This document shows, piece by piece, positions 1 through 64,000 of a DNA stretch of 64,000 bases. The position numbers and the translations under genes are program-made. The DNA is from an uncultured Nitrospiraceae bacterium. Lineage in GTDB: Bacteria; Nitrospirota; Nitrospiria; Nitrospirales; Nitrospiraceae. Numbering within the stretch: the stretch's first letter is position 1; each line of letters starts with the position of its first letter. The stretch covers positions 1,824,001 to 1,888,000 of the forward strand of contig CAWJWJ010000002.1 of NCBI GenBank assembly GCA_963846575.1, given 5' to 3'. Under the pieces are notes generated by a model. The model did no database searches and was not told where the DNA came from. It saw nothing but the letters and a program-made list of their open reading frames with translations.

Positions 1-182
1 GCGGGAACAGCCGCCCCGAGATTGCCGCTAGCATGCGTTACAGCGATGTGGTACCCTCCCCTTCATACCGTACGCGGTAGATCAATTTCATGAAGTAGCA
101 CTCGAAGTATTGGGACGGTCACCATCCTCTCATATCCGATGCCGCTGTTGAACTTCGTGCATGGGGCAATAAGGGCTTGCGC

Positions 183-1073
183 ATGTCGCGCGGAATTATT
201 TTCGGAGCAGGACTTCTCGCACTAACATTGCTGGCCTTGCTGTGTATCCCGCGCCACCTGCCGGTGACGCCGTCGGCGGCCGGTCATCCCGTCTTCAGTG
301 CCCGCTTTGAGAACGGACAGTTGATGCTGTCCGGTGTCGTGGGCAGCGAGAACGCCAAGGAGGCGGCGGTGGTTCGTGCACAGGACTTGATCAAGGGCAC
401 GAAGCTGCGAGTGACCGACGACCTTGAAGTGCTGGGCACCGGCGGAGCCGACTGGGAAAGCGCCCTGCCCACATTGCTCGCGCAATTTTCCACCCTCCAT
501 CACCAATCGGCTGCCCTCTCTCTCTCCGGCCATACGGCCACAATTAAAGGGGTCGTGTCGTCCGGCGAGGCGAAAACAAAGCTTCTCCATGAGGTCGCAT
601 CGATACTTGGCACCTCGATGAAGGTACAGGATCAGCTGACTGTCGCACCCGGCCTCGCAACCACGCTGTCTCCCGGTCAAGCGCCCGCAGCTCCCCATCA
701 GTCCAGAGCTCAGATTCAATCCGGCCTGGATGAGTTGTTGCGAGGCGAGTCGATCGCGTTCGAAAGCAACAGCGCCGTTCTGACGGCAAAGGGGCGGGCC
801 GTCATCGATAAACTGATTCCGGCAGTCAAACGTTCGCCTGAGGCCGTGATTGAAATCGGGGGCCATACCGACTCCTATGGCGATCCCGACTATAACCTTC
901 AGCTCAGCCGGACGCGGGCCGAAGCGGTCCGTCAATATATGCTCGACCACGCGGTCACGAATCGACTCACCGCCGTCGGCTATGGTTCGACTCGCCCCTT
1001 AAGTCCTGAACGGACGCGCGCCGCTTCCAGGAAAAACCGGCGCATCGAATTTCGCGTGAAAGAGGAACGGTGA
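183..1073 (+). CDS. OmpA-family peptidoglycan-binding protein with N-terminal membrane anchor and BON-like domains (ArfA/Rv0899-like architecture)
   Basis: C-terminal OmpA_C motifs IEIGGHTDSYG, NLQLSRTRAEAV, AVGYGSTRP, KNRRIEF; hydrophobic N-terminus; two BON-like repeats (LSGVV..E.AK / IKGVV..E.AK). Confidence 0.85.
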   Translation: MSRGIIFGAGLLALTLLALLCIPRHLPVTPSAAGHPVFSARFENGQLMLSGVVGSENAKEAAVVRAQDLIKGTKLRVTDDLEVLGTGGADWESALPTLLAQFSTLHHQSAALSLSGHTATIKGVVSSGEAKTKLLHEVASILGTSMKVQDQLTVAPGLATTLSPGQAPAAPHQSRAQIQSGLDELLRGESIAFESNSAVLTAKGRAVIDKLIPAVKRSPEAVIEIGGHTDSYGDPDYNLQLSRTRAEAVRQYMLDHAVTNRLTAVGYGSTRPLSPERTRAASRKNRRIEFRVKEER

Positions 1074-1077
1074 ACGT

Positions 1078-2328
1078 ATGGGAGCCATGATTCTGCAGAT
1101 GGTGGGATGCTTACTGCTGGCGGCGGCCATAGGACTGATGATGGGGTGGTTGCTTCGCAGCTTTGCCACTTCGGAAAAGCGTCAACAGTTGTCTGAGATC
1201 GCGGGCCGGCTCCGGGGACGGGAACATGAACTCGACACCCTCAATCATGAACTCAAAGTCCGCACGTCAGCCGTACAGATGCTGGAAGGCAAGATGATCA
1301 CCTCCGAGGCGGCGCTCAAAGACCTGACCGCCGACCTCGCCTCCAAAGTCGAGGAACTGACGACCCTGCAAGCCGACGTGGCGGAAAAGGGCGTTCGCCT
1401 GCATGCCGTGCAGCGTGAACGAGATACCCTCCGGCGTGAGGTGGAAGAGATTGAAGCGACGCTGCAGGAGAAGGCCGCGGGATTTGCAGACATGCAGACA
1501 CAGATGGAAAATGCGGAAGATGTGTTGATCAGCCGCGATCAGGAGATTGCGACCTTGAAAACCTGGGTCGAACAACTGGCGCCGAAAGACGCAGAAATCG
1601 CGCGGTTGCGCGGACGCATCGAAGAGTTGGAACCCTATGTGCAACGGAGCCGGCAGTTGGAGCGCGAACAGGAACAGGACGGGATCCGCGCCGCCTCCCA
1701 GTTGCAGGCCAAGGAGCAGGAACTTGCGGCCCACCAGAGCCGCCTCAAGCAGCGAGATGAGGAATTGTCCCTGTTGCGGACCCGAAGCCAGGAAGACCTG
1801 ACGCGCGTCGAACAGACGTTGCAGCAACGAGATACGGAGATTGAAAGGCTGCGCGCGACGGTCGAGGAATTGAACCGGTATCGGGAAGAAGTCGAAAAGA
1901 AAGATATCGCCCTTCGCGAGGCGGAGGAACGCCGGGTCATGGATATCAGCGAACGCGAAGAAGAGATCGGAGCCCTTCGCAAACGGCTGGTCGAGTATCG
2001 TGCGGCCCAGCGGGTCGGCGCGCCCTCCAAGTCCACGCCGCCGGCCGAATCCATCGCCCACAGTGCCTCGGCCACGGGACGACATGCGGGAAAGGTCCGA
2101 CCACATCAGAAGGACGACCTTAAGCAGATCCATGGCATCGGACCGGTCATGGAGCGGGTTCTGAACCGTATGGGGATGTTCACGTTTCGGCAGATTGCCG
2201 AGTGGAAAGATCAAGACGTCGAACATATGGCGTCCGAACTCAATACCTTTCCGGATCGCATCCGCCATGACAATTGGATCGCCGGCGCGAAAGAACAGCA
2301 TTTTATCAAATACGGAGAAGAACTCTAA
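1078..2328 (+). CDS. Membrane-anchored coiled-coil protein with C-terminal helix-hairpin-helix domain
   Basis: N-terminal TM, about 280 aa heptad-rich region, C-terminal DDLKQIHGIGPVMERVLNRMGMFTFRQIAEW (HhH, DUF4332/NuoE-tail-like); starts 4 bp after the OmpA gene. Confidence 0.75.
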   Translation: MGAMILQMVGCLLLAAAIGLMMGWLLRSFATSEKRQQLSEIAGRLRGREHELDTLNHELKVRTSAVQMLEGKMITSEAALKDLTADLASKVEELTTLQADVAEKGVRLHAVQRERDTLRREVEEIEATLQEKAAGFADMQTQMENAEDVLISRDQEIATLKTWVEQLAPKDAEIARLRGRIEELEPYVQRSRQLEREQEQDGIRAASQLQAKEQELAAHQSRLKQRDEELSLLRTRSQEDLTRVEQTLQQRDTEIERLRATVEELNRYREEVEKKDIALREAEERRVMDISEREEEIGALRKRLVEYRAAQRVGAPSKSTPPAESIAHSASATGRHAGKVRPHQKDDLKQIHGIGPVMERVLNRMGMFTFRQIAEWKDQDVEHMASELNTFPDRIRHDNWIAGAKEQHFIKYGEEL

Positions 2329-2424
2329 CCGCCGGAGCGATCCGGTGGAACGACCCCCTGCACGCTCCCGGTTCACGCGCGCCGTGGTCTTGCATTCTCT
2401 CTCGCCCCCTGCGGATGATCCGCA

Positions 2425-3213
2425 ATGATCACATCAACCTTCTGCCTGCTTCCTGGGATCGGACTTCAAACGGAGCGTCGATTCTGGCGGGAGGGACTGT
2501 CTACCTGGGATCGTTTTCTGGCCGCTCGCACGGTCCGGGGGATCAGCGCTGCCCGAAAGACGCTGTTCGATGACCGGATCGCGGTAGCTCAGGAGCAGTT
2601 CTCTCGAGGCGCGAGCCGCTACTTTTCCAGGATCCTCCCCTCTCGTCACCAATGGCGCCTCTACGAATGGCTGCGGGGGCGGGCTCTGTATCTCGATATA
2701 GAGACCGACTCCTTTGGACGGATCACGGTGGTAGGGCTCTACGGTCGGGACAGTTACACCGCATTGGTGCAGGGGGAATCGCTGGGACTCGTCCGGCTGA
2801 AGGACGAGTTGTCCCGATACGATTTGCTGGTTACCTTCTGCGGCTCGACGTTCGACCTGCCCATGCTGCGCGCGCACTTTCCTGATCTTTCGTTCGATCA
2901 GCCCCATATCGATCTCTGCGGAGTCGGCCGGCAGTTGGGATACCGCGGCGGACTGAAAGCCATTGAACGCAGGATGGGCATTGAACGAATTCACGCCCTT
3001 CAAGGGTTCACGGGAGAGGATGCGGTACGGCAGTGGAATCGCTGGCGGCATCAGCGCGACGGGAATGCGCGGCGTCTCTTGCTGGCCTACAACGAGGCCG
3101 ATTGCGTCAACCTCCAACCTCTCGCGGATGCGTTCTACTGCCGACTGGTCCGGGCGTCAGGGATTGAAGACTTCACGGCTGAACCAATCGACACAATTTC
3201 CGGGCGGCGGTGA
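2425..3213 (+). CDS. RNase H-like (YprB/RNase_H_2) exonuclease-family protein
   Basis: DEDD-type motifs YLDIET, LVTFCGSTFDLPML, HIDL, GGLKAIE, YNEAD. Confidence 0.85.
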   Translation: MITSTFCLLPGIGLQTERRFWREGLSTWDRFLAARTVRGISAARKTLFDDRIAVAQEQFSRGASRYFSRILPSRHQWRLYEWLRGRALYLDIETDSFGRITVVGLYGRDSYTALVQGESLGLVRLKDELSRYDLLVTFCGSTFDLPMLRAHFPDLSFDQPHIDLCGVGRQLGYRGGLKAIERRMGIERIHALQGFTGEDAVRQWNRWRHQRDGNARRLLLAYNEADCVNLQPLADAFYCRLVRASGIEDFTAEPIDTISGRR

Positions 3214-3219
3214 AGGGGA

Positions 3220-3540
3220 TCAGGCGCGAGGGCCTGAGGCGTTGGAGCGTCTCGCTTTGCTGACACCTGTGGCGGCGGGACGAAGCCTGCGGCGATGTAA
3301 CGTTGCATTCTGCTGTGTGTGTTCGAAACGTACCTGAAACTGGTCAATGAGTTCCTGCGGCGCCACACGCGCCTGCGCTGCTGTCAGCTGCACCTCCGTG
3401 ACAAACTGGTTGAGCCCCGCCACCGGTCGCCATCCCACCTGGACGCCGTCGCTCATCACCGTGAGCGCGACCGGCACCAGCGCCAGAATGCGTCCTTCCC
3501 GATCGTACACCACGTGGTAGCATGCCTTCGTCGCTTTCAT
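3220..3540 (-). CDS. Hypothetical protein
   Basis: ORF from ATG 3540 (MKATKACYHVVYDREGRILA); ATGA overlap with the stop of the upstream gene. Confidence 0.6.
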   Translation of the reverse strand: MKATKACYHVVYDREGRILALVPVALTVMSDGVQVGWRPVAGLNQFVTEVQLTAAQARVAPQELIDQFQVRFEHTQQNATLHRRRLRPAATGVSKARRSNASGPRA

Positions 3541-3869
3541 CGGGCCGGCGCCACAACCATGCGAGGACGAAACGTCGCGCTGTCGTGGCCGGGGTTGCGC
3601 CACGTGGCGAGCCAGTTGGTGCTGGCCGGGCCGGGCGAAGGACGGCGCTCCCTCACAGGACGTTGCGCGACGATTTCAATGGTCGCAGCAGGAACGGGAC
3701 GGTCCGGTCGTACATCCGTATATTCCGGCACGGCGCTCATCCAGTGCCAACGATCCGGCTCGATCAGCGAATGCCCGTTGCCATCGACGACCCAATGAAG
3801 CAACGTCACCTCCGCGCCGGCAGCCACCACCACCTCGGGCCATGTGTAGACATCAACCGTCACTCCCAT
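3537..3869 (-). CDS. Hypothetical Trp-rich beta-type protein
   Basis: GGAGG RBS before ATG; translationally coupled to 3220-3540. Confidence 0.65.
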   Translation of the reverse strand: MGVTVDVYTWPEVVVAAGAEVTLLHWVVDGNGHSLIEPDRWHWMSAVPEYTDVRPDRPVPAATIEIVAQRPVRERRPSPGPASTNWLATWRNPGHDSATFRPRMVVAPAR

Positions 3870-4218
3870 GCGATCCTCCAGGTTTCCTGCCGCAGCGATT
3901 CACACCCTCAACTCGAGAGCGAAACCTGCCCCGCGCCACAAACTTCTTCCAATGGATGAGGAGTATAGCCAGCAGCTGCAGGATGGTCAATTCGCAGATG
4001 GAGTTGATTGGGCCCGGAGATCCCTGGGAAAAGAGTGCACCAGCCGATTGGCTTCGCACCCGCCCTTCACATGACCGCCTGAGTCAAGCCGATGCATGAG
4101 CACTGCTTTGTTTCGTTGTGTCCCGGCCTGACACCTGTGGAGAAAAGTCTTCTCAAGCGACGCGTGGCGAGCGTGCCGTTATGTGCAGCGCTCATCAGCT
4201 TCCCCGCGTGACGGTCAC

Positions 4219-5076
4219 TCAGTAGAGAATCGAGGGAAGAAACGCGCCGGAGGGTTGCTGATAGAGACCAGTACTCATCAAGGTCATCGGATAGGTTATG
4301 CGCAGGCCGTGATCAAGGCACCAGCGCAACAACTCGCCATTCCGGGTCGGCAGCAGAAATCCGGGGCTTTGAAACGAAGTCGCCGCACCGATCAATGCTT
4401 TCAATTCTTCGTTCGTCCGGCCGACGGCATGCCCAAAAAACCCGAGCAGGGTGGCATACCCCGTGACCGTGCCGCCATATTCCACCACGAGGGCGGTGCC
4501 CTGCTTAGTCGCCTCAAACAATTCCCGTTTCCTGTCGTGTCCATGAACCTGGAAACACAACCGATTGCAGGCATCAAGATCTCCGGCCGTCGCCGACCGT
4601 ACCGTATACCCCGGATGTTGAATGCCCAACAGCGGACCCTGCATGACCGAAAGCGGTTCGCGCGCATCGAAACCAAGCTTGCTATACAGAGAGAGTGAGC
4701 GGTTGTGGTATGCCGCCTGCACGAGACGCACGCCGGCAAAATATTTGGCGCGGGCGCGATCCAGGACACGTTCCATCAACTGGCGCCCGATCGAGCCATT
4801 TTGCACCGACGGGTCGACTGTGATCGGCCCGACGCCTGCGATCACATCCCCTTCCCAGAGAAAGTTGCTCCCGACGATACCGCGTTCCATCTCTGCGACA
4901 ACGGAGTAGATGTCATTTTTTGATAATAACATCGTGAGAAGGCCGACCGCTGTCTCCGGTTGTGGAAAATCGACCGGAAAGTTGTGCTGCTCTGCGATGA
5001 GGCGGAAGGCCTCGTAGAACACGGCCCCGCAGGCCTGCGCGTCCTCACTGATTCCCGGCCGAAACGTCGCGTGCAT
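4219..5076 (-). CDS. GNAT family N-acetyltransferase (two-domain)
   Basis: Motif A ITVDPSVQNGSIGRQLM and motif B SLSLYSKLGF. Confidence 0.85.
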   Translation of the reverse strand: MHATFRPGISEDAQACGAVFYEAFRLIAEQHNFPVDFPQPETAVGLLTMLLSKNDIYSVVAEMERGIVGSNFLWEGDVIAGVGPITVDPSVQNGSIGRQLMERVLDRARAKYFAGVRLVQAAYHNRSLSLYSKLGFDAREPLSVMQGPLLGIQHPGYTVRSATAGDLDACNRLCFQVHGHDRKRELFEATKQGTALVVEYGGTVTGYATLLGFFGHAVGRTNEELKALIGAATSFQSPGFLLPTRNGELLRWCLDHGLRITYPMTLMSTGLYQQPSGAFLPSILY

Positions 5077-5231
5077 GGCAAGTTCCTTTCACTGGCCGGT
5101 CCGCATCACCAGGCCTCGAACGCGCACAGCCTGCGGCCAGGGTACGTTTCGATGTGAGCCCTGTCAACTCCGGGACACGGCATGCTCAAGAATGGATCAC
5201 CCTGTCGCATACGTACCGAACCGGGCGGCCC

Positions 5232-5545
5232 CTATTCCTCGAAACCAGGACGAAGGAGGAATGGGCCATAGACCGCCGCGAACAGCAGATAGACGCCACT
5301 CCAGCTTGCCGCAGCAAAACTCAGCATGAGCGTCGTCGACACGCCTGTCCCGGGCCCGAACACCCGCAGGATGGCACCAACTGTCACCAGGGTATCCATG
5401 CTCACGGTGGCGTGCCCCGCATGTCTGGGCCGTCCCGTATGGCCCAGGCGCGCACGAGTCATGACCCTCAACGTCATCACGCCGATTGCGCCGGTGGTCA
5501 GTGCATGCACCGCGTCTTCATGCGACAGGCTGACCAGCCCGAAGA
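5232..5545 (-). pseudogene. nnrS: 3' remnant of an NnrS-family membrane protein
   Basis: HALTTGAIGVMTLRVMTRARLGHTGRP...YGPFLLRP matches the NnrS C-terminus; the rest of the gene is absent. Confidence 0.7.
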
Positions 5546-5794
5546 CAGACGCGGGTCATATTGGTGCTGTGCGCGGCGGCCCGCGAGCCGGCAGTGCCTC
5601 AGCGAATTAAGGCTCTCTGTTCATGAAGCCCCAGAGGAAGGCGAGAAGAATGCTGGCGGCCGTGTGATTCTGCCCGAAGCCCGGATCTTGCTGTGCGGTT
5701 ACGAGACGGCTGGACCGGGGAACCGGCACTTCAGACCACCCTTTAGGTATCTCCAGCCGGCCGAAGCACTCCGTGACGAGGTGGGATCGGCAAC

Positions 5795-6748
5795 TCATGA
5801 AGCGGCAAGCTCAAGGTGTCGTTCATACCATGCGATGGTCCGCCTCAAGCCTTCGTCGAGCGACACCTTGGGAGTCCACCCCATCAACTCTTCTGCCGCT
5901 GTGAGATCGGCCTGACGCACTTGCTCAAGCTGGCGATCTGATCGCGTCCTGAAGAGAGGAACGATATCGGATCCCGTCAACTTCACGAGCTTCTCGACCA
6001 CGGTTCGAACCGTTTCGACTCGTCCCGACCCGATATCGATCGTTTTACCTTCGATATTGTCCGCAACCGCCGATGTCAGAAGCGCCTCCACGACATCATC
6101 GATATAAATCCAATCAATGGGGCGCTGGCCGCTGGAGAATGTGGGCACGTCTCCTTTCAACACCGAACGGATGGCATACGGAATAAGTTTTTGCATCGCG
6201 CGCTGGCCGGGTCCATAAACCATGAAGACCCGTAAGATCACGATCGGCAGTTGATAGAGCGCGTGAAACATCCGGGCATAGGCGCTACTGGCCCATTTCG
6301 TAACCGCGTAGGGGGAACTCGGGACGACCTCGTCGTGGTCCGACGACGGCTCCTCGAGCGATCCGGGCAGAACCAATCGTTCGCAGCCTATGGCTTGAGC
6401 AGCCGTCAGTAGATTCACGGTGGACGTGAGATTACCCTCGAACGTCGGCACGATCGCATCAGTGCTCCGCGTTCCGACCACATGGCCTGCCAAATGATAG
6501 ATGACGTGAGGCTTCACATCCTCGAGGACGCGTACGGTGGTGGGCAGATCGGCCATGTTTGCTTCATACCAGCGTATGGCTGCAGGTGCCCGGCGTTGCC
6601 GACCCCGTGAGACCGCATAGACGCATGCACCCACCTGAGCAAGGCGATCGAGCAGGTGTGCCCCGATAAACCCTCTACCACCAGTCACCAACACTCGCTT
6701 CCCGGCCAATGCGCTGAGGTTTGTCATAGTCGGCTCTGCAACCTCCAC
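5795..6748 (-). CDS. NAD-dependent epimerase/dehydratase (alternative start 6727)
   Basis: VLVTGGRGFIG, YAVTK (YxxxK), LRVFMVYGPGQ. Confidence 0.9.
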   Translation of the reverse strand: MEVAEPTMTNLSALAGKRVLVTGGRGFIGAHLLDRLAQVGACVYAVSRGRQRRAPAAIRWYEANMADLPTTVRVLEDVKPHVIYHLAGHVVGTRSTDAIVPTFEGNLTSTVNLLTAAQAIGCERLVLPGSLEEPSSDHDEVVPSSPYAVTKWASSAYARMFHALYQLPIVILRVFMVYGPGQRAMQKLIPYAIRSVLKGDVPTFSSGQRPIDWIYIDDVVEALLTSAVADNIEGKTIDIGSGRVETVRTVVEKLVKLTGSDIVPLFRTRSDRQLEQVRQADLTAAEELMGWTPKVSLDEGLRRTIAWYERHLELAAS

Positions 6749-6959
6749 TTCGCACGATCATATCTCCGGCCGGCCATCTCGCGCCGGGTTAGGAGCGAGA
6801 CTGACCGCTCCCAGTTGACACAGTTCCGACATCTCCCAATGCCTGTATTTTTTATACTCGCCGGTTGGATCTAATACAACCCCGGAAAATGGAGCGCTTA
6901 ATGAGCCGTGTGAATGATGAAAGAGGTCGCCCGAGACCCCTGTCTCCCGAAATTCCTCT

Positions 6960-9900
6960 TTACCGGATCGTGGCAAGGTATTCGATGAGGAGGACGAGGC
7001 CAGTGCCGCCGGTCGGCAATGCAATGGCGCCGAAAATCGGATGTTGGGTGAACGGCAGAAATGCCCCCTCGCGGTTCCGGGCGATCAGGTCGGCCATTCG
7101 TCCAATCTGTATCACGCTCGCGGATCCCTCCGGCAGGCCGGTCAATCCGGCTCGCAACTGGGCCAGGGCCATCCGCTTGGCCGCCTCAGCCGAACGACGC
7201 AAGTAGACGGCGTTCCCCAGCGCGTAGGCCGCGTTCAAACCGAAAATGACCACCAGGCTGATGGGAAAATCCCAACGGTCGAAGTACGTGTGCCGGGCGA
7301 TTATCATGAGAAACAGCACCACGACAGGATAATAAAGCATGCCGCTGATGACGGCCGTGCGCTGCGCAATGAATTCGATGCCCACCCACTCGTTCAAAAC
7401 GGTCCTGCCCACGCCATGGTGCACCGCCTCACGCGCCAGGAGATCCTCGGGCCACGCGAGCCTGGTGGCAATCATGATCTTGATCAAGCGGCGGCAGAGT
7501 CTGGTTGCGTCCACCACATAGAAGATCAACAGGATCATTCCAACGACGCTCAACAACAACACGAGCCGGTTGATGTCGAAACAAGCCGCGCCCCGGCAGG
7601 GCAGCGTGGGCACATCAAACAACGTCGTCAATATGAATCCCAGGATCGCATAAGAGACCGTTTGAGGGAGGATGCGGTAGAGCCGCTGCTTCCAGCGACC
7701 CAGGGCTTGGTATTCCTGCCACAGGTCGGCCGCCGGCAGGCCTCCCCCAGGGTGAGGACGCCAGTAGTGAATCCCCAACGGCGAACAAGGAATTACCGGC
7801 CTGGGTTTCCAGGACGGGAGACCGAATCTCAAGGCCAGGGCTCGATCGTTTTCCCTCAGCCTCATTGATGCGTCGTACAGGAATGCTCCGCAGAGGAACA
7901 ACGCGACGAGTCGAATGAACGTCGTCGGCCAGACGCTGACCCCGTCCATGAGACTGAACGGTTCCCCTCCCGCCCCATCACGCATCGCCCACAGGAAGAG
8001 ACCGGCCATGGTGCCCAGAAAGGCGACCATGAACAGCAGCTTGTCCCAACGGTGACGGTTTCGAAGTATTTCCAGGAACTCACTGTTGAGCAGCAAGGCG
8101 CACAGCAGCGCCGCACCCAGTGCCAGGAGCACGAGTCCGATGGTCCGGGTCTCGGGGAGGCGCTGCGTGCCGCGCACGACATCCAAGTCGGGACGCGGCG
8201 CATGAATACCCCGCACTCCCGGCTGAACCAGACTGAGGTCCACGGCGCCATGCCGGCCCACTTCGTAGAGCCTCGGCTTGTCCGCGGTCGAGTAGGTTTT
8301 CGCGGTCGACGCGCTCCGTACCTGCTCGTTCGCCGGATCCGTCCGTAGATAGTCCACGGCTTGCAACGCCGAATAAAACAAGGCGGTCTGATAACTGTCT
8401 CGAAAGGGAGGGATGGGCGTTTGAAGATCCGGGTGCAGTTCCAGTCCGAAATGTGACGCAATGATCAGATTCCGCGTCCACTGTCCCTGCCCTGAGTGGG
8501 TCACCCTGGCATCCAGGTCGGTGGTAAACAAGATCGCCCGAGGAAAGTCGTCCCGTAATGCTTGCAGGATCATGAGTTTGTCATAGACATCGCTACCCAG
8601 AACGCCGATGGCTTCAAAGGCCCTGCCTTCGTGTTTCAGGGTTTCCGCCAAACGGCGGACATAATCCAGCTGGCTGCGACCGGTGGGCGTTTCTCCGGCG
8701 CTCCTGGGAAACCCCAAGATCTGGTCTCCCGGTGTTCCCTTGCCCTGGGAACCGGCACCATCCTTTCCGTCCGCTTTCGGCGGTAACTCCCCGTCCAACC
8801 CGGCGAGATACGAATAACGGTGAACCCAGGTGGGCCATGCGCCTGCGCGAAGCCGGTTGAGCTCAGGCTCGAATCGTCTTCCTTCCGGGGCATCGCTGGC
8901 CCTGGCCATGCTTTCGGCCACGGCCACAAACGTCAGCGGCAAAGCCCGTCCATAGAGCGTATCCCATTCGGAAATCAACGCGACGTGAGGAACCTGGCAG
9001 GTGTCTTTCTCATGTGAGACAGCGGTCGGATCCGCGGTCCCATCCTTCAAATCCTTGCTGCAGTCCCCTGCCTCGGCCCGTGCGATCGTGAGGTCGACTC
9101 GACGGCGCTTCAGCTCCTGGACGAGCTGTTCTGCCAGTTCGTCATCCGTTCCGATCGTCCTGACAAATGACAGTCCACGCTGAGTGAACGCACCCGCGAC
9201 ATCCTGTTCATCCGCCGCCTTGCGTGGCTCGTCGAATAAAAAAGGAATGGCGGCGGTGGCCCAGGAGGAATAGAAAGTCGCGCCTTTCAACGCGCTGAGG
9301 TCGGAAGAAGGCCGCGTCAGTTCACTGAGCATCGCGGCGAGTGTGCCGGAGGTGCGCGGGCCCAACACCCTGTAACTCGCGCCTCCTTGACCGGGCCTGT
9401 CATTCAGATAGGTGATCAGCCCGCCCAAGATCGCCAGGGGATCGGGACTGAAATCCTGCTCTTTGAGCCACAACACCAACACCGGTTGTCTGCCCGACGA
9501 GATCCGGCTGTTCGAATCCGGCAGAAACCATTCAGCCGGGATCAGCAGCGGTGAGTCGGCAGACCGGGGCCATTCGACATAACGAATGTATTCTCCGGAT
9601 TCGGGCAGGTACCCTGCAGCACCCAGCGCCGAGCCCACGGCGTACCGTTCCTTCAACCTGGACTCAACCCCGTTGGCATAGGGGCTGCCATCCATAAAGA
9701 CGGGAAGCATTCGGAACCCCGATACGGCGGGCTCGAGGCGGATCGCCCGTAACAGATCGGAAAATGTGTGATGCGAATGAGCATGGGTCCCGCCGACGGG
9801 TTTCGATGATACCTCCTTGAGCTGATGAGTCGAGACGGCTTCGAACGGATCCTGCCAGAGCCGGGCCTGCACGCGATCGGCCTTCACGGACAGGTATTTC

Positions 9901-10034
9901 TCGGCCTCCTTATCGATCGGGCGCGAAGTCTTGAGCGGCACCTGGTAAATGATGAGACTGCTCACGGCCGCCAGCACCAGGGCGATCAGGCCAGTCAGGG
10001 GCAGCTTGAATTTCTCATCCGGTGGTTCGGCCAT
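6960..10034 (-). CDS. Large hypothetical membrane protein: signal anchor, about 600-aa extracytoplasmic alpha/beta region, multi-TM C-terminus
   Basis: 1024-aa ORF; hydrophobicity pattern; motifs ARLWQDPF, VALISEWDTLYGR, AIGVLGSDVYDKL, FTTDLDAR. Confidence 0.8.
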   Translation of the reverse strand: MAEPPDEKFKLPLTGLIALVLAAVSSLIIYQVPLKTSRPIDKEAEKYLSVKADRVQARLWQDPFEAVSTHQLKEVSSKPVGGTHAHSHHTFSDLLRAIRLEPAVSGFRMLPVFMDGSPYANGVESRLKERYAVGSALGAAGYLPESGEYIRYVEWPRSADSPLLIPAEWFLPDSNSRISSGRQPVLVLWLKEQDFSPDPLAILGGLITYLNDRPGQGGASYRVLGPRTSGTLAAMLSELTRPSSDLSALKGATFYSSWATAAIPFLFDEPRKAADEQDVAGAFTQRGLSFVRTIGTDDELAEQLVQELKRRRVDLTIARAEAGDCSKDLKDGTADPTAVSHEKDTCQVPHVALISEWDTLYGRALPLTFVAVAESMARASDAPEGRRFEPELNRLRAGAWPTWVHRYSYLAGLDGELPPKADGKDGAGSQGKGTPGDQILGFPRSAGETPTGRSQLDYVRRLAETLKHEGRAFEAIGVLGSDVYDKLMILQALRDDFPRAILFTTDLDARVTHSGQGQWTRNLIIASHFGLELHPDLQTPIPPFRDSYQTALFYSALQAVDYLRTDPANEQVRSASTAKTYSTADKPRLYEVGRHGAVDLSLVQPGVRGIHAPRPDLDVVRGTQRLPETRTIGLVLLALGAALLCALLLNSEFLEILRNRHRWDKLLFMVAFLGTMAGLFLWAMRDGAGGEPFSLMDGVSVWPTTFIRLVALFLCGAFLYDASMRLRENDRALALRFGLPSWKPRPVIPCSPLGIHYWRPHPGGGLPAADLWQEYQALGRWKQRLYRILPQTVSYAILGFILTTLFDVPTLPCRGAACFDINRLVLLLSVVGMILLIFYVVDATRLCRRLIKIMIATRLAWPEDLLAREAVHHGVGRTVLNEWVGIEFIAQRTAVISGMLYYPVVVLFLMIIARHTYFDRWDFPISLVVIFGLNAAYALGNAVYLRRSAEAAKRMALAQLRAGLTGLPEGSASVIQIGRMADLIARNREGAFLPFTQHPIFGAIALPTGGTGLVLLIEYLATIR

Positions 10035-10337
10035 GGAACGTCCTGCCTCCGTATTCGGTCTGAGTCGACCCCTCGAGAGTCGGCGACAGGCTAATCTCGG
10101 GAAAGGGAGCTGTCAACGGAGGAAGACGCCATCTGCCGCAAGGCACGGTCAAGCAGCAAATGTTTCTCTCATACGGACGATCCATCTCATCATCCTAGCG
10201 AGCCTGTCCGAACGCACCGCTCAGCTCTCGGAGGGTGACTCCGGGTCGCCTCCAACCGCGTGCGTGCAACGAGAGCTTCCAGGCCCCCGCGTAGCGTGAG
10301 CTCGGATGTTGTTCGGACCACCCTCCTTCCCCTGCGT

Positions 10338-10366
10338 TTGACTTCAACTTTTGCCCTATCTACAAT
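10338..10366 (+). promoter_or_regulatory. Sigma70-type promoter for dnaE (probably leaderless mRNA)
   Basis: TTGACT (10338-43), 17 bp, TACAAT (10361-66); GTG start 6 nt later; no SD sequence. Confidence 0.7.
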
Positions 10367-10372
10367 CGCCCC

Positions 10373-13300
10373 GTGGCATCTCAATTCGTCCATCTGCATC
10401 TGCATACCCAATATAGCCTGCTCGACGGCGCCAACCAGATCGACCCCCTGATGCAACAGGTGAAGGCGTTCGGTCAACCGGCTGTCGCGATGACCGATCA
10501 TGGCAATATGTTCGGTGCGGTGGAATTTTATCGCAAAGCGAAGGAAGCCGGGGTCAAACCCATCATCGGGTGCGAAGCCTATATGGCTCCGGGTAGCCGG
10601 CTCGAAAAGAATTCACACCTTGCGCACAACGACTACTACCATCTGATTCTGCTCGCCACAAACCTCAAGGGATACCAGAATCTCATCAAGCTGGTAAGCA
10701 AAGCATACCTTGAAGGGTTCTATTACAAGCCACGGATGGATAAGGAAATTCTCCAGCAACACCATGAAGGGTTGATCGGACTGTCAGGTTGTCTCAGCGG
10801 GGAAGTGGCCTATCTGATCGGGCAGAAGGATTTGGCAGGTGCCACGCAAGCGGCTGGAGAGTATCGCGAGATCTTCGGGAAGGATAACTATTACCTGGAA
10901 CTTCAGGCCAATGGTCTTGAGCATCAACGCATTGCCAACGACGGACTCCTGGAGATCCATAAAAAGCTCGGGATCCCGCTCGCCGGCACCAACGATTGCC
11001 ACTACCTGAAGAAAGAAGATTCGCGGCCGCATGACCTCATGCTCTGCTTGCAGACCGGGAAGACCATCAACGATCCCAATCGGATGAAGTTCGATACGGA
11101 CCAACTCTACGTGAAATCCACGGACCAGGCGTTGGCGGAATTCAAGGAAATGCCGTCGGCCGTGTCGAATACCGTCCGGATCGCGGAAGCTTGCACCCTC
11201 GACCTCGCGCTCAACAAAACGTACCTGCCGCAGTTCAAGGTGCCGGAAGGGTTCACGCGCGAAACCTACGTGGAACAGCTGGCCATGGAAGGCTTGAGCG
11301 CGCGCCTGAAAGAGCGCCCGAGCCCGATTCCGGAGCTGGCCTACCAAGTCCGCCTGACGGAAGAACTGACGGTCATCTGCTCGATGGGATTCGCCGGCTA
11401 CTTTCTCATCGTGTGGGACATCATCAAGTTCGCCCGCTCGCGCGGCATTCCCGTCGGACCGGGCCGCGGCTCCGCCGCCGGCAGCCTCGTGGCCTACGCC
11501 CTCCGTATCACCGATCTCGATCCGCTGGTGTACTCGCTGCTTGTTCGAGCGTTTCTTGAATCCCGAGCGCGTCTCCCTCCCCGATATCGACATGGACTTC
11601 TGCATGGATCGCCGGGATGAGGTGATCAACTACGTCATCGACAAGTACGGCAAGGATCACGTCGCGCAGATCATCACGTTCGGCACCTCGGGGCCAAGGC
11701 AGCCATTCGCGACGTCGGCCGCGTGCTTGGAAATGCCCTATGCCGAGGTCGATCGCGTCGCCAAGCTCGTACCCGACGATTTGAACGATGACGCTCGACA
11801 GGCGCTCGAACAGGAACCGCGTCTGCGCGATCTCGTCGACAACCGACCCGAAGGTGAAGGAACTGATGTCCGTGGCGCAGTCGCTCGAAGGCCTCGCGCG
11901 CCATGCCTCCACCCACGCGGCGGGCGTCGTCATCTCCGATCAGGCCCGCTCACGGAACACGTGCCGCTCTACAAAGGCGCCAAGGATGAAATCGTCACCC
12001 AATACTCGATGGGTGACGTCGAAAAGATCGGTCTCGTCAAATTCGATTTTCTGGGGTTCAAGACCCTGACGATGATTCAAACGTGCGGAAGTGCTGATGA
12101 ATGAGGGACATCCCGATCGGCCACCGCTGGTCCGTCGAGCAACTGTCCGTTCGACGACCCCAAGACCTTCGCGCTGCTCTCGTCGGGTAAGACCACCGGC
12201 GTGTTCCAGTTGGAAAGTTCCGGCATGCGCGATCTGCTGATCGGACTCAAGCCGGACCGGTTCGAGGACATCATCGCCATCATTGCGCTCTATCGTCCCG
12301 GTCCGATGGACCTCATTCCCGGACTTCATCAAACGCAAGCAGGGCAAGATCCCGATCGCCTATGAGACGCCTGAACTCGAACCGATCCTGAAGGACACCT
12401 ACGGCGTCATCGTCTACCAGGAACAGGTGATGGCCATCGCCAACAAGGTGGCCGGCTTCTCGCTCGGCCAAGCCGACATTCTCCGCCGCGCGATGGGCAA
12501 GAAGAAGCCGGAGGAGATGGAAAAGCTCCGCGTCGCAGTTCCTGGCCGGCGCCAAGGCGAAAAAGATTCCCGAGAAGAAGGCCGACAAGCTCTACGAACT
12601 GATCCAGAAGTTTGCGGGTACGGGTTCAACAAGTCCCACGCGGCGGCCTATGCCGTCGTCTGTTACCACACGGCCTATTTCAAGGCGCACTATCCGACCG
12701 AGTTCATGGCGTCTTGATGACGACCGACATGGGCAACGCCGACAAGATCGTCGGGTATTTCACGGAATGCCGCGACCTCGGCATTCACGTCCTGCCGCCG
12801 GACGTGAACAGAGCCACAAGCACTTCACGGTGGTGAACAACGCCATTCGATTCGGCATGGCCGCCATCAAGAACGTCGGCGAGGGCGCCGTCGAATCGAT
12901 CATCGACGTTCGCAATGAGACGGGCCCCTTCAGGTCCTTCTTCGATCTGTTTCGCCGGGTCGATCTTGCGCAAAGTTGAACAAGCGCATGATCGAAGGGC
13001 TGATCAAGACCGGCGCGTTTGATTCCATGGGCGGCCAACGCTCGCAATATCTGGCCGTCCTCGATCAAGCCGTGGATGAAGGCACGAGCATTCAAAAGGA
13101 ACGCGCTCGCGGCCAGACCAGTATCTTCGGCGACGAGATGGACGGGCGCCGCAGACGCTCGCGGAACCGACCCTGCCGATGTCCCGGAGTGGAGTCAGGG
13201 CGAGCTGTTGAAATACGAGCGGGAACTGACCGGCTTCTATATTCGTGCCCACCCGCTGGCCCGCTACGAGGCGACAATCCAGCTGTTCGCCAACAGCCAC

Positions 13301-13834
13301 GACCATGCAAATCCGCCGACGTGCCTGATGGACGCGAAGTAAAGCTTTGCGGCATCGTCACGACGGTCAAATCGATGCTCACAAAGAAGGGCGACCGGAT
13401 GGCCTACGTGACGCTCGAGGATCTACACGGCGTCGTAGAGAGTGATAGTCTTTCCCGATCTCTATCGCGACCATGCCGACATGATCGTGCCCGAACGGGT
13501 GGTGCGCCTGACAGGCACGGTGGATCGCGGAGACAAAGGGACCAAGTTTCGCGGGAGTAAAATTGAACCGTTGGCCGAGCTGCAGAACACAGGGATTTCG
13601 CGAGTCATGATTCGCTTGAACGCCGGCCCAACCGCCTCCACCAGGCTCCCGATGCTCCGGCAGGTCTTCCAGAAACACCCCGGCTCCTCGACCGTCTCCC
13701 TCATCATGGGATTGGGGGAAACCATCGAAGCCCGGACCTCGCCGCTTCCGAACGTGAAGATTACGCCCAGCGAGCATTTCGTCGCAGATATCGAGGAAGT
13801 GCTAGGCAAGGGCGCCATCACTTTGGTAACCTAG
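10373..13834 (+). CDS. dnaE: DNA polymerase III alpha subunit; reading frame broken by many single-base indels after about 11540 (probably sequence errors)
   Basis: [59 protein letters not shown] and the OB fold are all present in order across shifting frames. Confidence 0.95.
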
Positions 13835-13871
13835 GCGGGCTCGGACCACACCCTTAAGGGGGTTCACCAGT

Positions 13872-14844
13872 ATGAGAGATTACCTCGACTTTGAAAAACC
13901 GATCCGCGAGCTCGAAGAAAAGATCGAGAAGCTCGCGTCCGCCGAATCGCCCGAAATCCGGCACGCAAGACGAAATCCGCAAGCTTCGGACGAAACTCGC
14001 TCAGGTCGAACATCAGCTCTACAGCGGCCTGACTCCCTGGCAGCGCACCCAATTGGCCCGCCATCCCCAGCGGCCCAGCGACGCTCGACTACATCCATGA
14101 GCTGTCCCGTGACTTTCTTGAACTTCATGGCGACCGCAATTTCGGTGACGACCGCGCCATTGTGGGAGGCTTCGCCCGGTTCAACGACCGATCGGTCATG
14201 GTCATCGGCCATCAAAAGGGGAAGACGCTCAAGGAACGCATGCAGCGGAATTTCGGCATGCCCAACCCGGAAGGTTATCGCAAGGCGTTACGGCTCATGC
14301 GGCTGGCGGAGAAATTCGGCCGTCCGATCGTCACGTTGATCGATACCCCCGGCGCCTATCCCGGCATCGGCGCCGAGGAGCGCGGACAGGCCGAAGCGAT
14401 CGCCAGGAATCTGTTCGTCATGTCGCGGCTCGACGTGCCCATCATCTCCGTGGTGATCGGAGAAGGCGGCAGCGGCGGCGCCCTCGCGTTGGGTGTGCGC
14501 GACCGCATCCTCATGCTGGAACATTCGGTCTATTCGGTCATTTCTCCGGAAGGCTGCGCGGCCATTCTCTATGGGACGATCCGACCAAGGTGCCGGATGC
14601 GGCGGCCTCGCTGAAGATGACCGCACAAGACCTGGTCGGACTCGGTATCGTCGATGAAGTGATTCCTGAACCGCTCGGCGGGGCCCACCGGGACCCCCGG
14701 GCCATGTCCGACCGGGTCGCGAAAGCGCTCACGAATCAATTGTATGGCTTGGTCGAACTTCCCACGGAACAACTCATCACGCAGCGCGATCAGAAGTTCC
14801 GGAAGATGGGCGTGGTCGGCGGACTCGTTCCCGCTGCAGTCTAA
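13872..14844 (+). CDS. accA: Acetyl-CoA carboxylase carboxyltransferase alpha; several indels (probably sequence errors)
   Basis: [53 protein letters not shown] in shifting frames. Confidence 0.93.
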
Positions 14845-14934
14845 CCCTCGAATCTCTTCTCTCCCGCCTCTCCGTTCCTGACGATCTGAGCGACGTCCGC
14901 TCAGCAACTCTCACGACAGGGCGTGGCTTGAGCC

Positions 14935-15525
14935 TCAGCGGCTGCTGCCGACCTGCGCCGGGGCAAGCAACGTGAGCTCGAGAAACCGGGCTTCGATGCC
15001 GGCCAGGATATGGCTGCGTAACGCGGCACGGTAGGGAGCCAGGGAATCATCCCGGAGATAACGATCAAGGGTCCGCGGAAGTTTTTTCCACCAGCTCCTG
15101 GCGGCGTCCCGAGCCTGTTGCGCTCCGGGATCTCCGCGTTCCAGGATGACCGACAGTTCCTTCGCGAAGAATCCGACATGTAGCAGCTCGTCCGCCAGAA
15201 TTTCCGACAAGTCCGGCCGCAAGCGAGCCAGGAGCAGCGCGAATTCTAACCCCAGCGCCTCATAACCAAACAAGGCCACCGCGAGGATTTCCCATTGGGT
15301 AGGCACAGTTGGGAGGGTCGCAGGCCGCTGCGACGTCGCTCCGAGCAGGCCTTCGAATTGCCGGAGATGATCCTGCTCGTCGGTTTCATGGCGCTGGAGG
15401 AACGTCTGCACGTGCCGGGGAACGGCCTGCAATTGGGCAGCCCGCACGGCCCACAACGCCATCGCCTCGGCGCGCAGAAACCGTTCGAGTAAGGCTCGTT
15501 CGCAAGTTGGCGGCAGGTGGACCAT
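14935..15525 (-). CDS. Ferritin-like di-iron domain protein
   Basis: Two ExxH motifs (DEQDH, DELLH) plus spaced Glu residues in helices. Confidence 0.7.
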   Translation of the reverse strand: MVHLPPTCERALLERFLRAEAMALWAVRAAQLQAVPRHVQTFLQRHETDEQDHLRQFEGLLGATSQRPATLPTVPTQWEILAVALFGYEALGLEFALLLARLRPDLSEILADELLHVGFFAKELSVILERGDPGAQQARDAARSWWKKLPRTLDRYLRDDSLAPYRAALRSHILAGIEARFLELTLLAPAQVGSSR

Positions 15526-15532
15526 GATGGAA

Positions 15533-15733
15533 TCAGAGTTCGTCCGGCGGATCCAATGGACCGGCCCATTGCCCCTTGGTCAGTCCCACTTCTTGGGACG
15601 TGCCGTCGGGCCATTGAAAATACCCGACTTCGTCGACGAAGAGAATCAAAAGTTCCGTGTCTTCTTCAAGACCGCGCCACCAATACCATCCCGCCGTCTT
15701 CGGCTTGTCATCCGTCCACAACAGTCGTTCCAT
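15533..15733 (-). CDS. Small hypothetical protein
   Basis: MERLLWTDDKPKTAGWYWWR...QWAGPLDPPDEL; stop 7 bp before the next start. Confidence 0.65.
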   Translation of the reverse strand: MERLLWTDDKPKTAGWYWWRGLEEDTELLILFVDEVGYFQWPDGTSQEVGLTKGQWAGPLDPPDEL

Positions 15734-15827
15734 CACTACCTGATTCCTTCGCTCATTCAACCGTCGGCGGACGGAGGCCGTTTCTGATACAGTCTGGTCC
15801 AAGTTCAATCGTCGCGCGCACCCTACC

Positions 15828-18326
15828 ATGGACCGACTACCAATAGAAGAGGCGATCCGCCCTCTGCGAGAGGCCCTGTCCGCAGGACGATCTGCCCTGC
15901 TCACCGCGCAACCGGGAGCGGGCAAGACCACGCGCGTCCCGCTGGCGCTGCTCGATCAACCCTGGTTGGCCGGACAGAAGCTGGTGCTGCTGGAGCCCCG
16001 GCGTCTCGCGGCACGTGCCGCCGCAACTTACATGGCAGGGCTCTTAGGCGAGCCTCTCGGCAGGACGGTCGGGTATCGTATTCGTCACGATACCAGGATT
16101 GGACCAGGCACGCGTATCGAAGTGGTGACGGAAGGCATCCTCACTCGATTGCTCCAGCAGGATCCATCACTCGCCGGGTATGGCCTCGTCATCTTCGATG
16201 AATTTCATGAACGGAGCCTGCAGGCCGATCTGGGCCTGGCCTTCGCGCGAGAGTCCCAGCGGCTGTTCCGGCCGGACCTTCGGCTGCTGGTCATGTCGGC
16301 CACGTTGGATAGTGCTGCCGTGTCGCGCCTGCTGCAGGATGCCCGGAGCATCTCCTGCGAGGGCCGGCTCTTCCCGGTCAGCACGCAGTATCTCGACCAG
16401 CCGATCGAAGGCCACCTCGAACCGGCGGTCGTACGAAGCATCCGCCTCGCCCTGACCCGCGATGAGGGAAGCCTGCTGGTCTTTCTCCCCGGCCTGGCGG
16501 AGATCCGACGGGTCGAACGCTCCCTTCGAGAGGCGTCACTGGGTCCCGAAATCCACATCGCGCCGCTGCATGGGGAACTGCCGCAGGAGGCACAAGAGCA
16601 GGCCATTCTTCCGGCACCGGCAGGCCGGCGAAAAATCGTGCTCGCCACGTCCATTGCCGAAACCAGTTTGACCATCGAGGGCGTGCGGGTCGTAATCGAT
16701 GCCGGCCTGATGCGGGTACCGCGCTTCGATCCCCGCTCAGGGTTGACGCGCCTCGACACGATTCGCATTACGCAAGATGCCGCTGATCAGCGGCGCGGGC
16801 GCGCCGGTCGATTGGAACCGGGAACCTGTTATCGCCTCTGGACGACCGCCGAACATCAGGCGCTCCTTCCGCGCCGGCCGCCGGAAATTCTTGAAGCCGA
16901 CCTCACTCCCTTGGCGCTGGACCTGGCGGAGTGGGGCATAGGCGATGCGACGGAGCTTTCCTGGCTCGATCCGCCTCCCGCCGGCGCGCTGGCCCAGGCC
17001 CGCGACCTGCTCCGGCAACTCGGGGCACTCCACTCGGATGGATCGCTCACCCCGCACGGCCGGCGTCTGGCGCATGTCACGGTCCATCCCCGGCTGGCCC
17101 ACATGATGGTGTCGGCCCTGCCGCTCGGCTGCGGGCCGCTGGCTTGCGACCTTGCGGCGCTTCTCAGCGAGCGTGACATTCTGCAGGGCAGGCCGGGATG
17201 GCGGAATGCCGATTTGCGCATCAGGGTCGAAGCGTTGCGGGGCGGGAGGGAACATCTGGCGGGAGCGACGGTCAACCGGGCGGGGATCGAACGCGTGCGC
17301 CGGGCCTCCGACCAATGGCAGCGCCAACTGCAGGTGCCCCCTTCGTCGCGCGAGGACACCGGACGGATGGGCCTCCTGCTCGCCTTCGCCTACCCCGACC
17401 GCATCGCGCAGCGGCTCTCCGGGGGCGATGGGCGCTATCGGTTAAGTAACGGTCGCGGCGCGTCCTTTCACACTGTGCAAGGACTGTCCCAGGACGAATA
17501 TCTGGCCGTGGCGCAGCTCGACGGCAGCGGAGAATGGGCACGTATTCTTCTTGCCGCGCCCCTGTCGCTTCCGGACCTGGAGCGATATGCCGCGGATAAG
17601 ATTCAGAACGTAGACCTGCTGGAATGGGACGACCGGTCGGAGGCAGTGCGCGCCAGGCGGCAGCGGCGGCTCGGACAACTCGTCCTCGATGATCGCGGAC
17701 TGCATGATCCGGATTCCACCCAAGTCAGGGCGGCCCTCCTCAACGGCCTCCGGCGTACAGGACTGGCCCGCCTGCCCTGGACGAAGGATCTGCAGCAATG
17801 GCGGCGACGTGTCGGGTTTCTCCATCTCGTCGATCCCTCCTGGCCGGACCTGTCTGACCAGGCGCTTGAGACAGACCTTGCCGGCTGGTTGGGTCCCTTT
17901 CTTCATGGCCTGACCAGTTTCGCGCAGGTGCGACGCCTGGATCTCCGCCCGCCGCTCGAAAGCCTACTGACGTGGCAACAGCGGCACGAACTGGATCGCC
18001 TCGCACCCACCCACCTCACCGTGCCGAGCGGCTCGCACGTGCGGCTGGACTACGAACAGGGTGACGTGCCGGTCCTGGCGGTGCGATTGCAGGAACTGTT
18101 CGGCTGCCAGCACACGCCGCTGGTCGCCGGCGGCACGGTGCCGGTCATCCTTCATCTGCTGTCGCCAGCGGGACGGCCCGTCCAGGTCACCACAGACTTG
18201 ACGAGCTTCTGGCGTTCGGCCTACCAAGCAGTCAAAAAAGAACTCCGAGGCCGTTACCCTCGCCATCACTGGCCCGACGATCCCCTCACGGCCCCGCCCA
18301 CGAACCGGACGAAACGACGCACCTGA
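15828..18326 (+). CDS. hrpB: ATP-dependent helicase HrpB
   Basis: AQPGAGKTT, DEFHER, MSAT, QRRGRAGR, C-terminal LLSPAGRPVQVT..ELRGRYPRH. Confidence 0.95.
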   Translation: MDRLPIEEAIRPLREALSAGRSALLTAQPGAGKTTRVPLALLDQPWLAGQKLVLLEPRRLAARAAATYMAGLLGEPLGRTVGYRIRHDTRIGPGTRIEVVTEGILTRLLQQDPSLAGYGLVIFDEFHERSLQADLGLAFARESQRLFRPDLRLLVMSATLDSAAVSRLLQDARSISCEGRLFPVSTQYLDQPIEGHLEPAVVRSIRLALTRDEGSLLVFLPGLAEIRRVERSLREASLGPEIHIAPLHGELPQEAQEQAILPAPAGRRKIVLATSIAETSLTIEGVRVVIDAGLMRVPRFDPRSGLTRLDTIRITQDAADQRRGRAGRLEPGTCYRLWTTAEHQALLPRRPPEILEADLTPLALDLAEWGIGDATELSWLDPPPAGALAQARDLLRQLGALHSDGSLTPHGRRLAHVTVHPRLAHMMVSALPLGCGPLACDLAALLSERDILQGRPGWRNADLRIRVEALRGGREHLAGATVNRAGIERVRRASDQWQRQLQVPPSSREDTGRMGLLLAFAYPDRIAQRLSGGDGRYRLSNGRGASFHTVQGLSQDEYLAVAQLDGSGEWARILLAAPLSLPDLERYAADKIQNVDLLEWDDRSEAVRARRQRRLGQLVLDDRGLHDPDSTQVRAALLNGLRRTGLARLPWTKDLQQWRRRVGFLHLVDPSWPDLSDQALETDLAGWLGPFLHGLTSFAQVRRLDLRPPLESLLTWQQRHELDRLAPTHLTVPSGSHVRLDYEQGDVPVLAVRLQELFGCQHTPLVAGGTVPVILHLLSPAGRPVQVTTDLTSFWRSAYQAVKKELRGRYPRHHWPDDPLTAPPTNRTKRRT

Positions 18327-18847
18327 AATTGCCTGATTGGTCGGCCGACATGAGAGGCGACCCACCGACGGGTCGCAGGTGCGCCTGACGATATTCGTCC
18401 ATGAAATCTGGCCGCTGACATCCGCCTCGCTTCAACCGGCACAGGCTGACGCTGGTGAATCTTACAGTCCTGCGAAGGACGACGAGAGCGACCAACGTAG
18501 TCACCCCTTTTCGCCTGCTCTCGTTTCCTCATCACGAGTCCGGCCAGCGACCGCGCAGATGCCTTCGATAATCACGCGCAGTGATCCTGCACCTCGCATT
18601 TCCCATCCACTTGAAATACCAGGTCATACAGACACCCGCACGAGCCACAATTAATTTTCAGACGGTAGGACGCTTTACCTTGACGGGAAGGCCTTAGGTG
18701 ATAGTCTTGATTCAGCACAGCATATCGCTACTCTCCTGAACGACGGGCAGGCGCCGTGACCCAATCGAGCGCATCCCTCCCCCACTTACCGATCTCCCAG
18801 GTAGACATCGTCTAGCCCCGCTGCGGGACGGACACCTCCACACCATC

Positions 18848-19171
18848 ATGGACCAACAACGCCAGCAATACCGGATACCGATCGAACGGACCGGGCACCT
18901 CACACGTGACGGGCAGACGCATGAATGTCATGTGTCGGATCTCACGGAACAGGGTTTTCAAGTGCGGACGGAACTGCCGCTCGTGGTGGGAGACATGCTT
19001 CACCTCGTCTGCCAACTCGATGCCCGCAGCTGGGTGGACTGTGACATTCAGGTCACCCATGCCCGCCCGCCCCTCTTCGGAAGCCGCATCGCCGAGATCT
19101 CGCCGGAACAGCGGGAGCGGCTCTCACGCTTCATTGACCATGTCATCACCTTGACCATGATGGGTCTGTAA
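18848..19171 (+). CDS. PilZ domain (c-di-GMP binding) protein
   Basis: QRQQYR (RxxxR) and DLTEQG (DxSxxG-like). Confidence 0.85.
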   Translation: MDQQRQQYRIPIERTGHLTRDGQTHECHVSDLTEQGFQVRTELPLVVGDMLHLVCQLDARSWVDCDIQVTHARPPLFGSRIAEISPEQRERLSRFIDHVITLTMMGL

Positions 19172-19173
19172 CG

Positions 19174-20124
19174 ATGCATCAGGAGTACGACCCCCTGCCA
19201 GGACCCAACGCTCAGCGGCACGTCCAATGGCGGCCCGTCCTCTGTCTGGTGGGGGTCATCCTGCTGGTGAGCTCCATCACACCGGCGATCAAATACACGT
19301 TCCAGCACAGCACCATTGATTTCCTGGAGCTGGCTTCCTTTCGAATCGTAATTGGATTTCTGGTTCTCGCGGGCATCACCAGCTGGGTCGATCTTCGCGG
19401 CTTACGCTCCTTGACCCGATATCAGGTACTGCAACTCACCCTGCTGGGACTGCTGGGCGTCGGCGCCTATCCCGTCGGGGCGTATGGACTGGCCTATACC
19501 AGCGTCACACACTTCGCGATCATTTATAGCCTGCTCCCGACCTTCACCACCCTCATCAGCATAGGCTGCCGAACCGACCATGCCAATGCCGTAACCATTT
19601 CAGGCCTGTTGGTCTCCTGGGCGGGCTGCTTGCTCGCCGTCACGGGCGGACTCTCCCAATCGGACATGCGACTGGGGAGCGGCGATGCCCTCGCCCTGCT
19701 CTTTACGTTGATGATGTCCTGCTATCTCGTACTGAGCCCGAACCTCGTCAAACGATTCGGGGTCTGGACCGCCAACACCACCATGTTCGGCGCGGTGTCC
19801 TTCATCATCCTTGCCGGCGAGGCCGCCAGGGGCACGGCACCGCATGTGGTCTTCCCGTTGACCGTCATGGGTCTGCTCCTGTTCATCGGCTCGGCCACGG
19901 CCGGTGTGTTCCTCTTACGGACCCGTGCGTTGCAATCGCTCACCCCAGGCGTGGTCGGCGCGTATCACAATCTGATTCCGGTCTGCACCATCGGCCTCGC
20001 CTATCTCTTCCTGAATGAATCGGTGACGATGACCACACTCGTGGGGGCCGCCGCCGTGGTGGCCGGCACGGAATTGGTACGGCGCGCGCCGCTGATGACC
20101 TGCCGCGCAGTCCGGTCAACGTAG
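19174..20124 (+). CDS. DMT/EamA family transporter
   Basis: About 10 TM helices in two repeats; GDALAL and LFLNES motifs. Confidence 0.85.
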   Translation: MHQEYDPLPGPNAQRHVQWRPVLCLVGVILLVSSITPAIKYTFQHSTIDFLELASFRIVIGFLVLAGITSWVDLRGLRSLTRYQVLQLTLLGLLGVGAYPVGAYGLAYTSVTHFAIIYSLLPTFTTLISIGCRTDHANAVTISGLLVSWAGCLLAVTGGLSQSDMRLGSGDALALLFTLMMSCYLVLSPNLVKRFGVWTANTTMFGAVSFIILAGEAARGTAPHVVFPLTVMGLLLFIGSATAGVFLLRTRALQSLTPGVVGAYHNLIPVCTIGLAYLFLNESVTMTTLVGAAAVVAGTELVRRAPLMTCRAVRST

Positions 20125-20253
20125 TCCTTCTCCCTCATGCATTGCCCCACGCGAAAGGGCGGCGAGCCGGAACGAGTCTGCGCTTGCTAATGTCCGGCAA
20201 TTCGAGCATTCTTGCGGAGTCTTATCCCGACCCGTACGACCGGCGAACTTCTC

Positions 20254-20802
20254 ATGGACCACTTCGCAATCGTCACCGCCTTCGGCCAGGATCGTCCCGG
20301 CATCGTCGCCCTGATGGCGGATAGCCTCTACCAACTCGGCTGTAACATCGAAGACACCTGCATGACGCGACTACGTGGAGAGTTCACCATGATGCTGATG
20401 GTGAGGCTCCCAGAGGCGACGGATGCCGAGACCCTGGGTCGCCGGTTGACGCCCGCTACCAGCCGGCTCGACCTGACCGTGTTATGCAGGGCATTGCCCG
20501 ACCAGGCCGCAGCCAGGCATCCGGCGCTGGAGGTGCCGACATTCATGCTGTCAGTGTATGGTGCCGACCATCCGGGGATCGTGGCACAGGTGGCCCGCAC
20601 GGTCGCTCAGCACGAGGGGAACATCACCGATATGAATACACGGGTCATCGGCTCGGGAAGGCTGCCCGTCTACGTCATGGTCCTGGAGATACAACTGAAG
20701 GAACCGCAGCAGGCTGAACGGCTCGGGCAGGCCCTTGAGCAACTCAAGCCGCTCCTGGGTGTCGACCTGACCTTTCGCCCCCTCGAGAGCGTCACCTTCT
20801 GA
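20254..20802 (+). CDS. Double-ACT domain protein (GcvR-like)
   Basis: GQDRPGIVA and GADHPGIVA ACT signatures. Confidence 0.85.
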   Translation: MDHFAIVTAFGQDRPGIVALMADSLYQLGCNIEDTCMTRLRGEFTMMLMVRLPEATDAETLGRRLTPATSRLDLTVLCRALPDQAAARHPALEVPTFMLSVYGADHPGIVAQVARTVAQHEGNITDMNTRVIGSGRLPVYVMVLEIQLKEPQQAERLGQALEQLKPLLGVDLTFRPLESVTF

Positions 20803-20804
20803 CC

Positions 20805-21317
20805 GTGGCTATCTGTCCGATCCTTCCCTATCCCCATCCGGCACTCAAATCCACCAACGCACCCGTCGTTCCGTCCGATCCGGCGACACAGCCCGTGATC
20901 CGAGACCTTCTCGACACCCTCGAGGCATCGCCCGGCGTCGCGCTGGCCGCGCCGCAGATCGGACATGCCGTGCAGATCATCGTAGTAGATGTAGCCAGGA
21001 AAAAAGGCATGACGGGGCATGGGCTGGTCGTGCTGATGAACCCTGTCATTCTGGCGCACGAAGGCGGAAAGATCGTCCGCGAAGGGTGCCTGAGCGTGCC
21101 GGACTACACGGGAAATGTGCTGCGATACGAACGGGCGATCGTGGAGGGTGTGGGGGCCGACGGCCGCCTCGTGACGCTGACGACCTGCGGATTCGAAGCC
21201 TTGGCCTTCCAGCATGAGGTGGACCATTTGAAGGGGATGCTCTTCCTCGATCGCATCCAGTCGCTCAGCACGGACCTGTTCAGACGGAAACCACCGGACG
21301 GAAACCGAGGGGCTTGA
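20805..21317 (+). CDS. def: Peptide deformylase
   Basis: GVALAAPQIG, EGCLS, QHEVDHLKG. Confidence 0.95.
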   Translation: MAICPILPYPHPALKSTNAPVVPSDPATQPVIRDLLDTLEASPGVALAAPQIGHAVQIIVVDVARKKGMTGHGLVVLMNPVILAHEGGKIVREGCLSVPDYTGNVLRYERAIVEGVGADGRLVTLTTCGFEALAFQHEVDHLKGMLFLDRIQSLSTDLFRRKPPDGNRGA

Positions 21318-22744
21318 TGATTCTGCTCACGGGCGCGACCGGCTATGTGGGAGGACGTCTGCTGCGGCGGCTGGTGCAGGCCGGCCATCGCGTCCGATGC
21401 CTCGCGCGCTGTCCTGAGTTCCTCCAGGCGCGGGCCGGGCCGGACGTCGACGTCTTCGCAGGGGATGTGCTCGACCAGACAAGTCTGGAGCCTGCGATGC
21501 ACGGCGTCACCGCCGCCTATTACCTCGTCCATTCCATGGGCTCGTCCGGCAGTTTCGAACAGGCGGACCGTGAGGGCGCGCGAAACTTCGGCGAAGCGGC
21601 CCGCCGGGCCGGGGTCGGCCGCATCCTCTACCTCGGAGGACTGGGCGACGATGACGAACAGTTGTCGCCGCACCTGCGAAGCCGCCATGAGGTCGGCGAC
21701 TTCCTCCGGCAATCCGGGGTGCGCGTGATCGAGTTCCGCGCCTCCATCGTCATCGGCTCGGGCAGTTTGTCCTTCGAGATGATCCGCGCGCTCGTCGAAC
21801 GACTGCCGGTGATGATCATGCCCCGGTGGGTGCGGATCCCCGCCCAGCCGATCGCCATCGACGATGTGCTCGCCTACCTCGTCGCCGCCCTCGAGCTCCC
21901 GCTCCCTGACAACACAACCATCGAAATCGGCGGCCGGGACATCGTATCGTACGGGGGCCTCATGCGGGAATACGCGCATCAGCGCGGCCTGCGGCGGATC
22001 ATGCTGCCGGTGCCGGTGCTCACGCCGTTTCTTTCGAGTCTCTGGCTGGGCCTGGTAACGCCGCTCTTCGCACGGGTCGGCCGCAAACTGATCCAAAGCA
22101 TCCGTTATCCCACCATCGTGCGCGACGACAGCGCGCGCCGCCTGTTCACCATCACACCGATCGGCGTGCGGGAGGCCATCGGGCATGCGTTACGGAACGA
22201 GGAGCGGGAACTGGCGGAATCACGCTGGTCGGATGCCCGCTCCGCCGCAGGCGAAGAGCGACAATACGGAGGGGTGCGATTCGGCAACCGCCTGATCGAC
22301 GTCCGCACCGTGCATGTGTCCGTTCCGCCTGCCGCGGCGTTTCGACCGATTCAACGGATCGGCGGACGCACCGGGTGGTACTACGGCAACTGGTTATGGA
22401 CCCTGCGCGGCTGGATGGATTTGCTGGTCGGCGGCGTGGGCCTGCGGGGCCGACGCGACCCTGACGTGTTGTATGTCGGGGATGTCCTGGACTGGTGGCG
22501 CGTCGAGGCCCTGGAACCAGGAAGGCATCTGCGGTTGCAGGCCGAAATGAAGCTACCCGGGCGCGCTTGGCTGGAATTCGTAGTGCAGCGGGAAGGCAGC
22601 GGAGCCCGCATCACGCAGACGGCCAGCTTCGATCCCATCGGTCTCAGCGGACTCCTGTACTGGTACGGCATCTGGCCGATTCACGAATTGATCTTTCGCG
22701 GCATGGTGCGCGGGATTAAACGAGCGGCGGAAACACAAACCTGA
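21317..22744 (+). CDS. SDR-like NAD(P)-binding protein with DUF2867 domain (YbjT-like)
   Basis: LTGATGYVG, YYLVHSM, SPHLRSRHEVG, AEMKLPGRAWLEF. Confidence 0.9.
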   Translation: MILLTGATGYVGGRLLRRLVQAGHRVRCLARCPEFLQARAGPDVDVFAGDVLDQTSLEPAMHGVTAAYYLVHSMGSSGSFEQADREGARNFGEAARRAGVGRILYLGGLGDDDEQLSPHLRSRHEVGDFLRQSGVRVIEFRASIVIGSGSLSFEMIRALVERLPVMIMPRWVRIPAQPIAIDDVLAYLVAALELPLPDNTTIEIGGRDIVSYGGLMREYAHQRGLRRIMLPVPVLTPFLSSLWLGLVTPLFARVGRKLIQSIRYPTIVRDDSARRLFTITPIGVREAIGHALRNEERELAESRWSDARSAAGEERQYGGVRFGNRLIDVRTVHVSVPPAAAFRPIQRIGGRTGWYYGNWLWTLRGWMDLLVGGVGLRGRRDPDVLYVGDVLDWWRVEALEPGRHLRLQAEMKLPGRAWLEFVVQREGSGARITQTASFDPIGLSGLLYWYGIWPIHELIFRGMVRGIKRAAETQT

Positions 22745-22753
22745 ACGCCGGCA

Positions 22754-23200
22754 TTACCTTTGTGTCTTCCGCCATGCCAGGAGCCGTGCGGCCACGGCCT
22801 CGACCTGGTCGCTGGTCAGTGTAGCGGCCAGGGCATCGCGGCGCAGGCGCGCCCGCCCGCTATCCTGACGGCTCGCGAGGGAATACCAGAAATAGGCTTC
22901 GAGCGCATCCTGATCGACTCCCCGCCCCAGCTCATACAGCAGGCCGAGGTCGCGCTGCGCCAATCCATGGCCCTGGTCCGCCGCGCGCGTTAACCAGCGT
23001 ACCGCCTGCGCGCCGTCAGCAGCTCCCAACGTTCCCATGACCAAGGGCTGACCCAGCATCCATTGGGCATTCGCATCACCCTCCGCCGCCAAGACTTCCA
23101 GCTGATGCGGCAACAGGGACTCGGCAGCTACGATCGGCCCACCGGAAGACAGGAGCAAGACCATGGCCGCCGCCCCGCCTGTCCAGGCCCGCTGCTTCAT
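22754..23200 (-). CDS. Secreted Sel1-repeat protein
   Basis: Signal peptide; AADQGHGLAQRDLGLLYELGRGV Sel1 repeat. Confidence 0.85.
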   Translation of the reverse strand: MKQRAWTGGAAAMVLLLSSGGPIVAAESLLPHQLEVLAAEGDANAQWMLGQPLVMGTLGAADGAQAVRWLTRAADQGHGLAQRDLGLLYELGRGVDQDALEAYFWYSLASRQDSGRARLRRDALAATLTSDQVEAVAARLLAWRKTQR

Positions 23201-24546
23201 GTCATTTCTCCCGGATCCTTCACCGAACCTGCCCCTGAGGTGAACCGGCCCGACGGATCAAACCGGCGTTCCGGCACCCGTGAGGCAAACGTCTGATCGG
23301 CCAACAGGGCTTCGGCAGCTTTTCGCCCCGATACCAGCGCACCGTCCAGCGTGCCGGTCTCGCAATAGTCGCCGCATTGATACAGACCTGGCTTGACCCG
23401 GGAGGCAGCAGGCCGGTGGTGCTCCCTCAGGAGTTCGATCGGGGGCAGGGCCCCGGGGATGTGATCGGTCCGCAGCAGCCGCCAGGCATTGACCTTCGTG
23501 CCGAACCAGTCGCGCAGCTGTCTCCACAATGCCTGCTGAATCTCGTCGAATGTTGCAGCCTTGTCCCAATCGTCGGACAGACTCAGCGATACCAAGGAAC
23601 GCCCGACCGGCGCGTAAGCCGGGGCCACTTCACTCAACACCGACGCGGTTCGCACCGGCCCCTCTCCTTCGCCGTTCACGATCAACCAGGGACCACGCAC
23701 GGGAGGGGTCGGCGCCTCGAAATAAAGACAGGTCGCGGGCCGGGCCGGGGCGGCTGGTACGGGATCTCCGCGCAACGCGGCGGCCGTCGCGTAATCCGTC
23801 GCAAGGACCAGGGCATGACCCGGCACACGCTCACCGGACTCGAGCACAGCCCCGCTTGTCTCCACATGACGCACCGGTGAGTTCAGTCTGATCGATCCGG
23901 CCGGGAGGGTATCGGCCAACTGCCGGGCGATCGCTCCCATTCCTCCTTGCGGCAGGGCAATCGCGCCTCGCGAAAAAGCAGCCCAGACGAATTCAAACAG
24001 CCGGCAGGGCGTCTGCAGGTCCCGCTCCAAAAACACTCCGCCGAGAAAGGGGCGAAAAAACCGTGTCAGCATGGAGGGCGAAAAACCGTACTCCTGCAGC
24101 AGCTCCTGCGTCGAACGCGCGCGCCGGTCTTCCGACGCACAGAGGCGGTTGTGCAGGGCATCCTGCCTGAGTCGAAGGATCGCGAGTTTGTCCCGGAACG
24201 AGCCGATGGGACTCATGAGGGTGGAGAGGATATCCTGCGGGCGTCGCAGCGGGTCGCTGAACCGGTGAAACCGGCCGGCGTACCGGATGAGGGCACCGGG
24301 ATGGAACGGCCAGAGTCGCAGCCGGGCGTAATCCAGGGCGCTGCGGGCTTCCGGATACCCGCTGAGAAAGACCTGAAATCCGCGATCGAGTTGGAACCCC
24401 TCCACGCAATCGGTACGGACCCGTCCCCCGACGTCATCGGACGCCTCCAGGACCATGCAGGAGAGATTCGCCTCAACCAACCGCCGCGCGCAGGCCAAAC
24501 CGGCCAGACCGGCGCCGACGATGAGGACGCGAGTGTGAGCAGACAT
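23197..24546 (-). CDS. FAD-dependent oxidoreductase (amine oxidase/protoporphyrinogen oxidase-like)
   Basis: IVGAGLAGL, LEASDDVGGRVRT, LDRGFQV, CGDY..GTLDGALVSG; likely start ATG 24546. Confidence 0.9.
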   Translation of the reverse strand: MSAHTRVLIVGAGLAGLACARRLVEANLSCMVLEASDDVGGRVRTDCVEGFQLDRGFQVFLSGYPEARSALDYARLRLWPFHPGALIRYAGRFHRFSDPLRRPQDILSTLMSPIGSFRDKLAILRLRQDALHNRLCASEDRRARSTQELLQEYGFSPSMLTRFFRPFLGGVFLERDLQTPCRLFEFVWAAFSRGAIALPQGGMGAIARQLADTLPAGSIRLNSPVRHVETSGAVLESGERVPGHALVLATDYATAAALRGDPVPAAPARPATCLYFEAPTPPVRGPWLIVNGEGEGPVRTASVLSEVAPAYAPVGRSLVSLSLSDDWDKAATFDEIQQALWRQLRDWFGTKVNAWRLLRTDHIPGALPPIELLREHHRPAASRVKPGLYQCGDYCETGTLDGALVSGRKAAEALLADQTFASRVPERRFDPSGRFTSGAGSVKDPGEMT

Positions 24547-24600
24547 GATCGTTATTGTAGACGGAGCCCGAGCCAGACTCCAGCGGCAAGTGATGTTATT

Positions 24601-24625
24601 GGGGTCAGGTCTTGCAATCACACAT
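24601..24625 (-). repeat. RAYT-associated 25-bp motif, copy 1 (left inverted repeat)
   Basis: GGGGTCAGGTCTTGCAATCACACAT. Confidence 0.95.
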
Positions 24626-24649
24626 TCTCGGGACGTACACTCGCGTCCT

Positions 24650-25486
24650 ATGGCTCGCCCACTGCGTCTTGAATTTCCCGGCGCGGTCTACCATGTCACA
24701 AGCCGCGGCAATGCCCGGCAGAACATTGTGCATGACGATCGTGACCGGTCGCACTTCCTCTCGTTGCTGGCCCATGTCATCGATCGGTATGGATGGCTCT
24801 GTCATGCCTTTTGCCTGATGGACAACCACTACCACCTCCTCATCGAAACACCGAAACCAAACCTCTCCATCGGCATGCGTCAGCTGAACGGACTCTACAC
24901 GCAACGCTACAATCGCCGTTACGAGCGGGCGGGACACCTGTTCCAGGGACGCTACAAGGCGATTCTGGTGGAAAAAGAATCGCATCTCCTCGAACTCTGC
25001 CGATATGTCGTGCTGAATCCCGTCGGGGCCAGATTGGCGACGCATCCCCGGCTGTGGAACTGGAGTAGCTATCGCGCGACAGCAGGCGAGGCACCGGCTC
25101 CGGAATGGCTGACGACCGACTGGATTCTGAAACAGTTCGGCGTGCGGGCCGGCTCGGCTCGAGACAGATACCGGGCCTTCGTAAGCGAGAAGCACCGCCA
25201 GCGTCAGCCATGGGATCAACTCGTGGGGCAGATTTATCTGGGGACGGCAGACTTCGTGGCAAGACACCAGCCCGATCGGGTGATCCGAGACATTCCCCGC
25301 CGGCAAACACAGGCCCACCGCCCGTCGCTGCAACAGCTGTTCGACGCGCGAGGGAAGCAGCCCCAGCTCGTGCACAAAGCCTATCGACGGTACGGGTATC
25401 GCCTCAACGAGATTGCGGCGCATTTGGGGGTGCATCCGGCCACGATCAGCCGTCGTTTAAAGCAGGCTGAAGAGGAACATGTGTGA
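24650..25486 (+). CDS. REP-associated tyrosine transposase-like (Y1 HUH) protein with C-terminal HTH
   Basis: MARPLRLEFPGAVYHVTSRGN, HUH motif CLMDNHYHLL, GHLFQGRY, catalytic RYVVLNPV, C-terminal LNEIAAHLGVHPATISR HTH. Confidence 0.92.
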   Translation: MARPLRLEFPGAVYHVTSRGNARQNIVHDDRDRSHFLSLLAHVIDRYGWLCHAFCLMDNHYHLLIETPKPNLSIGMRQLNGLYTQRYNRRYERAGHLFQGRYKAILVEKESHLLELCRYVVLNPVGARLATHPRLWNWSSYRATAGEAPAPEWLTTDWILKQFGVRAGSARDRYRAFVSEKHRQRQPWDQLVGQIYLGTADFVARHQPDRVIRDIPRRQTQAHRPSLQQLFDARGKQPQLVHKAYRRYGYRLNEIAAHLGVHPATISRRLKQAEEEHV

Positions 25487-25503
25487 TTGCAAGACCTGAC
25501 CCC
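25479..25503 (+). repeat. RAYT-associated motif, copy 2 (right inverted repeat)
   Basis: ATGTGTGATTGCAAGACCTGACCCC; contains the transposase stop codon. Confidence 0.95.
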
Positions 25504-26232
25504 ACGAAAAATGACCCCACGAAAAAGTTTACCGTCGATCGTCTGCTTTCCAAGCTGGGCATCACCAGCCGCAGTACGGCGCAGGAGTGGATTCGCGCCG
25601 GCCGGGTCCGCGTCAATCAACGTGTCGTGCGCCTTCCCGGCACGTGGGTCTCATGGCCGGGCGACAGCCTCTCGCTCGACGGGCAGCCCGTGCAGGAGGC
25701 CAGCCGACGCTTCATCCTCTTTCACAAACCCAAGGGCCTGGTCACCACGCACGAGGACGAGAAGGGCCGCAGCACCATTTTTGACGCGCTGCCGGAGGAC
25801 ATGCGGTCACTGCATGCCGTCGGGCGGCTGGACCAGGCGACCAGCGGGCTGCTTTTACTGACCAACGACTCGATGCTCTCGAGCCACCTCACAGACCCGG
25901 CGCAACAGTTCCCCCGCCTCTATCTCGTAACTGTGCGCGGCAATGTGACGGAGAGTGCCCGAGAAGCGGCCATCACCGGCCTGCTGGATCAAGGGGAGCG
26001 CCTTCACTGTCAAAACGTGACCATCCAGAAACGCTCCGGACGCGAGTCGCATTTGGAGGTAACGCTGACCGAAGGCAAGAACCGGGAGATCAGGCGACTG
26101 TTCAAGGCGCTTGGACACGAGGTGACGAGGTTGCGGCGCATCCAGTACGGGCCGTTCCTCCTCGGCGACCTGCCACCGGGAGGCTGGCGGGAACTCACAG
26201 TCGAGGAAGCGAGAAACGCACTCCAATCGTGA
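25483..26232 (+). CDS. rRNA pseudouridine synthase (RsuA/RluB family)
   Basis: S4 domain VDRLLSKLGITSR, FHKPKG, VGRLDQATSGLLLLTND, LTEGKNREIRR. Confidence 0.92.
   Translation: MIARPDPTKNDPTKKFTVDRLLSKLGITSRSTAQEWIRAGRVRVNQRVVRLPGTWVSWPGDSLSLDGQPVQEASRRFILFHKPKGLVTTHEDEKGRSTIFDALPEDMRSLHAVGRLDQATSGLLLLTNDSMLSSHLTDPAQQFPRLYLVTVRGNVTESAREAAITGLLDQGERLHCQNVTIQKRSGRESHLEVTLTEGKNREIRRLFKALGHEVTRLRRIQYGPFLLGDLPPGGWRELTVEEARNALQS
25497..25526 (+). repeat. Exact 15-bp tandem duplication
   Basis: TGACCCCACGAAAAA x2 (25497-25511, 25512-25526). Confidence 0.95.
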
Positions 26233-26454
26233 GAAGCGGGCGGCGCACTCCAATCAACTCACCGGCACTATCGGGTGGAAGTGACGTCGTAGAGTCGTGG
26301 GAGGACCAACCCCCTGCCCCGCCCATCTGCTCTCCCAAAACCTCCAGAAGAGCAACCCACACACTGTGCCCGCATCGGAGGCAGGCCGGCGGCGGGACCG
26401 GCGGCCTGCTGCAGGGAACCGATCCACGTCCCGGGTCGGGCCTCACCGGTCCGG

Positions 26455-26868
26455 TTAGTATCCCCGCCCGCTGCTCCCGCCACGCCCCATGCGGTCGAAC
26501 GGCAGCGCTTCGTAACGCTTCTTCAGGTCGGGATGTTCCGCGAGGTACCCCTTCACCGCCGCGTCATCGGCAAAGACTTCCTTGCTGCGCCCCCGATACT
26601 CCTCGACCGTCAGATCGTACTTCGACAACAGGCCGGTCAATTTCTGATTGATATCCTTCCCCATTTCAGCCATCTGCTCGGCCGAAGGCGGACGCCCTTC
26701 TCCATAGCCGCTGCCGCCCTGAAAATAATTCGTCATCATCTCGCCGATTTCGATGCGGGCGTTCACGAATTTCTCCAGCTCGGCCGGTTCGGCAGCCAGC
26801 GCAGGCCCTGCATACAACATCAATCCCAATGAAATGCCGATGATCACCCGTGCAGAATTCATCACCAT
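26455..26868 (-). CDS. Secreted hypothetical protein
   Basis: Signal peptide (PALA-AEP); GAGAGG RBS. Confidence 0.75.
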   Translation of the reverse strand: MVMNSARVIIGISLGLMLYAGPALAAEPAELEKFVNARIEIGEMMTNYFQGGSGYGEGRPPSAEQMAEMGKDINQKLTGLLSKYDLTVEEYRGRSKEVFADDAAVKGYLAEHPDLKKRYEALPFDRMGRGGSSGRGY

Positions 26869-27135
26869 ACGGTCCTCTCAAAATGTAATAGAAGTGGCGG
26901 TCGTCGATCCGTCGTCATCTTACCATCTCAACCGGATGAGGTGCACGGCCCGTCAGGACGCGTGGCCGGATCCGGGCCGGCAACCGGTGAACGGAGCCGG
27001 CCAGACGGGAACCGGGGCCGTCCATTCTTTGTGAAAGACGTGCTAAGCTGGGCCGCCTTTGCCGGGCAACTTAGTCAGCGCGCCCACAGGGCCGGAACGT
27101 CGTTCAGACAGTAACGGGAGAAAGGAGAGTCCAGC

Positions 27136-27831
27136 ATGCCAGGACGCCAGAAGGAGCGGCATCGCACGGAACGCCTCGGCTGGTTACGCGCGGCAGTATT
27201 GGGTGCCAACGACGGGATCATTTCCACCGCCAGCCTGCTGCTCGGTGTTGCGGCGGCGCACGGAACCCGCAGCGCGATCATCATAGCCGGCGCCGCCGGT
27301 CTGGTGGCCGGCGCGATGTCCATGGCCGCCGGCGAATACGTCTCCCTCCGCTCGCAGGCCGATACCGAAGAGGCCGAACTCGAGCTCGAACGGCAGGAAC
27401 TCCAGGACGATGAGGCGGGCGAACACAAAGAATTGACGACGATCTACGTCCGTCGCGGGCTGGACCCGTCACTCGCGAAACAGGTCGCGCATCAACTGAT
27501 GGCGCATGATGCATTAGGTGCGCATGCTCGAGACGAATTGGGAATCTCCGACACCCTCAGCGCACGTCCGGTTCAAGCCGCGTTCGCCTCGGCCGGCGCC
27601 TTTTCCGTCGGAGCGGCCCTGCCGCTGCTGACCGCCACGGTGGTGCCTCAGCCGATGTTCATTCCGTTGGTGTCCGGCATGTCGCTGCTCTTTCTTGCGC
27701 TGCTGGGTGGAGTGGCGGCTTCGGTGGGCGGGGCCAATGTCTTCTCGGGAGCCGCCCGCGTCACCTTCTGGGGCGCCCTGGCCATGGCGGCGACGGCGGG
27801 AGTGGGAGCGCTGTTCGGAACAAGTCTCTGA
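27136..27831 (+). CDS. VIT1/CCC1 family Fe/Mn transporter
   Basis: WLRAAVLGANDGIIS, AGAMSMAAGEYVS. Confidence 0.95.
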   Translation: MPGRQKERHRTERLGWLRAAVLGANDGIISTASLLLGVAAAHGTRSAIIIAGAAGLVAGAMSMAAGEYVSLRSQADTEEAELELERQELQDDEAGEHKELTTIYVRRGLDPSLAKQVAHQLMAHDALGAHARDELGISDTLSARPVQAAFASAGAFSVGAALPLLTATVVPQPMFIPLVSGMSLLFLALLGGVAASVGGANVFSGAARVTFWGALAMAATAGVGALFGTSL

Positions 27832-27896
27832 ACAGGTCGACGACCGGTCTGCATGGATGTGACCGTCCACGGTACTGCCGGACGGGGCGCAGAGCT

Positions 27897-28079
27897 TTAG
27901 CTCCCGGCCTTGGCCTCCGACAACTTGCGGAGGAGCGCCGTCATTTCATCCAGCTTGAGCGTCCCGACAGCCAGGTCGGTTTCCAACCGCTCGATCATAT
28001 CCAAACAAGTCTTCACCGTCTCGACCAGCTGGGCCTGCGTCATCGTCGGGAGCTTGTGTTCGATGTCGTGCCTGTTCAT
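27897..28079 (-). CDS. Small coiled-coil hypothetical protein
   Basis: GGAGG RBS; MNRHDIEHKLPTM... Confidence 0.6.
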   Translation of the reverse strand: MNRHDIEHKLPTMTQAQLVETVKTCLDMIERLETDLAVGTLKLDEMTALLRKLSEAKAGS

Positions 28080-28411
28080 AGGTCGTAGTCCTCCATGGTG
28101 TGGATCTCGCCCAATGTGACTCATCCGGCCGAGGTTTTCAACAGTGGCCTGCGCAGTCATTGAGAGCCAGTGCCGGATGACGCGACGTCGCCCCCGGCCG
28201 GCTTCCTTCATAGGCTCGGAGCGTGCAGCTTCGCCTCGGGGTCTCGCTGGCTTTGACCTCGGTCAAAAACGGGAAGACGCCACATCGAGGACAGCGGAAG
28301 AATGGAAGGCACGAGAGGGATGACGGAGAGCGCGGGAACGCTCGGGCAGTCTCTCACCGCCCACGGGCTTTCCTGAACGCCCTCATTCCTCGAGCAGTAT
28401 CCGGCCCCGCC

Positions 28412-28648
28412 TTACACCCGGCTGTGATCGTGCAGAGAGAACCAGGCATAGGGCGTCAGGTAGTAACAGAGGAGGAACAACGTCAGGCCCAACACCCCGC
28501 CGACCAGGCCCTTGATCACGACCCCGGCGAATGGCAGCAGGAACAACATCAGGTGCATCACATGTGCGAGCGCCTTGTGCTCCTGATAAAAGGCCTGGCG
28601 GATCTCACTCGTGAATGTGCCGGTAACCGAGAGATTGGAAAGACTCAT
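28412..28648 (-). CDS. Small two-TM membrane protein
   Basis: GAGGTG RBS; two hydrophobic helices. Confidence 0.65.
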   Translation of the reverse strand: MSLSNLSVTGTFTSEIRQAFYQEHKALAHVMHLMLFLLPFAGVVIKGLVGGVLGLTLFLLCYYLTPYAWFSLHDHSRV

Positions 28649-28814
28649 CGCCGCACCTCCTCTTCGTCCATGGACCAGGGAGAGGGGATCAGTGCGCAGC
28701 GCCGGCGGGAAGGATCAGGTCAGGTCGTTGGAGCTGCGTCACGACACCACGCTACGCGCAATGGGGCACGGCGTCAAGTGCAGTGGAGCCACTCGTGCGT
28801 ACTCGCCTGCTCGC

Positions 28815-29735
28815 CTAGCGTTCCCGGCCGGGTCGGGGGAGTTGCTGCAGAAAGTCGCCGAGCACGGCGCCAAACTTGTCCGGGTCTTCCGCCATGATGA
28901 AATGTCCCGTGTCGAACTCTACGAGCTGAGCGCCGGGAATTTGCGCCTGGATGCCCTTCGCGATGGTCGGCGTCGCCACCCCGTCTTTGGCGCCCACCAT
29001 GATCAGGGTCGGCGCGGTGATGCCGGTGAGCTGACCATGCACATTAAAACGGGACATCGACGTCAGCGCCTCTCTGATCACCGTGGCGTTCCAGGTGCGA
29101 ATCCGGTCAAGCAACGGCTGGTAGAGCCTGGACGGCGCATCCTGCGGGAAACTTTCCACGATCATCTTCTTGGACACGCGACGATAATCCCGCGGCGCGC
29201 CGATCGTGGGCACGTCCTCGTCGAGAATCATGGGCCCATCGGTGGTTGACACCAGCACCAATGCCCGCACCCGCTCGGGGTGATCGAGCGCGAGGCGTTG
29301 AAGAATCATCCCGCCCATGGATACTCCCACCCAAACCGCCCGGTCGATCTGCAGGGCATCCGCTAGTTTGATCAAGTCCTGTGAAAACTGCTCGATGGTG
29401 AACCCGCCGGGCGGTTTGTCGGAGTCGCCATACCCACGGAGGTCCACGGCGATGCCGCGGAAGTCCGGCGTATAGGCGGCGACATATTTCGGAAAGATGT
29501 TGCTGGTCGTGACGACGCCATGCACGAAGATGACGGGATCGCCGGTGCCTGCCTCCAAGAGGCTCACATGCAGTCCGTCGAGATCGACGACGTGGCGCTG
29601 AAACAACTCACCGGGCGGCATGACATCAGCCAGTTTGGCCGGCCGGGCGGCGGTTCCCTGAGTAGGATAGGAAGAACCGGCACAGCCGGTCACGCCCATC
29701 AAGGCGACCACGAGGATCAACGTCACTGCCCGCAT
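28815..29735 (-). CDS. Alpha/beta hydrolase, probable lipoprotein
   Basis: Lipobox VTGC, FVHG, DLRGYG, GVSMGG, GHF. Confidence 0.9.
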   Translation of the reverse strand: MRAVTLILVVALMGVTGCAGSSYPTQGTAARPAKLADVMPPGELFQRHVVDLDGLHVSLLEAGTGDPVIFVHGVVTTSNIFPKYVAAYTPDFRGIAVDLRGYGDSDKPPGGFTIEQFSQDLIKLADALQIDRAVWVGVSMGGMILQRLALDHPERVRALVLVSTTDGPMILDEDVPTIGAPRDYRRVSKKMIVESFPQDAPSRLYQPLLDRIRTWNATVIREALTSMSRFNVHGQLTGITAPTLIMVGAKDGVATPTIAKGIQAQIPGAQLVEFDTGHFIMAEDPDKFGAVLGDFLQQLPRPGRER

Positions 29736-29910
29736 ACAGCTCCCCTTTCCAAATGTTAGGTGAACGATTCAGCCTAAGGCCTGCGCAGGAGATATTCAAT
29801 CCTATGATGTTCGACAGGGATCGTGATCGGCGAAGTGGGCGTGCGATGATCATCGACCGGCACGGTCCACGATTCGAAATGCTAGGTTTTATCCGGCCAT
29901 AGCTGGTAGG

Positions 29911-30990
29911 ATGCGTCATGCACGTGTTTCTTCGGTGAACTCGAATGAAAGGGAGCCTGTCTTGAACATCACTAAATTGATTGCCGCTTGCATCGTGTTG
30001 TCTCTGGTCGGAATGCCAACCATCTCCCTGGCGAAGGCGCGAGGCGGATCGGGAGGAGGATTCTCCAGCGGGTCGCGTAGTGGAAACTCCGGAAGCAGCA
30101 TGGGCAGCCGCGGCTCACGCACCCATCAGGACAACGGCGCGAAGCCGATCGAACAGTCCACCACGGCCAGGCCGGCCACGGCTCCCCCGCCATCCACCGC
30201 GACCAGCCCGGCTGGTCAATCGAGCCCCGCCGCGCAGCCGTCATGGCTGCAACGCAATCCCCTGCTGGCCGGCATCGCAGGCGGCCTCGCCGGAACCTGG
30301 CTCGGCCATATGATCTTCGGAGCGACCGACAGCAGCGCCAGGACCACCGAGAACGGTGGAGCAGAGGGCGAACAGACAGCCGGGGCATCCGGTCCTAACT
30401 GGACGCTGATCCTGCTCATGCTGATGGGAGCCGGAGGACTGTATTATTACTTCAAGGGTCGCCGCACTCCCGCTCCTGATTTTTCAGGCCTCAGTCGGAG
30501 CACGGCCGCAAGTGGCTCTCTGCTGGCGGATTCCGCCACCGCTCCGAGCCTCCGGACGGCCACGATCGACAGCGAAATCACCAGGTCCGACAAAAGCGCG
30601 TTTCAGCAATCGCTGATCGACATTCAAACAGCCTGGGGCAAACAAGACCTGACCGGACTGCGGCGGCTCGTCACGCCGGAGATGCTGGAGTATTTCAGCA
30701 CCGGCTTGGCCGAACAGGCCAGCCAGGACCTCGTCAATCACGTGGAAGATGTGATCCTTCAGCAGGCGGATGTCCGGGAATCCTGGGTGGAAAATACGAC
30801 GCAATACGCGACGGTGAACCTGACCTGGACCGCCCGCGACTACAGCGTCTCCCTGAGCAAACAACCGGGAGAGCCCGGCTATCTCGTCGAAGGCAACAAA
30901 GAAACGCCGACCGAAACGACGGAAGTCTGGACCTTCATGCGATTCCAGCATGGGAAGTGGTTGCTCTCCGCGATCCAACAGGTCGCATAG
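29911..30990 (+). CDS. Tim44-domain protein (true start possibly downstream)
   Basis: SMGSRGSRT, Gly-rich TM, C-terminal EVWTF..WLLSAIQQ. Confidence 0.88.
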   Translation: MRHARVSSVNSNEREPVLNITKLIAACIVLSLVGMPTISLAKARGGSGGGFSSGSRSGNSGSSMGSRGSRTHQDNGAKPIEQSTTARPATAPPPSTATSPAGQSSPAAQPSWLQRNPLLAGIAGGLAGTWLGHMIFGATDSSARTTENGGAEGEQTAGASGPNWTLILLMLMGAGGLYYYFKGRRTPAPDFSGLSRSTAASGSLLADSATAPSLRTATIDSEITRSDKSAFQQSLIDIQTAWGKQDLTGLRRLVTPEMLEYFSTGLAEQASQDLVNHVEDVILQQADVRESWVENTTQYATVNLTWTARDYSVSLSKQPGEPGYLVEGNKETPTETTEVWTFMRFQHGKWLLSAIQQVA

Positions 30991-31036
30991 GGTTGCGCGC
31001 GTCCGCTGACGACGCGACAAGCGAGCCGTAGGACAT

Positions 31037-31086
31037 GGGGCAGCGGTAGTCTCGATGGTCGAGACGGCCGCTGCCCCGTTTTTTTT
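31037..31086 (+). terminator. Rho-independent terminator
   Basis: GGGGCAGCGG-ta-GTCTCGA-tgg-TCGAGAC-gg-CCGCTGCCCC followed by a T8 tract. Confidence 0.8.
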
Positions 31087-31228
31087 AGTGTCACGCTGAT
31101 CGCCCCGGAGGAACAGCCGTCACCGCACCCGCCGCATAGATCTGGGCGATAGACCGGAGGCTCAAGGGCCGGCCGCCCCCGCAGGGCAGCGGCATGAATG
31201 GCCGGGCAGGAGCGATGAGGCGGCCGGT

Positions 31229-31402
31229 CTAGTCGAGCGGGCTGGCCTCGAAGTGGATGAGGATGTCGTCTTCGATGGTGTAGCTGATCTCCAAAGGATT
31301 GCAGCAGACCTCGCAATCTTCGACGTAGGTCGAATGGACGGAGGGATCCAGGACCATGGAGATCAATTCGCCGCAGGAGGGGCAATTAAAGGAATGTTCC
31401 AC
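31229..31402 (-). CDS. CPXCG-motif cysteine-rich protein
   Basis: CPSCGE..LDPS..YVEDCEVCCNP. Confidence 0.85.
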   Translation of the reverse strand: MEHSFNCPSCGELISMVLDPSVHSTYVEDCEVCCNPLEISYTIEDDILIHFEASPLD

Positions 31403-31742
31403 GACCGATACCGTACCGCAATCCCCCTCACATAACAATGGCGGCCACCCGAGAGCGACCCGCCCGGGAACCCGGCCATCATTCAGGGAATCACTGACGT
31501 AGCTGGTGAAGGCAGGCAGGAATCTGAGTGGTGCCGGTCGCACCAGACCGGTATGGGTTCAGCATAACTTCGACAAGGTCGACGGTCAGCGTCGAGAAGA
31601 CACCCGGCACACTTTCCTCACGCTCACGATGCCGCCGCTCCGCACCATGGCTAGCCGAGTTAGCCTCCGGGCGGAGCGGGGCAAGCGTAACGGGAAACGC
31701 AGGCCTCTTCGGAATGATCCTGCTTCGCGACTGGTGGAGCCC

Positions 31743-32027
31743 TTAGCCCCAGCGCACCTGCAACGGGCTCTGTACCAGTGCCTGCGCAAGCTTCCGGGAA
31801 GCCGACTCCAATTCACGACAGCGCGCCACGAATCGTCCGGACGCCAGGCGGGGAAAGTAGTCCCGGTGGCGCTCATAAAACGACGCCCGCCGCCCCCAAC
31901 GCTCCGCATCTTCGCTCAACAGCCAGGCGGTCAGACCGTTGGGCCGGTCGGGTTCCGTGTCTTCCGTCCGCGTCCCGACGGATTCACTTTCGTCGATCAC
32001 CGATGTGGAATGATGCATGTCTCTCAT
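31743..32027 (-). CDS. Hypothetical protein
   Basis: AAGGAGG RBS before ATG 32027. Confidence 0.6.
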   Translation of the reverse strand: MRDMHHSTSVIDESESVGTRTEDTEPDRPNGLTAWLLSEDAERWGRRASFYERHRDYFPRLASGRFVARCRELESASRKLAQALVQSPLQVRWG

Positions 32028-32276
32028 GGTGTCCTCCTTGTTCTCTCCGCCGTGACCGGCACTCGAACGGGCCGGATCGGCCGGCGCATCATCAGCATCC
32101 TCTGCTGCGACAAGTCCCACTCTAGGACAATGAGATGAGGAAACGATTAGTACAACATGAGAAACACTTCATCTGATGAATCGGCAACACACCGCAGAGC
32201 CCCCGGCGGCAATGCGTCTGCGTCTGGCCGCCCGGTCAGGCCTCTGCCGAGACGCGGCCTCGTGGCCGACACCGGT

Positions 32277-32489
32277 TCACGTGACCGCATCGACAATCAC
32301 GGGCTCCTGCTGTCTTTCCGCATGACGTTCGAGCACCCGCACACCCCAGAGCGCGGAGAGCACCAGCACCGTCCAGAGCAGCAACAGGGCCAGCGCTTTA
32401 CGTTCCTCGGTTCGCAAGGCGGCCAGGTCGGTGCCGGACCAGGCCGATGGCTGCGCAAGATACCTTCGGATCCTGCGTCGATCGTTCAT
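32277..32489 (-). CDS. Small single-TM hypothetical protein
   Basis: AAGGAGG RBS; one hydrophobic helix. Confidence 0.6.
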   Translation of the reverse strand: MNDRRRIRRYLAQPSAWSGTDLAALRTEERKALALLLLWTVLVLSALWGVRVLERHAERQQEPVIVDAVT

Positions 32490-32563
32490 GGTTCCCTCCT
32501 TCCGTCAATCTCCCGTCATGTTGCACCCGCACATCAACGAGACGCAAGCATCAGTAGCCGGCG

Positions 32564-32588
32564 ATGTTTGATTGCAAGACCTGACCCC
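32564..32588 (+). repeat. RAYT-associated motif, copy 3 (24/25 match)
   Basis: ATGTTTGATTGCAAGACCTGACCCC. Confidence 0.92.
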
Positions 32589-32663
32589 TATGACGGACCC
32601 TGGTGGGCTCCTAGGGATATCATTAGTGGAAATGCCTGGCATGCCGGAAGTATCATCGGCCGT

Positions 32664-33926
32664 ATGCCCTCAGGAACGAAGACACAAGTCTCCGTAGGCA
32701 CTTATTTTGCCCGCGCTCGTGCCAATACGGATGCGCTGTTTCGCCTGCTCCGACCCGACGCGCTCTATGAGCGGCCCGTGCCGGAACGCCACCGGCTCAT
32801 TTTTTACCTGGGCCATCTGGAGACGTTTGACTGGAACCAGATCTGTCGCGGTGAATGCGCCGTGCCGTCCTTCCACCCGGACTTCGATCGCCTGTTTGCC
32901 TTCGGGATTGACCCTGAACCGGGCCAGGTCTTGACCGACAAGCCGTCCGACTGGCCGGCCGTAGAGGACGTGCGCCAGTACAACGAACGTGTGCGGCAGC
33001 TGGTGGACAGCAGGATCGACGAGGTGCCGGAGCAGATCCTCCGGATCGCCATCGAGCACCGGCTGATGCATGCCGAAACCCTCGCCTATCTGTTCCATGA
33101 TCTGCCGCCCTCCAGCAAAATTCTAGCGCCCGGCGACCGGCCGCGCACCGGTCCTTCTCCGGCACAGGTCATGATCGCAATCCCGGAAGGCAGAGCGACG
33201 CTGGGCCAGACTCGAAACAACGGATTGAACGGGTATGCGGAGGAACAGAACTCCTCCGCCTCGTTCGGTTGGGACAATGAATTCGATGCGCTGGACGTAC
33301 ACGTGCCCTCGTTCGCCATCAGCAAATACAAAGTGACGAACGGGCAATACCTGGAATTTGTGCGGGCCGGTGCAGAGCCTCCCCGCTTCTGGACGATGCA
33401 TGACGGCCGGTGGTTCTGGCGAACCATGTCAGGGGCATTACCGCTCCCGCTCAACTGGCCGGTCTATGTCACCTATCGCCAGGCTCAGGCCTATGCCCGA
33501 TGGGCGGGACAGTCCCTGCCGACCGAACCCCAGTTCCATCGCGCCGCCTATGGCACGCCCTCCGGTGAAGAGCGGGCCTACCCATGGGGCGACGGCCCCC
33601 CGGATCAGCGTGCGGGCAACTTTAACTTTCGCCGGTGGGACCCCATTCCTGTGACGGCGAATCCCATGGGCGACAGCGCCTTCGGAGTTTCTCAACTGGT
33701 GGGCAACGGGTGGGAATGGACCTCGACGCTGTTTCATCCGTTCCCCGGCTTCCAGCCCTTCCCGTCCTACGCGGGGTATTCGGCTCCCTTCTTCGACGGC
33801 GACCACTATGTCCTCAAAGGCGCATCCTCCCGGACCGCAGCCTGTTTCCTGCGGCGGTCATTTCGCAACTGGTTTCGATCGGACTTTCCCTATGTCTATG
33901 CCGGATTCCGATGTGTTGAGAACTGA
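32664..33926 (+). CDS. egtB: Ergothioneine sulfoxide synthase (DinB-like + FGE-sulfatase domains)
   Basis: RHRLIFYLGH, HRLMHAE (HxxxHxE iron motif), FGWDNE, GNGWEWT, FRNWF; adjacent to egtD. Confidence 0.85.
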   Translation: MPSGTKTQVSVGTYFARARANTDALFRLLRPDALYERPVPERHRLIFYLGHLETFDWNQICRGECAVPSFHPDFDRLFAFGIDPEPGQVLTDKPSDWPAVEDVRQYNERVRQLVDSRIDEVPEQILRIAIEHRLMHAETLAYLFHDLPPSSKILAPGDRPRTGPSPAQVMIAIPEGRATLGQTRNNGLNGYAEEQNSSASFGWDNEFDALDVHVPSFAISKYKVTNGQYLEFVRAGAEPPRFWTMHDGRWFWRTMSGALPLPLNWPVYVTYRQAQAYARWAGQSLPTEPQFHRAAYGTPSGEERAYPWGDGPPDQRAGNFNFRRWDPIPVTANPMGDSAFGVSQLVGNGWEWTSTLFHPFPGFQPFPSYAGYSAPFFDGDHYVLKGASSRTAACFLRRSFRNWFRSDFPYVYAGFRCVEN

Positions 33927-34932
33927 CCCGCTTTCTTCGCAGGCGCTGCAACCGCATGCATGGCTGGATTTCGCGCATGCCGTGCGCGAGGGTCTGAGCA
34001 AGCCGGGCCAGCGGGAACTCCCTTCCATCTATCTCTACGACGACCTGGGCACGGTGCTGTTCGAAGCCATCACCCTGTTGCCCGAATACGGCTTGACGCG
34101 TGCGGAGGACCGTCTCCTGAGACGGCACGCCTCGTCGATCATCGACCGCCTGCCGACGCCCCTGGTGGTGGCGGAACTGGGCAGCGGCAACGGACGGAAA
34201 ACGCGCCGGCTGCTGGAGAGCATGGCCCGACGCGAAGCCGTCCGCTATTTTCCGATCGACGTCTCGCCATCGGCCCTCGTGAAATGCAAACAGGAACTTT
34301 TCGGGTTGGGCTCCATCAGCATCGTGGGGTTGGAGAATTCCTATCTGGACGGACTCCGCGAGGTCGCGGTCCGCCGCCATCCGGAGGAAACCCTGCTGGT
34401 ATTGTTCCTGGGCAGCGCGGTCGGCAATTTCGAACGGGCCGCAGCCGAAGACTTCCTGCGGGAGATCCGGGAATGTTTACTCCCCGGTGACGCGCTCCTC
34501 ATCGGCACCGATCTCGAAAAATCCCTTGCGGACATGGTGCTGGCGTACGACGATCCGACCGGCGTCACCGCCGCCTTCAACTACAACCTGCTCGCCCGCA
34601 TCAACCGTGAACTCGGCGGGAACTTCGATCTGAGGCACTTCGCGCACGAAGCCCGGTATAACACCGTCGCCCGCCGGATCGAGATGCACCTGCGGTCGAC
34701 GCGGACCCAGACGGTGTCGATTCGAGCAGCGGACTTCGCCTGCAGGTTGGACGAAGGCGAAACGATCTGGACCGAAGCTTGTCACAAGTTCCGGGCCGAC
34801 GAGATTCCAGGCCTGGCGCGGCGAACGGGATTTGGCTGCGACGCGCAATGGATCGACGGTGAATGGGCCTTCGCCGAGAATCTCTGGACCGCCGTCGCCG
34901 ATGCGCCCATCACGTCCAGCCCGAGCCCATGA
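33913..34932 (+). CDS. egtD: L-histidine N-alpha-methyltransferase (start uncertain, 33892-33913)
   Basis: LPSIYLYD, LPEYGLTRAE, ELGSGNGRKT, AYDDPTGVTAAFN, RIEMHL. Confidence 0.92.
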   Translation: MLRTDPLSSQALQPHAWLDFAHAVREGLSKPGQRELPSIYLYDDLGTVLFEAITLLPEYGLTRAEDRLLRRHASSIIDRLPTPLVVAELGSGNGRKTRRLLESMARREAVRYFPIDVSPSALVKCKQELFGLGSISIVGLENSYLDGLREVAVRRHPEETLLVLFLGSAVGNFERAAAEDFLREIRECLLPGDALLIGTDLEKSLADMVLAYDDPTGVTAAFNYNLLARINRELGGNFDLRHFAHEARYNTVARRIEMHLRSTRTQTVSIRAADFACRLDEGETIWTEACHKFRADEIPGLARRTGFGCDAQWIDGEWAFAENLWTAVADAPITSSPSP

Positions 34933-35672
34933 GCCGCCTGATCTCCTTTCAGAACGTCTCTCTCCGTTTCGACAACAAAGACATCCTTCACAATCTGAAC
35001 TTCGACGTGGAAGCCGGAGAAACGCTGGTGCTCCTGGGGCGGAGCGGGTCCGGAAAAACCACCGCCTTGAAAATGGTCAATGCCCTGCTCCGACCGACGG
35101 CCGGTGAGGTCTTCGTGGAGGGCAAGCGGACGACGGACTGGGACCTGATCAGGCTCAGGCGCCGGATCGGCTACGTGATCCAGGATGCCGGCCTGTTCCC
35201 GCATTTCACCATAGCGGCCAATGTCGGACTGGTGCCCCGCCTGGAAGGGTGGAAACCGGGCGTGATAGAAGAACGTGTGCAGGGTCTGCTCCAACAAGTC
35301 GGCCTTCCCCCGGATCAGTTCGCCACCCGTTATCCCCGGCAGCTGTCCGGCGGGCAACGTCAGCGGGTCGGCGTCGCACGGGCCTTGGCTGCCGATCCCC
35401 CCATCATGCTGCTGGACGAACCGTTCGGCGCGCTCGATCCGGTGACCCGCGTCGACATGCAGCGCCAGTTCCTCGAATTGCGCCAGGGTCTCGCCAAGAC
35501 GACCCTGTTCGTCACCCACGATGTCCGGGAAGCCCTGTTGCTCGGCACCAGGGTCGGTCTGCTCCACAACGGCCGGTTGGTGTTTCTCGGGACTCCTGCG
35601 GAGTTCCTCGAGGCGCAGGGTGAAGAAGTCCAGGCGTTCCTCACCTGTCTCGAGCCGGCGAGGAAGTCCTGA
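34929..35672 (+). CDS. Quaternary-amine ABC transporter ATP-binding subunit (OpuCA/EgtV-like)
   Basis: GRSGSGKT, LSGGQRQR, LLDEPFGALD; ATGA overlap with egtD. Confidence 0.92.
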   Translation: MSRLISFQNVSLRFDNKDILHNLNFDVEAGETLVLLGRSGSGKTTALKMVNALLRPTAGEVFVEGKRTTDWDLIRLRRRIGYVIQDAGLFPHFTIAANVGLVPRLEGWKPGVIEERVQGLLQQVGLPPDQFATRYPRQLSGGQRQRVGVARALAADPPIMLLDEPFGALDPVTRVDMQRQFLELRQGLAKTTLFVTHDVREALLLGTRVGLLHNGRLVFLGTPAEFLEAQGEEVQAFLTCLEPARKS

Positions 35673-36289
35673 TGACGTCCGGATTGGCGAGTGAAATTTT
35701 TGAACTGAGCATCGAACACCTGTACCTGGTCCTGGTCTCCATCGCCATTGCCGCGGCAATCGCCATCCCCGTCGGCGTGCTGCTCACGCGGCATCAGCCG
35801 TTGCAGGGATGGGTCCTGGGATTTGCGAATGTCATGCAGACCGTGCCGAGCCTGGCGCTCTTCGGATTTCTGATCCCCATTCCGTTCATCGGCGGGATCG
35901 GAAAACACACGGCCATGATCGCCCTCGTGCTCTACGCGCTCCTGCCGATTCTGCGAAATACCCTCACGGGCATTCTGGGGATCGATCGAGGCGTACGCGA
36001 GTCGGCGGTCGCCATGGGCATGACCGAACGGCAGCTGCTGTTGGAGGTGGAACTTCCACTGGCCACCCGCACGATTCTGGCCGGCCTGCGGATCGCCACC
36101 GTGACGACCATCGGCACTGCCACCATCGCCGCCGCGATCGGCGCGGGCGGGCTCGGCGTCTTTATATTCCGGGGCCTGGCTTCCATTGACCCCACGCTGC
36201 TGTTGGCCGGTGCGGTCCCCGCCGCACTGATCGCCTTGCTAGCCGATCGAGGACTTGAATGGCTCGAAAATACATTATCACCGGTCTGA
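35672..36289 (+). CDS. Quaternary-amine ABC transporter permease
   Basis: QTVPSLAL, YALLPILRNT, ESAVAMGM. Confidence 0.92.
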   Translation: MTSGLASEIFELSIEHLYLVLVSIAIAAAIAIPVGVLLTRHQPLQGWVLGFANVMQTVPSLALFGFLIPIPFIGGIGKHTAMIALVLYALLPILRNTLTGILGIDRGVRESAVAMGMTERQLLLEVELPLATRTILAGLRIATVTTIGTATIAAAIGAGGLGVFIFRGLASIDPTLLLAGAVPAALIALLADRGLEWLENTLSPV

Positions 36290-37146
36290 TCATCGGACTC
36301 TGGATCACCTGGGCGGCAGGGTGCGACAGGGAACGCCCGATCGTGGTGGGATCCAAGAACTTTACCGAGCAGGTCATCCTGGGCGAGATCGTCGCTCAAC
36401 ATCTCGAACACCGGCTGACCCGCAAGGTGGATCGGAAGTTGAACCTGGGCGGGACGCTGTTGGTCCACCAGGCGCTCTTGAACGGAGACGTGGACCTCTA
36501 CCCCGAATACACCGGCACCGCGCTGTTGACCATATTGAAAGTGCCGTCCTCCGCCGATCCCCAAGCGGGAATGGCGGTGGTGCGCTCGGAATATCAGGTG
36601 CGTTTCAAAGTCGAGTGGATGGAACCGCTGGGCTTCAACAACGCCTTTGCCATGGTGATCCGCGGAGACGATGCCCGTTCCAAAAAGATCGATACGCTGA
36701 GCGACGCGGCGCGTGCGGCCACGCCCTGGGCCCTGGGCGTGGGGTACGAATTCCAGCAGCGGGCCGACGGGCTGGCCGGCCTCTTGAAGACCTATAACCT
36801 GCCTGTCGAGGGTTCCTCCAAAACGATGGATCTCGGGTTGCTCTATCGGGCGCTCGAACAGAAGCAGGTCACAATGATCGCCGCGAGCGCCACCGACGGC
36901 CCGCTGTCGGTCCTCGATGTGACGGTGCTCAAGGATGACAAGAAATACTTCCCCCCCTACCAGGCCGCACTCGCCGTGCGCGCGCAGACGCTGAAACGGG
37001 AACCTCGATTGCGGCAGGCGCTGAACGAACTCAGCGGAAAATTCTCCGATCAGATGATGCGCAAGCTGAACCAGCAGGTGGACGGCGAACATCGCGCCAT
37101 CCGCGACGTGGCCGAGCAGTTTTTACGGGATAACAAGCTGAATTAA
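36259..37146 (+). CDS. Quaternary-amine ABC transporter substrate-binding protein (OsmF/EgtU-like)
   Basis: GSKNFTEQ, YPEYTGT, DDKKYFPPY. Confidence 0.92.
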   Translation: MARKYIITGLIIGLWITWAAGCDRERPIVVGSKNFTEQVILGEIVAQHLEHRLTRKVDRKLNLGGTLLVHQALLNGDVDLYPEYTGTALLTILKVPSSADPQAGMAVVRSEYQVRFKVEWMEPLGFNNAFAMVIRGDDARSKKIDTLSDAARAATPWALGVGYEFQQRADGLAGLLKTYNLPVEGSSKTMDLGLLYRALEQKQVTMIAASATDGPLSVLDVTVLKDDKKYFPPYQAALAVRAQTLKREPRLRQALNELSGKFSDQMMRKLNQQVDGEHRAIRDVAEQFLRDNKLN

Positions 37147-37189
37147 GCTCGCACCGTTGACGGGTCCGATGGCCGCGCCCGGGTCCCGG

Positions 37190-37300
37190 CTATTCGTCAT
37201 ACTGCTTCGCATTGCCACGGGACTTCTCGACCGGATACTTGGTCTCGTTCTTCTTCAGCTTCGCGCGCACGGCATGGTTCACATCCGGGCCCAGATCGTG
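37190..37300 (-). pseudogene. 3' remnant of a MazG-like pyrophosphohydrolase, paralogous to 40397-40741
   Basis: HDLGPDVNHAVRAKLKKNETKYPVEKSRGNAKQYDE vs HDLGLDVNDAVRAKLKKNEAKYPVEKCRGNAKKYDE. Confidence 0.85.
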
Positions 37301-37464
37301 CAATCCATCCGGCTGACTCCTTCTCTTTGGGATCGTGAAACCGGCGCGGATAAATGCAAGTTGAAGTGGTTCATGGGCAAGAGAGGATGGAAACATTCCG
37401 GGATTGAGGACGTAGCGAAGGTCGGCAGGTTCGTGGGGAGTTTTGACTCGGCGCTCCAGATGCC

Positions 37465-37676
37465 TTATGCGCCGGTCATGAGTTCGGCTTCGAGGGGGTG
37501 GTCTTTCTTGAATCGGCTGACGTTCAGGACGCTAAGCCCAAGACATGCCCCTGTCCGTCCACGCGTTCCATGACCGCCTCGTAAGCCGTGGGCCGCATGA
37601 ACCCGGGCGCATCGCTGAACTGCACTTCCAGAAACGCTCCTTCGGGATCAAACCAGACTTTTACTTTGTCGGCCAT
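37465..37676 (-). pseudogene. DUF2283-like antitoxin, one frameshift
   Basis: MADKVKVWFDPEGAFLEVQFSD...MERVDGQGHVLG/SVLNVSRF...; one base missing near 37535. Confidence 0.7.
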
Positions 37677-37806
37677 ATCGTGTCTCCTGCCTTGAGTTGG
37701 TCAGTCAAATAGGCCGTCACCACAAACCCGTCATGTGGAGGATACTTGACCACGACGCACAGCCATCCCACCAACCAGCGTCTGGGCATAGAACTCATAA
37801 AAGATT
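37661..37806 (-). pseudogene. 3' half of a toxin-like partner gene of the DUF2283 protein, truncated next to motif copy 4
   Basis: IFYEFYAQTLVGG/WLCVVVKY..DGFVVTAYLTD..KAGDTIWPTK; overlaps the antitoxin start; no 5' half. Confidence 0.65.
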
Positions 37807-37813
37807 TCGGATG

Positions 37814-37838
37814 ATGTGAGATTGCAAGACCTGACCCC
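37814..37838 (+). repeat. RAYT-associated motif, copy 4 (24/25 match)
   Basis: ATGTGAGATTGCAAGACCTGACCCC. Confidence 0.92.
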
Positions 37839-37895
37839 CACCACCACGCAAGGGCGAGGGCCGGCGGGACGACGACTGCCACCCGCAGAGCACAC

Positions 37896-39725
37896 TCAGT
37901 GCGTCCGGCCAGCCTTCCTCAGCAGACGCGCCAGGTTCACGCCGCTCGAAATCACCCCGATGTGGCTGAAGGCCTGGGGATAGTTGCCCAGAAACGCCCC
38001 CGTGGAAGGATCGATCTCCTCCGGCAACAGCCCAAGGTGGCCGGCTCTTGCGCAGAGGGAGTCATACAACTCCGTGGCCTCAGCCAACCGGCCCTGCTTG
38101 GCCAGATTATCCACCAGCCAGAAACTGCACAGAAGAAACGCACCCTCATGACCGGCGATTCCGTCAGGCGATTCTTCCGGCAGATAACGGTACAGCAACC
38201 CCTGCCCGGCTCCCAGTCGCTCGGACACCGCGCGGGTCGTGGCCACCATCTTAGGATGGTCCGCGGCCACCACCCGTCGAAGCGGCAGCGTCAGAAGACT
38301 CGCATCCAGGCCCCCGCCTCCCAGATGTTCCGTCAGCGACTGGATTTTCGAATCCCAGGCCTCGACGAGGATCGCCTCCTGGATCTCCCGTGCTGTCCGT
38401 TTCCAGGTCTCCACTGGTCCTGGCAAATTGAAGCGGTCGGCCATCCGGGCCGCACGGTCCACCGCCACCTGGCACATGGCAGCCGAATAGGTAAATGGCC
38501 GTCCACTGGTGCGAACCTCCCAGATGCCCTGGTCCGGCTTGCGCCAGGCCTCCCCGGCGGCGTCGATCAGCTTCACGAGTCGATCCCACCGCTCGATGGA
38601 CGTCCCGCCGTGATGGGCCGCCCATTGATAGGCACAGTCGAGAATTTCGCCGTACACATCGTGCTGTTGCTGCGCCGCCGCCGCATTACCCCAGCGCACG
38701 GGCCTGGACCGACGGTAGCCTTCCAGTTCGCGGTCAAGCCGCTCCATCGAGGGCATTCCCCGGTCGAGGTCATACATGACGCTGGGTTTGCCGTCGCGCT
38801 CCACGGCATCCAGCACCCAGGCGAGAAAACCCGCGGCCTCGTGCGAGAGGCCGATGCGATGGAGCGCATAGACCGAAAACGCCGCATCCCGCACCCACGC
38901 ATACCGATAATCCCAATTGCGCTCCCCCCCGATGAGTTCCGGCAGCGATGACGTCGGCGCCGCGACGATCGCGCCGTTTTCGAAGTGATCCAGGAGTTTG
39001 ATGGTGATGGCGGAGCGGCGAACCAGGGCCTCCTGGGGCCCATCGTACGTCAGACATTCCAGCCATCGCTCCCAGACCGCCACCGTATCCCTGCGGAGCG
39101 CCGCCCCGTCGAAACGGTCCACATGCGCGGACCCTTGACGCCAACAGAGGAGCAGCGAGCACGATTGCCCGGCCGTGATCGTCACCAAGGTGCGCAGCCC
39201 GGTCAGCGGGATGGTGGAGGAGAGGTGCAGGTTCAGACCGGGCTGGGCATGACAGCGGATGCGGATTCCTCCGTCACGCGGCTCCGCCTCAGCTCCTCCA
39301 CGGGGTTCGATATGGATCGTCAGGTCGACACGCCCTTCGACGACCGTGACAGTCCGAAGCAGTTCACGACGCGTCGCCGGAACATCCTGAGAGAGGTCGG
39401 CCCCGGCCACCAACGGACAGAAATCCGTGACGCGCACCAGACCGGTCGAAGTCCGCATCTCGGTCACCAACAGGGCCGTATCCGGCTCATAGAATTGGCG
39501 GGACTCCCGCACCCTGTCAGGCGCAATGGTGAAATGGCCCCCGCGCGTGGCATCGAGCAGACTGCAGAACAAGGGGGGAGAATCGAAACGGGGCAGACAG
39601 AGCCATACCAGACGTCCGTCACGCCCGATGAGCGCCGCGGTCGCGCCGTCGCCCACGAGGCCATGATCTTCAATCGGCAAATAGCCGTCGATCCGGTGAA
39701 AGTCCTTCCACCCCGGTTCCGTCAT
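37896..39725 (-). CDS. Glycoside hydrolase family 15 (glucoamylase/trehalase-like)
   Basis: AAPTSSLPE..GGERNWDYRYAWVRD, PDQGIWEVR, GNYPQAFSH. Confidence 0.93.
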   Translation of the reverse strand: MTEPGWKDFHRIDGYLPIEDHGLVGDGATAALIGRDGRLVWLCLPRFDSPPLFCSLLDATRGGHFTIAPDRVRESRQFYEPDTALLVTEMRTSTGLVRVTDFCPLVAGADLSQDVPATRRELLRTVTVVEGRVDLTIHIEPRGGAEAEPRDGGIRIRCHAQPGLNLHLSSTIPLTGLRTLVTITAGQSCSLLLCWRQGSAHVDRFDGAALRRDTVAVWERWLECLTYDGPQEALVRRSAITIKLLDHFENGAIVAAPTSSLPELIGGERNWDYRYAWVRDAAFSVYALHRIGLSHEAAGFLAWVLDAVERDGKPSVMYDLDRGMPSMERLDRELEGYRRSRPVRWGNAAAAQQQHDVYGEILDCAYQWAAHHGGTSIERWDRLVKLIDAAGEAWRKPDQGIWEVRTSGRPFTYSAAMCQVAVDRAARMADRFNLPGPVETWKRTAREIQEAILVEAWDSKIQSLTEHLGGGGLDASLLTLPLRRVVAADHPKMVATTRAVSERLGAGQGLLYRYLPEESPDGIAGHEGAFLLCSFWLVDNLAKQGRLAEATELYDSLCARAGHLGLLPEEIDPSTGAFLGNYPQAFSHIGVISSGVNLARLLRKAGRTH

Positions 39726-40041
39726 ACCGCCTCCCTTAAGAGATCGATGTCGATAGTCCGGCCGGCCCGGGCCAGAGGCACACAACAGAACACGCCTCTC
39801 GCCATCCTGCGCGCAGGGACGCCCTCCCGGCCCCCCTTCCAACAGCCGTTCACAAGATCACCCCACCGGGACATCCAACAGAGACATCTCACATCCCAGA
39901 TCCGGACGCAGGCCGCAGCGAACCTGATCTTTCCCTGTTGACCGGGAGTCATCCCCTCGCCCTCGCCCCGCACGGGCCGACCCGAGAAACGGGACCTCCT
40001 GTGTCTCTATACGACCGGGCCGCCCATTTCGTCTCAACGGT

Positions 40042-40137
40042 TCAACGGACCTTCTTCCGCCTGCCCTTCAGCAGCACGATGACACCCACGATGCCGATGA
40101 TCAGGGCGAGCCCGCCGATGATGGCCAAGGGTTCCAT
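40042..40137 (-). CDS. Small membrane peptide (31 aa)
   Basis: MEPLAIIGGLALIIGIVGVIVLLKGRRKKVR; single TM with basic tail; purine-rich RBS. Confidence 0.5.
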   Translation of the reverse strand: MEPLAIIGGLALIIGIVGVIVLLKGRRKKVR

Positions 40138-40396
40138 AATCCTTCGTTGTCTCCTGTCCGGCTCTGGTGAGAGGCGATCGCCGCCGTCATCCGGTAACGT
40201 GCGCAAGGGCTCGATGGTGCCTGCTTGCTTGCTCGTCATTACAGACCATGCCGGATCAACCTGGTCGAATGCAAACGCCTCCTGATTGAGAAACCGCGGA
40301 GTTCGCAGCCCGACGCCCTGGAGATAACCAGGCAGCCGATGGCCCGTTCAATTCCAGGAAAGCCCGCCCCGCGATGGCCGCTTCGCATGGATCTGT

Positions 40397-40741
40397 TCAT
40401 TCGTCATACTTTTTGGCATTCCCGCGGCACTTCTCGACCGGATACTTGGCCTCGTTCTTCTTCAGCTTCGCGCGCACGGCGTCGTTCACGTCCAGGCCCA
40501 GGTCGTGGCAGAGGTAGGAGAGGAGGATCACGACATCGGCGATTTCATCCTCCACCCGCTCCCGTGCCGGGCCGTTCAGGAGACTCGCCACCTCGTCGTG
40601 TGTTTTCCATTGGAAGATCTCCAGCAGTTCGCTCGCCTCGACCGTAACGGCGGCGGCCAGCTCCTTGGGCTTGTGAAACTGCTCCCAGTCACGCTTCCGC
40701 CGGAATTCCAATACCGCAGCCATTACGTCGTCGTTCAACAT
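40397..40741 (-). CDS. MazG-like nucleotide pyrophosphohydrolase (DCTPP1/RS21-C6-like)
   Basis: RDWEQFHKPKELA, EASELLEIFQW, EDEIADV, KNEAKYP. Confidence 0.9.
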   Translation of the reverse strand: MLNDDVMAAVLEFRRKRDWEQFHKPKELAAAVTVEASELLEIFQWKTHDEVASLLNGPARERVEDEIADVVILLSYLCHDLGLDVNDAVRAKLKKNEAKYPVEKCRGNAKKYDE

Positions 40742-41120
40742 CTCGGTTCTCTCCTGATGATTCTCCTGATATGGGGGCGGGACCGGTGGTCGCTGCATCG
40801 CATCAGGTACGGGGTCCCCCGCCACCCTAGGATCGTGAATCGGCTCCGGGGAATGCAAGCCGAATCGCCCAGGCCATGACCCACGCCCGACCCGACCCCC
40901 AGTTGAAACAGCCGGCATGTCTGTGGCCATCACCGTACCGGCGATGTGAACGAGCAAAAGCGGTCGATCCGCTCCGCCCTGCTGCCGCGCAGGGCAGATC
41001 CAGGCCCGATAGGGCTGCGGGAGCGATGATTGAATTAGCTTGCGGAGTGGCGTAGAGGTTGATGCAGCCACGACTCTTCACCCGTCTCTTGTCCCGGCGG
41101 GGCTTGCGGGAGGTCCGCTC

Positions 41121-41671
41121 ATGAAGTAGGCCTTGCGTTCTTGTTGGTTCTCCTGTTGGTTCCCAGCTCACCCCTCTCCGCACAGACCCCTTGTGCGGAT
41201 TGTTTCGACGCCGCCGAGGCGGAATCGAGGAAATGCTTCGGCAATGCCATTAGCGCAGATGACAAGAGCGGCTGCCTGGAAACCCGGCAAACGCGGATGA
41301 AGAATTGCAACGAGGATCTCTGCAAAGAGGTCAGGGAGGAGCACACCACGGCAACGGAACCGCAACCGGTGCCGGCCCGGCCCGGCTTCGGGGCCTACGT
41401 CCCGACGGAAGGCGAATGGCTCGCGCTAGTCATGAGGACCGGCCTCCGGCGGGAAGCCACGCCAGACCGGCCCTACTCGCTCGACATCGTGCTGGCCGAT
41501 CCGCAGACCATCGAGATCGTCGTCCATCATGCTCCCACGATGAAGCGGGACCAGGTGAACAAAACCATTGAGGCCGCGCGGGAGGCGATCAGGAGCCAGG
41601 CCAGGAGCCATGGGTGGGACAAGTGGGTGAAGATTCGAGAGAAGGTTGAAGTGTCGCCGGGAAAGAAATGA
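41121..41671 (+). CDS. Secreted Cys-containing hypothetical protein (start region has a probable 1-bp deletion)
   Basis: GGAGG RBS and ATG at 41121; the signal peptide continues in the 41141 frame; six Cys in the N-domain. Confidence 0.65.
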
Positions 41672-41805
41672 GAGCATGTAACGCGACCTAAGGCGGTCGC
41701 AGCCGGGTGAAGAAACAGGCGAGGCCGGTCTCCACGAGAGAGCATGGACAATAGGCGGAGCAGAGTGATGCGAAGGCTTCCTCGGTGCTGGGCGAGAGGG
41801 AATAG

Positions 41806-42375
41806 TCAGAGGCGGGCGACGTCATCGGAAATCGGCTGAGCCGGGCAGGTCACGAGCTGAGGGCGGAAGCGTTGCCGGAGCGAGGCGACCACCGCGCCGT
41901 CCGCAGCCGCAGGCAGGACGCACTCGGCGAAGGAATGGCCCGAGGTGATCGCGAGCCGCCCGCAGACAAGGAGGAGAACGACGGTGGCGATCCAGTTGGG
42001 CCAGGCATCCAGCTCCCAACCATACGGGCTGTAATAAAAGGTGTCGCTCACAGGCCAGAAATACTGGATGGGCCAATCGACCCCGCTCCCCAGCCAGTCA
42101 CACAGGAGATGCAGGTGAAACGCGGCAAGGCCCAGCCACCAGACCCTCGGTCGATCCTTCGCCCGGAAGGCACAGAGTCCGGCAATGAGGAGCGCAGCGG
42201 CAAGGCCATGGGTCAGGACATGGTGCCAGCGGCCATAGGCATCGAGACCGGCGAGCAGCGAGAGGCCGTCGAGGTCCGCAGCCACCCCGGACCAGGCCAC
42301 CAACCGGCGATCGCGCCGCGCCGCCAAGCGGTGGCCCACCACCCAGGACAGCATGAGATGTGTGGGGATATGCAT
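41806..42375 (-). CDS. Membrane-bound metal-dependent hydrolase (YdjM-like)
   Basis: THL, ADLD, HHVLTH, HLLCD, FWP. Confidence 0.85.
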   Translation of the reverse strand: MHIPTHLMLSWVVGHRLAARRDRRLVAWSGVAADLDGLSLLAGLDAYGRWHHVLTHGLAAALLIAGLCAFRAKDRPRVWWLGLAAFHLHLLCDWLGSGVDWPIQYFWPVSDTFYYSPYGWELDAWPNWIATVVLLLVCGRLAITSGHSFAECVLPAAADGAVVASLRQRFRPQLVTCPAQPISDDVARL

Positions 42376-42679
42376 AGGGCCGACGCTCCGGCGAAGACGT
42401 CAGAGAGAAGTATAGCAGCCGTGGGGAAGGGGTGAGCGTCGATGGGTTTCGCAACAATCGGCAGGTGGCCACCTCAATCGGTCTGTTGCAGCCATGCGGC
42501 AACGGAACAGGGCCGGCTGATCGGCGGTGCGATCGGAGACCGACTTCTTCGAGGTGGCAGCGACAGGCAATGTAGCGTCAACCGGTCGACGCGGTTGATG
42601 GGGCACGCGCTGGACGACCGTTCTAGGGCGAGATTCTCCAATGGCGCAGTGACAACGGTGCAGGGCTGCAACCGTTTCT

Positions 42680-42831
42680 TAATGTCGAGACGGCGGGAAG
42701 CAGCCTGACCGAGATCGTCGCAAGCAGGACCGGAAGAGGTCGTGGTTGCGCATGAAGCGCTGAGGCGCCTTCGACCGTTCAGTAGTGTTCCCGGCTGGCT
42801 TCCAATACTCGAGTTCTATCGGCTTCGCCAT
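42680..42831 (-). pseudogene. Decayed 5' end of a second RAYT-like transposase
   Basis: MAKPIELEYWKPAGNTTERSKAPQ aligns ungapped to MARPLRLEFPGAVYHVTSRGNARQ (9/24 identical); starts 17 nt inside motif copy 5. Confidence 0.55.
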
Positions 42832-42848
42832 CGCCTGATTCAACGGTA

Positions 42849-42873
42849 CTGTAGGATTGCAAGACCTGACCCT
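42849..42873 (+). repeat. RAYT-associated motif, copy 5 (21/25 match)
   Basis: CTGTAGGATTGCAAGACCTGACCCT. Confidence 0.9.
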
Positions 42874-42902
42874 AACCTTCCTCTTGACCCTAACCTTCCT
42901 CT
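42867..42902 (+). repeat. Exact 18-bp tandem duplication
   Basis: TGACCCTAACCTTCCTCT x2 (42867-42884, 42885-42902). Confidence 0.95.
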
Positions 42903-42905
42903 TTT

Positions 42906-43151
42906 TTATAGAGTGGTATCCTCTGCCTCGTTGTATAACTGCTTTTGTTTCTTGTTTTCGAACCACTGCAGATTCCACATCTCGTATTCGGCCATCTCCA
43001 CTAACTTAATGGCTTGATGCGCAGACTTTTGTGAATCCCAATCCATGTCTTTATCGTTGACCCACTTGTTAAGCCATCTCTTAACGGGCTCAAGCGCTTT
43101 GATCTGCCGGGCGACATCTTGATTCCATTTCTTATCAAGCTTTGCTTTCAT
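42906..43151 (-). CDS. Small AT-rich hypothetical protein
   Basis: AGGAGG RBS; 81 aa, helical; stop 3 bp from the duplicated motif. Confidence 0.65.
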   Translation of the reverse strand: MKAKLDKKWNQDVARQIKALEPVKRWLNKWVNDKDMDWDSQKSAHQAIKLVEMAEYEMWNLQWFENKKQKQLYNEAEDTTL

Positions 43152-43450
43152 TCAACCTCCTAGGTTGTTTGTTATCGTTAGAAATTGCTCCAAGACAGCG
43201 TCGAGATCATCCAAGATTTCTTGCACGATAATGTCAGGAGCGGTCGGACAGGAAGCCCGCCGCCCCTCCGAGCAGGCTGGGCCAACTGTAATTGTCGGGG
43301 ATCTGGCTCGGCTGTTTATACGACGCCTATCGCCCCTCATCCGCCATTTAAGTAACGGCAACTATGTTAACGGCTCATCATAGGCGCCATAACTCATCCC
43401 ATCACCACACGACACGTTGCAGTAGTTCCAGCGTGTGTAACAATTTGCGT
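43152..43450 (-). pseudogene. hsdM: Type I R-M methyltransferase remnant (N- and C-termini only)
   Basis: WNYCNVSCGDGMSYGAYDEPLT*LPLLK/MADE (HsdM N-terminus) joined to APDIIVQEILDDLDAVLEQF (HsdM C-terminus). Confidence 0.8.
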
Positions 43451-43457
43451 ACCTTGA

Positions 43458-45326
43458 TTAACCAATCGTCAGCTGTTTCATTTGTGCAAACCAATCGATT
43501 ATCTCTCCGCTAGGATCAACCTGCTCCAAACGTGCCATTGTCATCAGGGCGGCAGACTGGTCATTTAAGTGGCACTTCGCCTTCGAAATTTTTCTTTTCT
43601 TCGCCTCACCATCTAACTGGCTCCAGAGGGTCTGACTGCCGTTAATGGCATGAACCTTTTGGGCTACTGAAGCTGGCACATCATCGTAATCCCCAAAGTT
43701 ACTAGTCAGCCCAAGAGGCATGTTCAATCGCGAATACGCTTCGTTTATCGCATCAAAATGCAAGTAATTCTCCATCTCCTTCTTCGCGGTGATGACAGCC
43801 TTGCATCCGGACCGTGAGTTGATCGCCTGAGCTTCAGCTTGATAACGCGCTGCGGCTGGGGGCTGTGTATCGCGGTCAAATAGGTGAAACTCGGGTCGAC
43901 ATAGTGGAGCCAAGCGAGACGTCCACAACGCCAAAGATGATCCCCCGAGAGGGAAAAAGATCAATTCGCCAGAAAGCTCCATGTTTCCCAAGTCCAAGAC
44001 CTCGACTCCTGACAATATTAGAATCTTCGACATGTGCTTCAAAAACGCTATATCGTGTTTACCTTCGACCCCTATGAAAAGCTTAATCGAGTTGTCAGGA
44101 AGCACCCCTAGTGACTTAGCAAACAACTTGTTCGTATCTCCCCCACCTCGGAGTACCTCCCGCGTTTTATCCGCGTTCTGGTGAATGAAGCGGAGACAAT
44201 TGTCCTCCAATGTCCTTGCAAGCATCGGTGTGTGAGTAGTTATTACAACCTGGTTCTCAGTGGAAAGGTCCGTCAAGGCACTAACTAGCATTCGTTGATT
44301 GTGTGGGTGTTGGCTCGTCTCAGGTTCTTCAATTGCGTAAATCACGGGCGCACTGTCTCTTTCTTTACCCTGTTGCTCTGCTTTTGCTCGAAAGAAATTT
44401 AGGAGAATCAGCCGCTTCACACCGCTCCCTCGCTTGTTAATCGGAATGTCTTCATCTCCGGTGATGGTCGCCTTAAATAATGACTCCCATTTGGGCGCAG
44501 TAAACTGGGGGGTTAGCTGCTGAGCCAAGCTTGGGTCCATTTCCTTCAGTTTCTCTAATGTCTTCTGCGCAATTCTCTTCACCTCGGTTTCAACGTGCGT
44601 CACGATAGCATTCAGTTCATGCGCTTTCTGCTTTATGGCCTCTTTCACAGCAACCTTCAACGGATCTTGCGCTTCTGGATCTTGATCTGTACTGGCTCGG
44701 TCTGATTTGAAAAGTGCGAACACCGGGATGTATGCCTTAATGCCCTCCCATGCCTGTTTGGCGTTCTCCACATTCAGAGGAACGAAAACCGGTTGAAGCC
44801 TCAAGTCACCGACTGATTCTCGAATGCGCTGGCGCAACTGAGCATTTATCTTCTGATCAATTCCGAGCAGATCGATCTGCAGCTCTTTCGCTCGCTTCTT
44901 AAGTTCGGCATTCTTTAGCTGCAGTAAATCCGAAGCTCCGGCCGTAGTTGGATGTATGGCGAAGGCCGCTATGTTGATGCACTTTGGAGTAGCCGTGTGG
45001 CCACTGTATGTCTTATGGATTTCTAAGCAAGCTTTGCTGTTCAGTAGATATTCGCCTTGAAATGTCGTCGGGAAATCCTCGTCAACGACAGCACTGGTTG
45101 GCAGATCGGTGAACTCGCAGATGATTGTCAGATCTTTCGCATCGCCGTTCTTGCTCGCGTCGTTCTTGTCAGGAGTACCATCGTTCAGGAAAATATCAAG
45201 ACCGTCCATCACCGTAGACTTACCGGCATCATTCCTGCCCACAAATGCCGTCATTTCACCGAAATCGAAAGCAATCTCGTCTCTATAGCAGCGAAAATTG
45301 CGAACCCTTAGTCGCGAAAGTTTCAT
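43458..45326 (-). CDS. OLD-family ABC-ATPase/Toprim nuclease
   Basis: Walker A GRNDAGKS, KRGSG signature, Walker B IEEPE, TTHTP; Toprim VEGKHD and FDRD; AT-rich codon use. Confidence 0.88.
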   Translation of the reverse strand: MKLSRLRVRNFRCYRDEIAFDFGEMTAFVGRNDAGKSTVMDGLDIFLNDGTPDKNDASKNGDAKDLTIICEFTDLPTSAVVDEDFPTTFQGEYLLNSKACLEIHKTYSGHTATPKCINIAAFAIHPTTAGASDLLQLKNAELKKRAKELQIDLLGIDQKINAQLRQRIRESVGDLRLQPVFVPLNVENAKQAWEGIKAYIPVFALFKSDRASTDQDPEAQDPLKVAVKEAIKQKAHELNAIVTHVETEVKRIAQKTLEKLKEMDPSLAQQLTPQFTAPKWESLFKATITGDEDIPINKRGSGVKRLILLNFFRAKAEQQGKERDSAPVIYAIEEPETSQHPHNQRMLVSALTDLSTENQVVITTHTPMLARTLEDNCLRFIHQNADKTREVLRGGGDTNKLFAKSLGVLPDNSIKLFIGVEGKHDIAFLKHMSKILILSGVEVLDLGNMELSGELIFFPLGGSSLALWTSRLAPLCRPEFHLFDRDTQPPAAARYQAEAQAINSRSGCKAVITAKKEMENYLHFDAINEAYSRLNMPLGLTSNFGDYDDVPASVAQKVHAINGSQTLWSQLDGEAKKRKISKAKCHLNDQSAALMTMARLEQVDPSGEIIDWFAQMKQLTIG

Positions 45327-45342
45327 TGTCAACGACCTGAAC

Positions 45343-45480
45343 TTATTGTGAGACTAAGCCTGACGGAAAGGCACTCGTAAGAACAAACTGCCTCAGTCGC
45401 CCGGCACGGTCGAAGTTGCCATTGAAGCTGCCTTCAAGCTCCTCGATGACCAGCAGGCGGCGCTCGACTTCAGCCACCAT
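45343..45480 (-). pseudogene. hsdS: Type I R-M specificity subunit, C-terminal remnant
   Basis: VAEVERRLLVIEELE...RAGRLRQFVLTSAF..LV resembles the conserved HsdS C-terminal helix. Confidence 0.75.
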
Positions 45481-45523
45481 CTCCGATCGCGCTCTTCCAG
45501 GAATTAGTCAAGCTGGGAATCTT

Positions 45524-45634
45524 TTAAAACTCTGTCCACGTGAATGCTGATGGACTGTAATCCCGCACGACCCATCCCGCATGGCCCAGCATCTCGTCGA
45601 TCTTCTGGCGGGCGTTGTCTTCAGGCGTGGGCAT
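45524..45634 (-). pseudogene. hsdR: Type I R-M restriction subunit, N-terminal remnant
   Basis: MPTPEDNARQKIDEMLGHAGWVVRD, then premature stop. Confidence 0.7.
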
Positions 45635-45733
45635 CGTTCGAACAGGAATAGTTGGAGCTCGGTTCAAGCCGCCGCAGCATACCCTTTTGCGCCGAGGGCC
45701 ACAATCGTTCGACGTAGAATTTCTTAGGCCCGT

Positions 45734-46057
45734 TCAGTCTTCATCCTCGTCCAAAATTGCACGTAAATTGTTGTACGGCGGCCCCGGCTCGCCTACCCAC
45801 CAACCGGGTTCGTTGCCGGAGTCGACTTTCTCACCGCTGACCAGGACCCGCACGGCGATGCAGCGGCCCTGTTCGCGATGCCGGCGAAAGTCCTGCTCGG
45901 TCACGGCCAGGTGCACGTCGCGCTCGCAGGCCCCGCAATGCCGGACCCCTTCGTCGGCGGTCGGCTGCAGCCCTTCCCACGTCCGCGGGCACTTGAAGCG
46001 GAATTCACAACTGATTCTGGCTTCTTCGTTCCAACTCGTGGCCATTCGAACCTCCAT
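45734..46057 (-). CDS. Small Cys-rich hypothetical protein
   Basis: CEFRFKCPRTWEGL..VRHCGACERDVH..GRCIAV. Confidence 0.75.
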   Translation of the reverse strand: MEVRMATSWNEEARISCEFRFKCPRTWEGLQPTADEGVRHCGACERDVHLAVTEQDFRRHREQGRCIAVRVLVSGEKVDSGNEPGWWVGEPGPPYNNLRAILDEDED

Positions 46058-46150
46058 TCCTCGGGTACGGCCTTGCCGCCCGCTCGATCGCTACCGGATT
46101 GTCCCTAGGGCCAGCCCCGTGACATGCCTAGATCCGCAATGAGTCGCGTG

Positions 46151-46185
46151 AGAGTACCATGCCCGCGTGACATTCCGGGTCACGG
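46151..46185 (-). promoter_or_regulatory. Putative WYL-regulator operator/promoter, site 2
   Basis: Minus strand CCGTGACCcggaATGTCACGcgggcaTGG-TACTCT. Confidence 0.7.
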
Positions 46186-46426
46186 TATGGGCAGAGCTGA
46201 GGCCGATGCAGACGAGTCACCCGTTTCGGCCCGGCTCGGCTCCCCTGTCTGCTGTCCTCGAAATCCGTTGCGGAGAAACGCTCCACCTTTCGTTGGCGGC
46301 GGCTATGCGGGTCCGACGAGACGACGCGAAAGGTTCCCGGAACGAAGCGGAAACCCTCGTGAATGTTTCTTTGCTCTCGGTGGCCCCACTCGTTAAGATG
46401 TGGACTATTCAACGGGGGCGTGACAC

Positions 46427-49114
<2,688 letters not shown>

Positions 49115-49150
49115 GCTCGCGATGGGCGAAACGAAAGAAATGAGGATCGC

Positions 49151-50797
49151 ATGAAGGTGGAACTGCCGTTTCTCGCGGAAGGGATCGAAGGCGGCGATGT
49201 CGTTCAAGTCCTGGTCCACGAAGGCGACCAGGTGACGGAAGGGCAATCGCTGATCGAGCTGGAAACCGACAAGGCGACCGTCCCGGTGCCGTCGCCCGCT
49301 GCGGGCAAGGTCGGCAAGGTGCTGGTGAAAAACGGCGACCACCTGAAGGTCGGACAAGCCCTGATGGAAGTGGACGGCGATGGGGCCCAGCCGGATCAAC
49401 AGAAGGCCTCGGCAAAGAAGACGGAGCAAGAGACTGACGCTGCACCGGCCAAGCCGCAGGCGACCGACAAGAAACCAACAACGGACAAAACATCCGCGCC
49501 TGCCAAGGAATCAGCGCCCTCACCCCAGCCGGACCCCGAGGTCGAAGCCGCGCATGCGGACGCCGTGGAAGAAAAGGAAAAGCCGCCGGCTCAAGAGAAG
49601 GACTCGCCGGAGAAGACGGAGAAAGAGGCCTCCGCACCGGCCCAGCCAAAGGCGGCCGGCAAGAAACCAGCAACGGACAAGAAATCCTCACCTGCCAAGG
49701 AACCCACGTCCTCGCCTCAGCCGGAAGCCGACGCCGAGGCCGCGGATGACCACGCCGGCGACGAAGAGGAAGCGCCGCCGGCTCAACCCGCTGCCGCCCC
49801 GAAACCGGCCGCGGCTCAGCCCTCCAAACCCGAACCCCAGGCCAAGGAACCGCCTTCCGGCGAACCATCGGCCGGCGACGTCTCCGCAGGCCCGGGAGTG
49901 GCCGCCCCTCCTTCGGTGCGTCGCCTGGCGCGCGAGTTGGGCGTGGACCTCACGCAGGTGAAGGGGTCGGAAGCCGGCGGCCGGATCACCGCCGAGGACG
50001 TGAAGACCTACGTGCGCGAGCGGACGAGACGCAGCGGCGCGCCCGGGAGCAAGGACGCACAGGAGAAGAGCGGGAACGTCTTTACCACGATGTACGGGAC
50101 CGAGCGGCGGGAAGCGATCTCTTCGCTCCGCCGGAAGATCGCGGCCACGGTGACGCAGGCCTGGACGACGATCCCGCACGTCCATCAGTTCCAGGAGGCC
50201 GACGTCACGGATCTGATGGCCCTGCACAAACGGTATGCGCCCCAGTTCAAGCAGAGAGGCGCCACGCTCACGCTGACCAGCCTGTTTCTCAAGGCCGCGA
50301 CCCACGCGCTGAAACTTTTCCCGCAGTTCAATGCGACGGTGGACCTGACCAACGGCGAAGTGATCTACAAGGACTATTACAACATCGGCGTGGCGGTGGA
50401 CACGCCGGCCGGGTTGATCGTGCCGGTCGTCCATCGTGTCGACCAGAAGGATCTGCTCCAGATTTCCCTGGAGATCGCCGATCTGGCCGAACGCACCAGA
50501 ACCCGCCAGATCAAACTCGAGGAACTGCGGGGCGCCACGTTCACGGTCAGCAACATGGGCGGCCTCAACGCCGGCCCGTTCACGCCCATCATCATGCCGC
50601 CGCAGGTCGCGATCCTGGGCATGGGCAAGGGCCGGCGGGTGCCGGTGTATCGCGACGGCCAATTGGTGCCCCGCGTGATGCTGCCGCTCTGCGTGGCCTA
50701 CGACCATCGGCTGATCGACGGCGCCGACGGCGCGCGGTTCACCAACGAGATCGTCAAAGTGCTGGAAGATTTTCAAGCGATGTTCATGGGCTTGTGA
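49151..50797 (+). CDS. aceF: Dihydrolipoamide acetyltransferase E2 (single lipoyl domain, very long linker)
   Basis: ETDKA lipoyl motif, PSVRRLARE, YDHRLIDG. Confidence 0.92.
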   Translation: MKVELPFLAEGIEGGDVVQVLVHEGDQVTEGQSLIELETDKATVPVPSPAAGKVGKVLVKNGDHLKVGQALMEVDGDGAQPDQQKASAKKTEQETDAAPAKPQATDKKPTTDKTSAPAKESAPSPQPDPEVEAAHADAVEEKEKPPAQEKDSPEKTEKEASAPAQPKAAGKKPATDKKSSPAKEPTSSPQPEADAEAADDHAGDEEEAPPAQPAAAPKPAAAQPSKPEPQAKEPPSGEPSAGDVSAGPGVAAPPSVRRLARELGVDLTQVKGSEAGGRITAEDVKTYVRERTRRSGAPGSKDAQEKSGNVFTTMYGTERREAISSLRRKIAATVTQAWTTIPHVHQFQEADVTDLMALHKRYAPQFKQRGATLTLTSLFLKAATHALKLFPQFNATVDLTNGEVIYKDYYNIGVAVDTPAGLIVPVVHRVDQKDLLQISLEIADLAERTRTRQIKLEELRGATFTVSNMGGLNAGPFTPIIMPPQVAILGMGKGRRVPVYRDGQLVPRVMLPLCVAYDHRLIDGADGARFTNEIVKVLEDFQAMFMGL

Positions 50798-50815
50798 CCA
50801 GGGAGAAGGACGCCG

Positions 50816-52234
50816 ATGGCTGATACGACGTATGACGTGGCGGTGGTCGGGGCGGGACCTGGCGGTTATGCCGCCGCCTTCAAAGCCGCGGACCTTGGAT
50901 TGCGCACGGTCGTGATCGACCAGGAACCGAAGCTGGGCGGGGTCTGTCTCCTGCGCGGCTGCATTCCCTCGAAGGCGCTGCTGCATGCAGCCCGGCTGAT
51001 CACCGACGCGGAGGAGGCCGAAGGCTGGGGCATCCGCTTCGAGAAGCCTGTCCTCGATCTCGACGCCCTGCGCCGCCGGAAAGAGACGATCATCGGCAAG
51101 CTCACCAAGGGCATCCAGACCCTGGCGGGCGCGCGCAAGGTCGAGGTGATCCAAGGCCGGGCGCAATTCAAGAACGCGACGACGCTGATCGTGTCCGGTC
51201 CACCGGATCAGACCGCACAGCGGGAAATTACGTTCGCCCAGGCCATCCTCGCCACCGGTTCGCGGCCGGCCATTCCAGGTTCGCTCACGCTCAACGATCC
51301 GCGCGTGCTGGATTCGACCGGCGCGCTGGACCTCCCCGATATTCCCGGCCGCCTGCTCGTCGTCGGGGGCGGCTATATCGGCCTCGAGCTGGGCACCGTG
51401 TACCAGGCGTTGGGCTCGGAGGTGACGGTCGTCGAAGCCCTGCCGCGTTTGTTGAACGGCGCCGACCCCGATCTCGTGAGGCCGCTGCAACAGCGCCTGC
51501 AGCGGCGATTCAAGGCGATCAGGCTCGACACCTCGGTCGAGAAGCTCGAGGCCAAGGACGACGGCATCGCGGCGACCTGCAAAGGTCCGGACGGACAGAC
51601 CACCGAGGTCTTCGATCGCGTGCTCGTGGCCGTCGGACGGAAGCCGAACAGCGGACAGCTGGGGCTCGAACAGACCAAGGTTCAGATCTCCGAGAAGGGC
51701 TTCGTCCAGGTCGACCGGCAGATGCGCACCGCCGAGCCGAGCATCTTCGCCATCGGCGACGTGGTCGGCGAGCCGATGCTCGCCCACAAGGCCTCGCATG
51801 AAGGATTGGTCGCGGCCCGGGTGATCGCCGGGCAGCCGGACGCGTTCGATGCGACGATTCCAGCCGTGATTTTCACCGATCCCGAAATTGCCTGGTGCGG
51901 ACTCACGGAAGAAGCCGCCAAGGCCTCGGGGCAGGCGGTGAAGATCGCCCGGTTCCCCTGGGCGGCCTCCGGCCGCGCCACCACGGTGGGCCGCAACGAC
52001 GGCCTCACGAAATTGGTGTTGGAGGCGGAATCCGGACGCGTGCTGGGGATGGGTGTCTGCGGGGCCGGCGCGGGCGAGTTGATCGCCGAAGGTGTCCTGG
52101 CCATCGAAATGGGTGCGACGGCCGAAGACGTGGCCGCCTCGATTCATCCCCATCCCACGTTGAGCGAGACCGTCATGGAAGCCGCCGAAACCTTCCACGG
52201 ACAGGCCACCCACATCTACCTGCCGAAGCGGTAG
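50816..52234 (+). CDS. lpdA: Dihydrolipoamide dehydrogenase E3
   Basis: GAGPGGY, GGVCLLRGCIPSK, HPHPTLSE. Confidence 0.95.
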   Translation: MADTTYDVAVVGAGPGGYAAAFKAADLGLRTVVIDQEPKLGGVCLLRGCIPSKALLHAARLITDAEEAEGWGIRFEKPVLDLDALRRRKETIIGKLTKGIQTLAGARKVEVIQGRAQFKNATTLIVSGPPDQTAQREITFAQAILATGSRPAIPGSLTLNDPRVLDSTGALDLPDIPGRLLVVGGGYIGLELGTVYQALGSEVTVVEALPRLLNGADPDLVRPLQQRLQRRFKAIRLDTSVEKLEAKDDGIAATCKGPDGQTTEVFDRVLVAVGRKPNSGQLGLEQTKVQISEKGFVQVDRQMRTAEPSIFAIGDVVGEPMLAHKASHEGLVAARVIAGQPDAFDATIPAVIFTDPEIAWCGLTEEAAKASGQAVKIARFPWAASGRATTVGRNDGLTKLVLEAESGRVLGMGVCGAGAGELIAEGVLAIEMGATAEDVAASIHPHPTLSETVMEAAETFHGQATHIYLPKR

Positions 52235-52237
52235 CCG

Positions 52238-52999
52238 GTGCGTCCGCTGCGCCTGCTCGACCTGACCCTCCCCTCCCCCGTGGAAAACCTCGCGCTGGAC
52301 GATGCGCTGCTCGACGAACTGGATGAAGGGGGCGGCGAGCCGGTCCTGCGGTTTTGGGAAAGCGACCGCTATTTCGTGGTGCTGGGCCCCGCTTGCCGGC
52401 GCTGCGACGACGTCCATGCCGCCGCCTGTGAACAGGACGCTATTCCGGTGCTCCGGCGCGCCAGCGGCGGGGGGACCGTGCTGCAAGGACCCGGCTGTCT
52501 CTCCTACGCGTTGATTCTGCCCCTGACGCTCCATCCCGACCTGTCGGATATCCGTGCGACCAACCGGCTCATCCTCGAACGGATCGCCCGCGCGCTCCAT
52601 CGCTGGGAGCCGGCCACCGCCTTTCGCGGCATCAGCGATCTGGCGATCGACGGACACAAAATCTCAGGGAATGCTCAACGACGAAAACGCCACGCGCTCC
52701 TCTTTCATGGCACGGTGCTCCATGCCATGCCGGCCGATCTGATCGCGCGTTATCTGAAACATCCGGAACGGCAGCCGGACTATCGCGCAGACCGGCCGCA
52801 CGGCACGTTTCTCCGGACGATCGATGTCCCGTCGTACGATCTGAAGCGGGCGATTGCCGGGATATGGGATGTCGGCCCGCCGCTCGACCGCTGGCCGGAA
52901 GCCCGGATGCCGGGCTGTATCCGACACGTGCTGGACCGGACGGGCAACGAACCGCCGCCGCGCGCGGGCGACGGACCGCTGAAGCGGATGGTTCTCTAA
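52238..52999 (+). CDS. lplA: Lipoate-protein ligase A family protein
   Basis: NLALD, RRASGGGTV, KISGNAQ, HGTVL; directly after lpdA. Confidence 0.85.
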   Translation: MRPLRLLDLTLPSPVENLALDDALLDELDEGGGEPVLRFWESDRYFVVLGPACRRCDDVHAAACEQDAIPVLRRASGGGTVLQGPGCLSYALILPLTLHPDLSDIRATNRLILERIARALHRWEPATAFRGISDLAIDGHKISGNAQRRKRHALLFHGTVLHAMPADLIARYLKHPERQPDYRADRPHGTFLRTIDVPSYDLKRAIAGIWDVGPPLDRWPEARMPGCIRHVLDRTGNEPPPRAGDGPLKRMVL

Positions 53000-53152
53000 C
53001 GTCATCACTCCCACGCCGCTGGTCACGGCCCGCAGGAGCGCCAAAAATGGCTCATGGCCCTCTCCTGCCGGGGTGACCTTTCGCTCCTTGCGTCCTTTTC
53101 GGCAGAAGAGTACCCTTCCCCCCACAGTCCCACCCACAAAGGAGGCCCCACC

Positions 53153-54340
53153 ATGAGCCGCTTCCGACCCCTCTTCTTCACCTGTACGTTGTTGCTCTTT
53201 TCTGCGTCGCTGGCATCGGCGGAACTCCTGGCGCTCTTGAACTACGAGAGTAAGCCGGATCAGCCGCTACGGCGCGAAGGAATTGCGATCATGGACATCG
53301 ATCCCGATTCCTCCGACTTCGGAAAAATCCTCATGGAGATTCCGCTGCCGTCCGATCTGGTCGCGCACCACATTTTTTTCAACCGCGATCGGACCAAGGC
53401 CTACGTCACGGCACTGGGAAAAAGCCTGTTGCACGTCGTGGATCTGACGCGCTTCCCCTATCGGCTGCGCGCCATCTCCGTGCCGGACTGCCAGGCCCTG
53501 GAAGACCTGGTCGTGTCGGAAGACAATCGGATCTGGTACCTGACCTGCATGGGCACGAGCGCCGTGATCATGGGAGACGCCGTGAAGGATGAACCGATCA
53601 AAACGATCAGCGCGGCTGAACCGGCCGATGCGTTCATCCTATCTCCGCACGGCATCGCGATTCACAACGGCATCAACCGGGTGCTCGTGACCAGCACGAT
53701 CAAGCCGGATGACATGGCGGCGGCCGGCGAGACGGTCACGGTGCTGGAGGCGAGCACCGGCAAGGTCCTCTCGACGCACAAGGTCTCCTCCAAACCCTCG
53801 CCCTCCAAAGCAGCCCCGGTGGAAATCATGTTTGCGCCGAACGCGGTGCCGCCGGTCGTGCACATTACCAATATGTTGGAGGGGACGCTCTGGGTCGGGA
53901 CCTGGGAGCCGAAGGGCCAGTCGTTTTCATTCCGGCAGGTGGACGACTTCGGCCCACGGCAACAGGGCGTGCCGTTGGAAATGCTCTACAACGCGAAGGG
54001 CGACCGCCTGTACGTCACGACAGCCAAACCGGGCTTCGTCAATCTGTATGACAACAGCGACCCGCGCCAGCCGAAATTTCTTCAAGCCATTCCCGCCGCT
54101 CCTGGCGCCCATCATTCGGTGCTTTCGCCCGACGAGCGCTATCTGTTCGTGCAGAACAGCCTGCTCAATCTGGAAGGCATGAGCGACGGGTCCATTACGG
54201 TGATCGACTTAAAGCAGGGCGGCAAGGTGCTGGGGAGTATCGACACGCTGAAGGAGCAGGGACTCAACCCCAACTGCATCATGCTCCTGCCGAATCATTT
54301 TCAGAAGGGCGGTTTGCGCGCGGGCCTGGCGCCCCGGTGA
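53153..54340 (+). CDS. Secreted beta-propeller protein (YncE-like), His-rich motifs
   Basis: AAAGGAGG RBS, signal peptide, blades with AHHIFF, PHGIAI, GAHHSVLSPD. Confidence 0.8.
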   Translation: MSRFRPLFFTCTLLLFSASLASAELLALLNYESKPDQPLRREGIAIMDIDPDSSDFGKILMEIPLPSDLVAHHIFFNRDRTKAYVTALGKSLLHVVDLTRFPYRLRAISVPDCQALEDLVVSEDNRIWYLTCMGTSAVIMGDAVKDEPIKTISAAEPADAFILSPHGIAIHNGINRVLVTSTIKPDDMAAAGETVTVLEASTGKVLSTHKVSSKPSPSKAAPVEIMFAPNAVPPVVHITNMLEGTLWVGTWEPKGQSFSFRQVDDFGPRQQGVPLEMLYNAKGDRLYVTTAKPGFVNLYDNSDPRQPKFLQAIPAAPGAHHSVLSPDERYLFVQNSLLNLEGMSDGSITVIDLKQGGKVLGSIDTLKEQGLNPNCIMLLPNHFQKGGLRAGLAPR

Positions 54341-54389
54341 ACCGGGGCCAGAGGCGACGGACGGCCTGACCCGGGAATCTGCCCGCGCG

Positions 54390-55736
54390 TCAGGAGGTCT
54401 GTGACTCAGTGTGATGCGAGGGTTTCGGGCGGTATCGATCCGGGCTCGGATCGGCCGCGGGGGCGGTACGGCTGACATCCAACAGGATGGCGACCAGCAT
54501 GTCGCTCATGACGTTGACGCCCGAACGCGCCCGGGCGATGAGCCAGTCCACCGTCATGATGAGCGGGATGGCGGCGGCGATCACATGGTCCGGCAGGCCC
54601 GCGGCTGAGAGAACGAGCGGCAACACGATCAGCCCGGCTTCGGGAATGCCGGCCACGCCGGCCCCCGCGATGATCGAGGCGGCGACGATCAGGAACTGAC
54701 TCGCCATCGGCAGATCGTACCCCAAGGCCTGGGCGAGGAAGAGCGCGGCCATCGCTTCATAGAGCGTGACCCCGTCGTTGTTGAGGTTCGTACCGACACA
54801 GGCGGCCAGGCGCGCCGACTGCACCGACACCTTCATCCGCTCGAGACACCGCAGGGTGACCGGCACGGTCGCGAGGCTGCTGTTGCAGGACATGGCGGTC
54901 ATGACCGCATCGGCCCCCTGCCCCAGGTACACCTTCGGCGACTTCTTGCCCACCAGCCAGGCGACCAGCGGATAATAGATAAACCCGTGGATCAGCAGCC
55001 CCGCGAGCATGGCGACGAGGAAAATCCAGAGCACGGAGAACACGCCGACTCCCGATCGCCCGACGACCTGCGCCACGACGCCGAAGACGGCGAAGGGCAC
55101 CGCCAGGATGATCCATCCGAGAATCCGCACGAGCCAGTGATAGATCCGCTCGATGCCTCGCGTGACGGAGTGAACGATGCCGCCCTCCTGCACCCCCTCG
55201 CCCTGCAGGCGACGGAGCAGCGCCCCGAGGCACAGCGCGAGCAGCACGACTCCGATGATGTTGTTGCTGGTGAACGGCGTCAGGATGGTGCGGGGAATAT
55301 AGGCTGCGAGGTCTTCGATCGGATTCTGCGAGGTCGCCACCTTCGCCCCCGACGACGGGGAGCCCGGCAGGATCTGAAGCAACTCGTCGACGCGACCCTT
55401 CCAGGCCAGACCCGGCTCCCAGGTGTTCATGATAAACAGCCCGATGGTCATGGCGACGGAGACGTTGACGAGGCAGATGGCGAGCAGCTTGGTCCCCTGG
55501 CGCAGCGGAAGACTGGTGCGGATGAGCGCATCGAGGATCGCGAAGAAGATGAGCGGAATGGCGAGCGTCTTGAGCAACTGCACGAGCAGCATGCCGAGGC
55601 GGCCCAGGTCCCGGTTGTGCAGGCCGCCCAGGTAGGGGTCCTGACCGAACACCACGCCCAGCGTCGCGCCGCAGAACACGGCGATCAGCACTTGCGTATA
55701 GAGCGGCGGAGGGGTCCAGGTCTGTGTGTTCTTCAT
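54390..55736 (-). CDS. Dicarboxylate/amino acid:cation symporter (DAACS)
   Basis: SSLATVPVT, GTNLNNDG, GVAGIP, VDW..R.RSGVNVMSD. Confidence 0.92.
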   Translation of the reverse strand: MKNTQTWTPPPLYTQVLIAVFCGATLGVVFGQDPYLGGLHNRDLGRLGMLLVQLLKTLAIPLIFFAILDALIRTSLPLRQGTKLLAICLVNVSVAMTIGLFIMNTWEPGLAWKGRVDELLQILPGSPSSGAKVATSQNPIEDLAAYIPRTILTPFTSNNIIGVVLLALCLGALLRRLQGEGVQEGGIVHSVTRGIERIYHWLVRILGWIILAVPFAVFGVVAQVVGRSGVGVFSVLWIFLVAMLAGLLIHGFIYYPLVAWLVGKKSPKVYLGQGADAVMTAMSCNSSLATVPVTLRCLERMKVSVQSARLAACVGTNLNNDGVTLYEAMAALFLAQALGYDLPMASQFLIVAASIIAGAGVAGIPEAGLIVLPLVLSAAGLPDHVIAAAIPLIMTVDWLIARARSGVNVMSDMLVAILLDVSRTAPAADPSPDRYRPKPSHHTESQTS

Positions 55737-55916
55737 AGTGGATGCTCGCGGGCGGCGGAAGGATACCCGTTTCCCGTCGAGAATGCACGCCTCCGGTGGA
55801 CGACGGACCGACGATCCTCCTCTCATCTTCTATCCTGAGCATGGCCGATATGACAACTGGTTTGAAGAAGGCTGCTGATGGCGGATGCCCGAAGCCATGC
55901 GGGGTGAAGGACCCGT

Positions 55917-58900
55917 TCAGAGCAGGCGCGCAACCGGGGCGGATGCGTCCACGACCTTGCACAACAGATTCAGCAACATCATCTCGTCCATGGAGCCGGG
56001 GATCGATCCGGCGATCCGGGGATCGGCCACCACCACCGCCAGGCATTGGGCGCGCGAGACGGCCACGTTCACCCGGTTGCGGTCAAGGATGAAGGCCAGT
56101 CCGCGCGAACCATATTCCCCGTAACTCGAACAGAGGGACAGGATGCAGACCGGCGCCTCCTGCCCCTGAAACCGGTCCACGCTCCCGACCCGTGCGCCCT
56201 CGGGAAGGGCCGCCTGCAGGGCACGGACCTGGGCGTTGTAGGGCGCGATGAAGAGTACGTCCTCCAGGGCGAGCGGCCTGGTGCGGCCGTCCTTGGCCGT
56301 ATAGCGACGCCCGCGCAGCTCCTCGTAGATGGCCGCGATCCTCGCCACCTCCTCGTCGCTCTGCTGGATGTTGCCGTCGTGCTCGACCGGGACGAAGACG
56401 ATGCCGCTCTCGCGGGACACGACCAGCGACGGCTTGCCCGATGGCAGGGCGATCTTCTGCCTGCCGCAGTCGGGATGGGAGCCGAGACGTCCGCCGTACA
56501 TGCTCTCGGAGATGAAGCGGCAGACGGTCGGGTGCATGCGGCGGGACTCACCGAGGAATAATCCGACCGTTCGGGGCACCACGGCATGAAATACCGGCAC
56601 ATCGGGCCTGCTGGCCTCCACGTCCTTCAAGGCATACTGCAGGGCGGACAATCCCGCATCGCCGGGATGGGACCCCTGCACCGGCTGTTCAAGCTGCATC
56701 TGGTCGCCGAGCAGGACGAGGTTGTCGGCGCAACGGGCCATGGCGATGGTATTCGCGAGCGTCACCTGCCCCGCTTCGTCGATGAAGAGAAAATCGAGCG
56801 CGCCTTCCCACTCGGGCCTGGTGAAGAGCCAGGCCGTGCCACCGACGACGCCGCCGCGATAGGCGGCCAGGGCGCCGCTGCTGTCCGGAATATGTTTCAA
56901 CCCGGGGTGGTCGGCAAACAATGGTCCGTCAGCCTCACCCCCGACCTTGATCCCCAGGATCTGCCCGCCGCTCGCTTGAGCCGCCTCGCCGCAGGCTTTC
57001 AGGAGATTGAGCACCGCCTTATGGCTGTTCGACGCGACTCCGACTTTCTTACCGGCCGCGAGCAGCGCCTGGATGACCCGCGAGGCGCAGTAGGTCTTGC
57101 CCGTGCCCGGCGGCCCTTGGATGACCAGACAGTCCCCGGACATCGAACGTGCCACGCGGACTGCCGCTTCCGTCGGGTTGTCATCGGATGTGGTCAGCAG
57201 GGTTGCCGGCGGGACTCGTTTCCCCAGCGCGGCTACCGGCGCATGGAGCCTGTTCGACAGGTGCCGCGCGGCCACGTCGGCCAGCGCCTCCTGGATGACC
57301 GTGTGCGAGATATGTTCGTCCGGTATCAATGACCCCTGCCCGGGGAACGCACCGTCGAACTTCTCGTTGAGCCCCTTCTTGCCGATTTTGAGTTCCAGCC
57401 TGCCGGCGGACAGATCCAGCGACGACAGCGTGAGCTTGGCCACCAGGTTATGTGTGAACATGACCCTGTCGCCTGCGGCGAGTTTGCATTCCTGGGAGGG
57501 GTCGAAACGATAGGTTTGCGCCAGCGATTGTTTCTCAGGTACCGGAGATCCCACGGCTTCGAGGCCTTCGATGCAGGCCGGATCGTCGCGCAGTTCGTCG
57601 GGCGTCGCCCCGGCCCGGTCGAACAGCCGCCACCACATGGGTTTTTCTTCCCGCCGGTGAAAGTCGATCACGTCGGCCAGGACCATCGACAGCGCGTCGT
57701 GTCCCTGGCGCAGCTTCCCCGCCGTCTCCAGCCGCGCGATCACGTCCGGCGGCAGCTCGCGTGGCTGCGGCGGCTCAGATGGAGCAACCGGAATCGGCGC
57801 CTCGATCTTCCCTTCGCGCGCGACGTTCCTGAGCCACTGCAGCAGCTCGGCGGTGGACCGGCAATCTGCTTCGTTGTAGTCGCGGATGGCCTTGAGGATG
57901 GCACTCTTGTCGCAATCACCCGGCTCCCCGCTTTCGATCCACCGGGAATACTGCACGATGGAGTCCGCGGCGGTCGCCACGGTCGTGACGCGTTTGGGTC
58001 GATAAAGCCGCTCGACCGACTTGATGCTGTAGCTGTCTTCGCCGATACGCAGGCCCTGGCGAATGATCTGATAGAGATCCACGAAGACCTCGCGCCGGAG
58101 CAACTCGTCCACTTCGTCCTGGCGGCTGTCGTGCTGCGTGCTCAACCGTCGCACCGCGCTGACCTCGTAGGCGGCGTAGTGGTAGATGTGCAGGCCCGGA
58201 TGCTTCTTCCAACGCGCGAAGACCCAATCCACGAAGCTTTCGAAGGCCAGCTTTTCCTGCGCGCGGTCATGGGCCCACCAGTCCCTGAACTGCCACTCGC
58301 CCGGCCGGTCGGTTCGCTGGCAGACCCCGAACAGATATTCCAATCCGCCGGGCGCCAGCGGGTAACCCTCCATGTCGAAGAACACGTCGGCGGGATCATC
58401 GGGCGGAAGCGTGGCCAGGCCTACCGGTTCGCCGTTCGCCCCGGTCCGGGGCAGCAGCTCATACCGCGGCGGGGCATCGGGTTTCTCCGACCGGTCGGCC
58501 CTGGTCTGGCATTGCAGGCGAGCCTGCGCGGCAAGTTTCTCCAGTGACGTGCGGTCGAGTTTTGAAACGGTGCGTCCCGACGCGGCAGCGAGGTCCGTCA
58601 CCCTGCTGATGCCGGCCCGCTTCAATTTCTTGATCTGGCCGACCGTGATGCCGGCGACCTGCACGAGGTGGTCCGTTTCCTGGAAGAAACGCTCCGCGTG
58701 GGACGTCCAGCGACCGTGATCCGCTCGCGGCAGCGGCTCGGGTCGGTCCGAGAGGTTCCCGGTGAAGCCCTGTTGCATGTCCAGGAACCGGTCCTTGATG
58801 TGGCGGTAGTAGTATAGGAAGTCTTCGACCCGGAACTCCACCCGGTCCGTGCTGCCGAGAATGAGGCCGAACTTCTCCGGCATCGACCCGCCGCTCACGG

Positions 58901-59354
58901 CGGCGAGCATGTCCGAATAACAGCAGAGCTGAATGGCATAGTACGGCCGGGGCGAACGCGCGAGCTTCGTATCCCACACCTGATAGCGCCCAGCTAAATC
59001 GAAGATGAGGAAGTCGGCGAACCCGGAGAACGGCCCGCTCTCAAGGGCTGCCTGATAGATGACGGGCACCCCGGCGCGGATCGCGGCGAGCGTCTCGGTG
59101 CTGGCGACGCCGGCATCGCGGCTCGGAATCTCGACGACCTTGGCGCCGGACGAGTGGAATTCCTTCAGCACCGCCTGTTCATGCCGTTCACCGGTTTGCG
59201 CGATGAGGGCGGCGTCCTCCGTGAACTCGTCGGGTGTGGCCAGGCCAGGGCGCTCCAGATGGTAGCGATCCATCCATGAGGCGAAGGGCGAGGCGAGATA
59301 CCGCACGAGATCGCTCGGCGAGTAGATCAGCCGGCCGGAAGCATGTTTCTTCAC
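55917..59354 (-). CDS. TM0106-family RecB-like nuclease / RNase H-like / SF1 (Upf1-like) helicase fusion
   Basis: SPSDL, ADFL..DTKL..QL..Y, FFDMEG, SYSIKSVE, YNEADC, QGPPGTGKT, DEAGQ, GDQMQL, QGQEA, NRVNVAVSRA. Confidence 0.9.
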   Translation of the reverse strand: MKKHASGRLIYSPSDLVRYLASPFASWMDRYHLERPGLATPDEFTEDAALIAQTGERHEQAVLKEFHSSGAKVVEIPSRDAGVASTETLAAIRAGVPVIYQAALESGPFSGFADFLIFDLAGRYQVWDTKLARSPRPYYAIQLCCYSDMLAAVSGGSMPEKFGLILGSTDRVEFRVEDFLYYYRHIKDRFLDMQQGFTGNLSDRPEPLPRADHGRWTSHAERFFQETDHLVQVAGITVGQIKKLKRAGISRVTDLAAASGRTVSKLDRTSLEKLAAQARLQCQTRADRSEKPDAPPRYELLPRTGANGEPVGLATLPPDDPADVFFDMEGYPLAPGGLEYLFGVCQRTDRPGEWQFRDWWAHDRAQEKLAFESFVDWVFARWKKHPGLHIYHYAAYEVSAVRRLSTQHDSRQDEVDELLRREVFVDLYQIIRQGLRIGEDSYSIKSVERLYRPKRVTTVATAADSIVQYSRWIESGEPGDCDKSAILKAIRDYNEADCRSTAELLQWLRNVAREGKIEAPIPVAPSEPPQPRELPPDVIARLETAGKLRQGHDALSMVLADVIDFHRREEKPMWWRLFDRAGATPDELRDDPACIEGLEAVGSPVPEKQSLAQTYRFDPSQECKLAAGDRVMFTHNLVAKLTLSSLDLSAGRLELKIGKKGLNEKFDGAFPGQGSLIPDEHISHTVIQEALADVAARHLSNRLHAPVAALGKRVPPATLLTTSDDNPTEAAVRVARSMSGDCLVIQGPPGTGKTYCASRVIQALLAAGKKVGVASNSHKAVLNLLKACGEAAQASGGQILGIKVGGEADGPLFADHPGLKHIPDSSGALAAYRGGVVGGTAWLFTRPEWEGALDFLFIDEAGQVTLANTIAMARCADNLVLLGDQMQLEQPVQGSHPGDAGLSALQYALKDVEASRPDVPVFHAVVPRTVGLFLGESRRMHPTVCRFISESMYGGRLGSHPDCGRQKIALPSGKPSLVVSRESGIVFVPVEHDGNIQQSDEEVARIAAIYEELRGRRYTAKDGRTRPLALEDVLFIAPYNAQVRALQAALPEGARVGSVDRFQGQEAPVCILSLCSSYGEYGSRGLAFILDRNRVNVAVSRAQCLAVVVADPRIAGSIPGSMDEMMLLNLLCKVVDASAPVARLL

Positions 59355-59364
59355 CCCTGCTCCC

Positions 59365-59805
59365 TCACCGGCTCCCCTCGATCCTCCATCCCTGCCCATA
59401 GGGATTCGTCGGCGAATCGGAACGAAACGGACTGCCTGCTCCGTAGGGATTGTTCAGCGAGTCGGGGGAGAAGGGCGACCCGTACCGGCCGAACCGGTTG
59501 CCGGTCGAATCGGGATCGAAGGGATTGGTGCTGAGTGTGCCGCGATAGTTTCCCTGCTGATCGTACAGGCGCGGCGCGTCCGTGGCGAACGGATTCGTGG
59601 CCGATTGATTGCTGAAGGGGCTGCCGTAGGGGCTGAAAGAATTGTTCACTCCGTTCGGCGCGAAGGGGCTTCCCTGTCCGAAGGGATTCGCGGTGGAGTC
59701 GAACAGGAAGGGGTTAGCGCTCAGGTTGCCGAGGTCCTCGGCCTGAACCGTCTGCATGAACGGCGTACTCAGCAGGAGACACAACAGCATTCGAGGGATC
59801 TGCAT
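59365..59805 (-). CDS. Secreted Asn/Pro/Phe/Ser/Gly-rich repeat protein
   Basis: AAAAGGAGG RBS, signal peptide, recurring NPF/SPF/NPYG units in two internal repeats. Confidence 0.8.
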   Translation of the reverse strand: MQIPRMLLCLLLSTPFMQTVQAEDLGNLSANPFLFDSTANPFGQGSPFAPNGVNNSFSPYGSPFSNQSATNPFATDAPRLYDQQGNYRGTLSTNPFDPDSTGNRFGRYGSPFSPDSLNNPYGAGSPFRSDSPTNPYGQGWRIEGSR

Positions 59806-59867
59806 GGGATCCTCCTTTTCGGCCACCGGCCCCGGCATGGGGCCGGCAGGGTTCCAGGGCCTGCGGG

Positions 59868-59902
59868 ATGCTACCACGCCGCCGTGACATCGGAGGTCAC
59901 GG
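59868..59902 (-). promoter_or_regulatory. Putative WYL-regulator operator/promoter, site 1
   Basis: Minus strand CCGTGACCtccgATGTCACGgcggcgTGG-TAGCAT; perfect CCGTGAC-N7-GTCACGG palindrome. Confidence 0.72.
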
Positions 59903-59969
59903 TCACGCAGTATTTCTGTCCATTCCGGCCATGCGGGCTCGGGTCCCCCAACAACCAGTCCAGGAATTA

Positions 59970-60953
59970 TCATTCCTCAAGTATCAGTTGAGCTTCATGA
60001 CGCACGGCCAGGGCCAGGCTTTCCGGCCTGAGCACCTTGACCCCGCCCCCGAAGCTCAACACCCAGCCAACCACTTCCCTGCTGTCGGCCACCGAGAGGG
60101 TCATGCGCAGGCCACCGTTCTTCGTTCGTTTGCTCTGCTGCGTATCATGCCAGATTCGGTCCTTCGCCCAGGCGGCCGTCGCCTTCTCGAATTCCAGTTC
60201 CACGTCGATCCGCGGGCCGCGCATCACCGTCAGCGCATCCTGCACAAACGCGTCGAGATCGAAATGCAGAGGGACCTGGTAGGGATGGTCGGTCGGCGTG
60301 ACGGACTTAATGCGCTCCACGGCGAACAGGCGCGGTTCGCTACGCACATGGCAGTAGCCGATCAGATAGAGGCCGCCGGTCGCATACCACAGGCGGTAGG
60401 GATCCACCTCGCGCCTGGTGATCCGCCCGCGCGAGGCGGAGTCGTACCGCACCTGAATAGTGGTCTTGTCGGCGATGGCTCTCGTGAGCCGGTCGATCGT
60501 GTCGCGATGCTGCCGGTAGCGTTTGTGCGGGCCGAGCCCGACGCTGAACGTCCCGTCGAGTTGTTGAACCAGGGCGACGCCCTGCGGGGGCAGCGCGGCA
60601 GCGGCTTTCCCGAGTGCGGATTGCAGCGAGGTATGGAGTTCGGTGCCTTCGAGCGGCGTGATGAGCCGGCGGCTGAACGTGAGCGCCATCAGTTCCGAGG
60701 GAGAGAATCGCAACCCCGGCACGTTCCGGAATCCTTCCATGAGACGCCAGATGGTCTGCCCGTTGATCCGTTCGGTGACCAGCGGATAACCCGCTTCTTC
60801 CAATGCGGCGAGATCACGACGGAGGGTCCGGGGATGCCTCGTGGAGCCGGGCGCGAGCGAGTCCGCCAGCTGCTCCAGCGTCAGGCCTTGCCCCGACGCC
60901 TCCAATTGCTTGAGCACGACCAACAGACGAATAGCCTGATCGTTGCGCGGCAT
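59970..60953 (-). CDS. HTH-WYL-WCX transcriptional regulator
   Basis: wHTH RTLRRDLAALEEAGYPL; WYL RREVDPYRL..GLYLIGYC..R.FAVERI; WCX WVLSFGGGVKVLRPESL. Confidence 0.93.
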   Translation of the reverse strand: MPRNDQAIRLLVVLKQLEASGQGLTLEQLADSLAPGSTRHPRTLRRDLAALEEAGYPLVTERINGQTIWRLMEGFRNVPGLRFSPSELMALTFSRRLITPLEGTELHTSLQSALGKAAAALPPQGVALVQQLDGTFSVGLGPHKRYRQHRDTIDRLTRAIADKTTIQVRYDSASRGRITRREVDPYRLWYATGGLYLIGYCHVRSEPRLFAVERIKSVTPTDHPYQVPLHFDLDAFVQDALTVMRGPRIDVELEFEKATAAWAKDRIWHDTQQSKRTKNGGLRMTLSVADSREVVGWVLSFGGGVKVLRPESLALAVRHEAQLILEE

Positions 60954-61223
60954 ACGTAGTCCCCGGCCTGATCCGCGAATTTCGGCGCTCAGTCTACCAG
61001 GATGTTGACATGGCCGCCAGCAGGAGCCTGGGTAAGCCGAGACTGTACTCAGGCTACCGGGCACATGATCGGTCCACCTGATCCGATCCGTGCGTCTATG
61101 TCATGGACGCCGCGGTTCTATCGAGAGGTGGTTACGGGCAAACCTGATTCGCTTCACAAAATACATCCGCTGATGTATCGTTGGGCGGGAAAACCTGATT
61201 CCTCTCTTTAACCGTACCTGCAA

Positions 61224-61949
61224 ATGGAAATAAGCCTCTATCCGGTTCTCCTGTTCTGGACGATCGGACTCCTGTTCTTCATCGCTGAATGGCTCTATCC
61301 GGCGCGTCCGGTCGCCTACCGTTCCGTCTTCTGGCGTGATCTTCTCGCCTTGGGAGCGTACAATTTATCGTTCATGCTCGTCGTCCAGTGGACGGATCGT
61401 ATCCCCGTTCCCCAATACGTACCGGCATCGGTTCATGCCTGGCCCACGGTTTTTAAGCTCGTCTTATTTTACATAGTGGAAGACTTTCTGCTGTATTGGG
61501 CGCACCGGCTCATGCACAGCAAATACGCCTGGCCTGTTCACCGGTGGCATCATGCGCCGACCTACCTCTATTGGCTTGCGGGGATTCGCGCCACCATTCC
61601 GCATATTGTGCTGTTCAACCTGACCTACGTGCTGGCGCTGCCTCTACTGCACGATGCTTCCACCTGGGCCTTTCAGGTGATCATGATCGAACATATCGCG
61701 CGGAACAACTGGATGCATATGAACGTGACCTGGAAATCGGATTGGCTTGAGTGGCTCGTTGTGACACCGCGCTACCACCACATCCACCACAGCAAGGCGG
61801 CGGCGCATCAGGGCGTCAACCTGGGCGCCTGGCTCACCATTTGGGATCGCCTGTTCGGGACGTATTACAATCCCGCCGATGTGAAGGAAGAGTTGTCGTT
61901 CGGACTGCCGGAACGGGTTTCTCCGGGCAGGTTGATGATCGGCCTCTAG
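61224..61949 (+). CDS. Sterol desaturase / fatty acid hydroxylase family protein
   Basis: His boxes HRLMH, HRWHH, MHMN, HHIHH; WDRLFGT. Confidence 0.9.
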   Translation: MEISLYPVLLFWTIGLLFFIAEWLYPARPVAYRSVFWRDLLALGAYNLSFMLVVQWTDRIPVPQYVPASVHAWPTVFKLVLFYIVEDFLLYWAHRLMHSKYAWPVHRWHHAPTYLYWLAGIRATIPHIVLFNLTYVLALPLLHDASTWAFQVIMIEHIARNNWMHMNVTWKSDWLEWLVVTPRYHHIHHSKAAAHQGVNLGAWLTIWDRLFGTYYNPADVKEELSFGLPERVSPGRLMIGL

Positions 61950-62099
61950 GACTTGGCGTGATCGGACCGGGTTTCCATGAATTCCCACAGGCCCCAGGCT
62001 CTCACTATTCCGCTGCGCAATCAGGCCATACGCAGGCCCTCTTGCTCACCCATCCGCCGGCGACGCCGGGGGTCCTGCCGGCGAGCTCGCCGCTCGCCG

Positions 62100-62378
62100 T
62101 TACGTGGGAATATCGGTGGTGCCGTCGTAGGAGGCACGTGACTGGTGGGCGATCTTCAACACGTCGCCGTCTCTCACGAGGGAATCGAGTGAACCGACCT
62201 TTCGATTCACGGTGACCAGCAGTTCGCCCCGCACCACATAGGGCGCCAAGGCATCGACCAACACGGCATTGCCCTGAATCAGATGTTTGATGGCCGTCGG
62301 TCCGGTTAGGTCCAGATCCAATTCCGGTTCCGACACCCGCTGTTGTAACGTCACACCAAGGATCTGCACTTTAACCAT
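62100..62378 (-). CDS. MoaD/ThiS-like beta-grasp protein
   Basis: VKVQILG..., LVTVNRK..LDSLVRDGDVLKI; no terminal Gly-Gly. Confidence 0.7.
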   Translation of the reverse strand: MVKVQILGVTLQQRVSEPELDLDLTGPTAIKHLIQGNAVLVDALAPYVVRGELLVTVNRKVGSLDSLVRDGDVLKIAHQSRASYDGTTDIPT

Positions 62379-62461
62379 TGTGTCCTCGTTCTCCCATTTC
62401 TATTTGCAGTCGCACATGAACTTTCAACGATCGCACGGCGCAACAGTCGAATGACCCCCCG

Positions 62462-62704
62462 TCACCCTTGCGCGCGTGCATGACAGTGCAGACAGTCCTG
62501 TCGCTTCGGGTGTTGCGTCGGCAGCGGGCGGCTGCCCGCCGGCACGTGGCAGGTGAGGCAGTCTTTTTCCAGCATGACGGCCTGATGCTCGCTGTTGCCC
62601 GGGACCTTCGGATTGCGGTCGCGGGGGGACGGCAGCAGCGCGACGCCCCCGACCACCAGCAGCGCCAGCACCACAAAAATAATATCCACCTTCCGAAAAG
62701 TCAT
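62462..62704 (-). CDS. Small membrane-anchored diheme c-type cytochrome
   Basis: N-terminal TM; CLTCH and CLHCH. Confidence 0.8.
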   Translation of the reverse strand: MTFRKVDIIFVVLALLVVGGVALLPSPRDRNPKVPGNSEHQAVMLEKDCLTCHVPAGSRPLPTQHPKRQDCLHCHARAQG

Positions 62705-64000
62705 TGTGCGGCTCCTGGTCCTTTTTTCTCGTGCTGCGCCCCCGATTCATAGGCGTCGTTGAGCACCTGTGCGACATGTTTCACCGCCACGCGCCCCCGC
62801 ATGCCGTTGTTGAGTTGAATCATGCAAGCGGGGCAACTGGTGGCAACCGTCTCCGCGCCGCTCTGCTCGATGTTCCGGCGTTTCCGGTCGAAGATTTTCC
62901 GGGACGTGTCGTAATCCTTCACCAGATACGTCCCGGCCCCACCCGCGCAACGGTCGGCGTCCGTCATTTCCACATATTCAGTCCCCGGTATACGCGAGAG
63001 GATCTGGCGGGGCTCCTTGGTCACACCGGCAGCGCGCAGATGGCATGACGAATGGTATGTCACGCGAGAGGGCGCCCCCTCCGGTCCTCCCATGGCGGGC
63101 TGCTGCTCCGATTGCGCCACGAATTCGGTAATGTGCATGACCTTCTTCGCCAGATCGTCCGCGGCCTGCCGCTCCGGCTCGCGCTCGAAAAACTTCTTGT
63201 ACTCCTTGAGCATGAGCGTGCAGGAGGCACAACCGGTCACGACCTTGTCGTAGGTGGCGAGCGACTCGATATTGAACCGGGCATTCTGCTTCACGAGGTC
63301 CACATGGCCGTAGGTCTCGATGGGTGTGCCGGAACAACGTTGCGGAGGCATGGCCGGTTCGACACCATGCTTGCGCAAGACCGCGATCACGGCATCCCCC
63401 ACTCCATCTTCGAAATAATTCGCTGCGCAACCGTGAAAATAGGCCACCCTCGGCGGGTCTTTCTTTTCCCGTTCCGTGAGGTCCGGATAACGCTCGCGCA
63501 AATGCGACGTGGCCAGCCTGGGAAGGACCATGTCGGCCGAAAGCTTGGCGCTCGGAGCGATGCGTTTCATCAATGGCGCCGCGAGGCGTTCGAGGATTGC
63601 ACGCGGGAACGGGCGGTCCCACAGGGGTTGCGTTTTTGCGGCAAGTTTAAGTATCGCTTCAAATATGGGAAGTTTCGCCTGAAGCGCGAAGATCCATCGT
63701 GAGCCCTGGTTGGGGTGTTCGGCGCGGCGCTGCAGGATCAACTCCGAGACGTCCACTCCGGCCGGACAGATGGTCCTGCAGGATTTGCAGTTCAAGCAGG
63801 CTTCCACGACCCGCTTGGAATTGAGGTAGCTGTAGTCTTTGGCGGTGACGATTTCATACCAGCCGCGCGAGCTCATGTCTTCCGACTGAAACACGTCGTA
63901 CACGGGACAGACGGAGTTGCACTTCGCGCAGGTGGCGCAGGATTTGGAGAGGCGAGTGTAGTCGATGTGCTCGGTGAACGACGCCTCGCTGATCTTGATG
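62701..64000 (-). CDS. Fe-S / CCG-domain oxidoreductase (GlcF/lactate-dehydrogenase-like), 5' end outside the window
   Basis: CATCAKCNSVCP, CLNCKSCRTICP, FHGC, CSG, YHSSCH, CAGGAG, TSCPAC. Confidence 0.85.
   Translation of the reverse strand, partial: IKISEASFTEHIDYTRLSKSCATCAKCNSVCPVYDVFQSEDMSSRGWYEIVTAKDYSYLNSKRVVEACLNCKSCRTICPAGVDVSELILQRRAEHPNQGSRWIFALQAKLPIFEAILKLAAKTQPLWDRPFPRAILERLAAPLMKRIAPSAKLSADMVLPRLATSHLRERYPDLTEREKKDPPRVAYFHGCAANYFEDGVGDAVIAVLRKHGVEPAMPPQRCSGTPIETYGHVDLVKQNARFNIESLATYDKVVTGCASCTLMLKEYKKFFEREPERQAADDLAKKVMHITEFVAQSEQQPAMGGPEGAPSRVTYHSSCHLRAAGVTKEPRQILSRIPGTEYVEMTDADRCAGGAGTYLVKDYDTSRKIFDRKRRNIEQSGAETVATSCPACMIQLNNGMRGRVAVKHVAQVLNDAYESGAQHEKKGPGAAQ

What the first reader, a model, noticed from the sequence alone, without database searches (positions are those of the whole stretch)
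24601..42902. RAYT-like HUH transposase followed by a co-oriented series of its end motif, each at a junction of accessory DNA
Seen: the motif (A)TGTnnGATTGCAAGACCTGACCC(C) occurs five times, at 24601 (-), 25479, 32564, 37814 and 42849 (all +). I found it nowhere else in the 64 kb. The + copies are 5-7 kb apart. Copies 3 and 4 bracket the egtB-egtD-ABC operon plus gene remnants, copy 4 abuts a truncated toxin-like gene, and copy 5 abuts the AT-rich defence island. Known: canonical REPs and IS200/IS605 ends are hairpins, whereas this motif has only a 6-bp palindrome (TTGCAA). Inference: a HUH-driven, integron-like or one-ended capture/rearrangement system in which the motif is the strand-transfer site delimiting gene modules. 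The alternative is repeated local hopping and decay of the element.
Basis: partly seen in the sequence, partly recalled or inferred. Interest (0 to 1): 0.9.

Follow-up and report, generated by a model that had tools for sequence, protein, structure and literature searches.

The report
Transposase ends marking a rearrangement hotspot
The repeated motif is the end sequence of a known but untested kind of DNA-nicking transposase gene (a TIRtron); its stray copies sit at deletion and crossover joints in a variable region and carry short duplications that point to where the enzyme cuts, but nothing shows that they capture genes as an integron does.

Summary
The five copies are real. Copies 1 and 2 are perfect 25-bp outward-facing terminal inverted repeats (TIRs) around a Y1/HUH gene with a C-terminal HTH: a TIRtron/TIRYT (named 2013, never assayed in the papers I found). 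The genome has one such gene and 13 ends in three co-oriented clusters plus one lone end. Stray ends lie at joints. Relatives show a 4.5-kb block lost at the left end, the same flank joined to three different end interiors, and in this window a sixth, chimeric end fused to a look-alike site in a MazG-like gene. The right end also donates an in-frame start to a pseudouridine synthase in three genomes. Across 421 ends, short tandem duplications start mostly at GACC^TGACCC (a C|T step, as TnpA-REP cuts), fitting nick, extend and re-ligate. The DNA between copies is a mosaic of core and accessory genes, no window segment recurs whole elsewhere, and outward arrays are not general in other phyla, so cassette capture is unsupported. 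This scan noted such duplications and co-oriented arrays before on other DNA. Verdict: a known element driving local shuffling, with a testable cut site.

The parts
24601..24625 (-). Left TIR (copy 1), reads outward toward the FAD-oxidoreductase gene
   Evidence: homology to relatives resumes about 17 nt outside it
24650..25486 (+). TIRYT Y1/HUH transposase gene, 278 aa: H60-Y-H62, Y119-x3-NP, C-terminal HTH
25479..25503 (+). Right TIR (copy 2); holds the TIRYT stop and an overlapping GTG start
25497..25526 (+). 15-bp tandem duplication starting at GACC^TGACCC
   Evidence: an identical contig from a public run spans it (X1 record 1)
25483..26232 (+). Pseudouridine synthase whose N-terminal extension is replaced in frame by TIR-derived codons (also in G012 and G017)
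26229..31950 (.). Mostly syntenic core genes (VIT1, hydrolase, Tim44-like, CPXCG) between copies 2 and 3
32564..32588 (+). Stray end, copy 3; a relative about 91% alike has 800 other bases at its inner edge
   Evidence: X4 record 28
32660..37146 (+). Accessory egtB-like / egtD / ABC-OpuAC operon (start position estimated)
37192..37300 (-). 3' remnant of a MazG-like gene, 89% identical to 40399-40507
37287..37310 (-). Chimeric sixth end: TIR-like GATTG joined to a look-alike site native to the MazG-like gene
37460..37802 (-). DUF2283-like gene plus 5'-cut DUF4258-like gene (toxin-antitoxin-like pair; both Pfam hits below cut-off)
37814..37838 (+). Stray end, copy 4, 12 nt from the cut gene; G023 has the left end of a gutted TIRYT at the matching site
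37896..39842 (-). GH15 glycosidase, accessory; 89-93% identical to G023
40397..41672 (.). MazG-like gene and neighbour: syntenic core genes; several relatives carry the TIRYT gene right after them
42850..42902 (+). Stray end, copy 5, with an 18-bp tandem duplication (42867-42884 / 42885-42902) starting at TGACCC
42903..45332 (-). AT-rich stretch with an hsdM 5' fragment (43258-43434) and an AriA/OLD-like ATPase

Best explanation
A TIRtron: a Y1/HUH nickase with an HTH, between 25-bp non-hairpin TIRs, whose ends act as nick and crossover points in a long-lived variable region. Shown by sequence: the element anatomy, ends at joints, and duplications that start at a fixed base. Inferred steps: (1) the enzyme binds the end and nicks the outward-reading strand at AAGACC^TGACCC, so the 3'-OH stays on the end and the tyrosine holds the flank; (2) a host polymerase extends the 3'-OH by about 12-19 nt and the enzyme re-ligates, giving the duplications; (3) less often the 3'-OH joins another co-oriented end or a look-alike host site, which deletes or swaps the outer flank while the end is kept; (4) insertion of whole or gutted elements, re-copying of ends in tandem and loss of interiors leave stray co-oriented ends; (5) horizontally acquired DNA arriving in this hotspot gets joined and trimmed at those ends. 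The result is a shuffled mosaic, not a set of cassettes.
For: Duplications starting within -14..+3 of the end: 10 of 104 genus ends, 27 of 167 ends from other lineages and 18 of 151 metagenome ends, against 2 of 520, 6 of 832 and 12 of 755 random sites. Of 421 pooled ends, 79 have a duplication; 25 can start at -6 (weight 20.8), -1/0 weighs 14.8, no other position exceeds 2.1. TnpA-REP cuts at C|T and a nick-extend-rejoin model was proposed for it (PMC3333891, PMC8266576, passages). G012 and G017 lack window 20.2-24.6 kb next to the left end, directly in G017. One flank is joined to three different end interiors. One interior is joined to several different flanks. The MazG remnant stops at the single best TIR look-alike of 663 positions. 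Re-copied co-oriented ends 20-306 bp apart occur in 11 loci. Remnants and mini-elements. Genomes with an intact gene hold on average 6.0 extra ends against 1.6 without (13 vs 13).
Against: No biochemistry and no reads of an event in progress: the public runs were contigs with small shares. Crossover between 25-bp repeats could be host recombination. At the MazG joint the switch lies about 6 nt inside the predicted nick, which needs trimming of the 3' end. A second start class (-1/0) and scattered starts at -10 to -38 are not explained by one nick. Joints at the inner edges (copies 3 and 4) need a further cut or repair step; the copy-4 joint is not a top look-alike site. Only 1 of 11 stray ends in G000 keeps a detectable gene remnant. 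0 of 25 viral-contig ends show the duplication. Kin are not independent in the genus counts.
Confidence: 0.6

Rival explanations
1. Passive debris: whole and miniature TIRtrons hopped repeatedly into tolerant variable regions and decayed. Host recombination or slippage between the repeats made the joints, and the enzyme's only role is insertion.
For: About 365-bp and 210-bp TIR-bounded mini-elements with one end decayed; TIRYT remnants behind ends in G000, G001, G018 and G023; 42 outward pairs, 34 of them 30-125 bp apart, among close metagenome neighbours.
Against: It does not explain duplications that start at one fixed base, mostly without junction microhomology, nor 8 of 8 co-oriented neighbouring pairs in G000.
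Confidence: 0.2
2. Integron-like or rolling-circle capture: DNA between co-oriented ends is copied out or excised as single-stranded circles carrying one end and inserted at other ends, building cassette arrays.
For: Precise end-to-end loss of about 4 kb in G018 relative to G044; low-GC DNA begins at the outer edge of copy 5; different defence-type genes follow one shared end in different genomes; strand exchange between like sites is shown for TnpA-REP.
Against: The segments hold syntenic core genes. Of 51 inter-end segments, none was found whole in a new gene order behind a new end, apart from the G018 deletion; the three window segments were not found whole. The HflX module lies without an upstream end in G011 and G024. 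Genes are not co-oriented with the ends. Outer flanks are not significantly lower in GC (39 of 64, p=0.06; 15 of 29, p=0.08). Around 31 TIRYT genes in a wider set of lineages, extra ends were 7 outward and 9 inward.
Confidence: 0.12
3. Co-orientation comes from strand-biased insertion of ends at the replication fork (as for IS608), with no role for neighbouring ends.
For: In G000 the 5-copy cluster, the 2-copy cluster and the lone end all read on the G-rich strand; G018's mini-elements share one orientation.
Against: The window cluster reads on the C-rich strand, and several relatives have both orientations within one 20-kb locus.
Confidence: 0.08

Closest known systems
TIRtron / TIRYT (Di Nocera, De Gregorio and Rocco 2013, PMC3733652; passages read)
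   Same: RAYT-like gene between long TIRs with the GGGGWSAS motif (here GGGGTCAG); TIR copies elsewhere as singles, dimers or groups.
   Different: The passages I read say nothing on co-oriented series, end duplications, breakpoints or a cut site; Figure 9 and the supplements were not seen.
TnpA-Y1 subclass 2.1 (Quentin et al. 2018, PMC6006769; abstract, passages and section 31 read)
   Same: HuH, Y-x3-NP, a serine motif after the catalytic Tyr, C-terminal HTH, no REP hairpins.
   Different: Only the proteins were classified; no function of the ends was given. I did not run their subclass profiles.
E. coli TnpA-REP / REP-BIME system (Ton-Hoang et al. 2012, PMC3333891; PMC8266576; passages read)
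   Same: Closest solved fold (4ER8); cleavage at C|T; strand transfer; a proposed nick-extend-rejoin amplification that matches the duplications here.
   Different: It recognises a GTAG-tagged hairpin, whereas these ends do not fold; it lacks the C-terminal HTH (recalled; 165-residue chain); P0001 scores below the REP_Tyr_transpos cut-off (75.2 vs 80).
IS200/IS605 (IS608, ISDra2)
   Same: Y1/HUH fold.
   Different: They have asymmetric hairpin ends on one strand and a Y-x3-Q motif; this element has symmetric non-hairpin TIRs on opposite strands and is single-copy in G000.
Integrons, and IS91/ISCR one-ended transposition (recalled, no call)
   Same: Co-oriented sites between accessory genes; single-strand chemistry.
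   Different: No tyrosine recombinase or Y2 enzyme next to the series, no folded attC, segments of 5-7 kb with core genes in both orientations; the inferred nick leaves the enzyme on the flank, not on the element.

Membership tests
TIRtron/TIRYT (subclass 2.1) | Y1/HUH core with HuH and Y-x3-NP | tested here: met
   PF01797 E=4e-14; H60, H62, N123 and P124 invariant and Y119 nearly so in 29 sequences; top fold match 4ER8
TIRtron/TIRYT (subclass 2.1) | C-terminal helix-turn-helix extension | tested here: met
   HTH_38/30/23 hits at residues 244-275, below curated cut-offs; helices 237-277 in the model
TIRtron/TIRYT (subclass 2.1) | Gene flanked by terminal inverted repeats with GGGGWSAS | tested here: met
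   Perfect 25-bp pair 24601-24625 / 25479-25503 beginning GGGGTCAG; consensus
TIRtron/TIRYT (subclass 2.1) | Clustering with the published subclass 2.1 profile | not testable with these tools
   The authors' profiles are not held
REPtron (RAYT with REPs) | Flanking GTAG-tagged palindromic hairpins | tested here: not met
   None of 5 ends folds better than shuffles, z 0.18 to 1.71
IS200/IS605 | Subterminal hairpins, asymmetric ends, Y-x3-Q | tested here: not met
   Symmetric TIRs, no hairpin, Y-x3-NP
Integron-like cassette array | Inter-site segments are discrete accessory units found in other orders or places with their site | tested here: not met
   Core synteny inside the segments; no window segment found whole elsewhere in the fetched loci
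Integron-like cassette array | Genes co-oriented with the sites | tested here: not met
   Genes on both strands in all three segments
Integron-like cassette array | Circular intermediates or empty-site junctions in reads | tested here: inconclusive
   Only low-depth contigs were available; no such joint among the 15 of 17 joints shown
TnpA-REP-like chemistry | ssDNA nicking at C|T and strand transfer | not testable with these tools
   Inferred from duplication starts; the search patterns themselves fix C|T at that step, so the dinucleotide count is not independent

The most novel reading that the evidence does not exclude
TIRtrons are outward-acting single-strand recombinases: by nicking at GACC^TGACCC they stay attached to the flanking host DNA, copy out or exchange the DNA up to the next co-oriented end, and so build, reorder and purge multi-gene modules (defence, stress, metabolism) and donate new gene starts. 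This would be an HUH-driven analogue of integrons with non-hairpin sites.
Probability: 0.12. Interest if true: 0.85.

Novelty: new member of a known kind. Interest (0 to 1): 0.45.

Why it matters
TIRYTs are a widespread HUH subclass for which I found no assay in eight searches of the held library. The duplications give a base-precise, testable cut site and strand, and look like the genomic trace of the nick-extend-rejoin model proposed for TnpA-REP. The joints suggest the enzyme acts on neighbouring host DNA (deletions, crossovers, a new gene start) rather than mainly copying itself, which bears on why such single-copy transposases are kept. If module excision were shown, it would be a new gene-shuffling system and a compact single-strand recombination tool; as it stands it is a known element with good indirect mechanistic evidence.

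Tried and rejected
Replichore bias: inconsistent. Outward-facing arrays as a class rule: 7 outward, 9 inward in 31 loci; the arrays in G041, G044, G020, G015 and G024 are one orthologous locus. Hidden partner ends within 1 kb of the 11 stray ends: only the one at 37287-37310 passed (p=0.006 before correction). TIRYT remnants behind stray ends: 1 of 11 by nhmmer; copy 5's inner MAKPIELEY resembles the TIRYT start only marginally (top 0.14% of ATG starts, several tries). Ends as promoters: no sigma-70 site at any end and no -10 box peak at the fitting distance. tRNA anchors: none in 10 sources. Low-GC capture at outer edges in general: not significant. Look-alike site at the copy-4 joint: not top-ranked, only TGTGA is shared. 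Public runs X1-X5 hold 6-12% of the words, so no habitat or allele-frequency claim is made. Viral contigs: 40 matches, 0 of 25 usable ends duplicated. Plasmids: 1 record at E<=1e-30. No solved relative by sequence. The drop in identity just outside orthologous ends (0.53 in the first 12 nt against 0.84-0.89 beyond 24 nt, 41 non-independent pairs) is confounded by coding constraint further out and is treated as a hint only.
Full report
Observation. The motif occurs exactly five times in the window, once on the minus strand and four times on the plus strand, against none in 100 shuffles. Copies 1 and 2 are not two members of a series but a perfect 25-bp inverted pair (24601-24625, 25479-25503) that faces outward around one gene. 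The whole genome (G000, 4.2 Mb, 2 contigs) has 13 copies and none in a reversed control: five at C2:1.115-1.127 Mb (all +), five in the window, two at 2.04 Mb (both -) and one alone. Nine of 12 gaps are under 8 kb, and 0 of 200,000 random placements reached eight. Leaving out the left TIR, 8 of 8 neighbouring pairs are co-oriented. None of the five window ends folds better than shuffles.

The element. The gene (24650-25486, 278 aa) has a Y1_Tnp domain, HuH at 60-62, Y119-x3-NP and weak C-terminal HTH hits. Its model (pLDDT 89) matches TnpA-REP 4ER8 best, then ISDra2 and IS608. It is the only copy in G000. This is the TIRYT/TIRtron of Di Nocera et al. 2013 (PMC3733652, passages), placed mostly in subclass 2.1 by Quentin et al. 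2018 (PMC6006769), with the GGGGWSAS end consensus. The closest named homologues (72-76%) are from Nitrospira MAGs. In the genus, 29 of 34 genomes have the motif and 21 of 34 a protein match. Thirteen genomes with a near full-length gene hold on average 6.0 ends beyond the gene's own two, 13 with no match hold 1.6; 8 genomes with only fragments or distant homologues were left out, and kin are not independent.

A footprint at the ends. Copies 2 and 5 are followed by perfect 15- and 18-bp tandem duplications that begin at the T of TGACCC; two more of the 13 genomic ends fit the same start, and four have other repeats. An identical contig from a public run spans the copy-2 duplication, so it is not an assembly error. 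Duplications of at least 8 nt starting within -14..+3 of the end were found at 10 of 104 genus ends, 27 of 167 ends from other lineages and 18 of 151 metagenome ends, against 2 of 520, 6 of 832 and 12 of 755 random sites; inner controls gave 1, 4 and 4; viral contigs gave 0 of 25. In a pooled set of 421 ends, 79 had a duplication within -60..+40; 25 can start at -6 (weight 20.8), starts at -1/0 weigh 14.8, and no other position exceeds 2.1; periods of the -6 class are 12-19. A fixed start, a variable length and mostly no junction microhomology are what a nick at AAGACC^TGACCC, short extension of the 3'-OH and re-ligation of the tyrosine-held strand would give (inference). That step is C|T, the dinucleotide TnpA-REP cuts, and Ton-Hoang et al. 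proposed such a nick-extend-rejoin model for BIME growth (PMC3333891 and PMC8266576, passages). I wrote this model down before seeing that earlier notes of this scan had reported the same duplications on other DNA.

Ends are joints. (a) G012 (99% complete) and G017 (94%) share the insertion before the pseudouridine synthase but lack window 20.2-24.6 kb; in G017 the left end lies about 60 bp from EamA, in G012 1.6 kb of other DNA intervenes. (b) The right end cuts off the N-terminal extension of the pseudouridine synthase and supplies a GTG that overlaps the transposase stop; the frame is open in G000, G012 and G017 although the spacers differ (34, 22, 19 nt). (c) A contig about 91% alike has 800 other bases at the inner edge of copy 3. 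(d) Copy 4 lies 12 nt from a cut DUF4258-like gene; G024 and G018 carry this gene pair with an end about 330 bp further on, G001 has it next to hsdM with no end, and G023 has the left end of a gutted TIRYT at the matching site. (e) A MazG-like remnant at 37192-37300 stops exactly at the best TIR look-alike among 663 positions of the intact gene (10 of 13 letters), and the other side supplies GATTG: a sixth, chimeric end. The switch lies about 6 nt inside the predicted nick. (f) One flank (before an HflX-like gene) is joined to three different end interiors in five genomes, among them the TIRYT left end in G018, which equals an end-to-end loss of about 4 kb, and it has no end in G011 or G024. 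(g) One 170-bp interior plus end is joined to different flanks in G000 (twice), G003, G023 and G047. (h) GC drops at the outer edge of copy 5. DNA of the 1.12-Mb cluster is interleaved with DNA of the window region in several relatives, so both clusters belong to one shuffled zone.

What the segments are. Copy 2 to 3 is mostly syntenic core DNA. Copy 3 to 4 is an accessory egt operon plus remnants; six homologous loci I mapped have no end beside the operon. Copy 4 to 5 mixes an accessory GH15 with two core genes. Of 51 inter-end segments from the fetched loci, those found whole elsewhere were in the same gene order; 2 of 8 from G000 were found whole (both in the 1.12-Mb cluster) and none of the three window segments. 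Genes lie on both strands.

Where stray ends come from. One of 11 stray ends in G000 keeps a 215-bp TIRYT remnant. Relatives have about 365-bp and 210-bp mini-elements, often with one end decayed. Among metagenome ends under 1.5 kb apart, 42 pairs face outward (34 of them 30-125 bp apart), 17 are co-oriented and 7 face inward. Eleven loci show a second co-oriented end 20-306 bp beyond the first, often starting near the inner edge of the TIR; such re-copied ends, later pushed apart, would explain co-orientation and sharp inner edges (inference). Against a general rule, extra ends around 31 TIRYT genes in a wider set of lineages were 7 outward and 9 inward, and a replichore rule fails for the window cluster.

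Verdict. The best reading (0.6) is a TIRtron whose ends are nicked at GACC^TGACCC and serve as points of stutter, deletion and crossover in a variable region. Passive decay with host recombination (0.2), true cassette capture (0.12) and strand-biased insertion (0.08) remain. Eight searches of the held library found TIRYT in two papers only, and nothing on a cut site, end duplications or co-oriented series; the library lacks most subscription papers, and Figure 9 and the supplements of PMC3733652 and PMC6006769 were not read and may list clustered TIRs. PMC5581495 and bioRxiv 2024.07.17.603846 (passages) added background only. Earlier notes of this scan describe similar arrays in other genomes and also found no capture; these are unchecked notes and were not counted as support. 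Features of integrons and IS91/ISCR are recalled, not from a call. The element is a new member of a known kind; the value lies in a precise, cheap biochemical test of an unstudied HUH class.

Noticed in passing
L398, L399, L400, L401 (G014, G015): The same 13 letters (CAATACTGTTAGT) follow the end directly at all 4 of their occurrences in the five genomes searched; two run into contig ends and share further letters. Probably the tip of another element that inserts at the TIR end.
   Followed up: partly
window 25483-25530: The TIR supplies an in-frame GTG start overlapping the transposase stop for a pseudouridine synthase in three genomes, a possible translational coupling of a housekeeping gene to the transposase.
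   Followed up: yes
L061-L063 (G018): An island with at least five TIR-bounded mini-elements of about 330-375 bp in one orientation; the interior is unrelated to the TIRYT gene.
   Followed up: partly
window 37896-39842; L001:10406-12346; L003:12195-14150: A GH15 glycosidase paralogue sits next to an end in each of the three clusters of G000.
   Followed up: no
window 45590-52000: The pyruvate dehydrogenase operon region is 85-96% identical to six relatives, higher than the 70-80% of genes left of the element, which suggests a horizontally shared block.
   Followed up: no
window 43258-43434: 5' fragment of hsdM; in G001 the intact hsdM lies right beside the toxin-antitoxin-like pair whose remnant here sits 5.5 kb away at copy 4.
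   Followed up: partly
positions +1 to +6 outside the ends: The flank is AT-rich with a C/T-A-W-T-T-T tendency over 121 ends in genomes of about 58% GC: either an extended element tip or a target preference.
   Followed up: partly
window 53054-61064: A second defence-like cluster: WYL/WCX regulator, helicase with an RNase H-like domain (weak Mokosh-like hits) and three unannotated ORFs; no end motif nearby.
   Followed up: no
window 10373-11620: A DnaE-like ORF holds only the PHP domain and the start of the NTPase domain (415 aa), so the gene appears split; an intein or split gene was not checked.
   Followed up: no
window 26443-26950: A short conserved stretch that occurs twice, on both sides of the pseudouridine synthase, in several relatives; the upstream copy is replaced by the element in G000.
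   Followed up: partly

Follow-up and report, generated by a model that had tools for sequence, protein, structure and literature searches.

A probably long-resident TIRtron in an uncultured Nitrospiraceae genome, with tandem duplications at repeat tips that may record nicking and resealing

Anatomy of the element

The window, a 64,000-nt stretch of the genome of an uncultured Nitrospiraceae bacterium (GCA_963846575.1), contains an intact gene encoding a 278-aa HUH/Y1 protein between perfect inverted repeats of 25 nt, or 26 nt with the flanking T/A (Table 1). A sequence-only reading of this DNA had noted 25/25 repeats that tightly enclose the gene, and this is true: the arms (24600-24625 and 25479-25504) are 100% complementary over 26 nt, and the runner-up pair within 4 kb reaches 74%. 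The stop codon of the transposase gene (TGA, 25484-25486) lies inside the right terminal inverted repeat (TIR), as had also been noted. Five sites in the window match the TIR 24-mer at three or fewer mismatches, compared with 0.00 expected from 100 shuffles. No hairpin was found at either element end (folding z 0.06 to 2.3), which agrees with the earlier statement that this element has TIRs instead of hairpins, and no flanking GTAG-tagged hairpin REPs were found around the gene. The outer flanks of the element are GTTATT and ACGAAA, and a classical target site duplication (TSD) is absent at this copy.

The left TIR probably holds the -35 box of the transposase gene. A predicted promoter (TTGCAA, 18 nt, TACACT) ends 8 nt before the transposase ATG, and the transcript would likely be leaderless. 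The same pattern occurs at 14 of 15 gene-proximal TIRs, compared with 0 of 54 other copies. The predicted promoter escaped a generic scan because its 8/12 consensus matches are one under the requirement of the scanner. We infer that the protein may repress its own gene through TIR binding.

Table 1. Features in and around the element (window coordinates)
Feature	Position	Strand	Description
FAD-dependent oxidoreductase (left neighbour)	23197..24546	-	native upstream DNA to ~24588, a dozen bases from the TIR
Left TIR	24601..24625	+	conserved tip GGGGTCA; inner part element-specific
Predicted transposase promoter	24612..24641	+	TTGCAA (within TIR), 18 nt, TACACT
TIRYT gene	24650..25486	+	HUH H60-Y61-H62, catalytic Y119 in YxxxNP, HTH ~aa 237-277
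Right TIR	25479..25503	-	contains transposase stop codon and overlapping GTG start of next gene
RluB/RsuA-type pseudouridine synthase gene	25483..26232	+	native 5' part apparently replaced by TIR; GTGA overlap with transposase stop
Tandem duplication, exact 15 bp	25497..25526	.	spans right tip; repeat heptamer plus 8 nt of flank
Solo TIR	32564..32588	-	orientation of right TIR
Solo TIR	37814..37838	-	orientation of right TIR
Solo TIR (42849-42873) with tip-spanning 18-bp tandem duplication (42867-42902)	42849..42902	-	

The transposase and its class

The window protein matches Pfam Y1_Tnp over aa 13-120 (E 4e-14). Matches to HTH families at aa 244-275 are weak (best E 7e-5, below family cut-offs), with HTH_23 at E 9e-4 and HTH_28 at E 1e-2, both below cut-off, and an AlphaFold2 model (pLDDT 90) places helices at aa 237-277. 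The description of the protein as a Y1 HUH enzyme with a C-terminal HTH therefore stands. Among the 36 relatives in an alignment, neither H60 nor H62 varies, Y119 of the YxxxNP motif (YVVLNP in the window protein) is kept in at least 90%, and Bac_DnaA_C was matched in 8. The closest named relatives come from Nitrospira MAGs (72-76% identity), which makes Nitrospira the probable host genus.

The sequence-only reading had used IS200/IS605 as its yardstick, but the closest solved relative is E. coli TnpA-REP (4ER8). This structure is the top match of the AlphaFold2 model (E 2.8e-7), followed by the TnpA proteins of ISDra2 and IS608, and was also found by a sequence profile search (E 7e-4). The NCBIfam model for REP-associated tyrosine transposases (NF047646) scores 75.2 bits (cut-off 80). 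The IS200 model (NF033573) scores 18.6 bits (cut-off 55), which places the protein outside the class 1 TnpA (YxxxQ).

The same reading considered the architecture unusual for HUH enzymes. However, a Y1 gene between TIRs, with an HTH tail, has already been described and is not new. TIR-flanked tyrosine-transposase genes with a GGGGWSAS motif were named TIRtrons or TIRYTs by Di Nocera, De Gregorio & Rocco (2013, PMC3733652). Quentin et al. (2018, PMC6006769) assigned 20 of 26 TIRYTs to subclass 2.1, every one HTH-tailed, reported the subclass in 14.9% of strains and, in the sections concerned, left recognition of the TIR by the HTH undecided. To judge from its sequence, the window element is almost certainly a member of this group. 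It encodes an HUH motif and a catalytic Tyr, its repeats are TIRs rather than REPs and belong to a genome-wide TIR family, and GGGGTCAG, a GGGGWSAS-type tip, is present at both TIR tips. It further resembles the TIRtrons described in PMC3733652 in that the TIRs may overlap the gene and form moderately abundant families.

We assign the protein to TnpA-Y1 subclass 2.1, probably 2.1.2, based on its motif, its HTH and described features. YxxxNP is present, as are C-terminal HTH_23/HTH_28 matches, although these are sub-cut-off. As in the subclass 2.1 members described in PMC6006769, the protein is long, its C-terminal HTH is of the Bac_DnaA_C/HTH_23/HTH_28 kind, REP hairpins are not found nearby and the taxonomic distribution is patchy. 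The passages of PMC3733652 concerned with TIRtrons offer no mechanism, and neither a promoter in the TIR nor a TIR-supplied start codon was found described there; the string 'duplicat' has no occurrence in the main text of that paper, where tip duplications are not described. No later work, experimental or biochemical, on subclass 2.1 was found in the searched literature, which mostly does not include subscription journals.

Other classes fit less well. The element lacks the GTAG hairpin REPs that accompany RAYTs in REPtrons. E. coli TnpA-REP/RAYT shares with it the closest solved fold, a low-copy, long-resident gene and an associated repeat family (PMC8266576, in the parts on this protein), but it binds single-stranded GTAG hairpins, is 165 aa long and has no HTH tail, whereas the repeats in the window are non-hairpin TIRs. 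IS200/IS605 TnpA proteins (IS608, ISDra2) have the same HUH/Y1 fold and their elements also make no TSD; they differ in having YxxxQ and asymmetric subterminal hairpins, and such hairpins are absent here. An assignment to the DDE insertion sequences disagrees with the HUH fold and with TSDs not being in excess (62 elements). IS91/ISCR and Helitron elements are also counted among the HUH relatives (PMC8266576).

Relatives and unit boundaries

From genome contigs we collected 77 relative loci. Of these, 22 were partial and were set aside, which left 55 full-length loci with flanks. Flanking inverted repeats (score ≥14) occur in 37 of the 55 full-length relatives, compared with 0 of 96 control positions, and conservation of the repeats in homologs, on which the sequence-only reading had staked its interpretation, is thus confirmed and extends across phyla. 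The repeats of most of those 37 relatives start with RGGGTCA. Elements at unrelated sites are similar from tip to tip and not beyond: L112 and L119 are 90% alike over 937 nt and L116 and L118 are 92% alike over 1064 nt, and in both pairs the likeness stops at the tips. Among plasmid records, 26 were matched, one of them near full length.

Direct repeats of at least 3 nt flank 3 of 62 two-ended elements, compared with 2.9 by random pairing; thus, the TIR element family makes no TSD. No clean empty/filled pairs were found among the 62 elements versus the fetched loci, nor were any clean pairs found across five relatives for short elements (MITEs) in genome G018. These MITEs, of ~330-380 bp and bounded by the window-type TIR, occur at L069-L070 (G018:C6:330-349 kb) and in G010, and six copies were aligned.

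HTH binding to the repeat is plausible. Co-variation between the HTH and the TIR peaks at residues 256-270 (r 0.36, n 43) and is reached by 0 of 200 permutations; with near-identical sequences removed, it is reached by 16 of 200 at n 26, where the peak ties with residues 36-50, and by 85 of 200 at n 20.

Other TIR copies

The genome contains 13 TIR copies, compared with 0 in a reversed-genome control: the pair that bounds the gene and three solo TIRs in the window, a group of five at C2:1115-1127 kb, two more at C2:2042-2044 kb and a single isolated copy. The window solos (Table 1) lie 5-7 kb apart at accessory-gene junctions, and a same-strand run of five TIRs is located at G000:C2:1115084-1127398. 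At G000:C2:2041612-2041666, a TIR is joined to ~54 bp that are 80% like the 3' end of the TIRYT gene, a probable relic; in the corresponding host region, G001 has an intact TIRtron and G018 has many MITEs. An integron-like cassette array was considered for the solos and did not hold up as a general arrangement. All three window solos point at the transposase gene, as do those of several genus relatives, but in other phyla 19 are inward and 18 outward, and, judged by genomes that lack the element, the intervening genes often belong natively to the region.

At L065 (G021:C35), two TIRs at ~18130 and ~19044 have different junctions and share a 5-nt deletion, and the orthologous sites in relatives are intact. 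The shared deletion suggests that TIR sequence was copied between sites. The motif GGGGTCAGGTCT (L198-L277) forms REP-like back-to-back dimers as well as self-complementary units on many metagenome contigs, mostly with no transposase within 1.2 kb.

Outer flanks of at least 3 nt are shared in 9.5% of 461 within-locus pairs versus 3.7% of pairs between loci, and none of the shared flanks reaches 8 nt; one 11-nt outer flank is shared between genomes. It is common to L034 1453 (G015) and L036 1478 (G014), together with an unusual first base; in one genome it borders a left TIR within a truncated gene, in the other a right TIR at an unrelated site. The case for ends that carry their old flank to new sites is weak, and a target preference could explain the shared flanks. 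Targets resembling the tip heptamer were considered and dropped, with 8 of 166 versus 6.8 expected at one mismatch, 46 versus 49.9 at two, and one suggestive case.

Tandem duplications at the repeat tips

An exact 15-bp tandem duplication across the right tip (25497-25511 = 25512-25526), overlooked in the sequence-only reading, consists of 8 nt of flank plus GGGGTCA. Short-read contigs of one study, possibly of the source sample, bridge it at 25330-25593 and 25463-25613 with zero differences, so that an assembly error is unlikely.

Such scars are frequent. Outer-junction tandem duplications of at least 8 nt occur at 13 of 69 Nitrospira-type copies (0.39 in shuffles), compared with 1 of 69 on the inner side, and at 34 of 134 copies in other phyla (0.6 expected). 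By a stricter definition, duplications are present at 46 of 202 TIR copies and 32 of 76 loci across phyla, counts that include copies of related genomes and are therefore not independent. Solo copies are affected too: by this criterion, 5 of this genome's 11 carry scars. An exact second GGGTCA lies 5-14 nt outside the tip in 23 of 202 copies (0.4 expected) and 0-4 nt outside in none.

The two edges of the duplications differ. The flank part measures 5-13 nt in 46 of 46, a range shaped by the search, which required at least four flank bases and capped the period at 44. The inner end falls at +7 in 17, at +1 to +3 in 15, at +6 in 1 and at +8 to +35 in 13. The +7 class comes from 14 loci, and 9 of its 17 duplications have zero microhomology. 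From this geometry, the duplications likely mark where the enzyme cuts and reseals DNA, and they point to a nick, a short copy and resealing.

History of the locus

The genome has one copy of the TIRYT gene and no second near-identical copy. The transposase is 71-78% identical to its relatives, in step with the neighbouring host gene (70-80%), which indicates that the element is long resident, and the gene is present in the same host region of several genus members, at different junctions. The sequence-only reading had proposed to look for an empty site between the oxidoreductase and pseudouridine synthase genes. In relatives lacking the element, the two flanks instead lie 370-850 bp apart, and the DNA that separates them usually includes a 130-aa gene and the 5' end of the synthase gene. 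Thus, the window site is a replacement or deletion junction, at which the element seems to have taken the place of the small gene and the 5' end of the synthase gene. The earlier claim that there is no TSD holds for the flanks as reported and for the family, but the site is not clean and, since it is such a junction, the absent TSD is uninformative at this copy.

Among 20 orthologous loci listed, three (this genome, G012 and G017) have a synthase start at a GTG within the TIR that overlaps the transposase stop, and the synthase frame is kept in all three despite differing junction lengths. The 15-bp duplication preserves this downstream frame as well, and the next in-frame start in this genome is codon 49, well within the S4 domain. 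It is likely that the pseudouridine synthase gene now depends on the promoter and start codon of the element, and this dependence may help to retain the element.

The protein could alternatively be a domesticated, non-mobile repeat-binding protein, acting as a self-repressor or regulator, and the duplications the product of ordinary polymerase slippage at a protein-bound site. We regard this as very improbable. The single copy and host-like divergence would agree with it, as would the overlap of the TIR with the predicted -35 box and the start of the downstream host gene in the TIR. However, the catalytic residues are conserved, and the likeness between copies at unrelated sites is confined to the stretch between the tips. 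The scars are also one-sided, and most are without the microhomology on which slippage depends.

Elsewhere in the window (~10370-14850; G000:C2:1834373-1838844), two genes that we take from their sequences to be dnaE-like and accA-like are called in several pieces in this assembly and are whole in relatives. These calls may reflect assembly frameshifts or a simple gene caller.

A proposed mechanism

The best explanation, to which we give modest confidence, is that the element is a long-resident TIRtron whose enzyme is predicted to nick 5-13 bases outside the repeat tip and then reseal. The enzyme likely binds duplex repeats, with the HTH holding the inner repeat and the catalytic domain reading the GGGGTCA tip. 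Its nick, 5-13 nt beyond the tip, would fall on the inward-running strand, and the enzyme would stay attached to the 5' end. Cleavage by HUH enzymes yields a 5'-phosphotyrosine and a 3'-OH, which can serve as a primer for synthesis or be resealed (PMC8266576, in its account of their chemistry). Host polymerase could extend the free 3'-OH into the repeat until halted by the bound protein, mostly stalling at +1 to +3 or +7, and resealing would leave a duplication such as 25497-25526. Rare longer or mis-joined events may relocate the unit, produce solo repeats and remove DNA nearby. IS91/ISCR and Helitron elements, which belong to another transposase family and have dissimilar ends, are comparable only in how they work, in that synthesis into the element is primed from the 3'-OH of a nick; the ends in the window are symmetric.

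A nick outside the tip, on the inward-running strand, fits best because the outer edge of the duplications is narrow and the inner edge variable. Nicking followed by a short copy and resealing has about an even chance of being the right mechanism. Against it, the sharp inner edge at +7 fits a fixed nick at this position equally well as a polymerase stall. Such a nick would cut the outward-running strand within the repeat, at CC^TGACCCC (after +7), and either its 3'-OH would be extended 12-20 nt outward and resealed, or a staggered double nick would be filled in. We consider this rather unlikely. That 17 of the 46 duplications, at 14 loci, end exactly at +7 with little microhomology speaks for it, and the C^T step is the dinucleotide cut by E. 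coli TnpA-REP (PMC8266576, where this enzyme is treated). This match is non-discriminating, however, with G at +8 in 16 of 17 of the +7 class versus 177 of 202 overall. A fixed internal nick by itself also leaves the 15 units at +1 to +3 and the tail to +35 unexplained, and the flank part stays at 5-13 nt in all inner-end classes.

The fold shared by TnpA-REP and IS200/IS605 TnpA raises a further route, in which the TIRs pair as a lagging-strand panhandle, the unit leaves as a single-stranded circle as in IS608 or RAYT-like systems, and the duplications are repair by-products. The lack of a TSD would suit this route, as would the REP-like dimers and clusters formed by TIR families. However, neither end has a hairpin, and partnerless solo TIRs in this genome are scarred likewise. 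Circle junctions were sought with a pattern limited to TIRs starting with GGGTCAGGTCT. This gave at least 125 back-to-back TIR stretches in metagenomes, and among the 80 loci listed the spacers range from 0 to 30 nt and lack the fixed length expected of circle junctions. A Y1 gene was present in two back-to-back TIR contigs, neither of them a circle junction, and viral contigs gave none. The panhandle route is quite improbable. Four low-depth DNA contig sets of one study contained no joints at TIRs, which is uninformative on activity.

If we return to a nick outside the tip with primed synthesis into the repeat, TIRYTs in general might be HUH enzymes that act on duplex inverted repeats, nicking about one helical turn outside, priming synthesis and resealing in a symmetric, rolling-circle-like manner. 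Element junctions would be repeatedly rewritten, solo repeats and deletions would be scattered, and elements could become fixed through takeover of host promoters and start codons. We offer this extension tentatively, at slightly less than an even chance.

Implications

The interest of this element rests on the nick geometry and the TIR-started host gene, not on its architecture. For the mechanism of subclass 2.1, the duplication scars suggest precise candidate nick coordinates, with two competing positions. If nicking, copying and resealing is the true mechanism, it would add a duplex-TIR mode to HUH transposition and would account for the solo repeats and local deletions found among Nitrospira-like genomes. 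With its start codon in the TIR, the pseudouridine synthase gene illustrates on a small scale one concrete way in which an element of this kind may become fixed.

Follow-up and report, generated by a model that had tools for sequence, protein, structure and literature searches.

Transposase genes of the TIRYT or TIRtron class were described by Di Nocera, De Gregorio and Rocco in 2013 (PMC3733652) and correspond to TnpA-Y1 subclass 2.1 (Quentin et al. 2018, PMC6006769) and to group 1 of the RAYTs (Bertels et al. 2017, PMC5581495). No TnpA-Y1 group apart from IS200 is larger than subclass 2.1, which occurs in ~15% of species according to Table 1 of Quentin et al. (PMC6006769). Y1 enzymes cut at C|T or C|A, and a distant, sequence-independent cut would be unusual for them (PMC8266576). 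A scheme of nicking, copying, a second cut and resealing was proposed earlier for TnpA-REP (PMC3333891, Fig. 7B). The element class has been known since 2013; tip duplications at TIRYT repeats were found nowhere in our search of largely open-access main texts, and within it no paper was found that maps a subclass 2.1 cut site or activity. Here we describe such a scar, found at this terminal inverted repeat (TIR) in many bacteria; it likely marks the point at which the enzyme nicks, copies and reseals DNA.

The locus lies in the window, the whole 64,000-nucleotide stretch of DNA analysed, and comprises the following features:

24600..24625, minus strand: left (5') TIR, 26 nt, 100% complementary to 25479-25504, with the T of TGACCC at 24607
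24650..25486, plus strand: TIRYT / TnpA-Y1 subclass 2.1 (group 1 RAYT) gene, 278 aa, assigned by Pfam and motifs, with an NCBIfam match under the cut-off
25479..25504, plus strand: right (3') TIR, overlapping the TIRYT stop codon and giving an in-frame GTG start to the next gene
25483..26232, plus strand: S4 plus pseudouridine synthase gene, assigned by Pfam and aligned with relatives G001 and G034
25497..25526, plus strand: 15-bp tandem duplication, start at the T (0), end at +15, contig-supported
32565..32595, plus strand: solo TIR, T at 32582, weak TGAC echo at +9
37815..37847, plus strand: solo TIR, T at 37832, followed by CAC x3
42850..42873, plus strand: solo TIR, T at 42867, bordering a 49% GC stretch
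42867..42902, plus strand: 18-bp tandem duplication, start at the T (1 nt slack), end at +18

The repeated motif is the TIR of a TIRYT / TnpA-Y1 subclass 2.1 HUH transposase gene, which is single in the genome (one tblastn match). Translation of the 278-aa protein reveals the HUH motif N-H60-Y-H62, FQ, Y119 within YVVLNP, WSSY and a C-terminal HTH. The protein matches Pfam Y1_Tnp (4e-14) and NCBIfam REP_Tyr_transpos at 75.2 bits, under the cut-off of 80. NHYH, FQ, YVVLNP and WSSY agree with the subclass core motifs in Table 1 of PMC6006769, apart from a single variable residue at which YVVLNP differs from the tabulated Y[IV]HLNP / YIELNP. The gene sits inside a 26-bp perfect inverted repeat with GGGGTCAG, which fits the GGGGWSAS of TIRYT repeats, and the HTH tail expected of subclass 2.1 is seen as matches to HTH_38, HTH_30 and HTH_23 at residues 244-275 (E 7e-5 to 9e-4, under the curated cut-offs). 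A single-sequence structure model was poor (pLDDT 46.5), and the PDB held no sequence match to the protein.

Other classes fit less well. A DDE insertion sequence or MITE with target duplication was rejected, as a direct repeat of at least 5 bp was found in 0 of 39 outward-facing TIR pairs. A REP / REPtron (groups 2 and 3) was rejected since the GTAG tag is absent and the 28-nt repeat has no stable fold (six stretches, z 0.1 to 1.6). IS91-like transposases are Y2 enzymes; an IS91-like rolling-circle element was set aside on account of the identical ends, the Y1_Tnp protein and an outer junction free of base preference. A motif-core match at 52259 was also discarded as a TIR, the rest of the repeat being missing.

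The left TIR has no duplication on its outer side. At the right TIR, residues coded by the repeat replace the native N-terminus of the pseudouridine synthase (~40 codons in G001). The solo TIR at 32565..32595 lies upstream of an egtB-like / egtD-like / ABC transporter block, and the matching stretch in G035 and G036 is without it, while that at 37815..37847 closes a ~0.8 kb insert missing from G036. Relatives match at only ~68-89%, too distant for the solo-TIR junctions to be read as empty sites.

The initial annotation had reported two exact tandem duplications starting at the T of TGACCC, and both were found again on re-reading. The register is unambiguous for TGACCCCACGAAAAA x2 at 25497-25526; for TGACCCTAACCTTCCTCT x2 at 42867-42902 the start is the T or the next base. 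The faint echo noted in a third copy is also present, as TGACCCCTA-TGAC at T 32582, but is weak taken alone. The 15-bp duplication leaves the pseudouridine synthase gene in frame, and its junction holds a single unit in relatives G009 and G015. It is not an assembly artefact, since Logan contigs from two runs cross it with 0 differences (X1, 264 bp, 25330-25593; X2, 151 bp, 25463-25613). This check drew on assembled contigs rather than raw reads, from 4 runs of 1 study that may be the source sample; it bears on the 15-bp duplication, the one at 42867 having no cover among the contig pieces listed. At the TIR at 37832, one contig (depth 2.4) departs from the window sequence at +10, +15 and +28.

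We then counted exact duplications of at least 6 bp across genomes, with 2238 non-TIR TGACCC sites as control. They occur at 68 of 362 TIR sites vs 58 of the 2238 control sites, the sites being related rather than independent, several to a locus (L100, L245) and one junction present in two collections (L113/L337). Six of the 13 TIR copies in this genome carry such a duplication and four fit the T start, and these are not due to chance. A T start fits 29 of 60 TIR-proximal duplications vs 1 of 2238 control sites (6-bp unit), so the T register is real. The same-register enrichment foreseen by the initial annotation is therefore present in other copies, in keeping with its reading of a mechanistic scar rather than random slippage. 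Slack is zero in 15 of the 29 T-start events, and microhomology is accordingly not the driver; no zero-slack start falls at -1 or +1.

The accompanying picture of a fixed start and a variable length was not supported by the count. Another 22 of the 60 proximal duplications begin between +4 and +8, and a further 7 within the TIR, giving a range of +8 to -19 for short duplications and down to -326 for longer copies, which extend inward up to 326 bp. The outer end is the steadier register: it lies at +10 to +19 in 58 of 60 whatever the start (control, 5 of 45), and T-start units are always at least 12 bp. Overall unit length is 6-43 bp or longer, and some units are imperfect or compound, with extra bases at their junctions. 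On sequence grounds, a lone GACC|TGACCC nick with outward copying does not by itself explain these starts and ends.

Comparison of TIR neighbourhoods gave a similar outer limit. Of 37 co-oriented TIR pairs no more than 1.5 kb apart, 36 had lost exact outward identity by +19 (the exception being nested, 14+15); inward similarity of 40-123 bp was seen in 8 non-array pairs. Orthologous junctions are 57% identical at +6 to +11 vs 82-89% from +26 on (37 pairs, 7 junction sets). In G428, where some copies derive from one another, 7 solo TIRs bear 121-326 bp of the 5' end of the transposase gene; identity with the parent TIR ends at +9 to +12 in six of the seven, and two copied segments start exactly at the +16 of the preceding TIR, without microhomology. 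Among genus genomes with at least 4 motif copies, 11 of 12 encode a full-length close homologue and the twelfth holds fragments; 13 genomes without a protein match have 0-3 copies each. Viral contigs yielded no protein relatives, and two motif matches there without the upstream TG were dropped. Cassette shuffling between TIRs was rejected when gene order proved identical (G001, G012, G027, G029, G034), and a common flank, AATACTGTTAG, was rejected as a donor-carried tail because it is the end of an IS4 element.

From the repeat, the gene, the enrichment, the common outer end and the sharp T register, all directly seen, we infer five steps that could tentatively account for the scars as nick-copy-reseal products of the TIRYT transposase and host polymerase; this is our preferred reading, at slightly less than even odds. 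The enzyme would bind the TIR, probably via its HTH, and nick the GGGTCA-GGTCTTGCAAT strand ~5-13 nt outside it without sequence preference, staying linked to the 5' end. The 3'-OH of the flank would prime inward copying, displacing the GGGTCA strand. Copying might halt at the TIR edge (+4 to +8), at the T, or continue through the TIR for tens to hundreds of bases; the T would be the commonest stop, the template being interrupted there by a second nick at GACC|TGACCC. The new 3'-OH would then join the tyrosine-linked end. Resealing in place would give a tandem duplication, and joining to another TIR would give one-ended copies, leading to solo TIRs and outward-pointing arrays. In favour of this model are the outer end common to all start classes and free of base preference, the outward limit and inward reach seen in TIR pairs and in the G428 copies, the upstream starts at steps other than C|T, the low identity of orthologous junctions at +6 to +11, the link between motif number and a close homologue, the lack of a Ku match in G426 and G428, and the scheme proposed for TnpA-REP. 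Counting against this model, 294 of 362 TIR sites have no exact duplication, the sites are not independent, a distant cut blind to sequence would be unusual for a Y1 enzyme, the sharp T stop calls for an assumed second nick, and the strand of the cut is not deducible from sequence alone.

The polarity of the initial annotation, a single top-strand nick at GACC|TGACCC (sometimes at a neighbouring C|C or C|T) from which the 3'-OH is extended outward until the end is captured once polymerase has cleared the TIR by 12-19 nt, is unlikely but a serious contender. C|T fits TnpA-REP chemistry, in which whatever 3'-OH attacks becomes linked to the T of C|T (PMC8266576). The zero-slack T starts, with none at -1 or +1, also suit it, as do the zero-slack starts at +5/+6, which are C|C (7) or C|T (1). 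Overall, a top-strand C|N step coincides with or adjoins 51 of the 60 start points (those at 0 and +4 to +8), a match partly forced by the TIR's own C run. C|T is not favoured at the upstream starts, however (steps seen: G|C, A|G, T|T, C|G, T|C, A|C), so that extra nicks are required for these 7 and for the 121-326 bp copies, and the common outer end and 12-bp minimum require a separate rule.

Less probable still is a roadblock, in which the enzyme mainly sits bound or covalently stuck while the DNA is cut back to 5-13 nt from the TIR and rejoined, by host repair or at a stalled fork, the outer end being a protection footprint rather than a cut. The neutral base composition at this end (A8 T8 G8 C4, 28 events), its broad spread, the imperfect or compound units and the presence of Ku in this genome are as this account would have them. 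Trimming would, however, hardly yield a sharp zero-slack T register. Ku was not found in two of five scar-bearing genomes (G426 and G428, completeness not given), both with T-start duplications, and scars at the 13 sites of this genome occur with the TIR on either replication strand, which also led us to reject a replication-strand bias.

A base other than T follows GACC in 30 motifs among 401 genomes; 7 have lost 5 bp and the rest are substitutions or probable chance matches. The losses fit both slippage and a reciprocal product without TGACCC.

Enzyme-independent slippage aided by the internal GACC-TGACC repeat, or target-site duplication from insertion and excision, is very improbable: those 7 losses do equal one GACC(T) unit and an IS4-type element does enter the TIR with a 10-bp target duplication, but that duplication spans -5 to +4 rather than 0 to +12..19, TIR pairs lack target duplications, and slippage is at odds with the near-absence of T-start duplications at control sites and with the 15 junctions free of microhomology.

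The scars suggest that the enzyme is active in vivo and that it gave rise to the solo repeats, adjacent deletions and replaced gene start. They yield two precise candidate cut positions, GACC|TGACCC and, on the other strand, 5-13 nt outside the TIR. If the nick-copy-reseal reading is true, this HUH enzyme would cut outside the site it binds and accept any 3' end for joining, which would be chemistry novel to its family and perhaps useful as a tool. A bolder proposal, which we consider doubtful, is that TIRYTs are HUH enzymes binding a double-stranded TIR and cutting at a measured outside distance whatever the sequence; each tip would then be a re-usable one-ended rolling-circle origin that keeps rewriting the DNA beside it, exchanges gene starts and lets outward-pointing, integron-like arrays of captured DNA grow to either side of the gene.

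Like the described TIRYTs/TIRtrons, this element has a Y1 HUH gene with an HTH tail, bracketed by inverted repeats that contain GGGGWSAS (here GGGGTCAG), and forms a modest dispersed-repeat family in which the REP hairpin is absent; its tip duplications, putative cut site and apparent one-ended copies have no counterpart in the available text of those accounts (PMC3733652, PMC6006769, PMC5581495). The proposed steps resemble the TnpA-REP / BIME model, in which a nick, host-polymerase extension, a second cut and resealing onto the tyrosine-linked end add a tandem unit (PMC3333891), and TnpA-REP cuts at C|T, the same dinucleotide as the T-start register (PMC8266576). Its substrates are GTAG-tagged hairpin REPs recognised as single strands, and a whole BIME is added (PMC3333891, PMC8266576), whereas the TIR here has no stable fold, the unit is 6-43 bp or longer and its outer end has no sequence preference. 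One-ended transposition of IS91 likewise involves an HUH enzyme, no target duplication, and one fixed and one variable end able to carry adjacent DNA (PMC13181058). The two ends of IS91, oriIS and terIS, differ, and its target is a tetranucleotide (PMC13181058); here, in contrast, both ends are the same TIR, scars or one-ended copies arise at both, and the position of the fixed end varies over ~10 nt outside the TIR.

Short tandem duplications occur at the outer tips of the terminal repeats around the transposase gene and of solo copies of these repeats.

Features of the window
24600-24625 and 25479-25504: perfect 26-bp inverted repeat enclosing the transposase gene
Between the two inverted repeats: Y1 HUH transposase gene, 278 aa, with an HTH tail
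32157-37146: egtB-like, egtD-like and OpuAC-type ABC transporter block
43458-45332, minus strand: 624-aa AAA_15 ATPase (PADLOC matches to AriA, the best at 1e-58, and to Old and GajA)

The repeat reads TG(T/C)nnGATTGCAAGACCTGACCC(C/T), with the TGACCC motif as its outer part, and no hairpin folding was found for it. Its opposite strand carries GGGGTCAG, which corresponds to the GGGGWSAS consensus given for TIRYT repeats (PMC3733652); TIRYTs are tentatively equated with subclass 2.1 by Quentin et al. (PMC6006769). The window genome carries one such transposase gene and 13 repeats, arranged as three clusters and one single copy. The three solo copies in the window are oriented away from the transposase gene, an outward polarity also seen in G001, G012, G027, G029 and G034. 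Among 39 genus genomes the motif is present in 20; twelve genomes have at least four copies, and 11 of these encode a full-length close homologue, while none of the 13 without a protein match exceeds three copies. Two more repeat clusters of the window genome (G000:C2:1115101-1127397 and 2041613-2044140) lack the transposase gene. The repeat at 2041613 retains ~48 bp resembling the 3' end of that gene, and a glycoside hydrolase 15/trehalase-like gene lies in both clusters as well as in the window's.

Positions were numbered from the T of TGACCC (0), positive outward; a duplication was taken to start at its unit's first base and to end one unit length further on, with start and end both given in the leftmost possible register. 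The initial annotation had proposed that duplications of variable length share a start at 0. This holds for the 15-bp unit repeated at 25497-25526 and, with 1 nt of slack, for the 18-bp unit repeated at 42867-42902; the echo reported at the repeat with its T at 32582 is present, though weak. The 15-bp duplication is spanned with zero differences by contigs of two public runs, both from one study that may be of the source sample, and the 42867 duplication is covered by none of the listed public-run contig pieces. At the 25497-25526 junction, where the window genome has two units, genomes G009 and G015 have a single one (15 and 18 nt). Tabulating the window genome gave exact duplications at 6 of its 13 repeats, start 0 fitting four, with scars on both replication orientations.

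We then drew repeats from genus relatives, from species genomes (at least 134 stretches, from many phyla by record titles) and from metagenomes (at least 131 stretches). Sites were removed if their context was identical to another's, if they contained N or if they lay close to a contig end, as were two viral matches that are not repeats, leaving 227 + 135 = 362 sites among the matches listed. Exact tandem duplications with a unit of at least 6 bp were found at 47/227 and 21/135 of these listed repeat sites. Shifting the census loci by +120, +200 or -200 gave 2-6 per 118-224 sites; a shift of -120 gave 12/218 and 14/123, probably from frequent landing on a partner repeat. At non-repeat TGACCC sites of the window genome, 58 of 2238 had a duplication, one of them starting at 0. 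A second TGACC beginning at about +8 to +20 was seen at 42 of the 227 listed sites, versus 6 and 4 in equal windows farther out, and selected examples of variant repeats from more distant homologues bear similar scars. The scars are real, enriched, family-wide and mechanistically informative. Among the bases outside the 227 listed sites, A reaches 45% at +7 and T ~40% at +8 to +10; this bias, at +7 to +14, may mean that DNA which melts readily is preferred.

Among the matches listed, 60 of 68 duplications start at or before +8. Start 0 fits 29 of these 60, with zero slack in 15 of them; the other starts are at +4 to +8 (22), at +1/+2 (two) and upstream at -5 to -19 (seven). The outer end falls at +10 to +19 in 58 of the listed 60, against 5/45 in the control, with no base preference found there, and of the 29 listed start-0 units 28 measure 12-19 bp, none being shorter. 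Longer copies follow the same outer-end rule. In co-oriented repeat pairs within 1.5 kb, outward exact identity is over by +19 in 36 of 37, and in eight non-array pairs similarity extends 40-123 bp inward. Seven solo repeats of genome G428 come with 121-326 bp from the 5' end of the transposase gene, and there the first base of two copied segments, of 1.3 kb and 0.34 kb, falls precisely on +16 of the repeat before it, with no microhomology, these copies being partly derived from one another. All these cases can be written as repeat-X followed by a restart at s and a second repeat-X, where s lies between +8 and -326. The proposed start at 0 is thus the commonest inner point, and the outer end is the steadier register.

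In the HUH reaction, the enzyme makes a 5' end that stays linked to its tyrosine and then joins a 3'-OH to it. Either strand can serve for reading the junction X|s. On the bottom strand, the enzyme would make the outer end, at 5-13 nt outside the repeat, and copying would run inward to variable stops. This reading must account for the sharp stop at 0, which a proposed second nick, at C|T in the template strand, would explain. It covers all start classes, and we tentatively prefer this two-nick reading to the other explanations. Reading the top strand, where a single C|T nick as initially annotated would make s the enzyme-made end, seems rather unlikely: C|T at 0 agrees with the step cut by TnpA-REP (PMC8266576), and there is loose agreement with the C run at +4 to +7, but starts at G|C, A|G or T|T steps, some as far off as 326 bp, do not fit and the shared outer end goes unexplained. 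A roadblock-and-repair footprint is improbable, and slippage or IS footprints are very improbable. Ku was found in three of five genomes searched; the two that gave no match both carry start-0 scars, so the scars seem not to depend on Ku end joining.

A single repeat can be hit more than once, since G012 has a 14-bp start-0 duplication added to a 6-bp one common to G029. Over 37 orthologous junction pairs from seven sets, which are not independent, identity is 92-97% in the repeat, 77-82% in the inner flank, and outside the repeat 57% at +6 to +11, 70% at +12 to +18 and 73% at +19 to +25, rising to 82-89% farther out. In one G029/G012 pair the inner flank is in common and the DNA outside TGACCC is unrelated. 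No target duplication was found in 39 facing repeat pairs. The native N-terminus of the pseudouridine synthase, present in G001 and G034, is lost in the window genome, G009 and G015, all of which keep a GTG start within the repeat in frame with the gene. Three junction lengths in three genomes, all in frame, suggest selection for frame. At window 25483-25560, and at comparison loci L167 and L170, the repeat-supplied GTG overlaps the transposase stop codon and the synthase gene is 5'-shortened.

An IS4-type element (411-aa ORF, DDE_Tnp_1 + Nterm_IS4; ends CAATACTGTTAG) sits in a TIRYT repeat at L354/L358 (G002:C61:541-2070), L356, L359 and L360 in G017, and L357 in G034, at one fixed position; the G002 sequence shows its target duplication, the 10-bp AGACCTGACC. 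Its end motif lies at that position in six of seven genus matches, and the element appears to target TIRYT repeats. Loci L448 (G428:C21:46500-55500) and L449 hold integron-like arrays of co-oriented solo repeats spaced ~0.3-1.2 kb, with a transposase 5'-end fragment before each and small ORFs between. In L178 (G025:C6:333000-352999), outward-facing, MITE-like repeat pairs ~360 bp apart recur as an array, other DNA lying between them. Within the window, a 109-bp copy of a MazG-like gene 3' end (37192-37300 versus 40399-40507, 89% identical) starts a ~0.8-kb insert that ends at solo repeat 37832. Compared with egtD, the OpuAC-type transporter has the opposite orientation in G035, G036 and G009 and is collinear in G015. 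The AAA_15 ATPase gene, a possible defence gene, lies in a 49% GC stretch adjoining the outside of the repeat at 42867.

The element itself is an ordinary TIRtron of a known class. Searches of the accessible literature turned up no report of tip duplications or of a TIRYT cut site; Di Nocera's Figure 9 or additional files might show such flanks. New here are the controlled scar counts and the geometry of two registers, together with the connection of the scars to one-ended copies and a replaced gene start. The inward copying to variable stops that the bottom-strand reading would entail is likened to one-ended transposition of IS91 (PMC13181058), and a nick-copy-cut-reseal scheme was proposed earlier for BIME amplification (PMC3333891).
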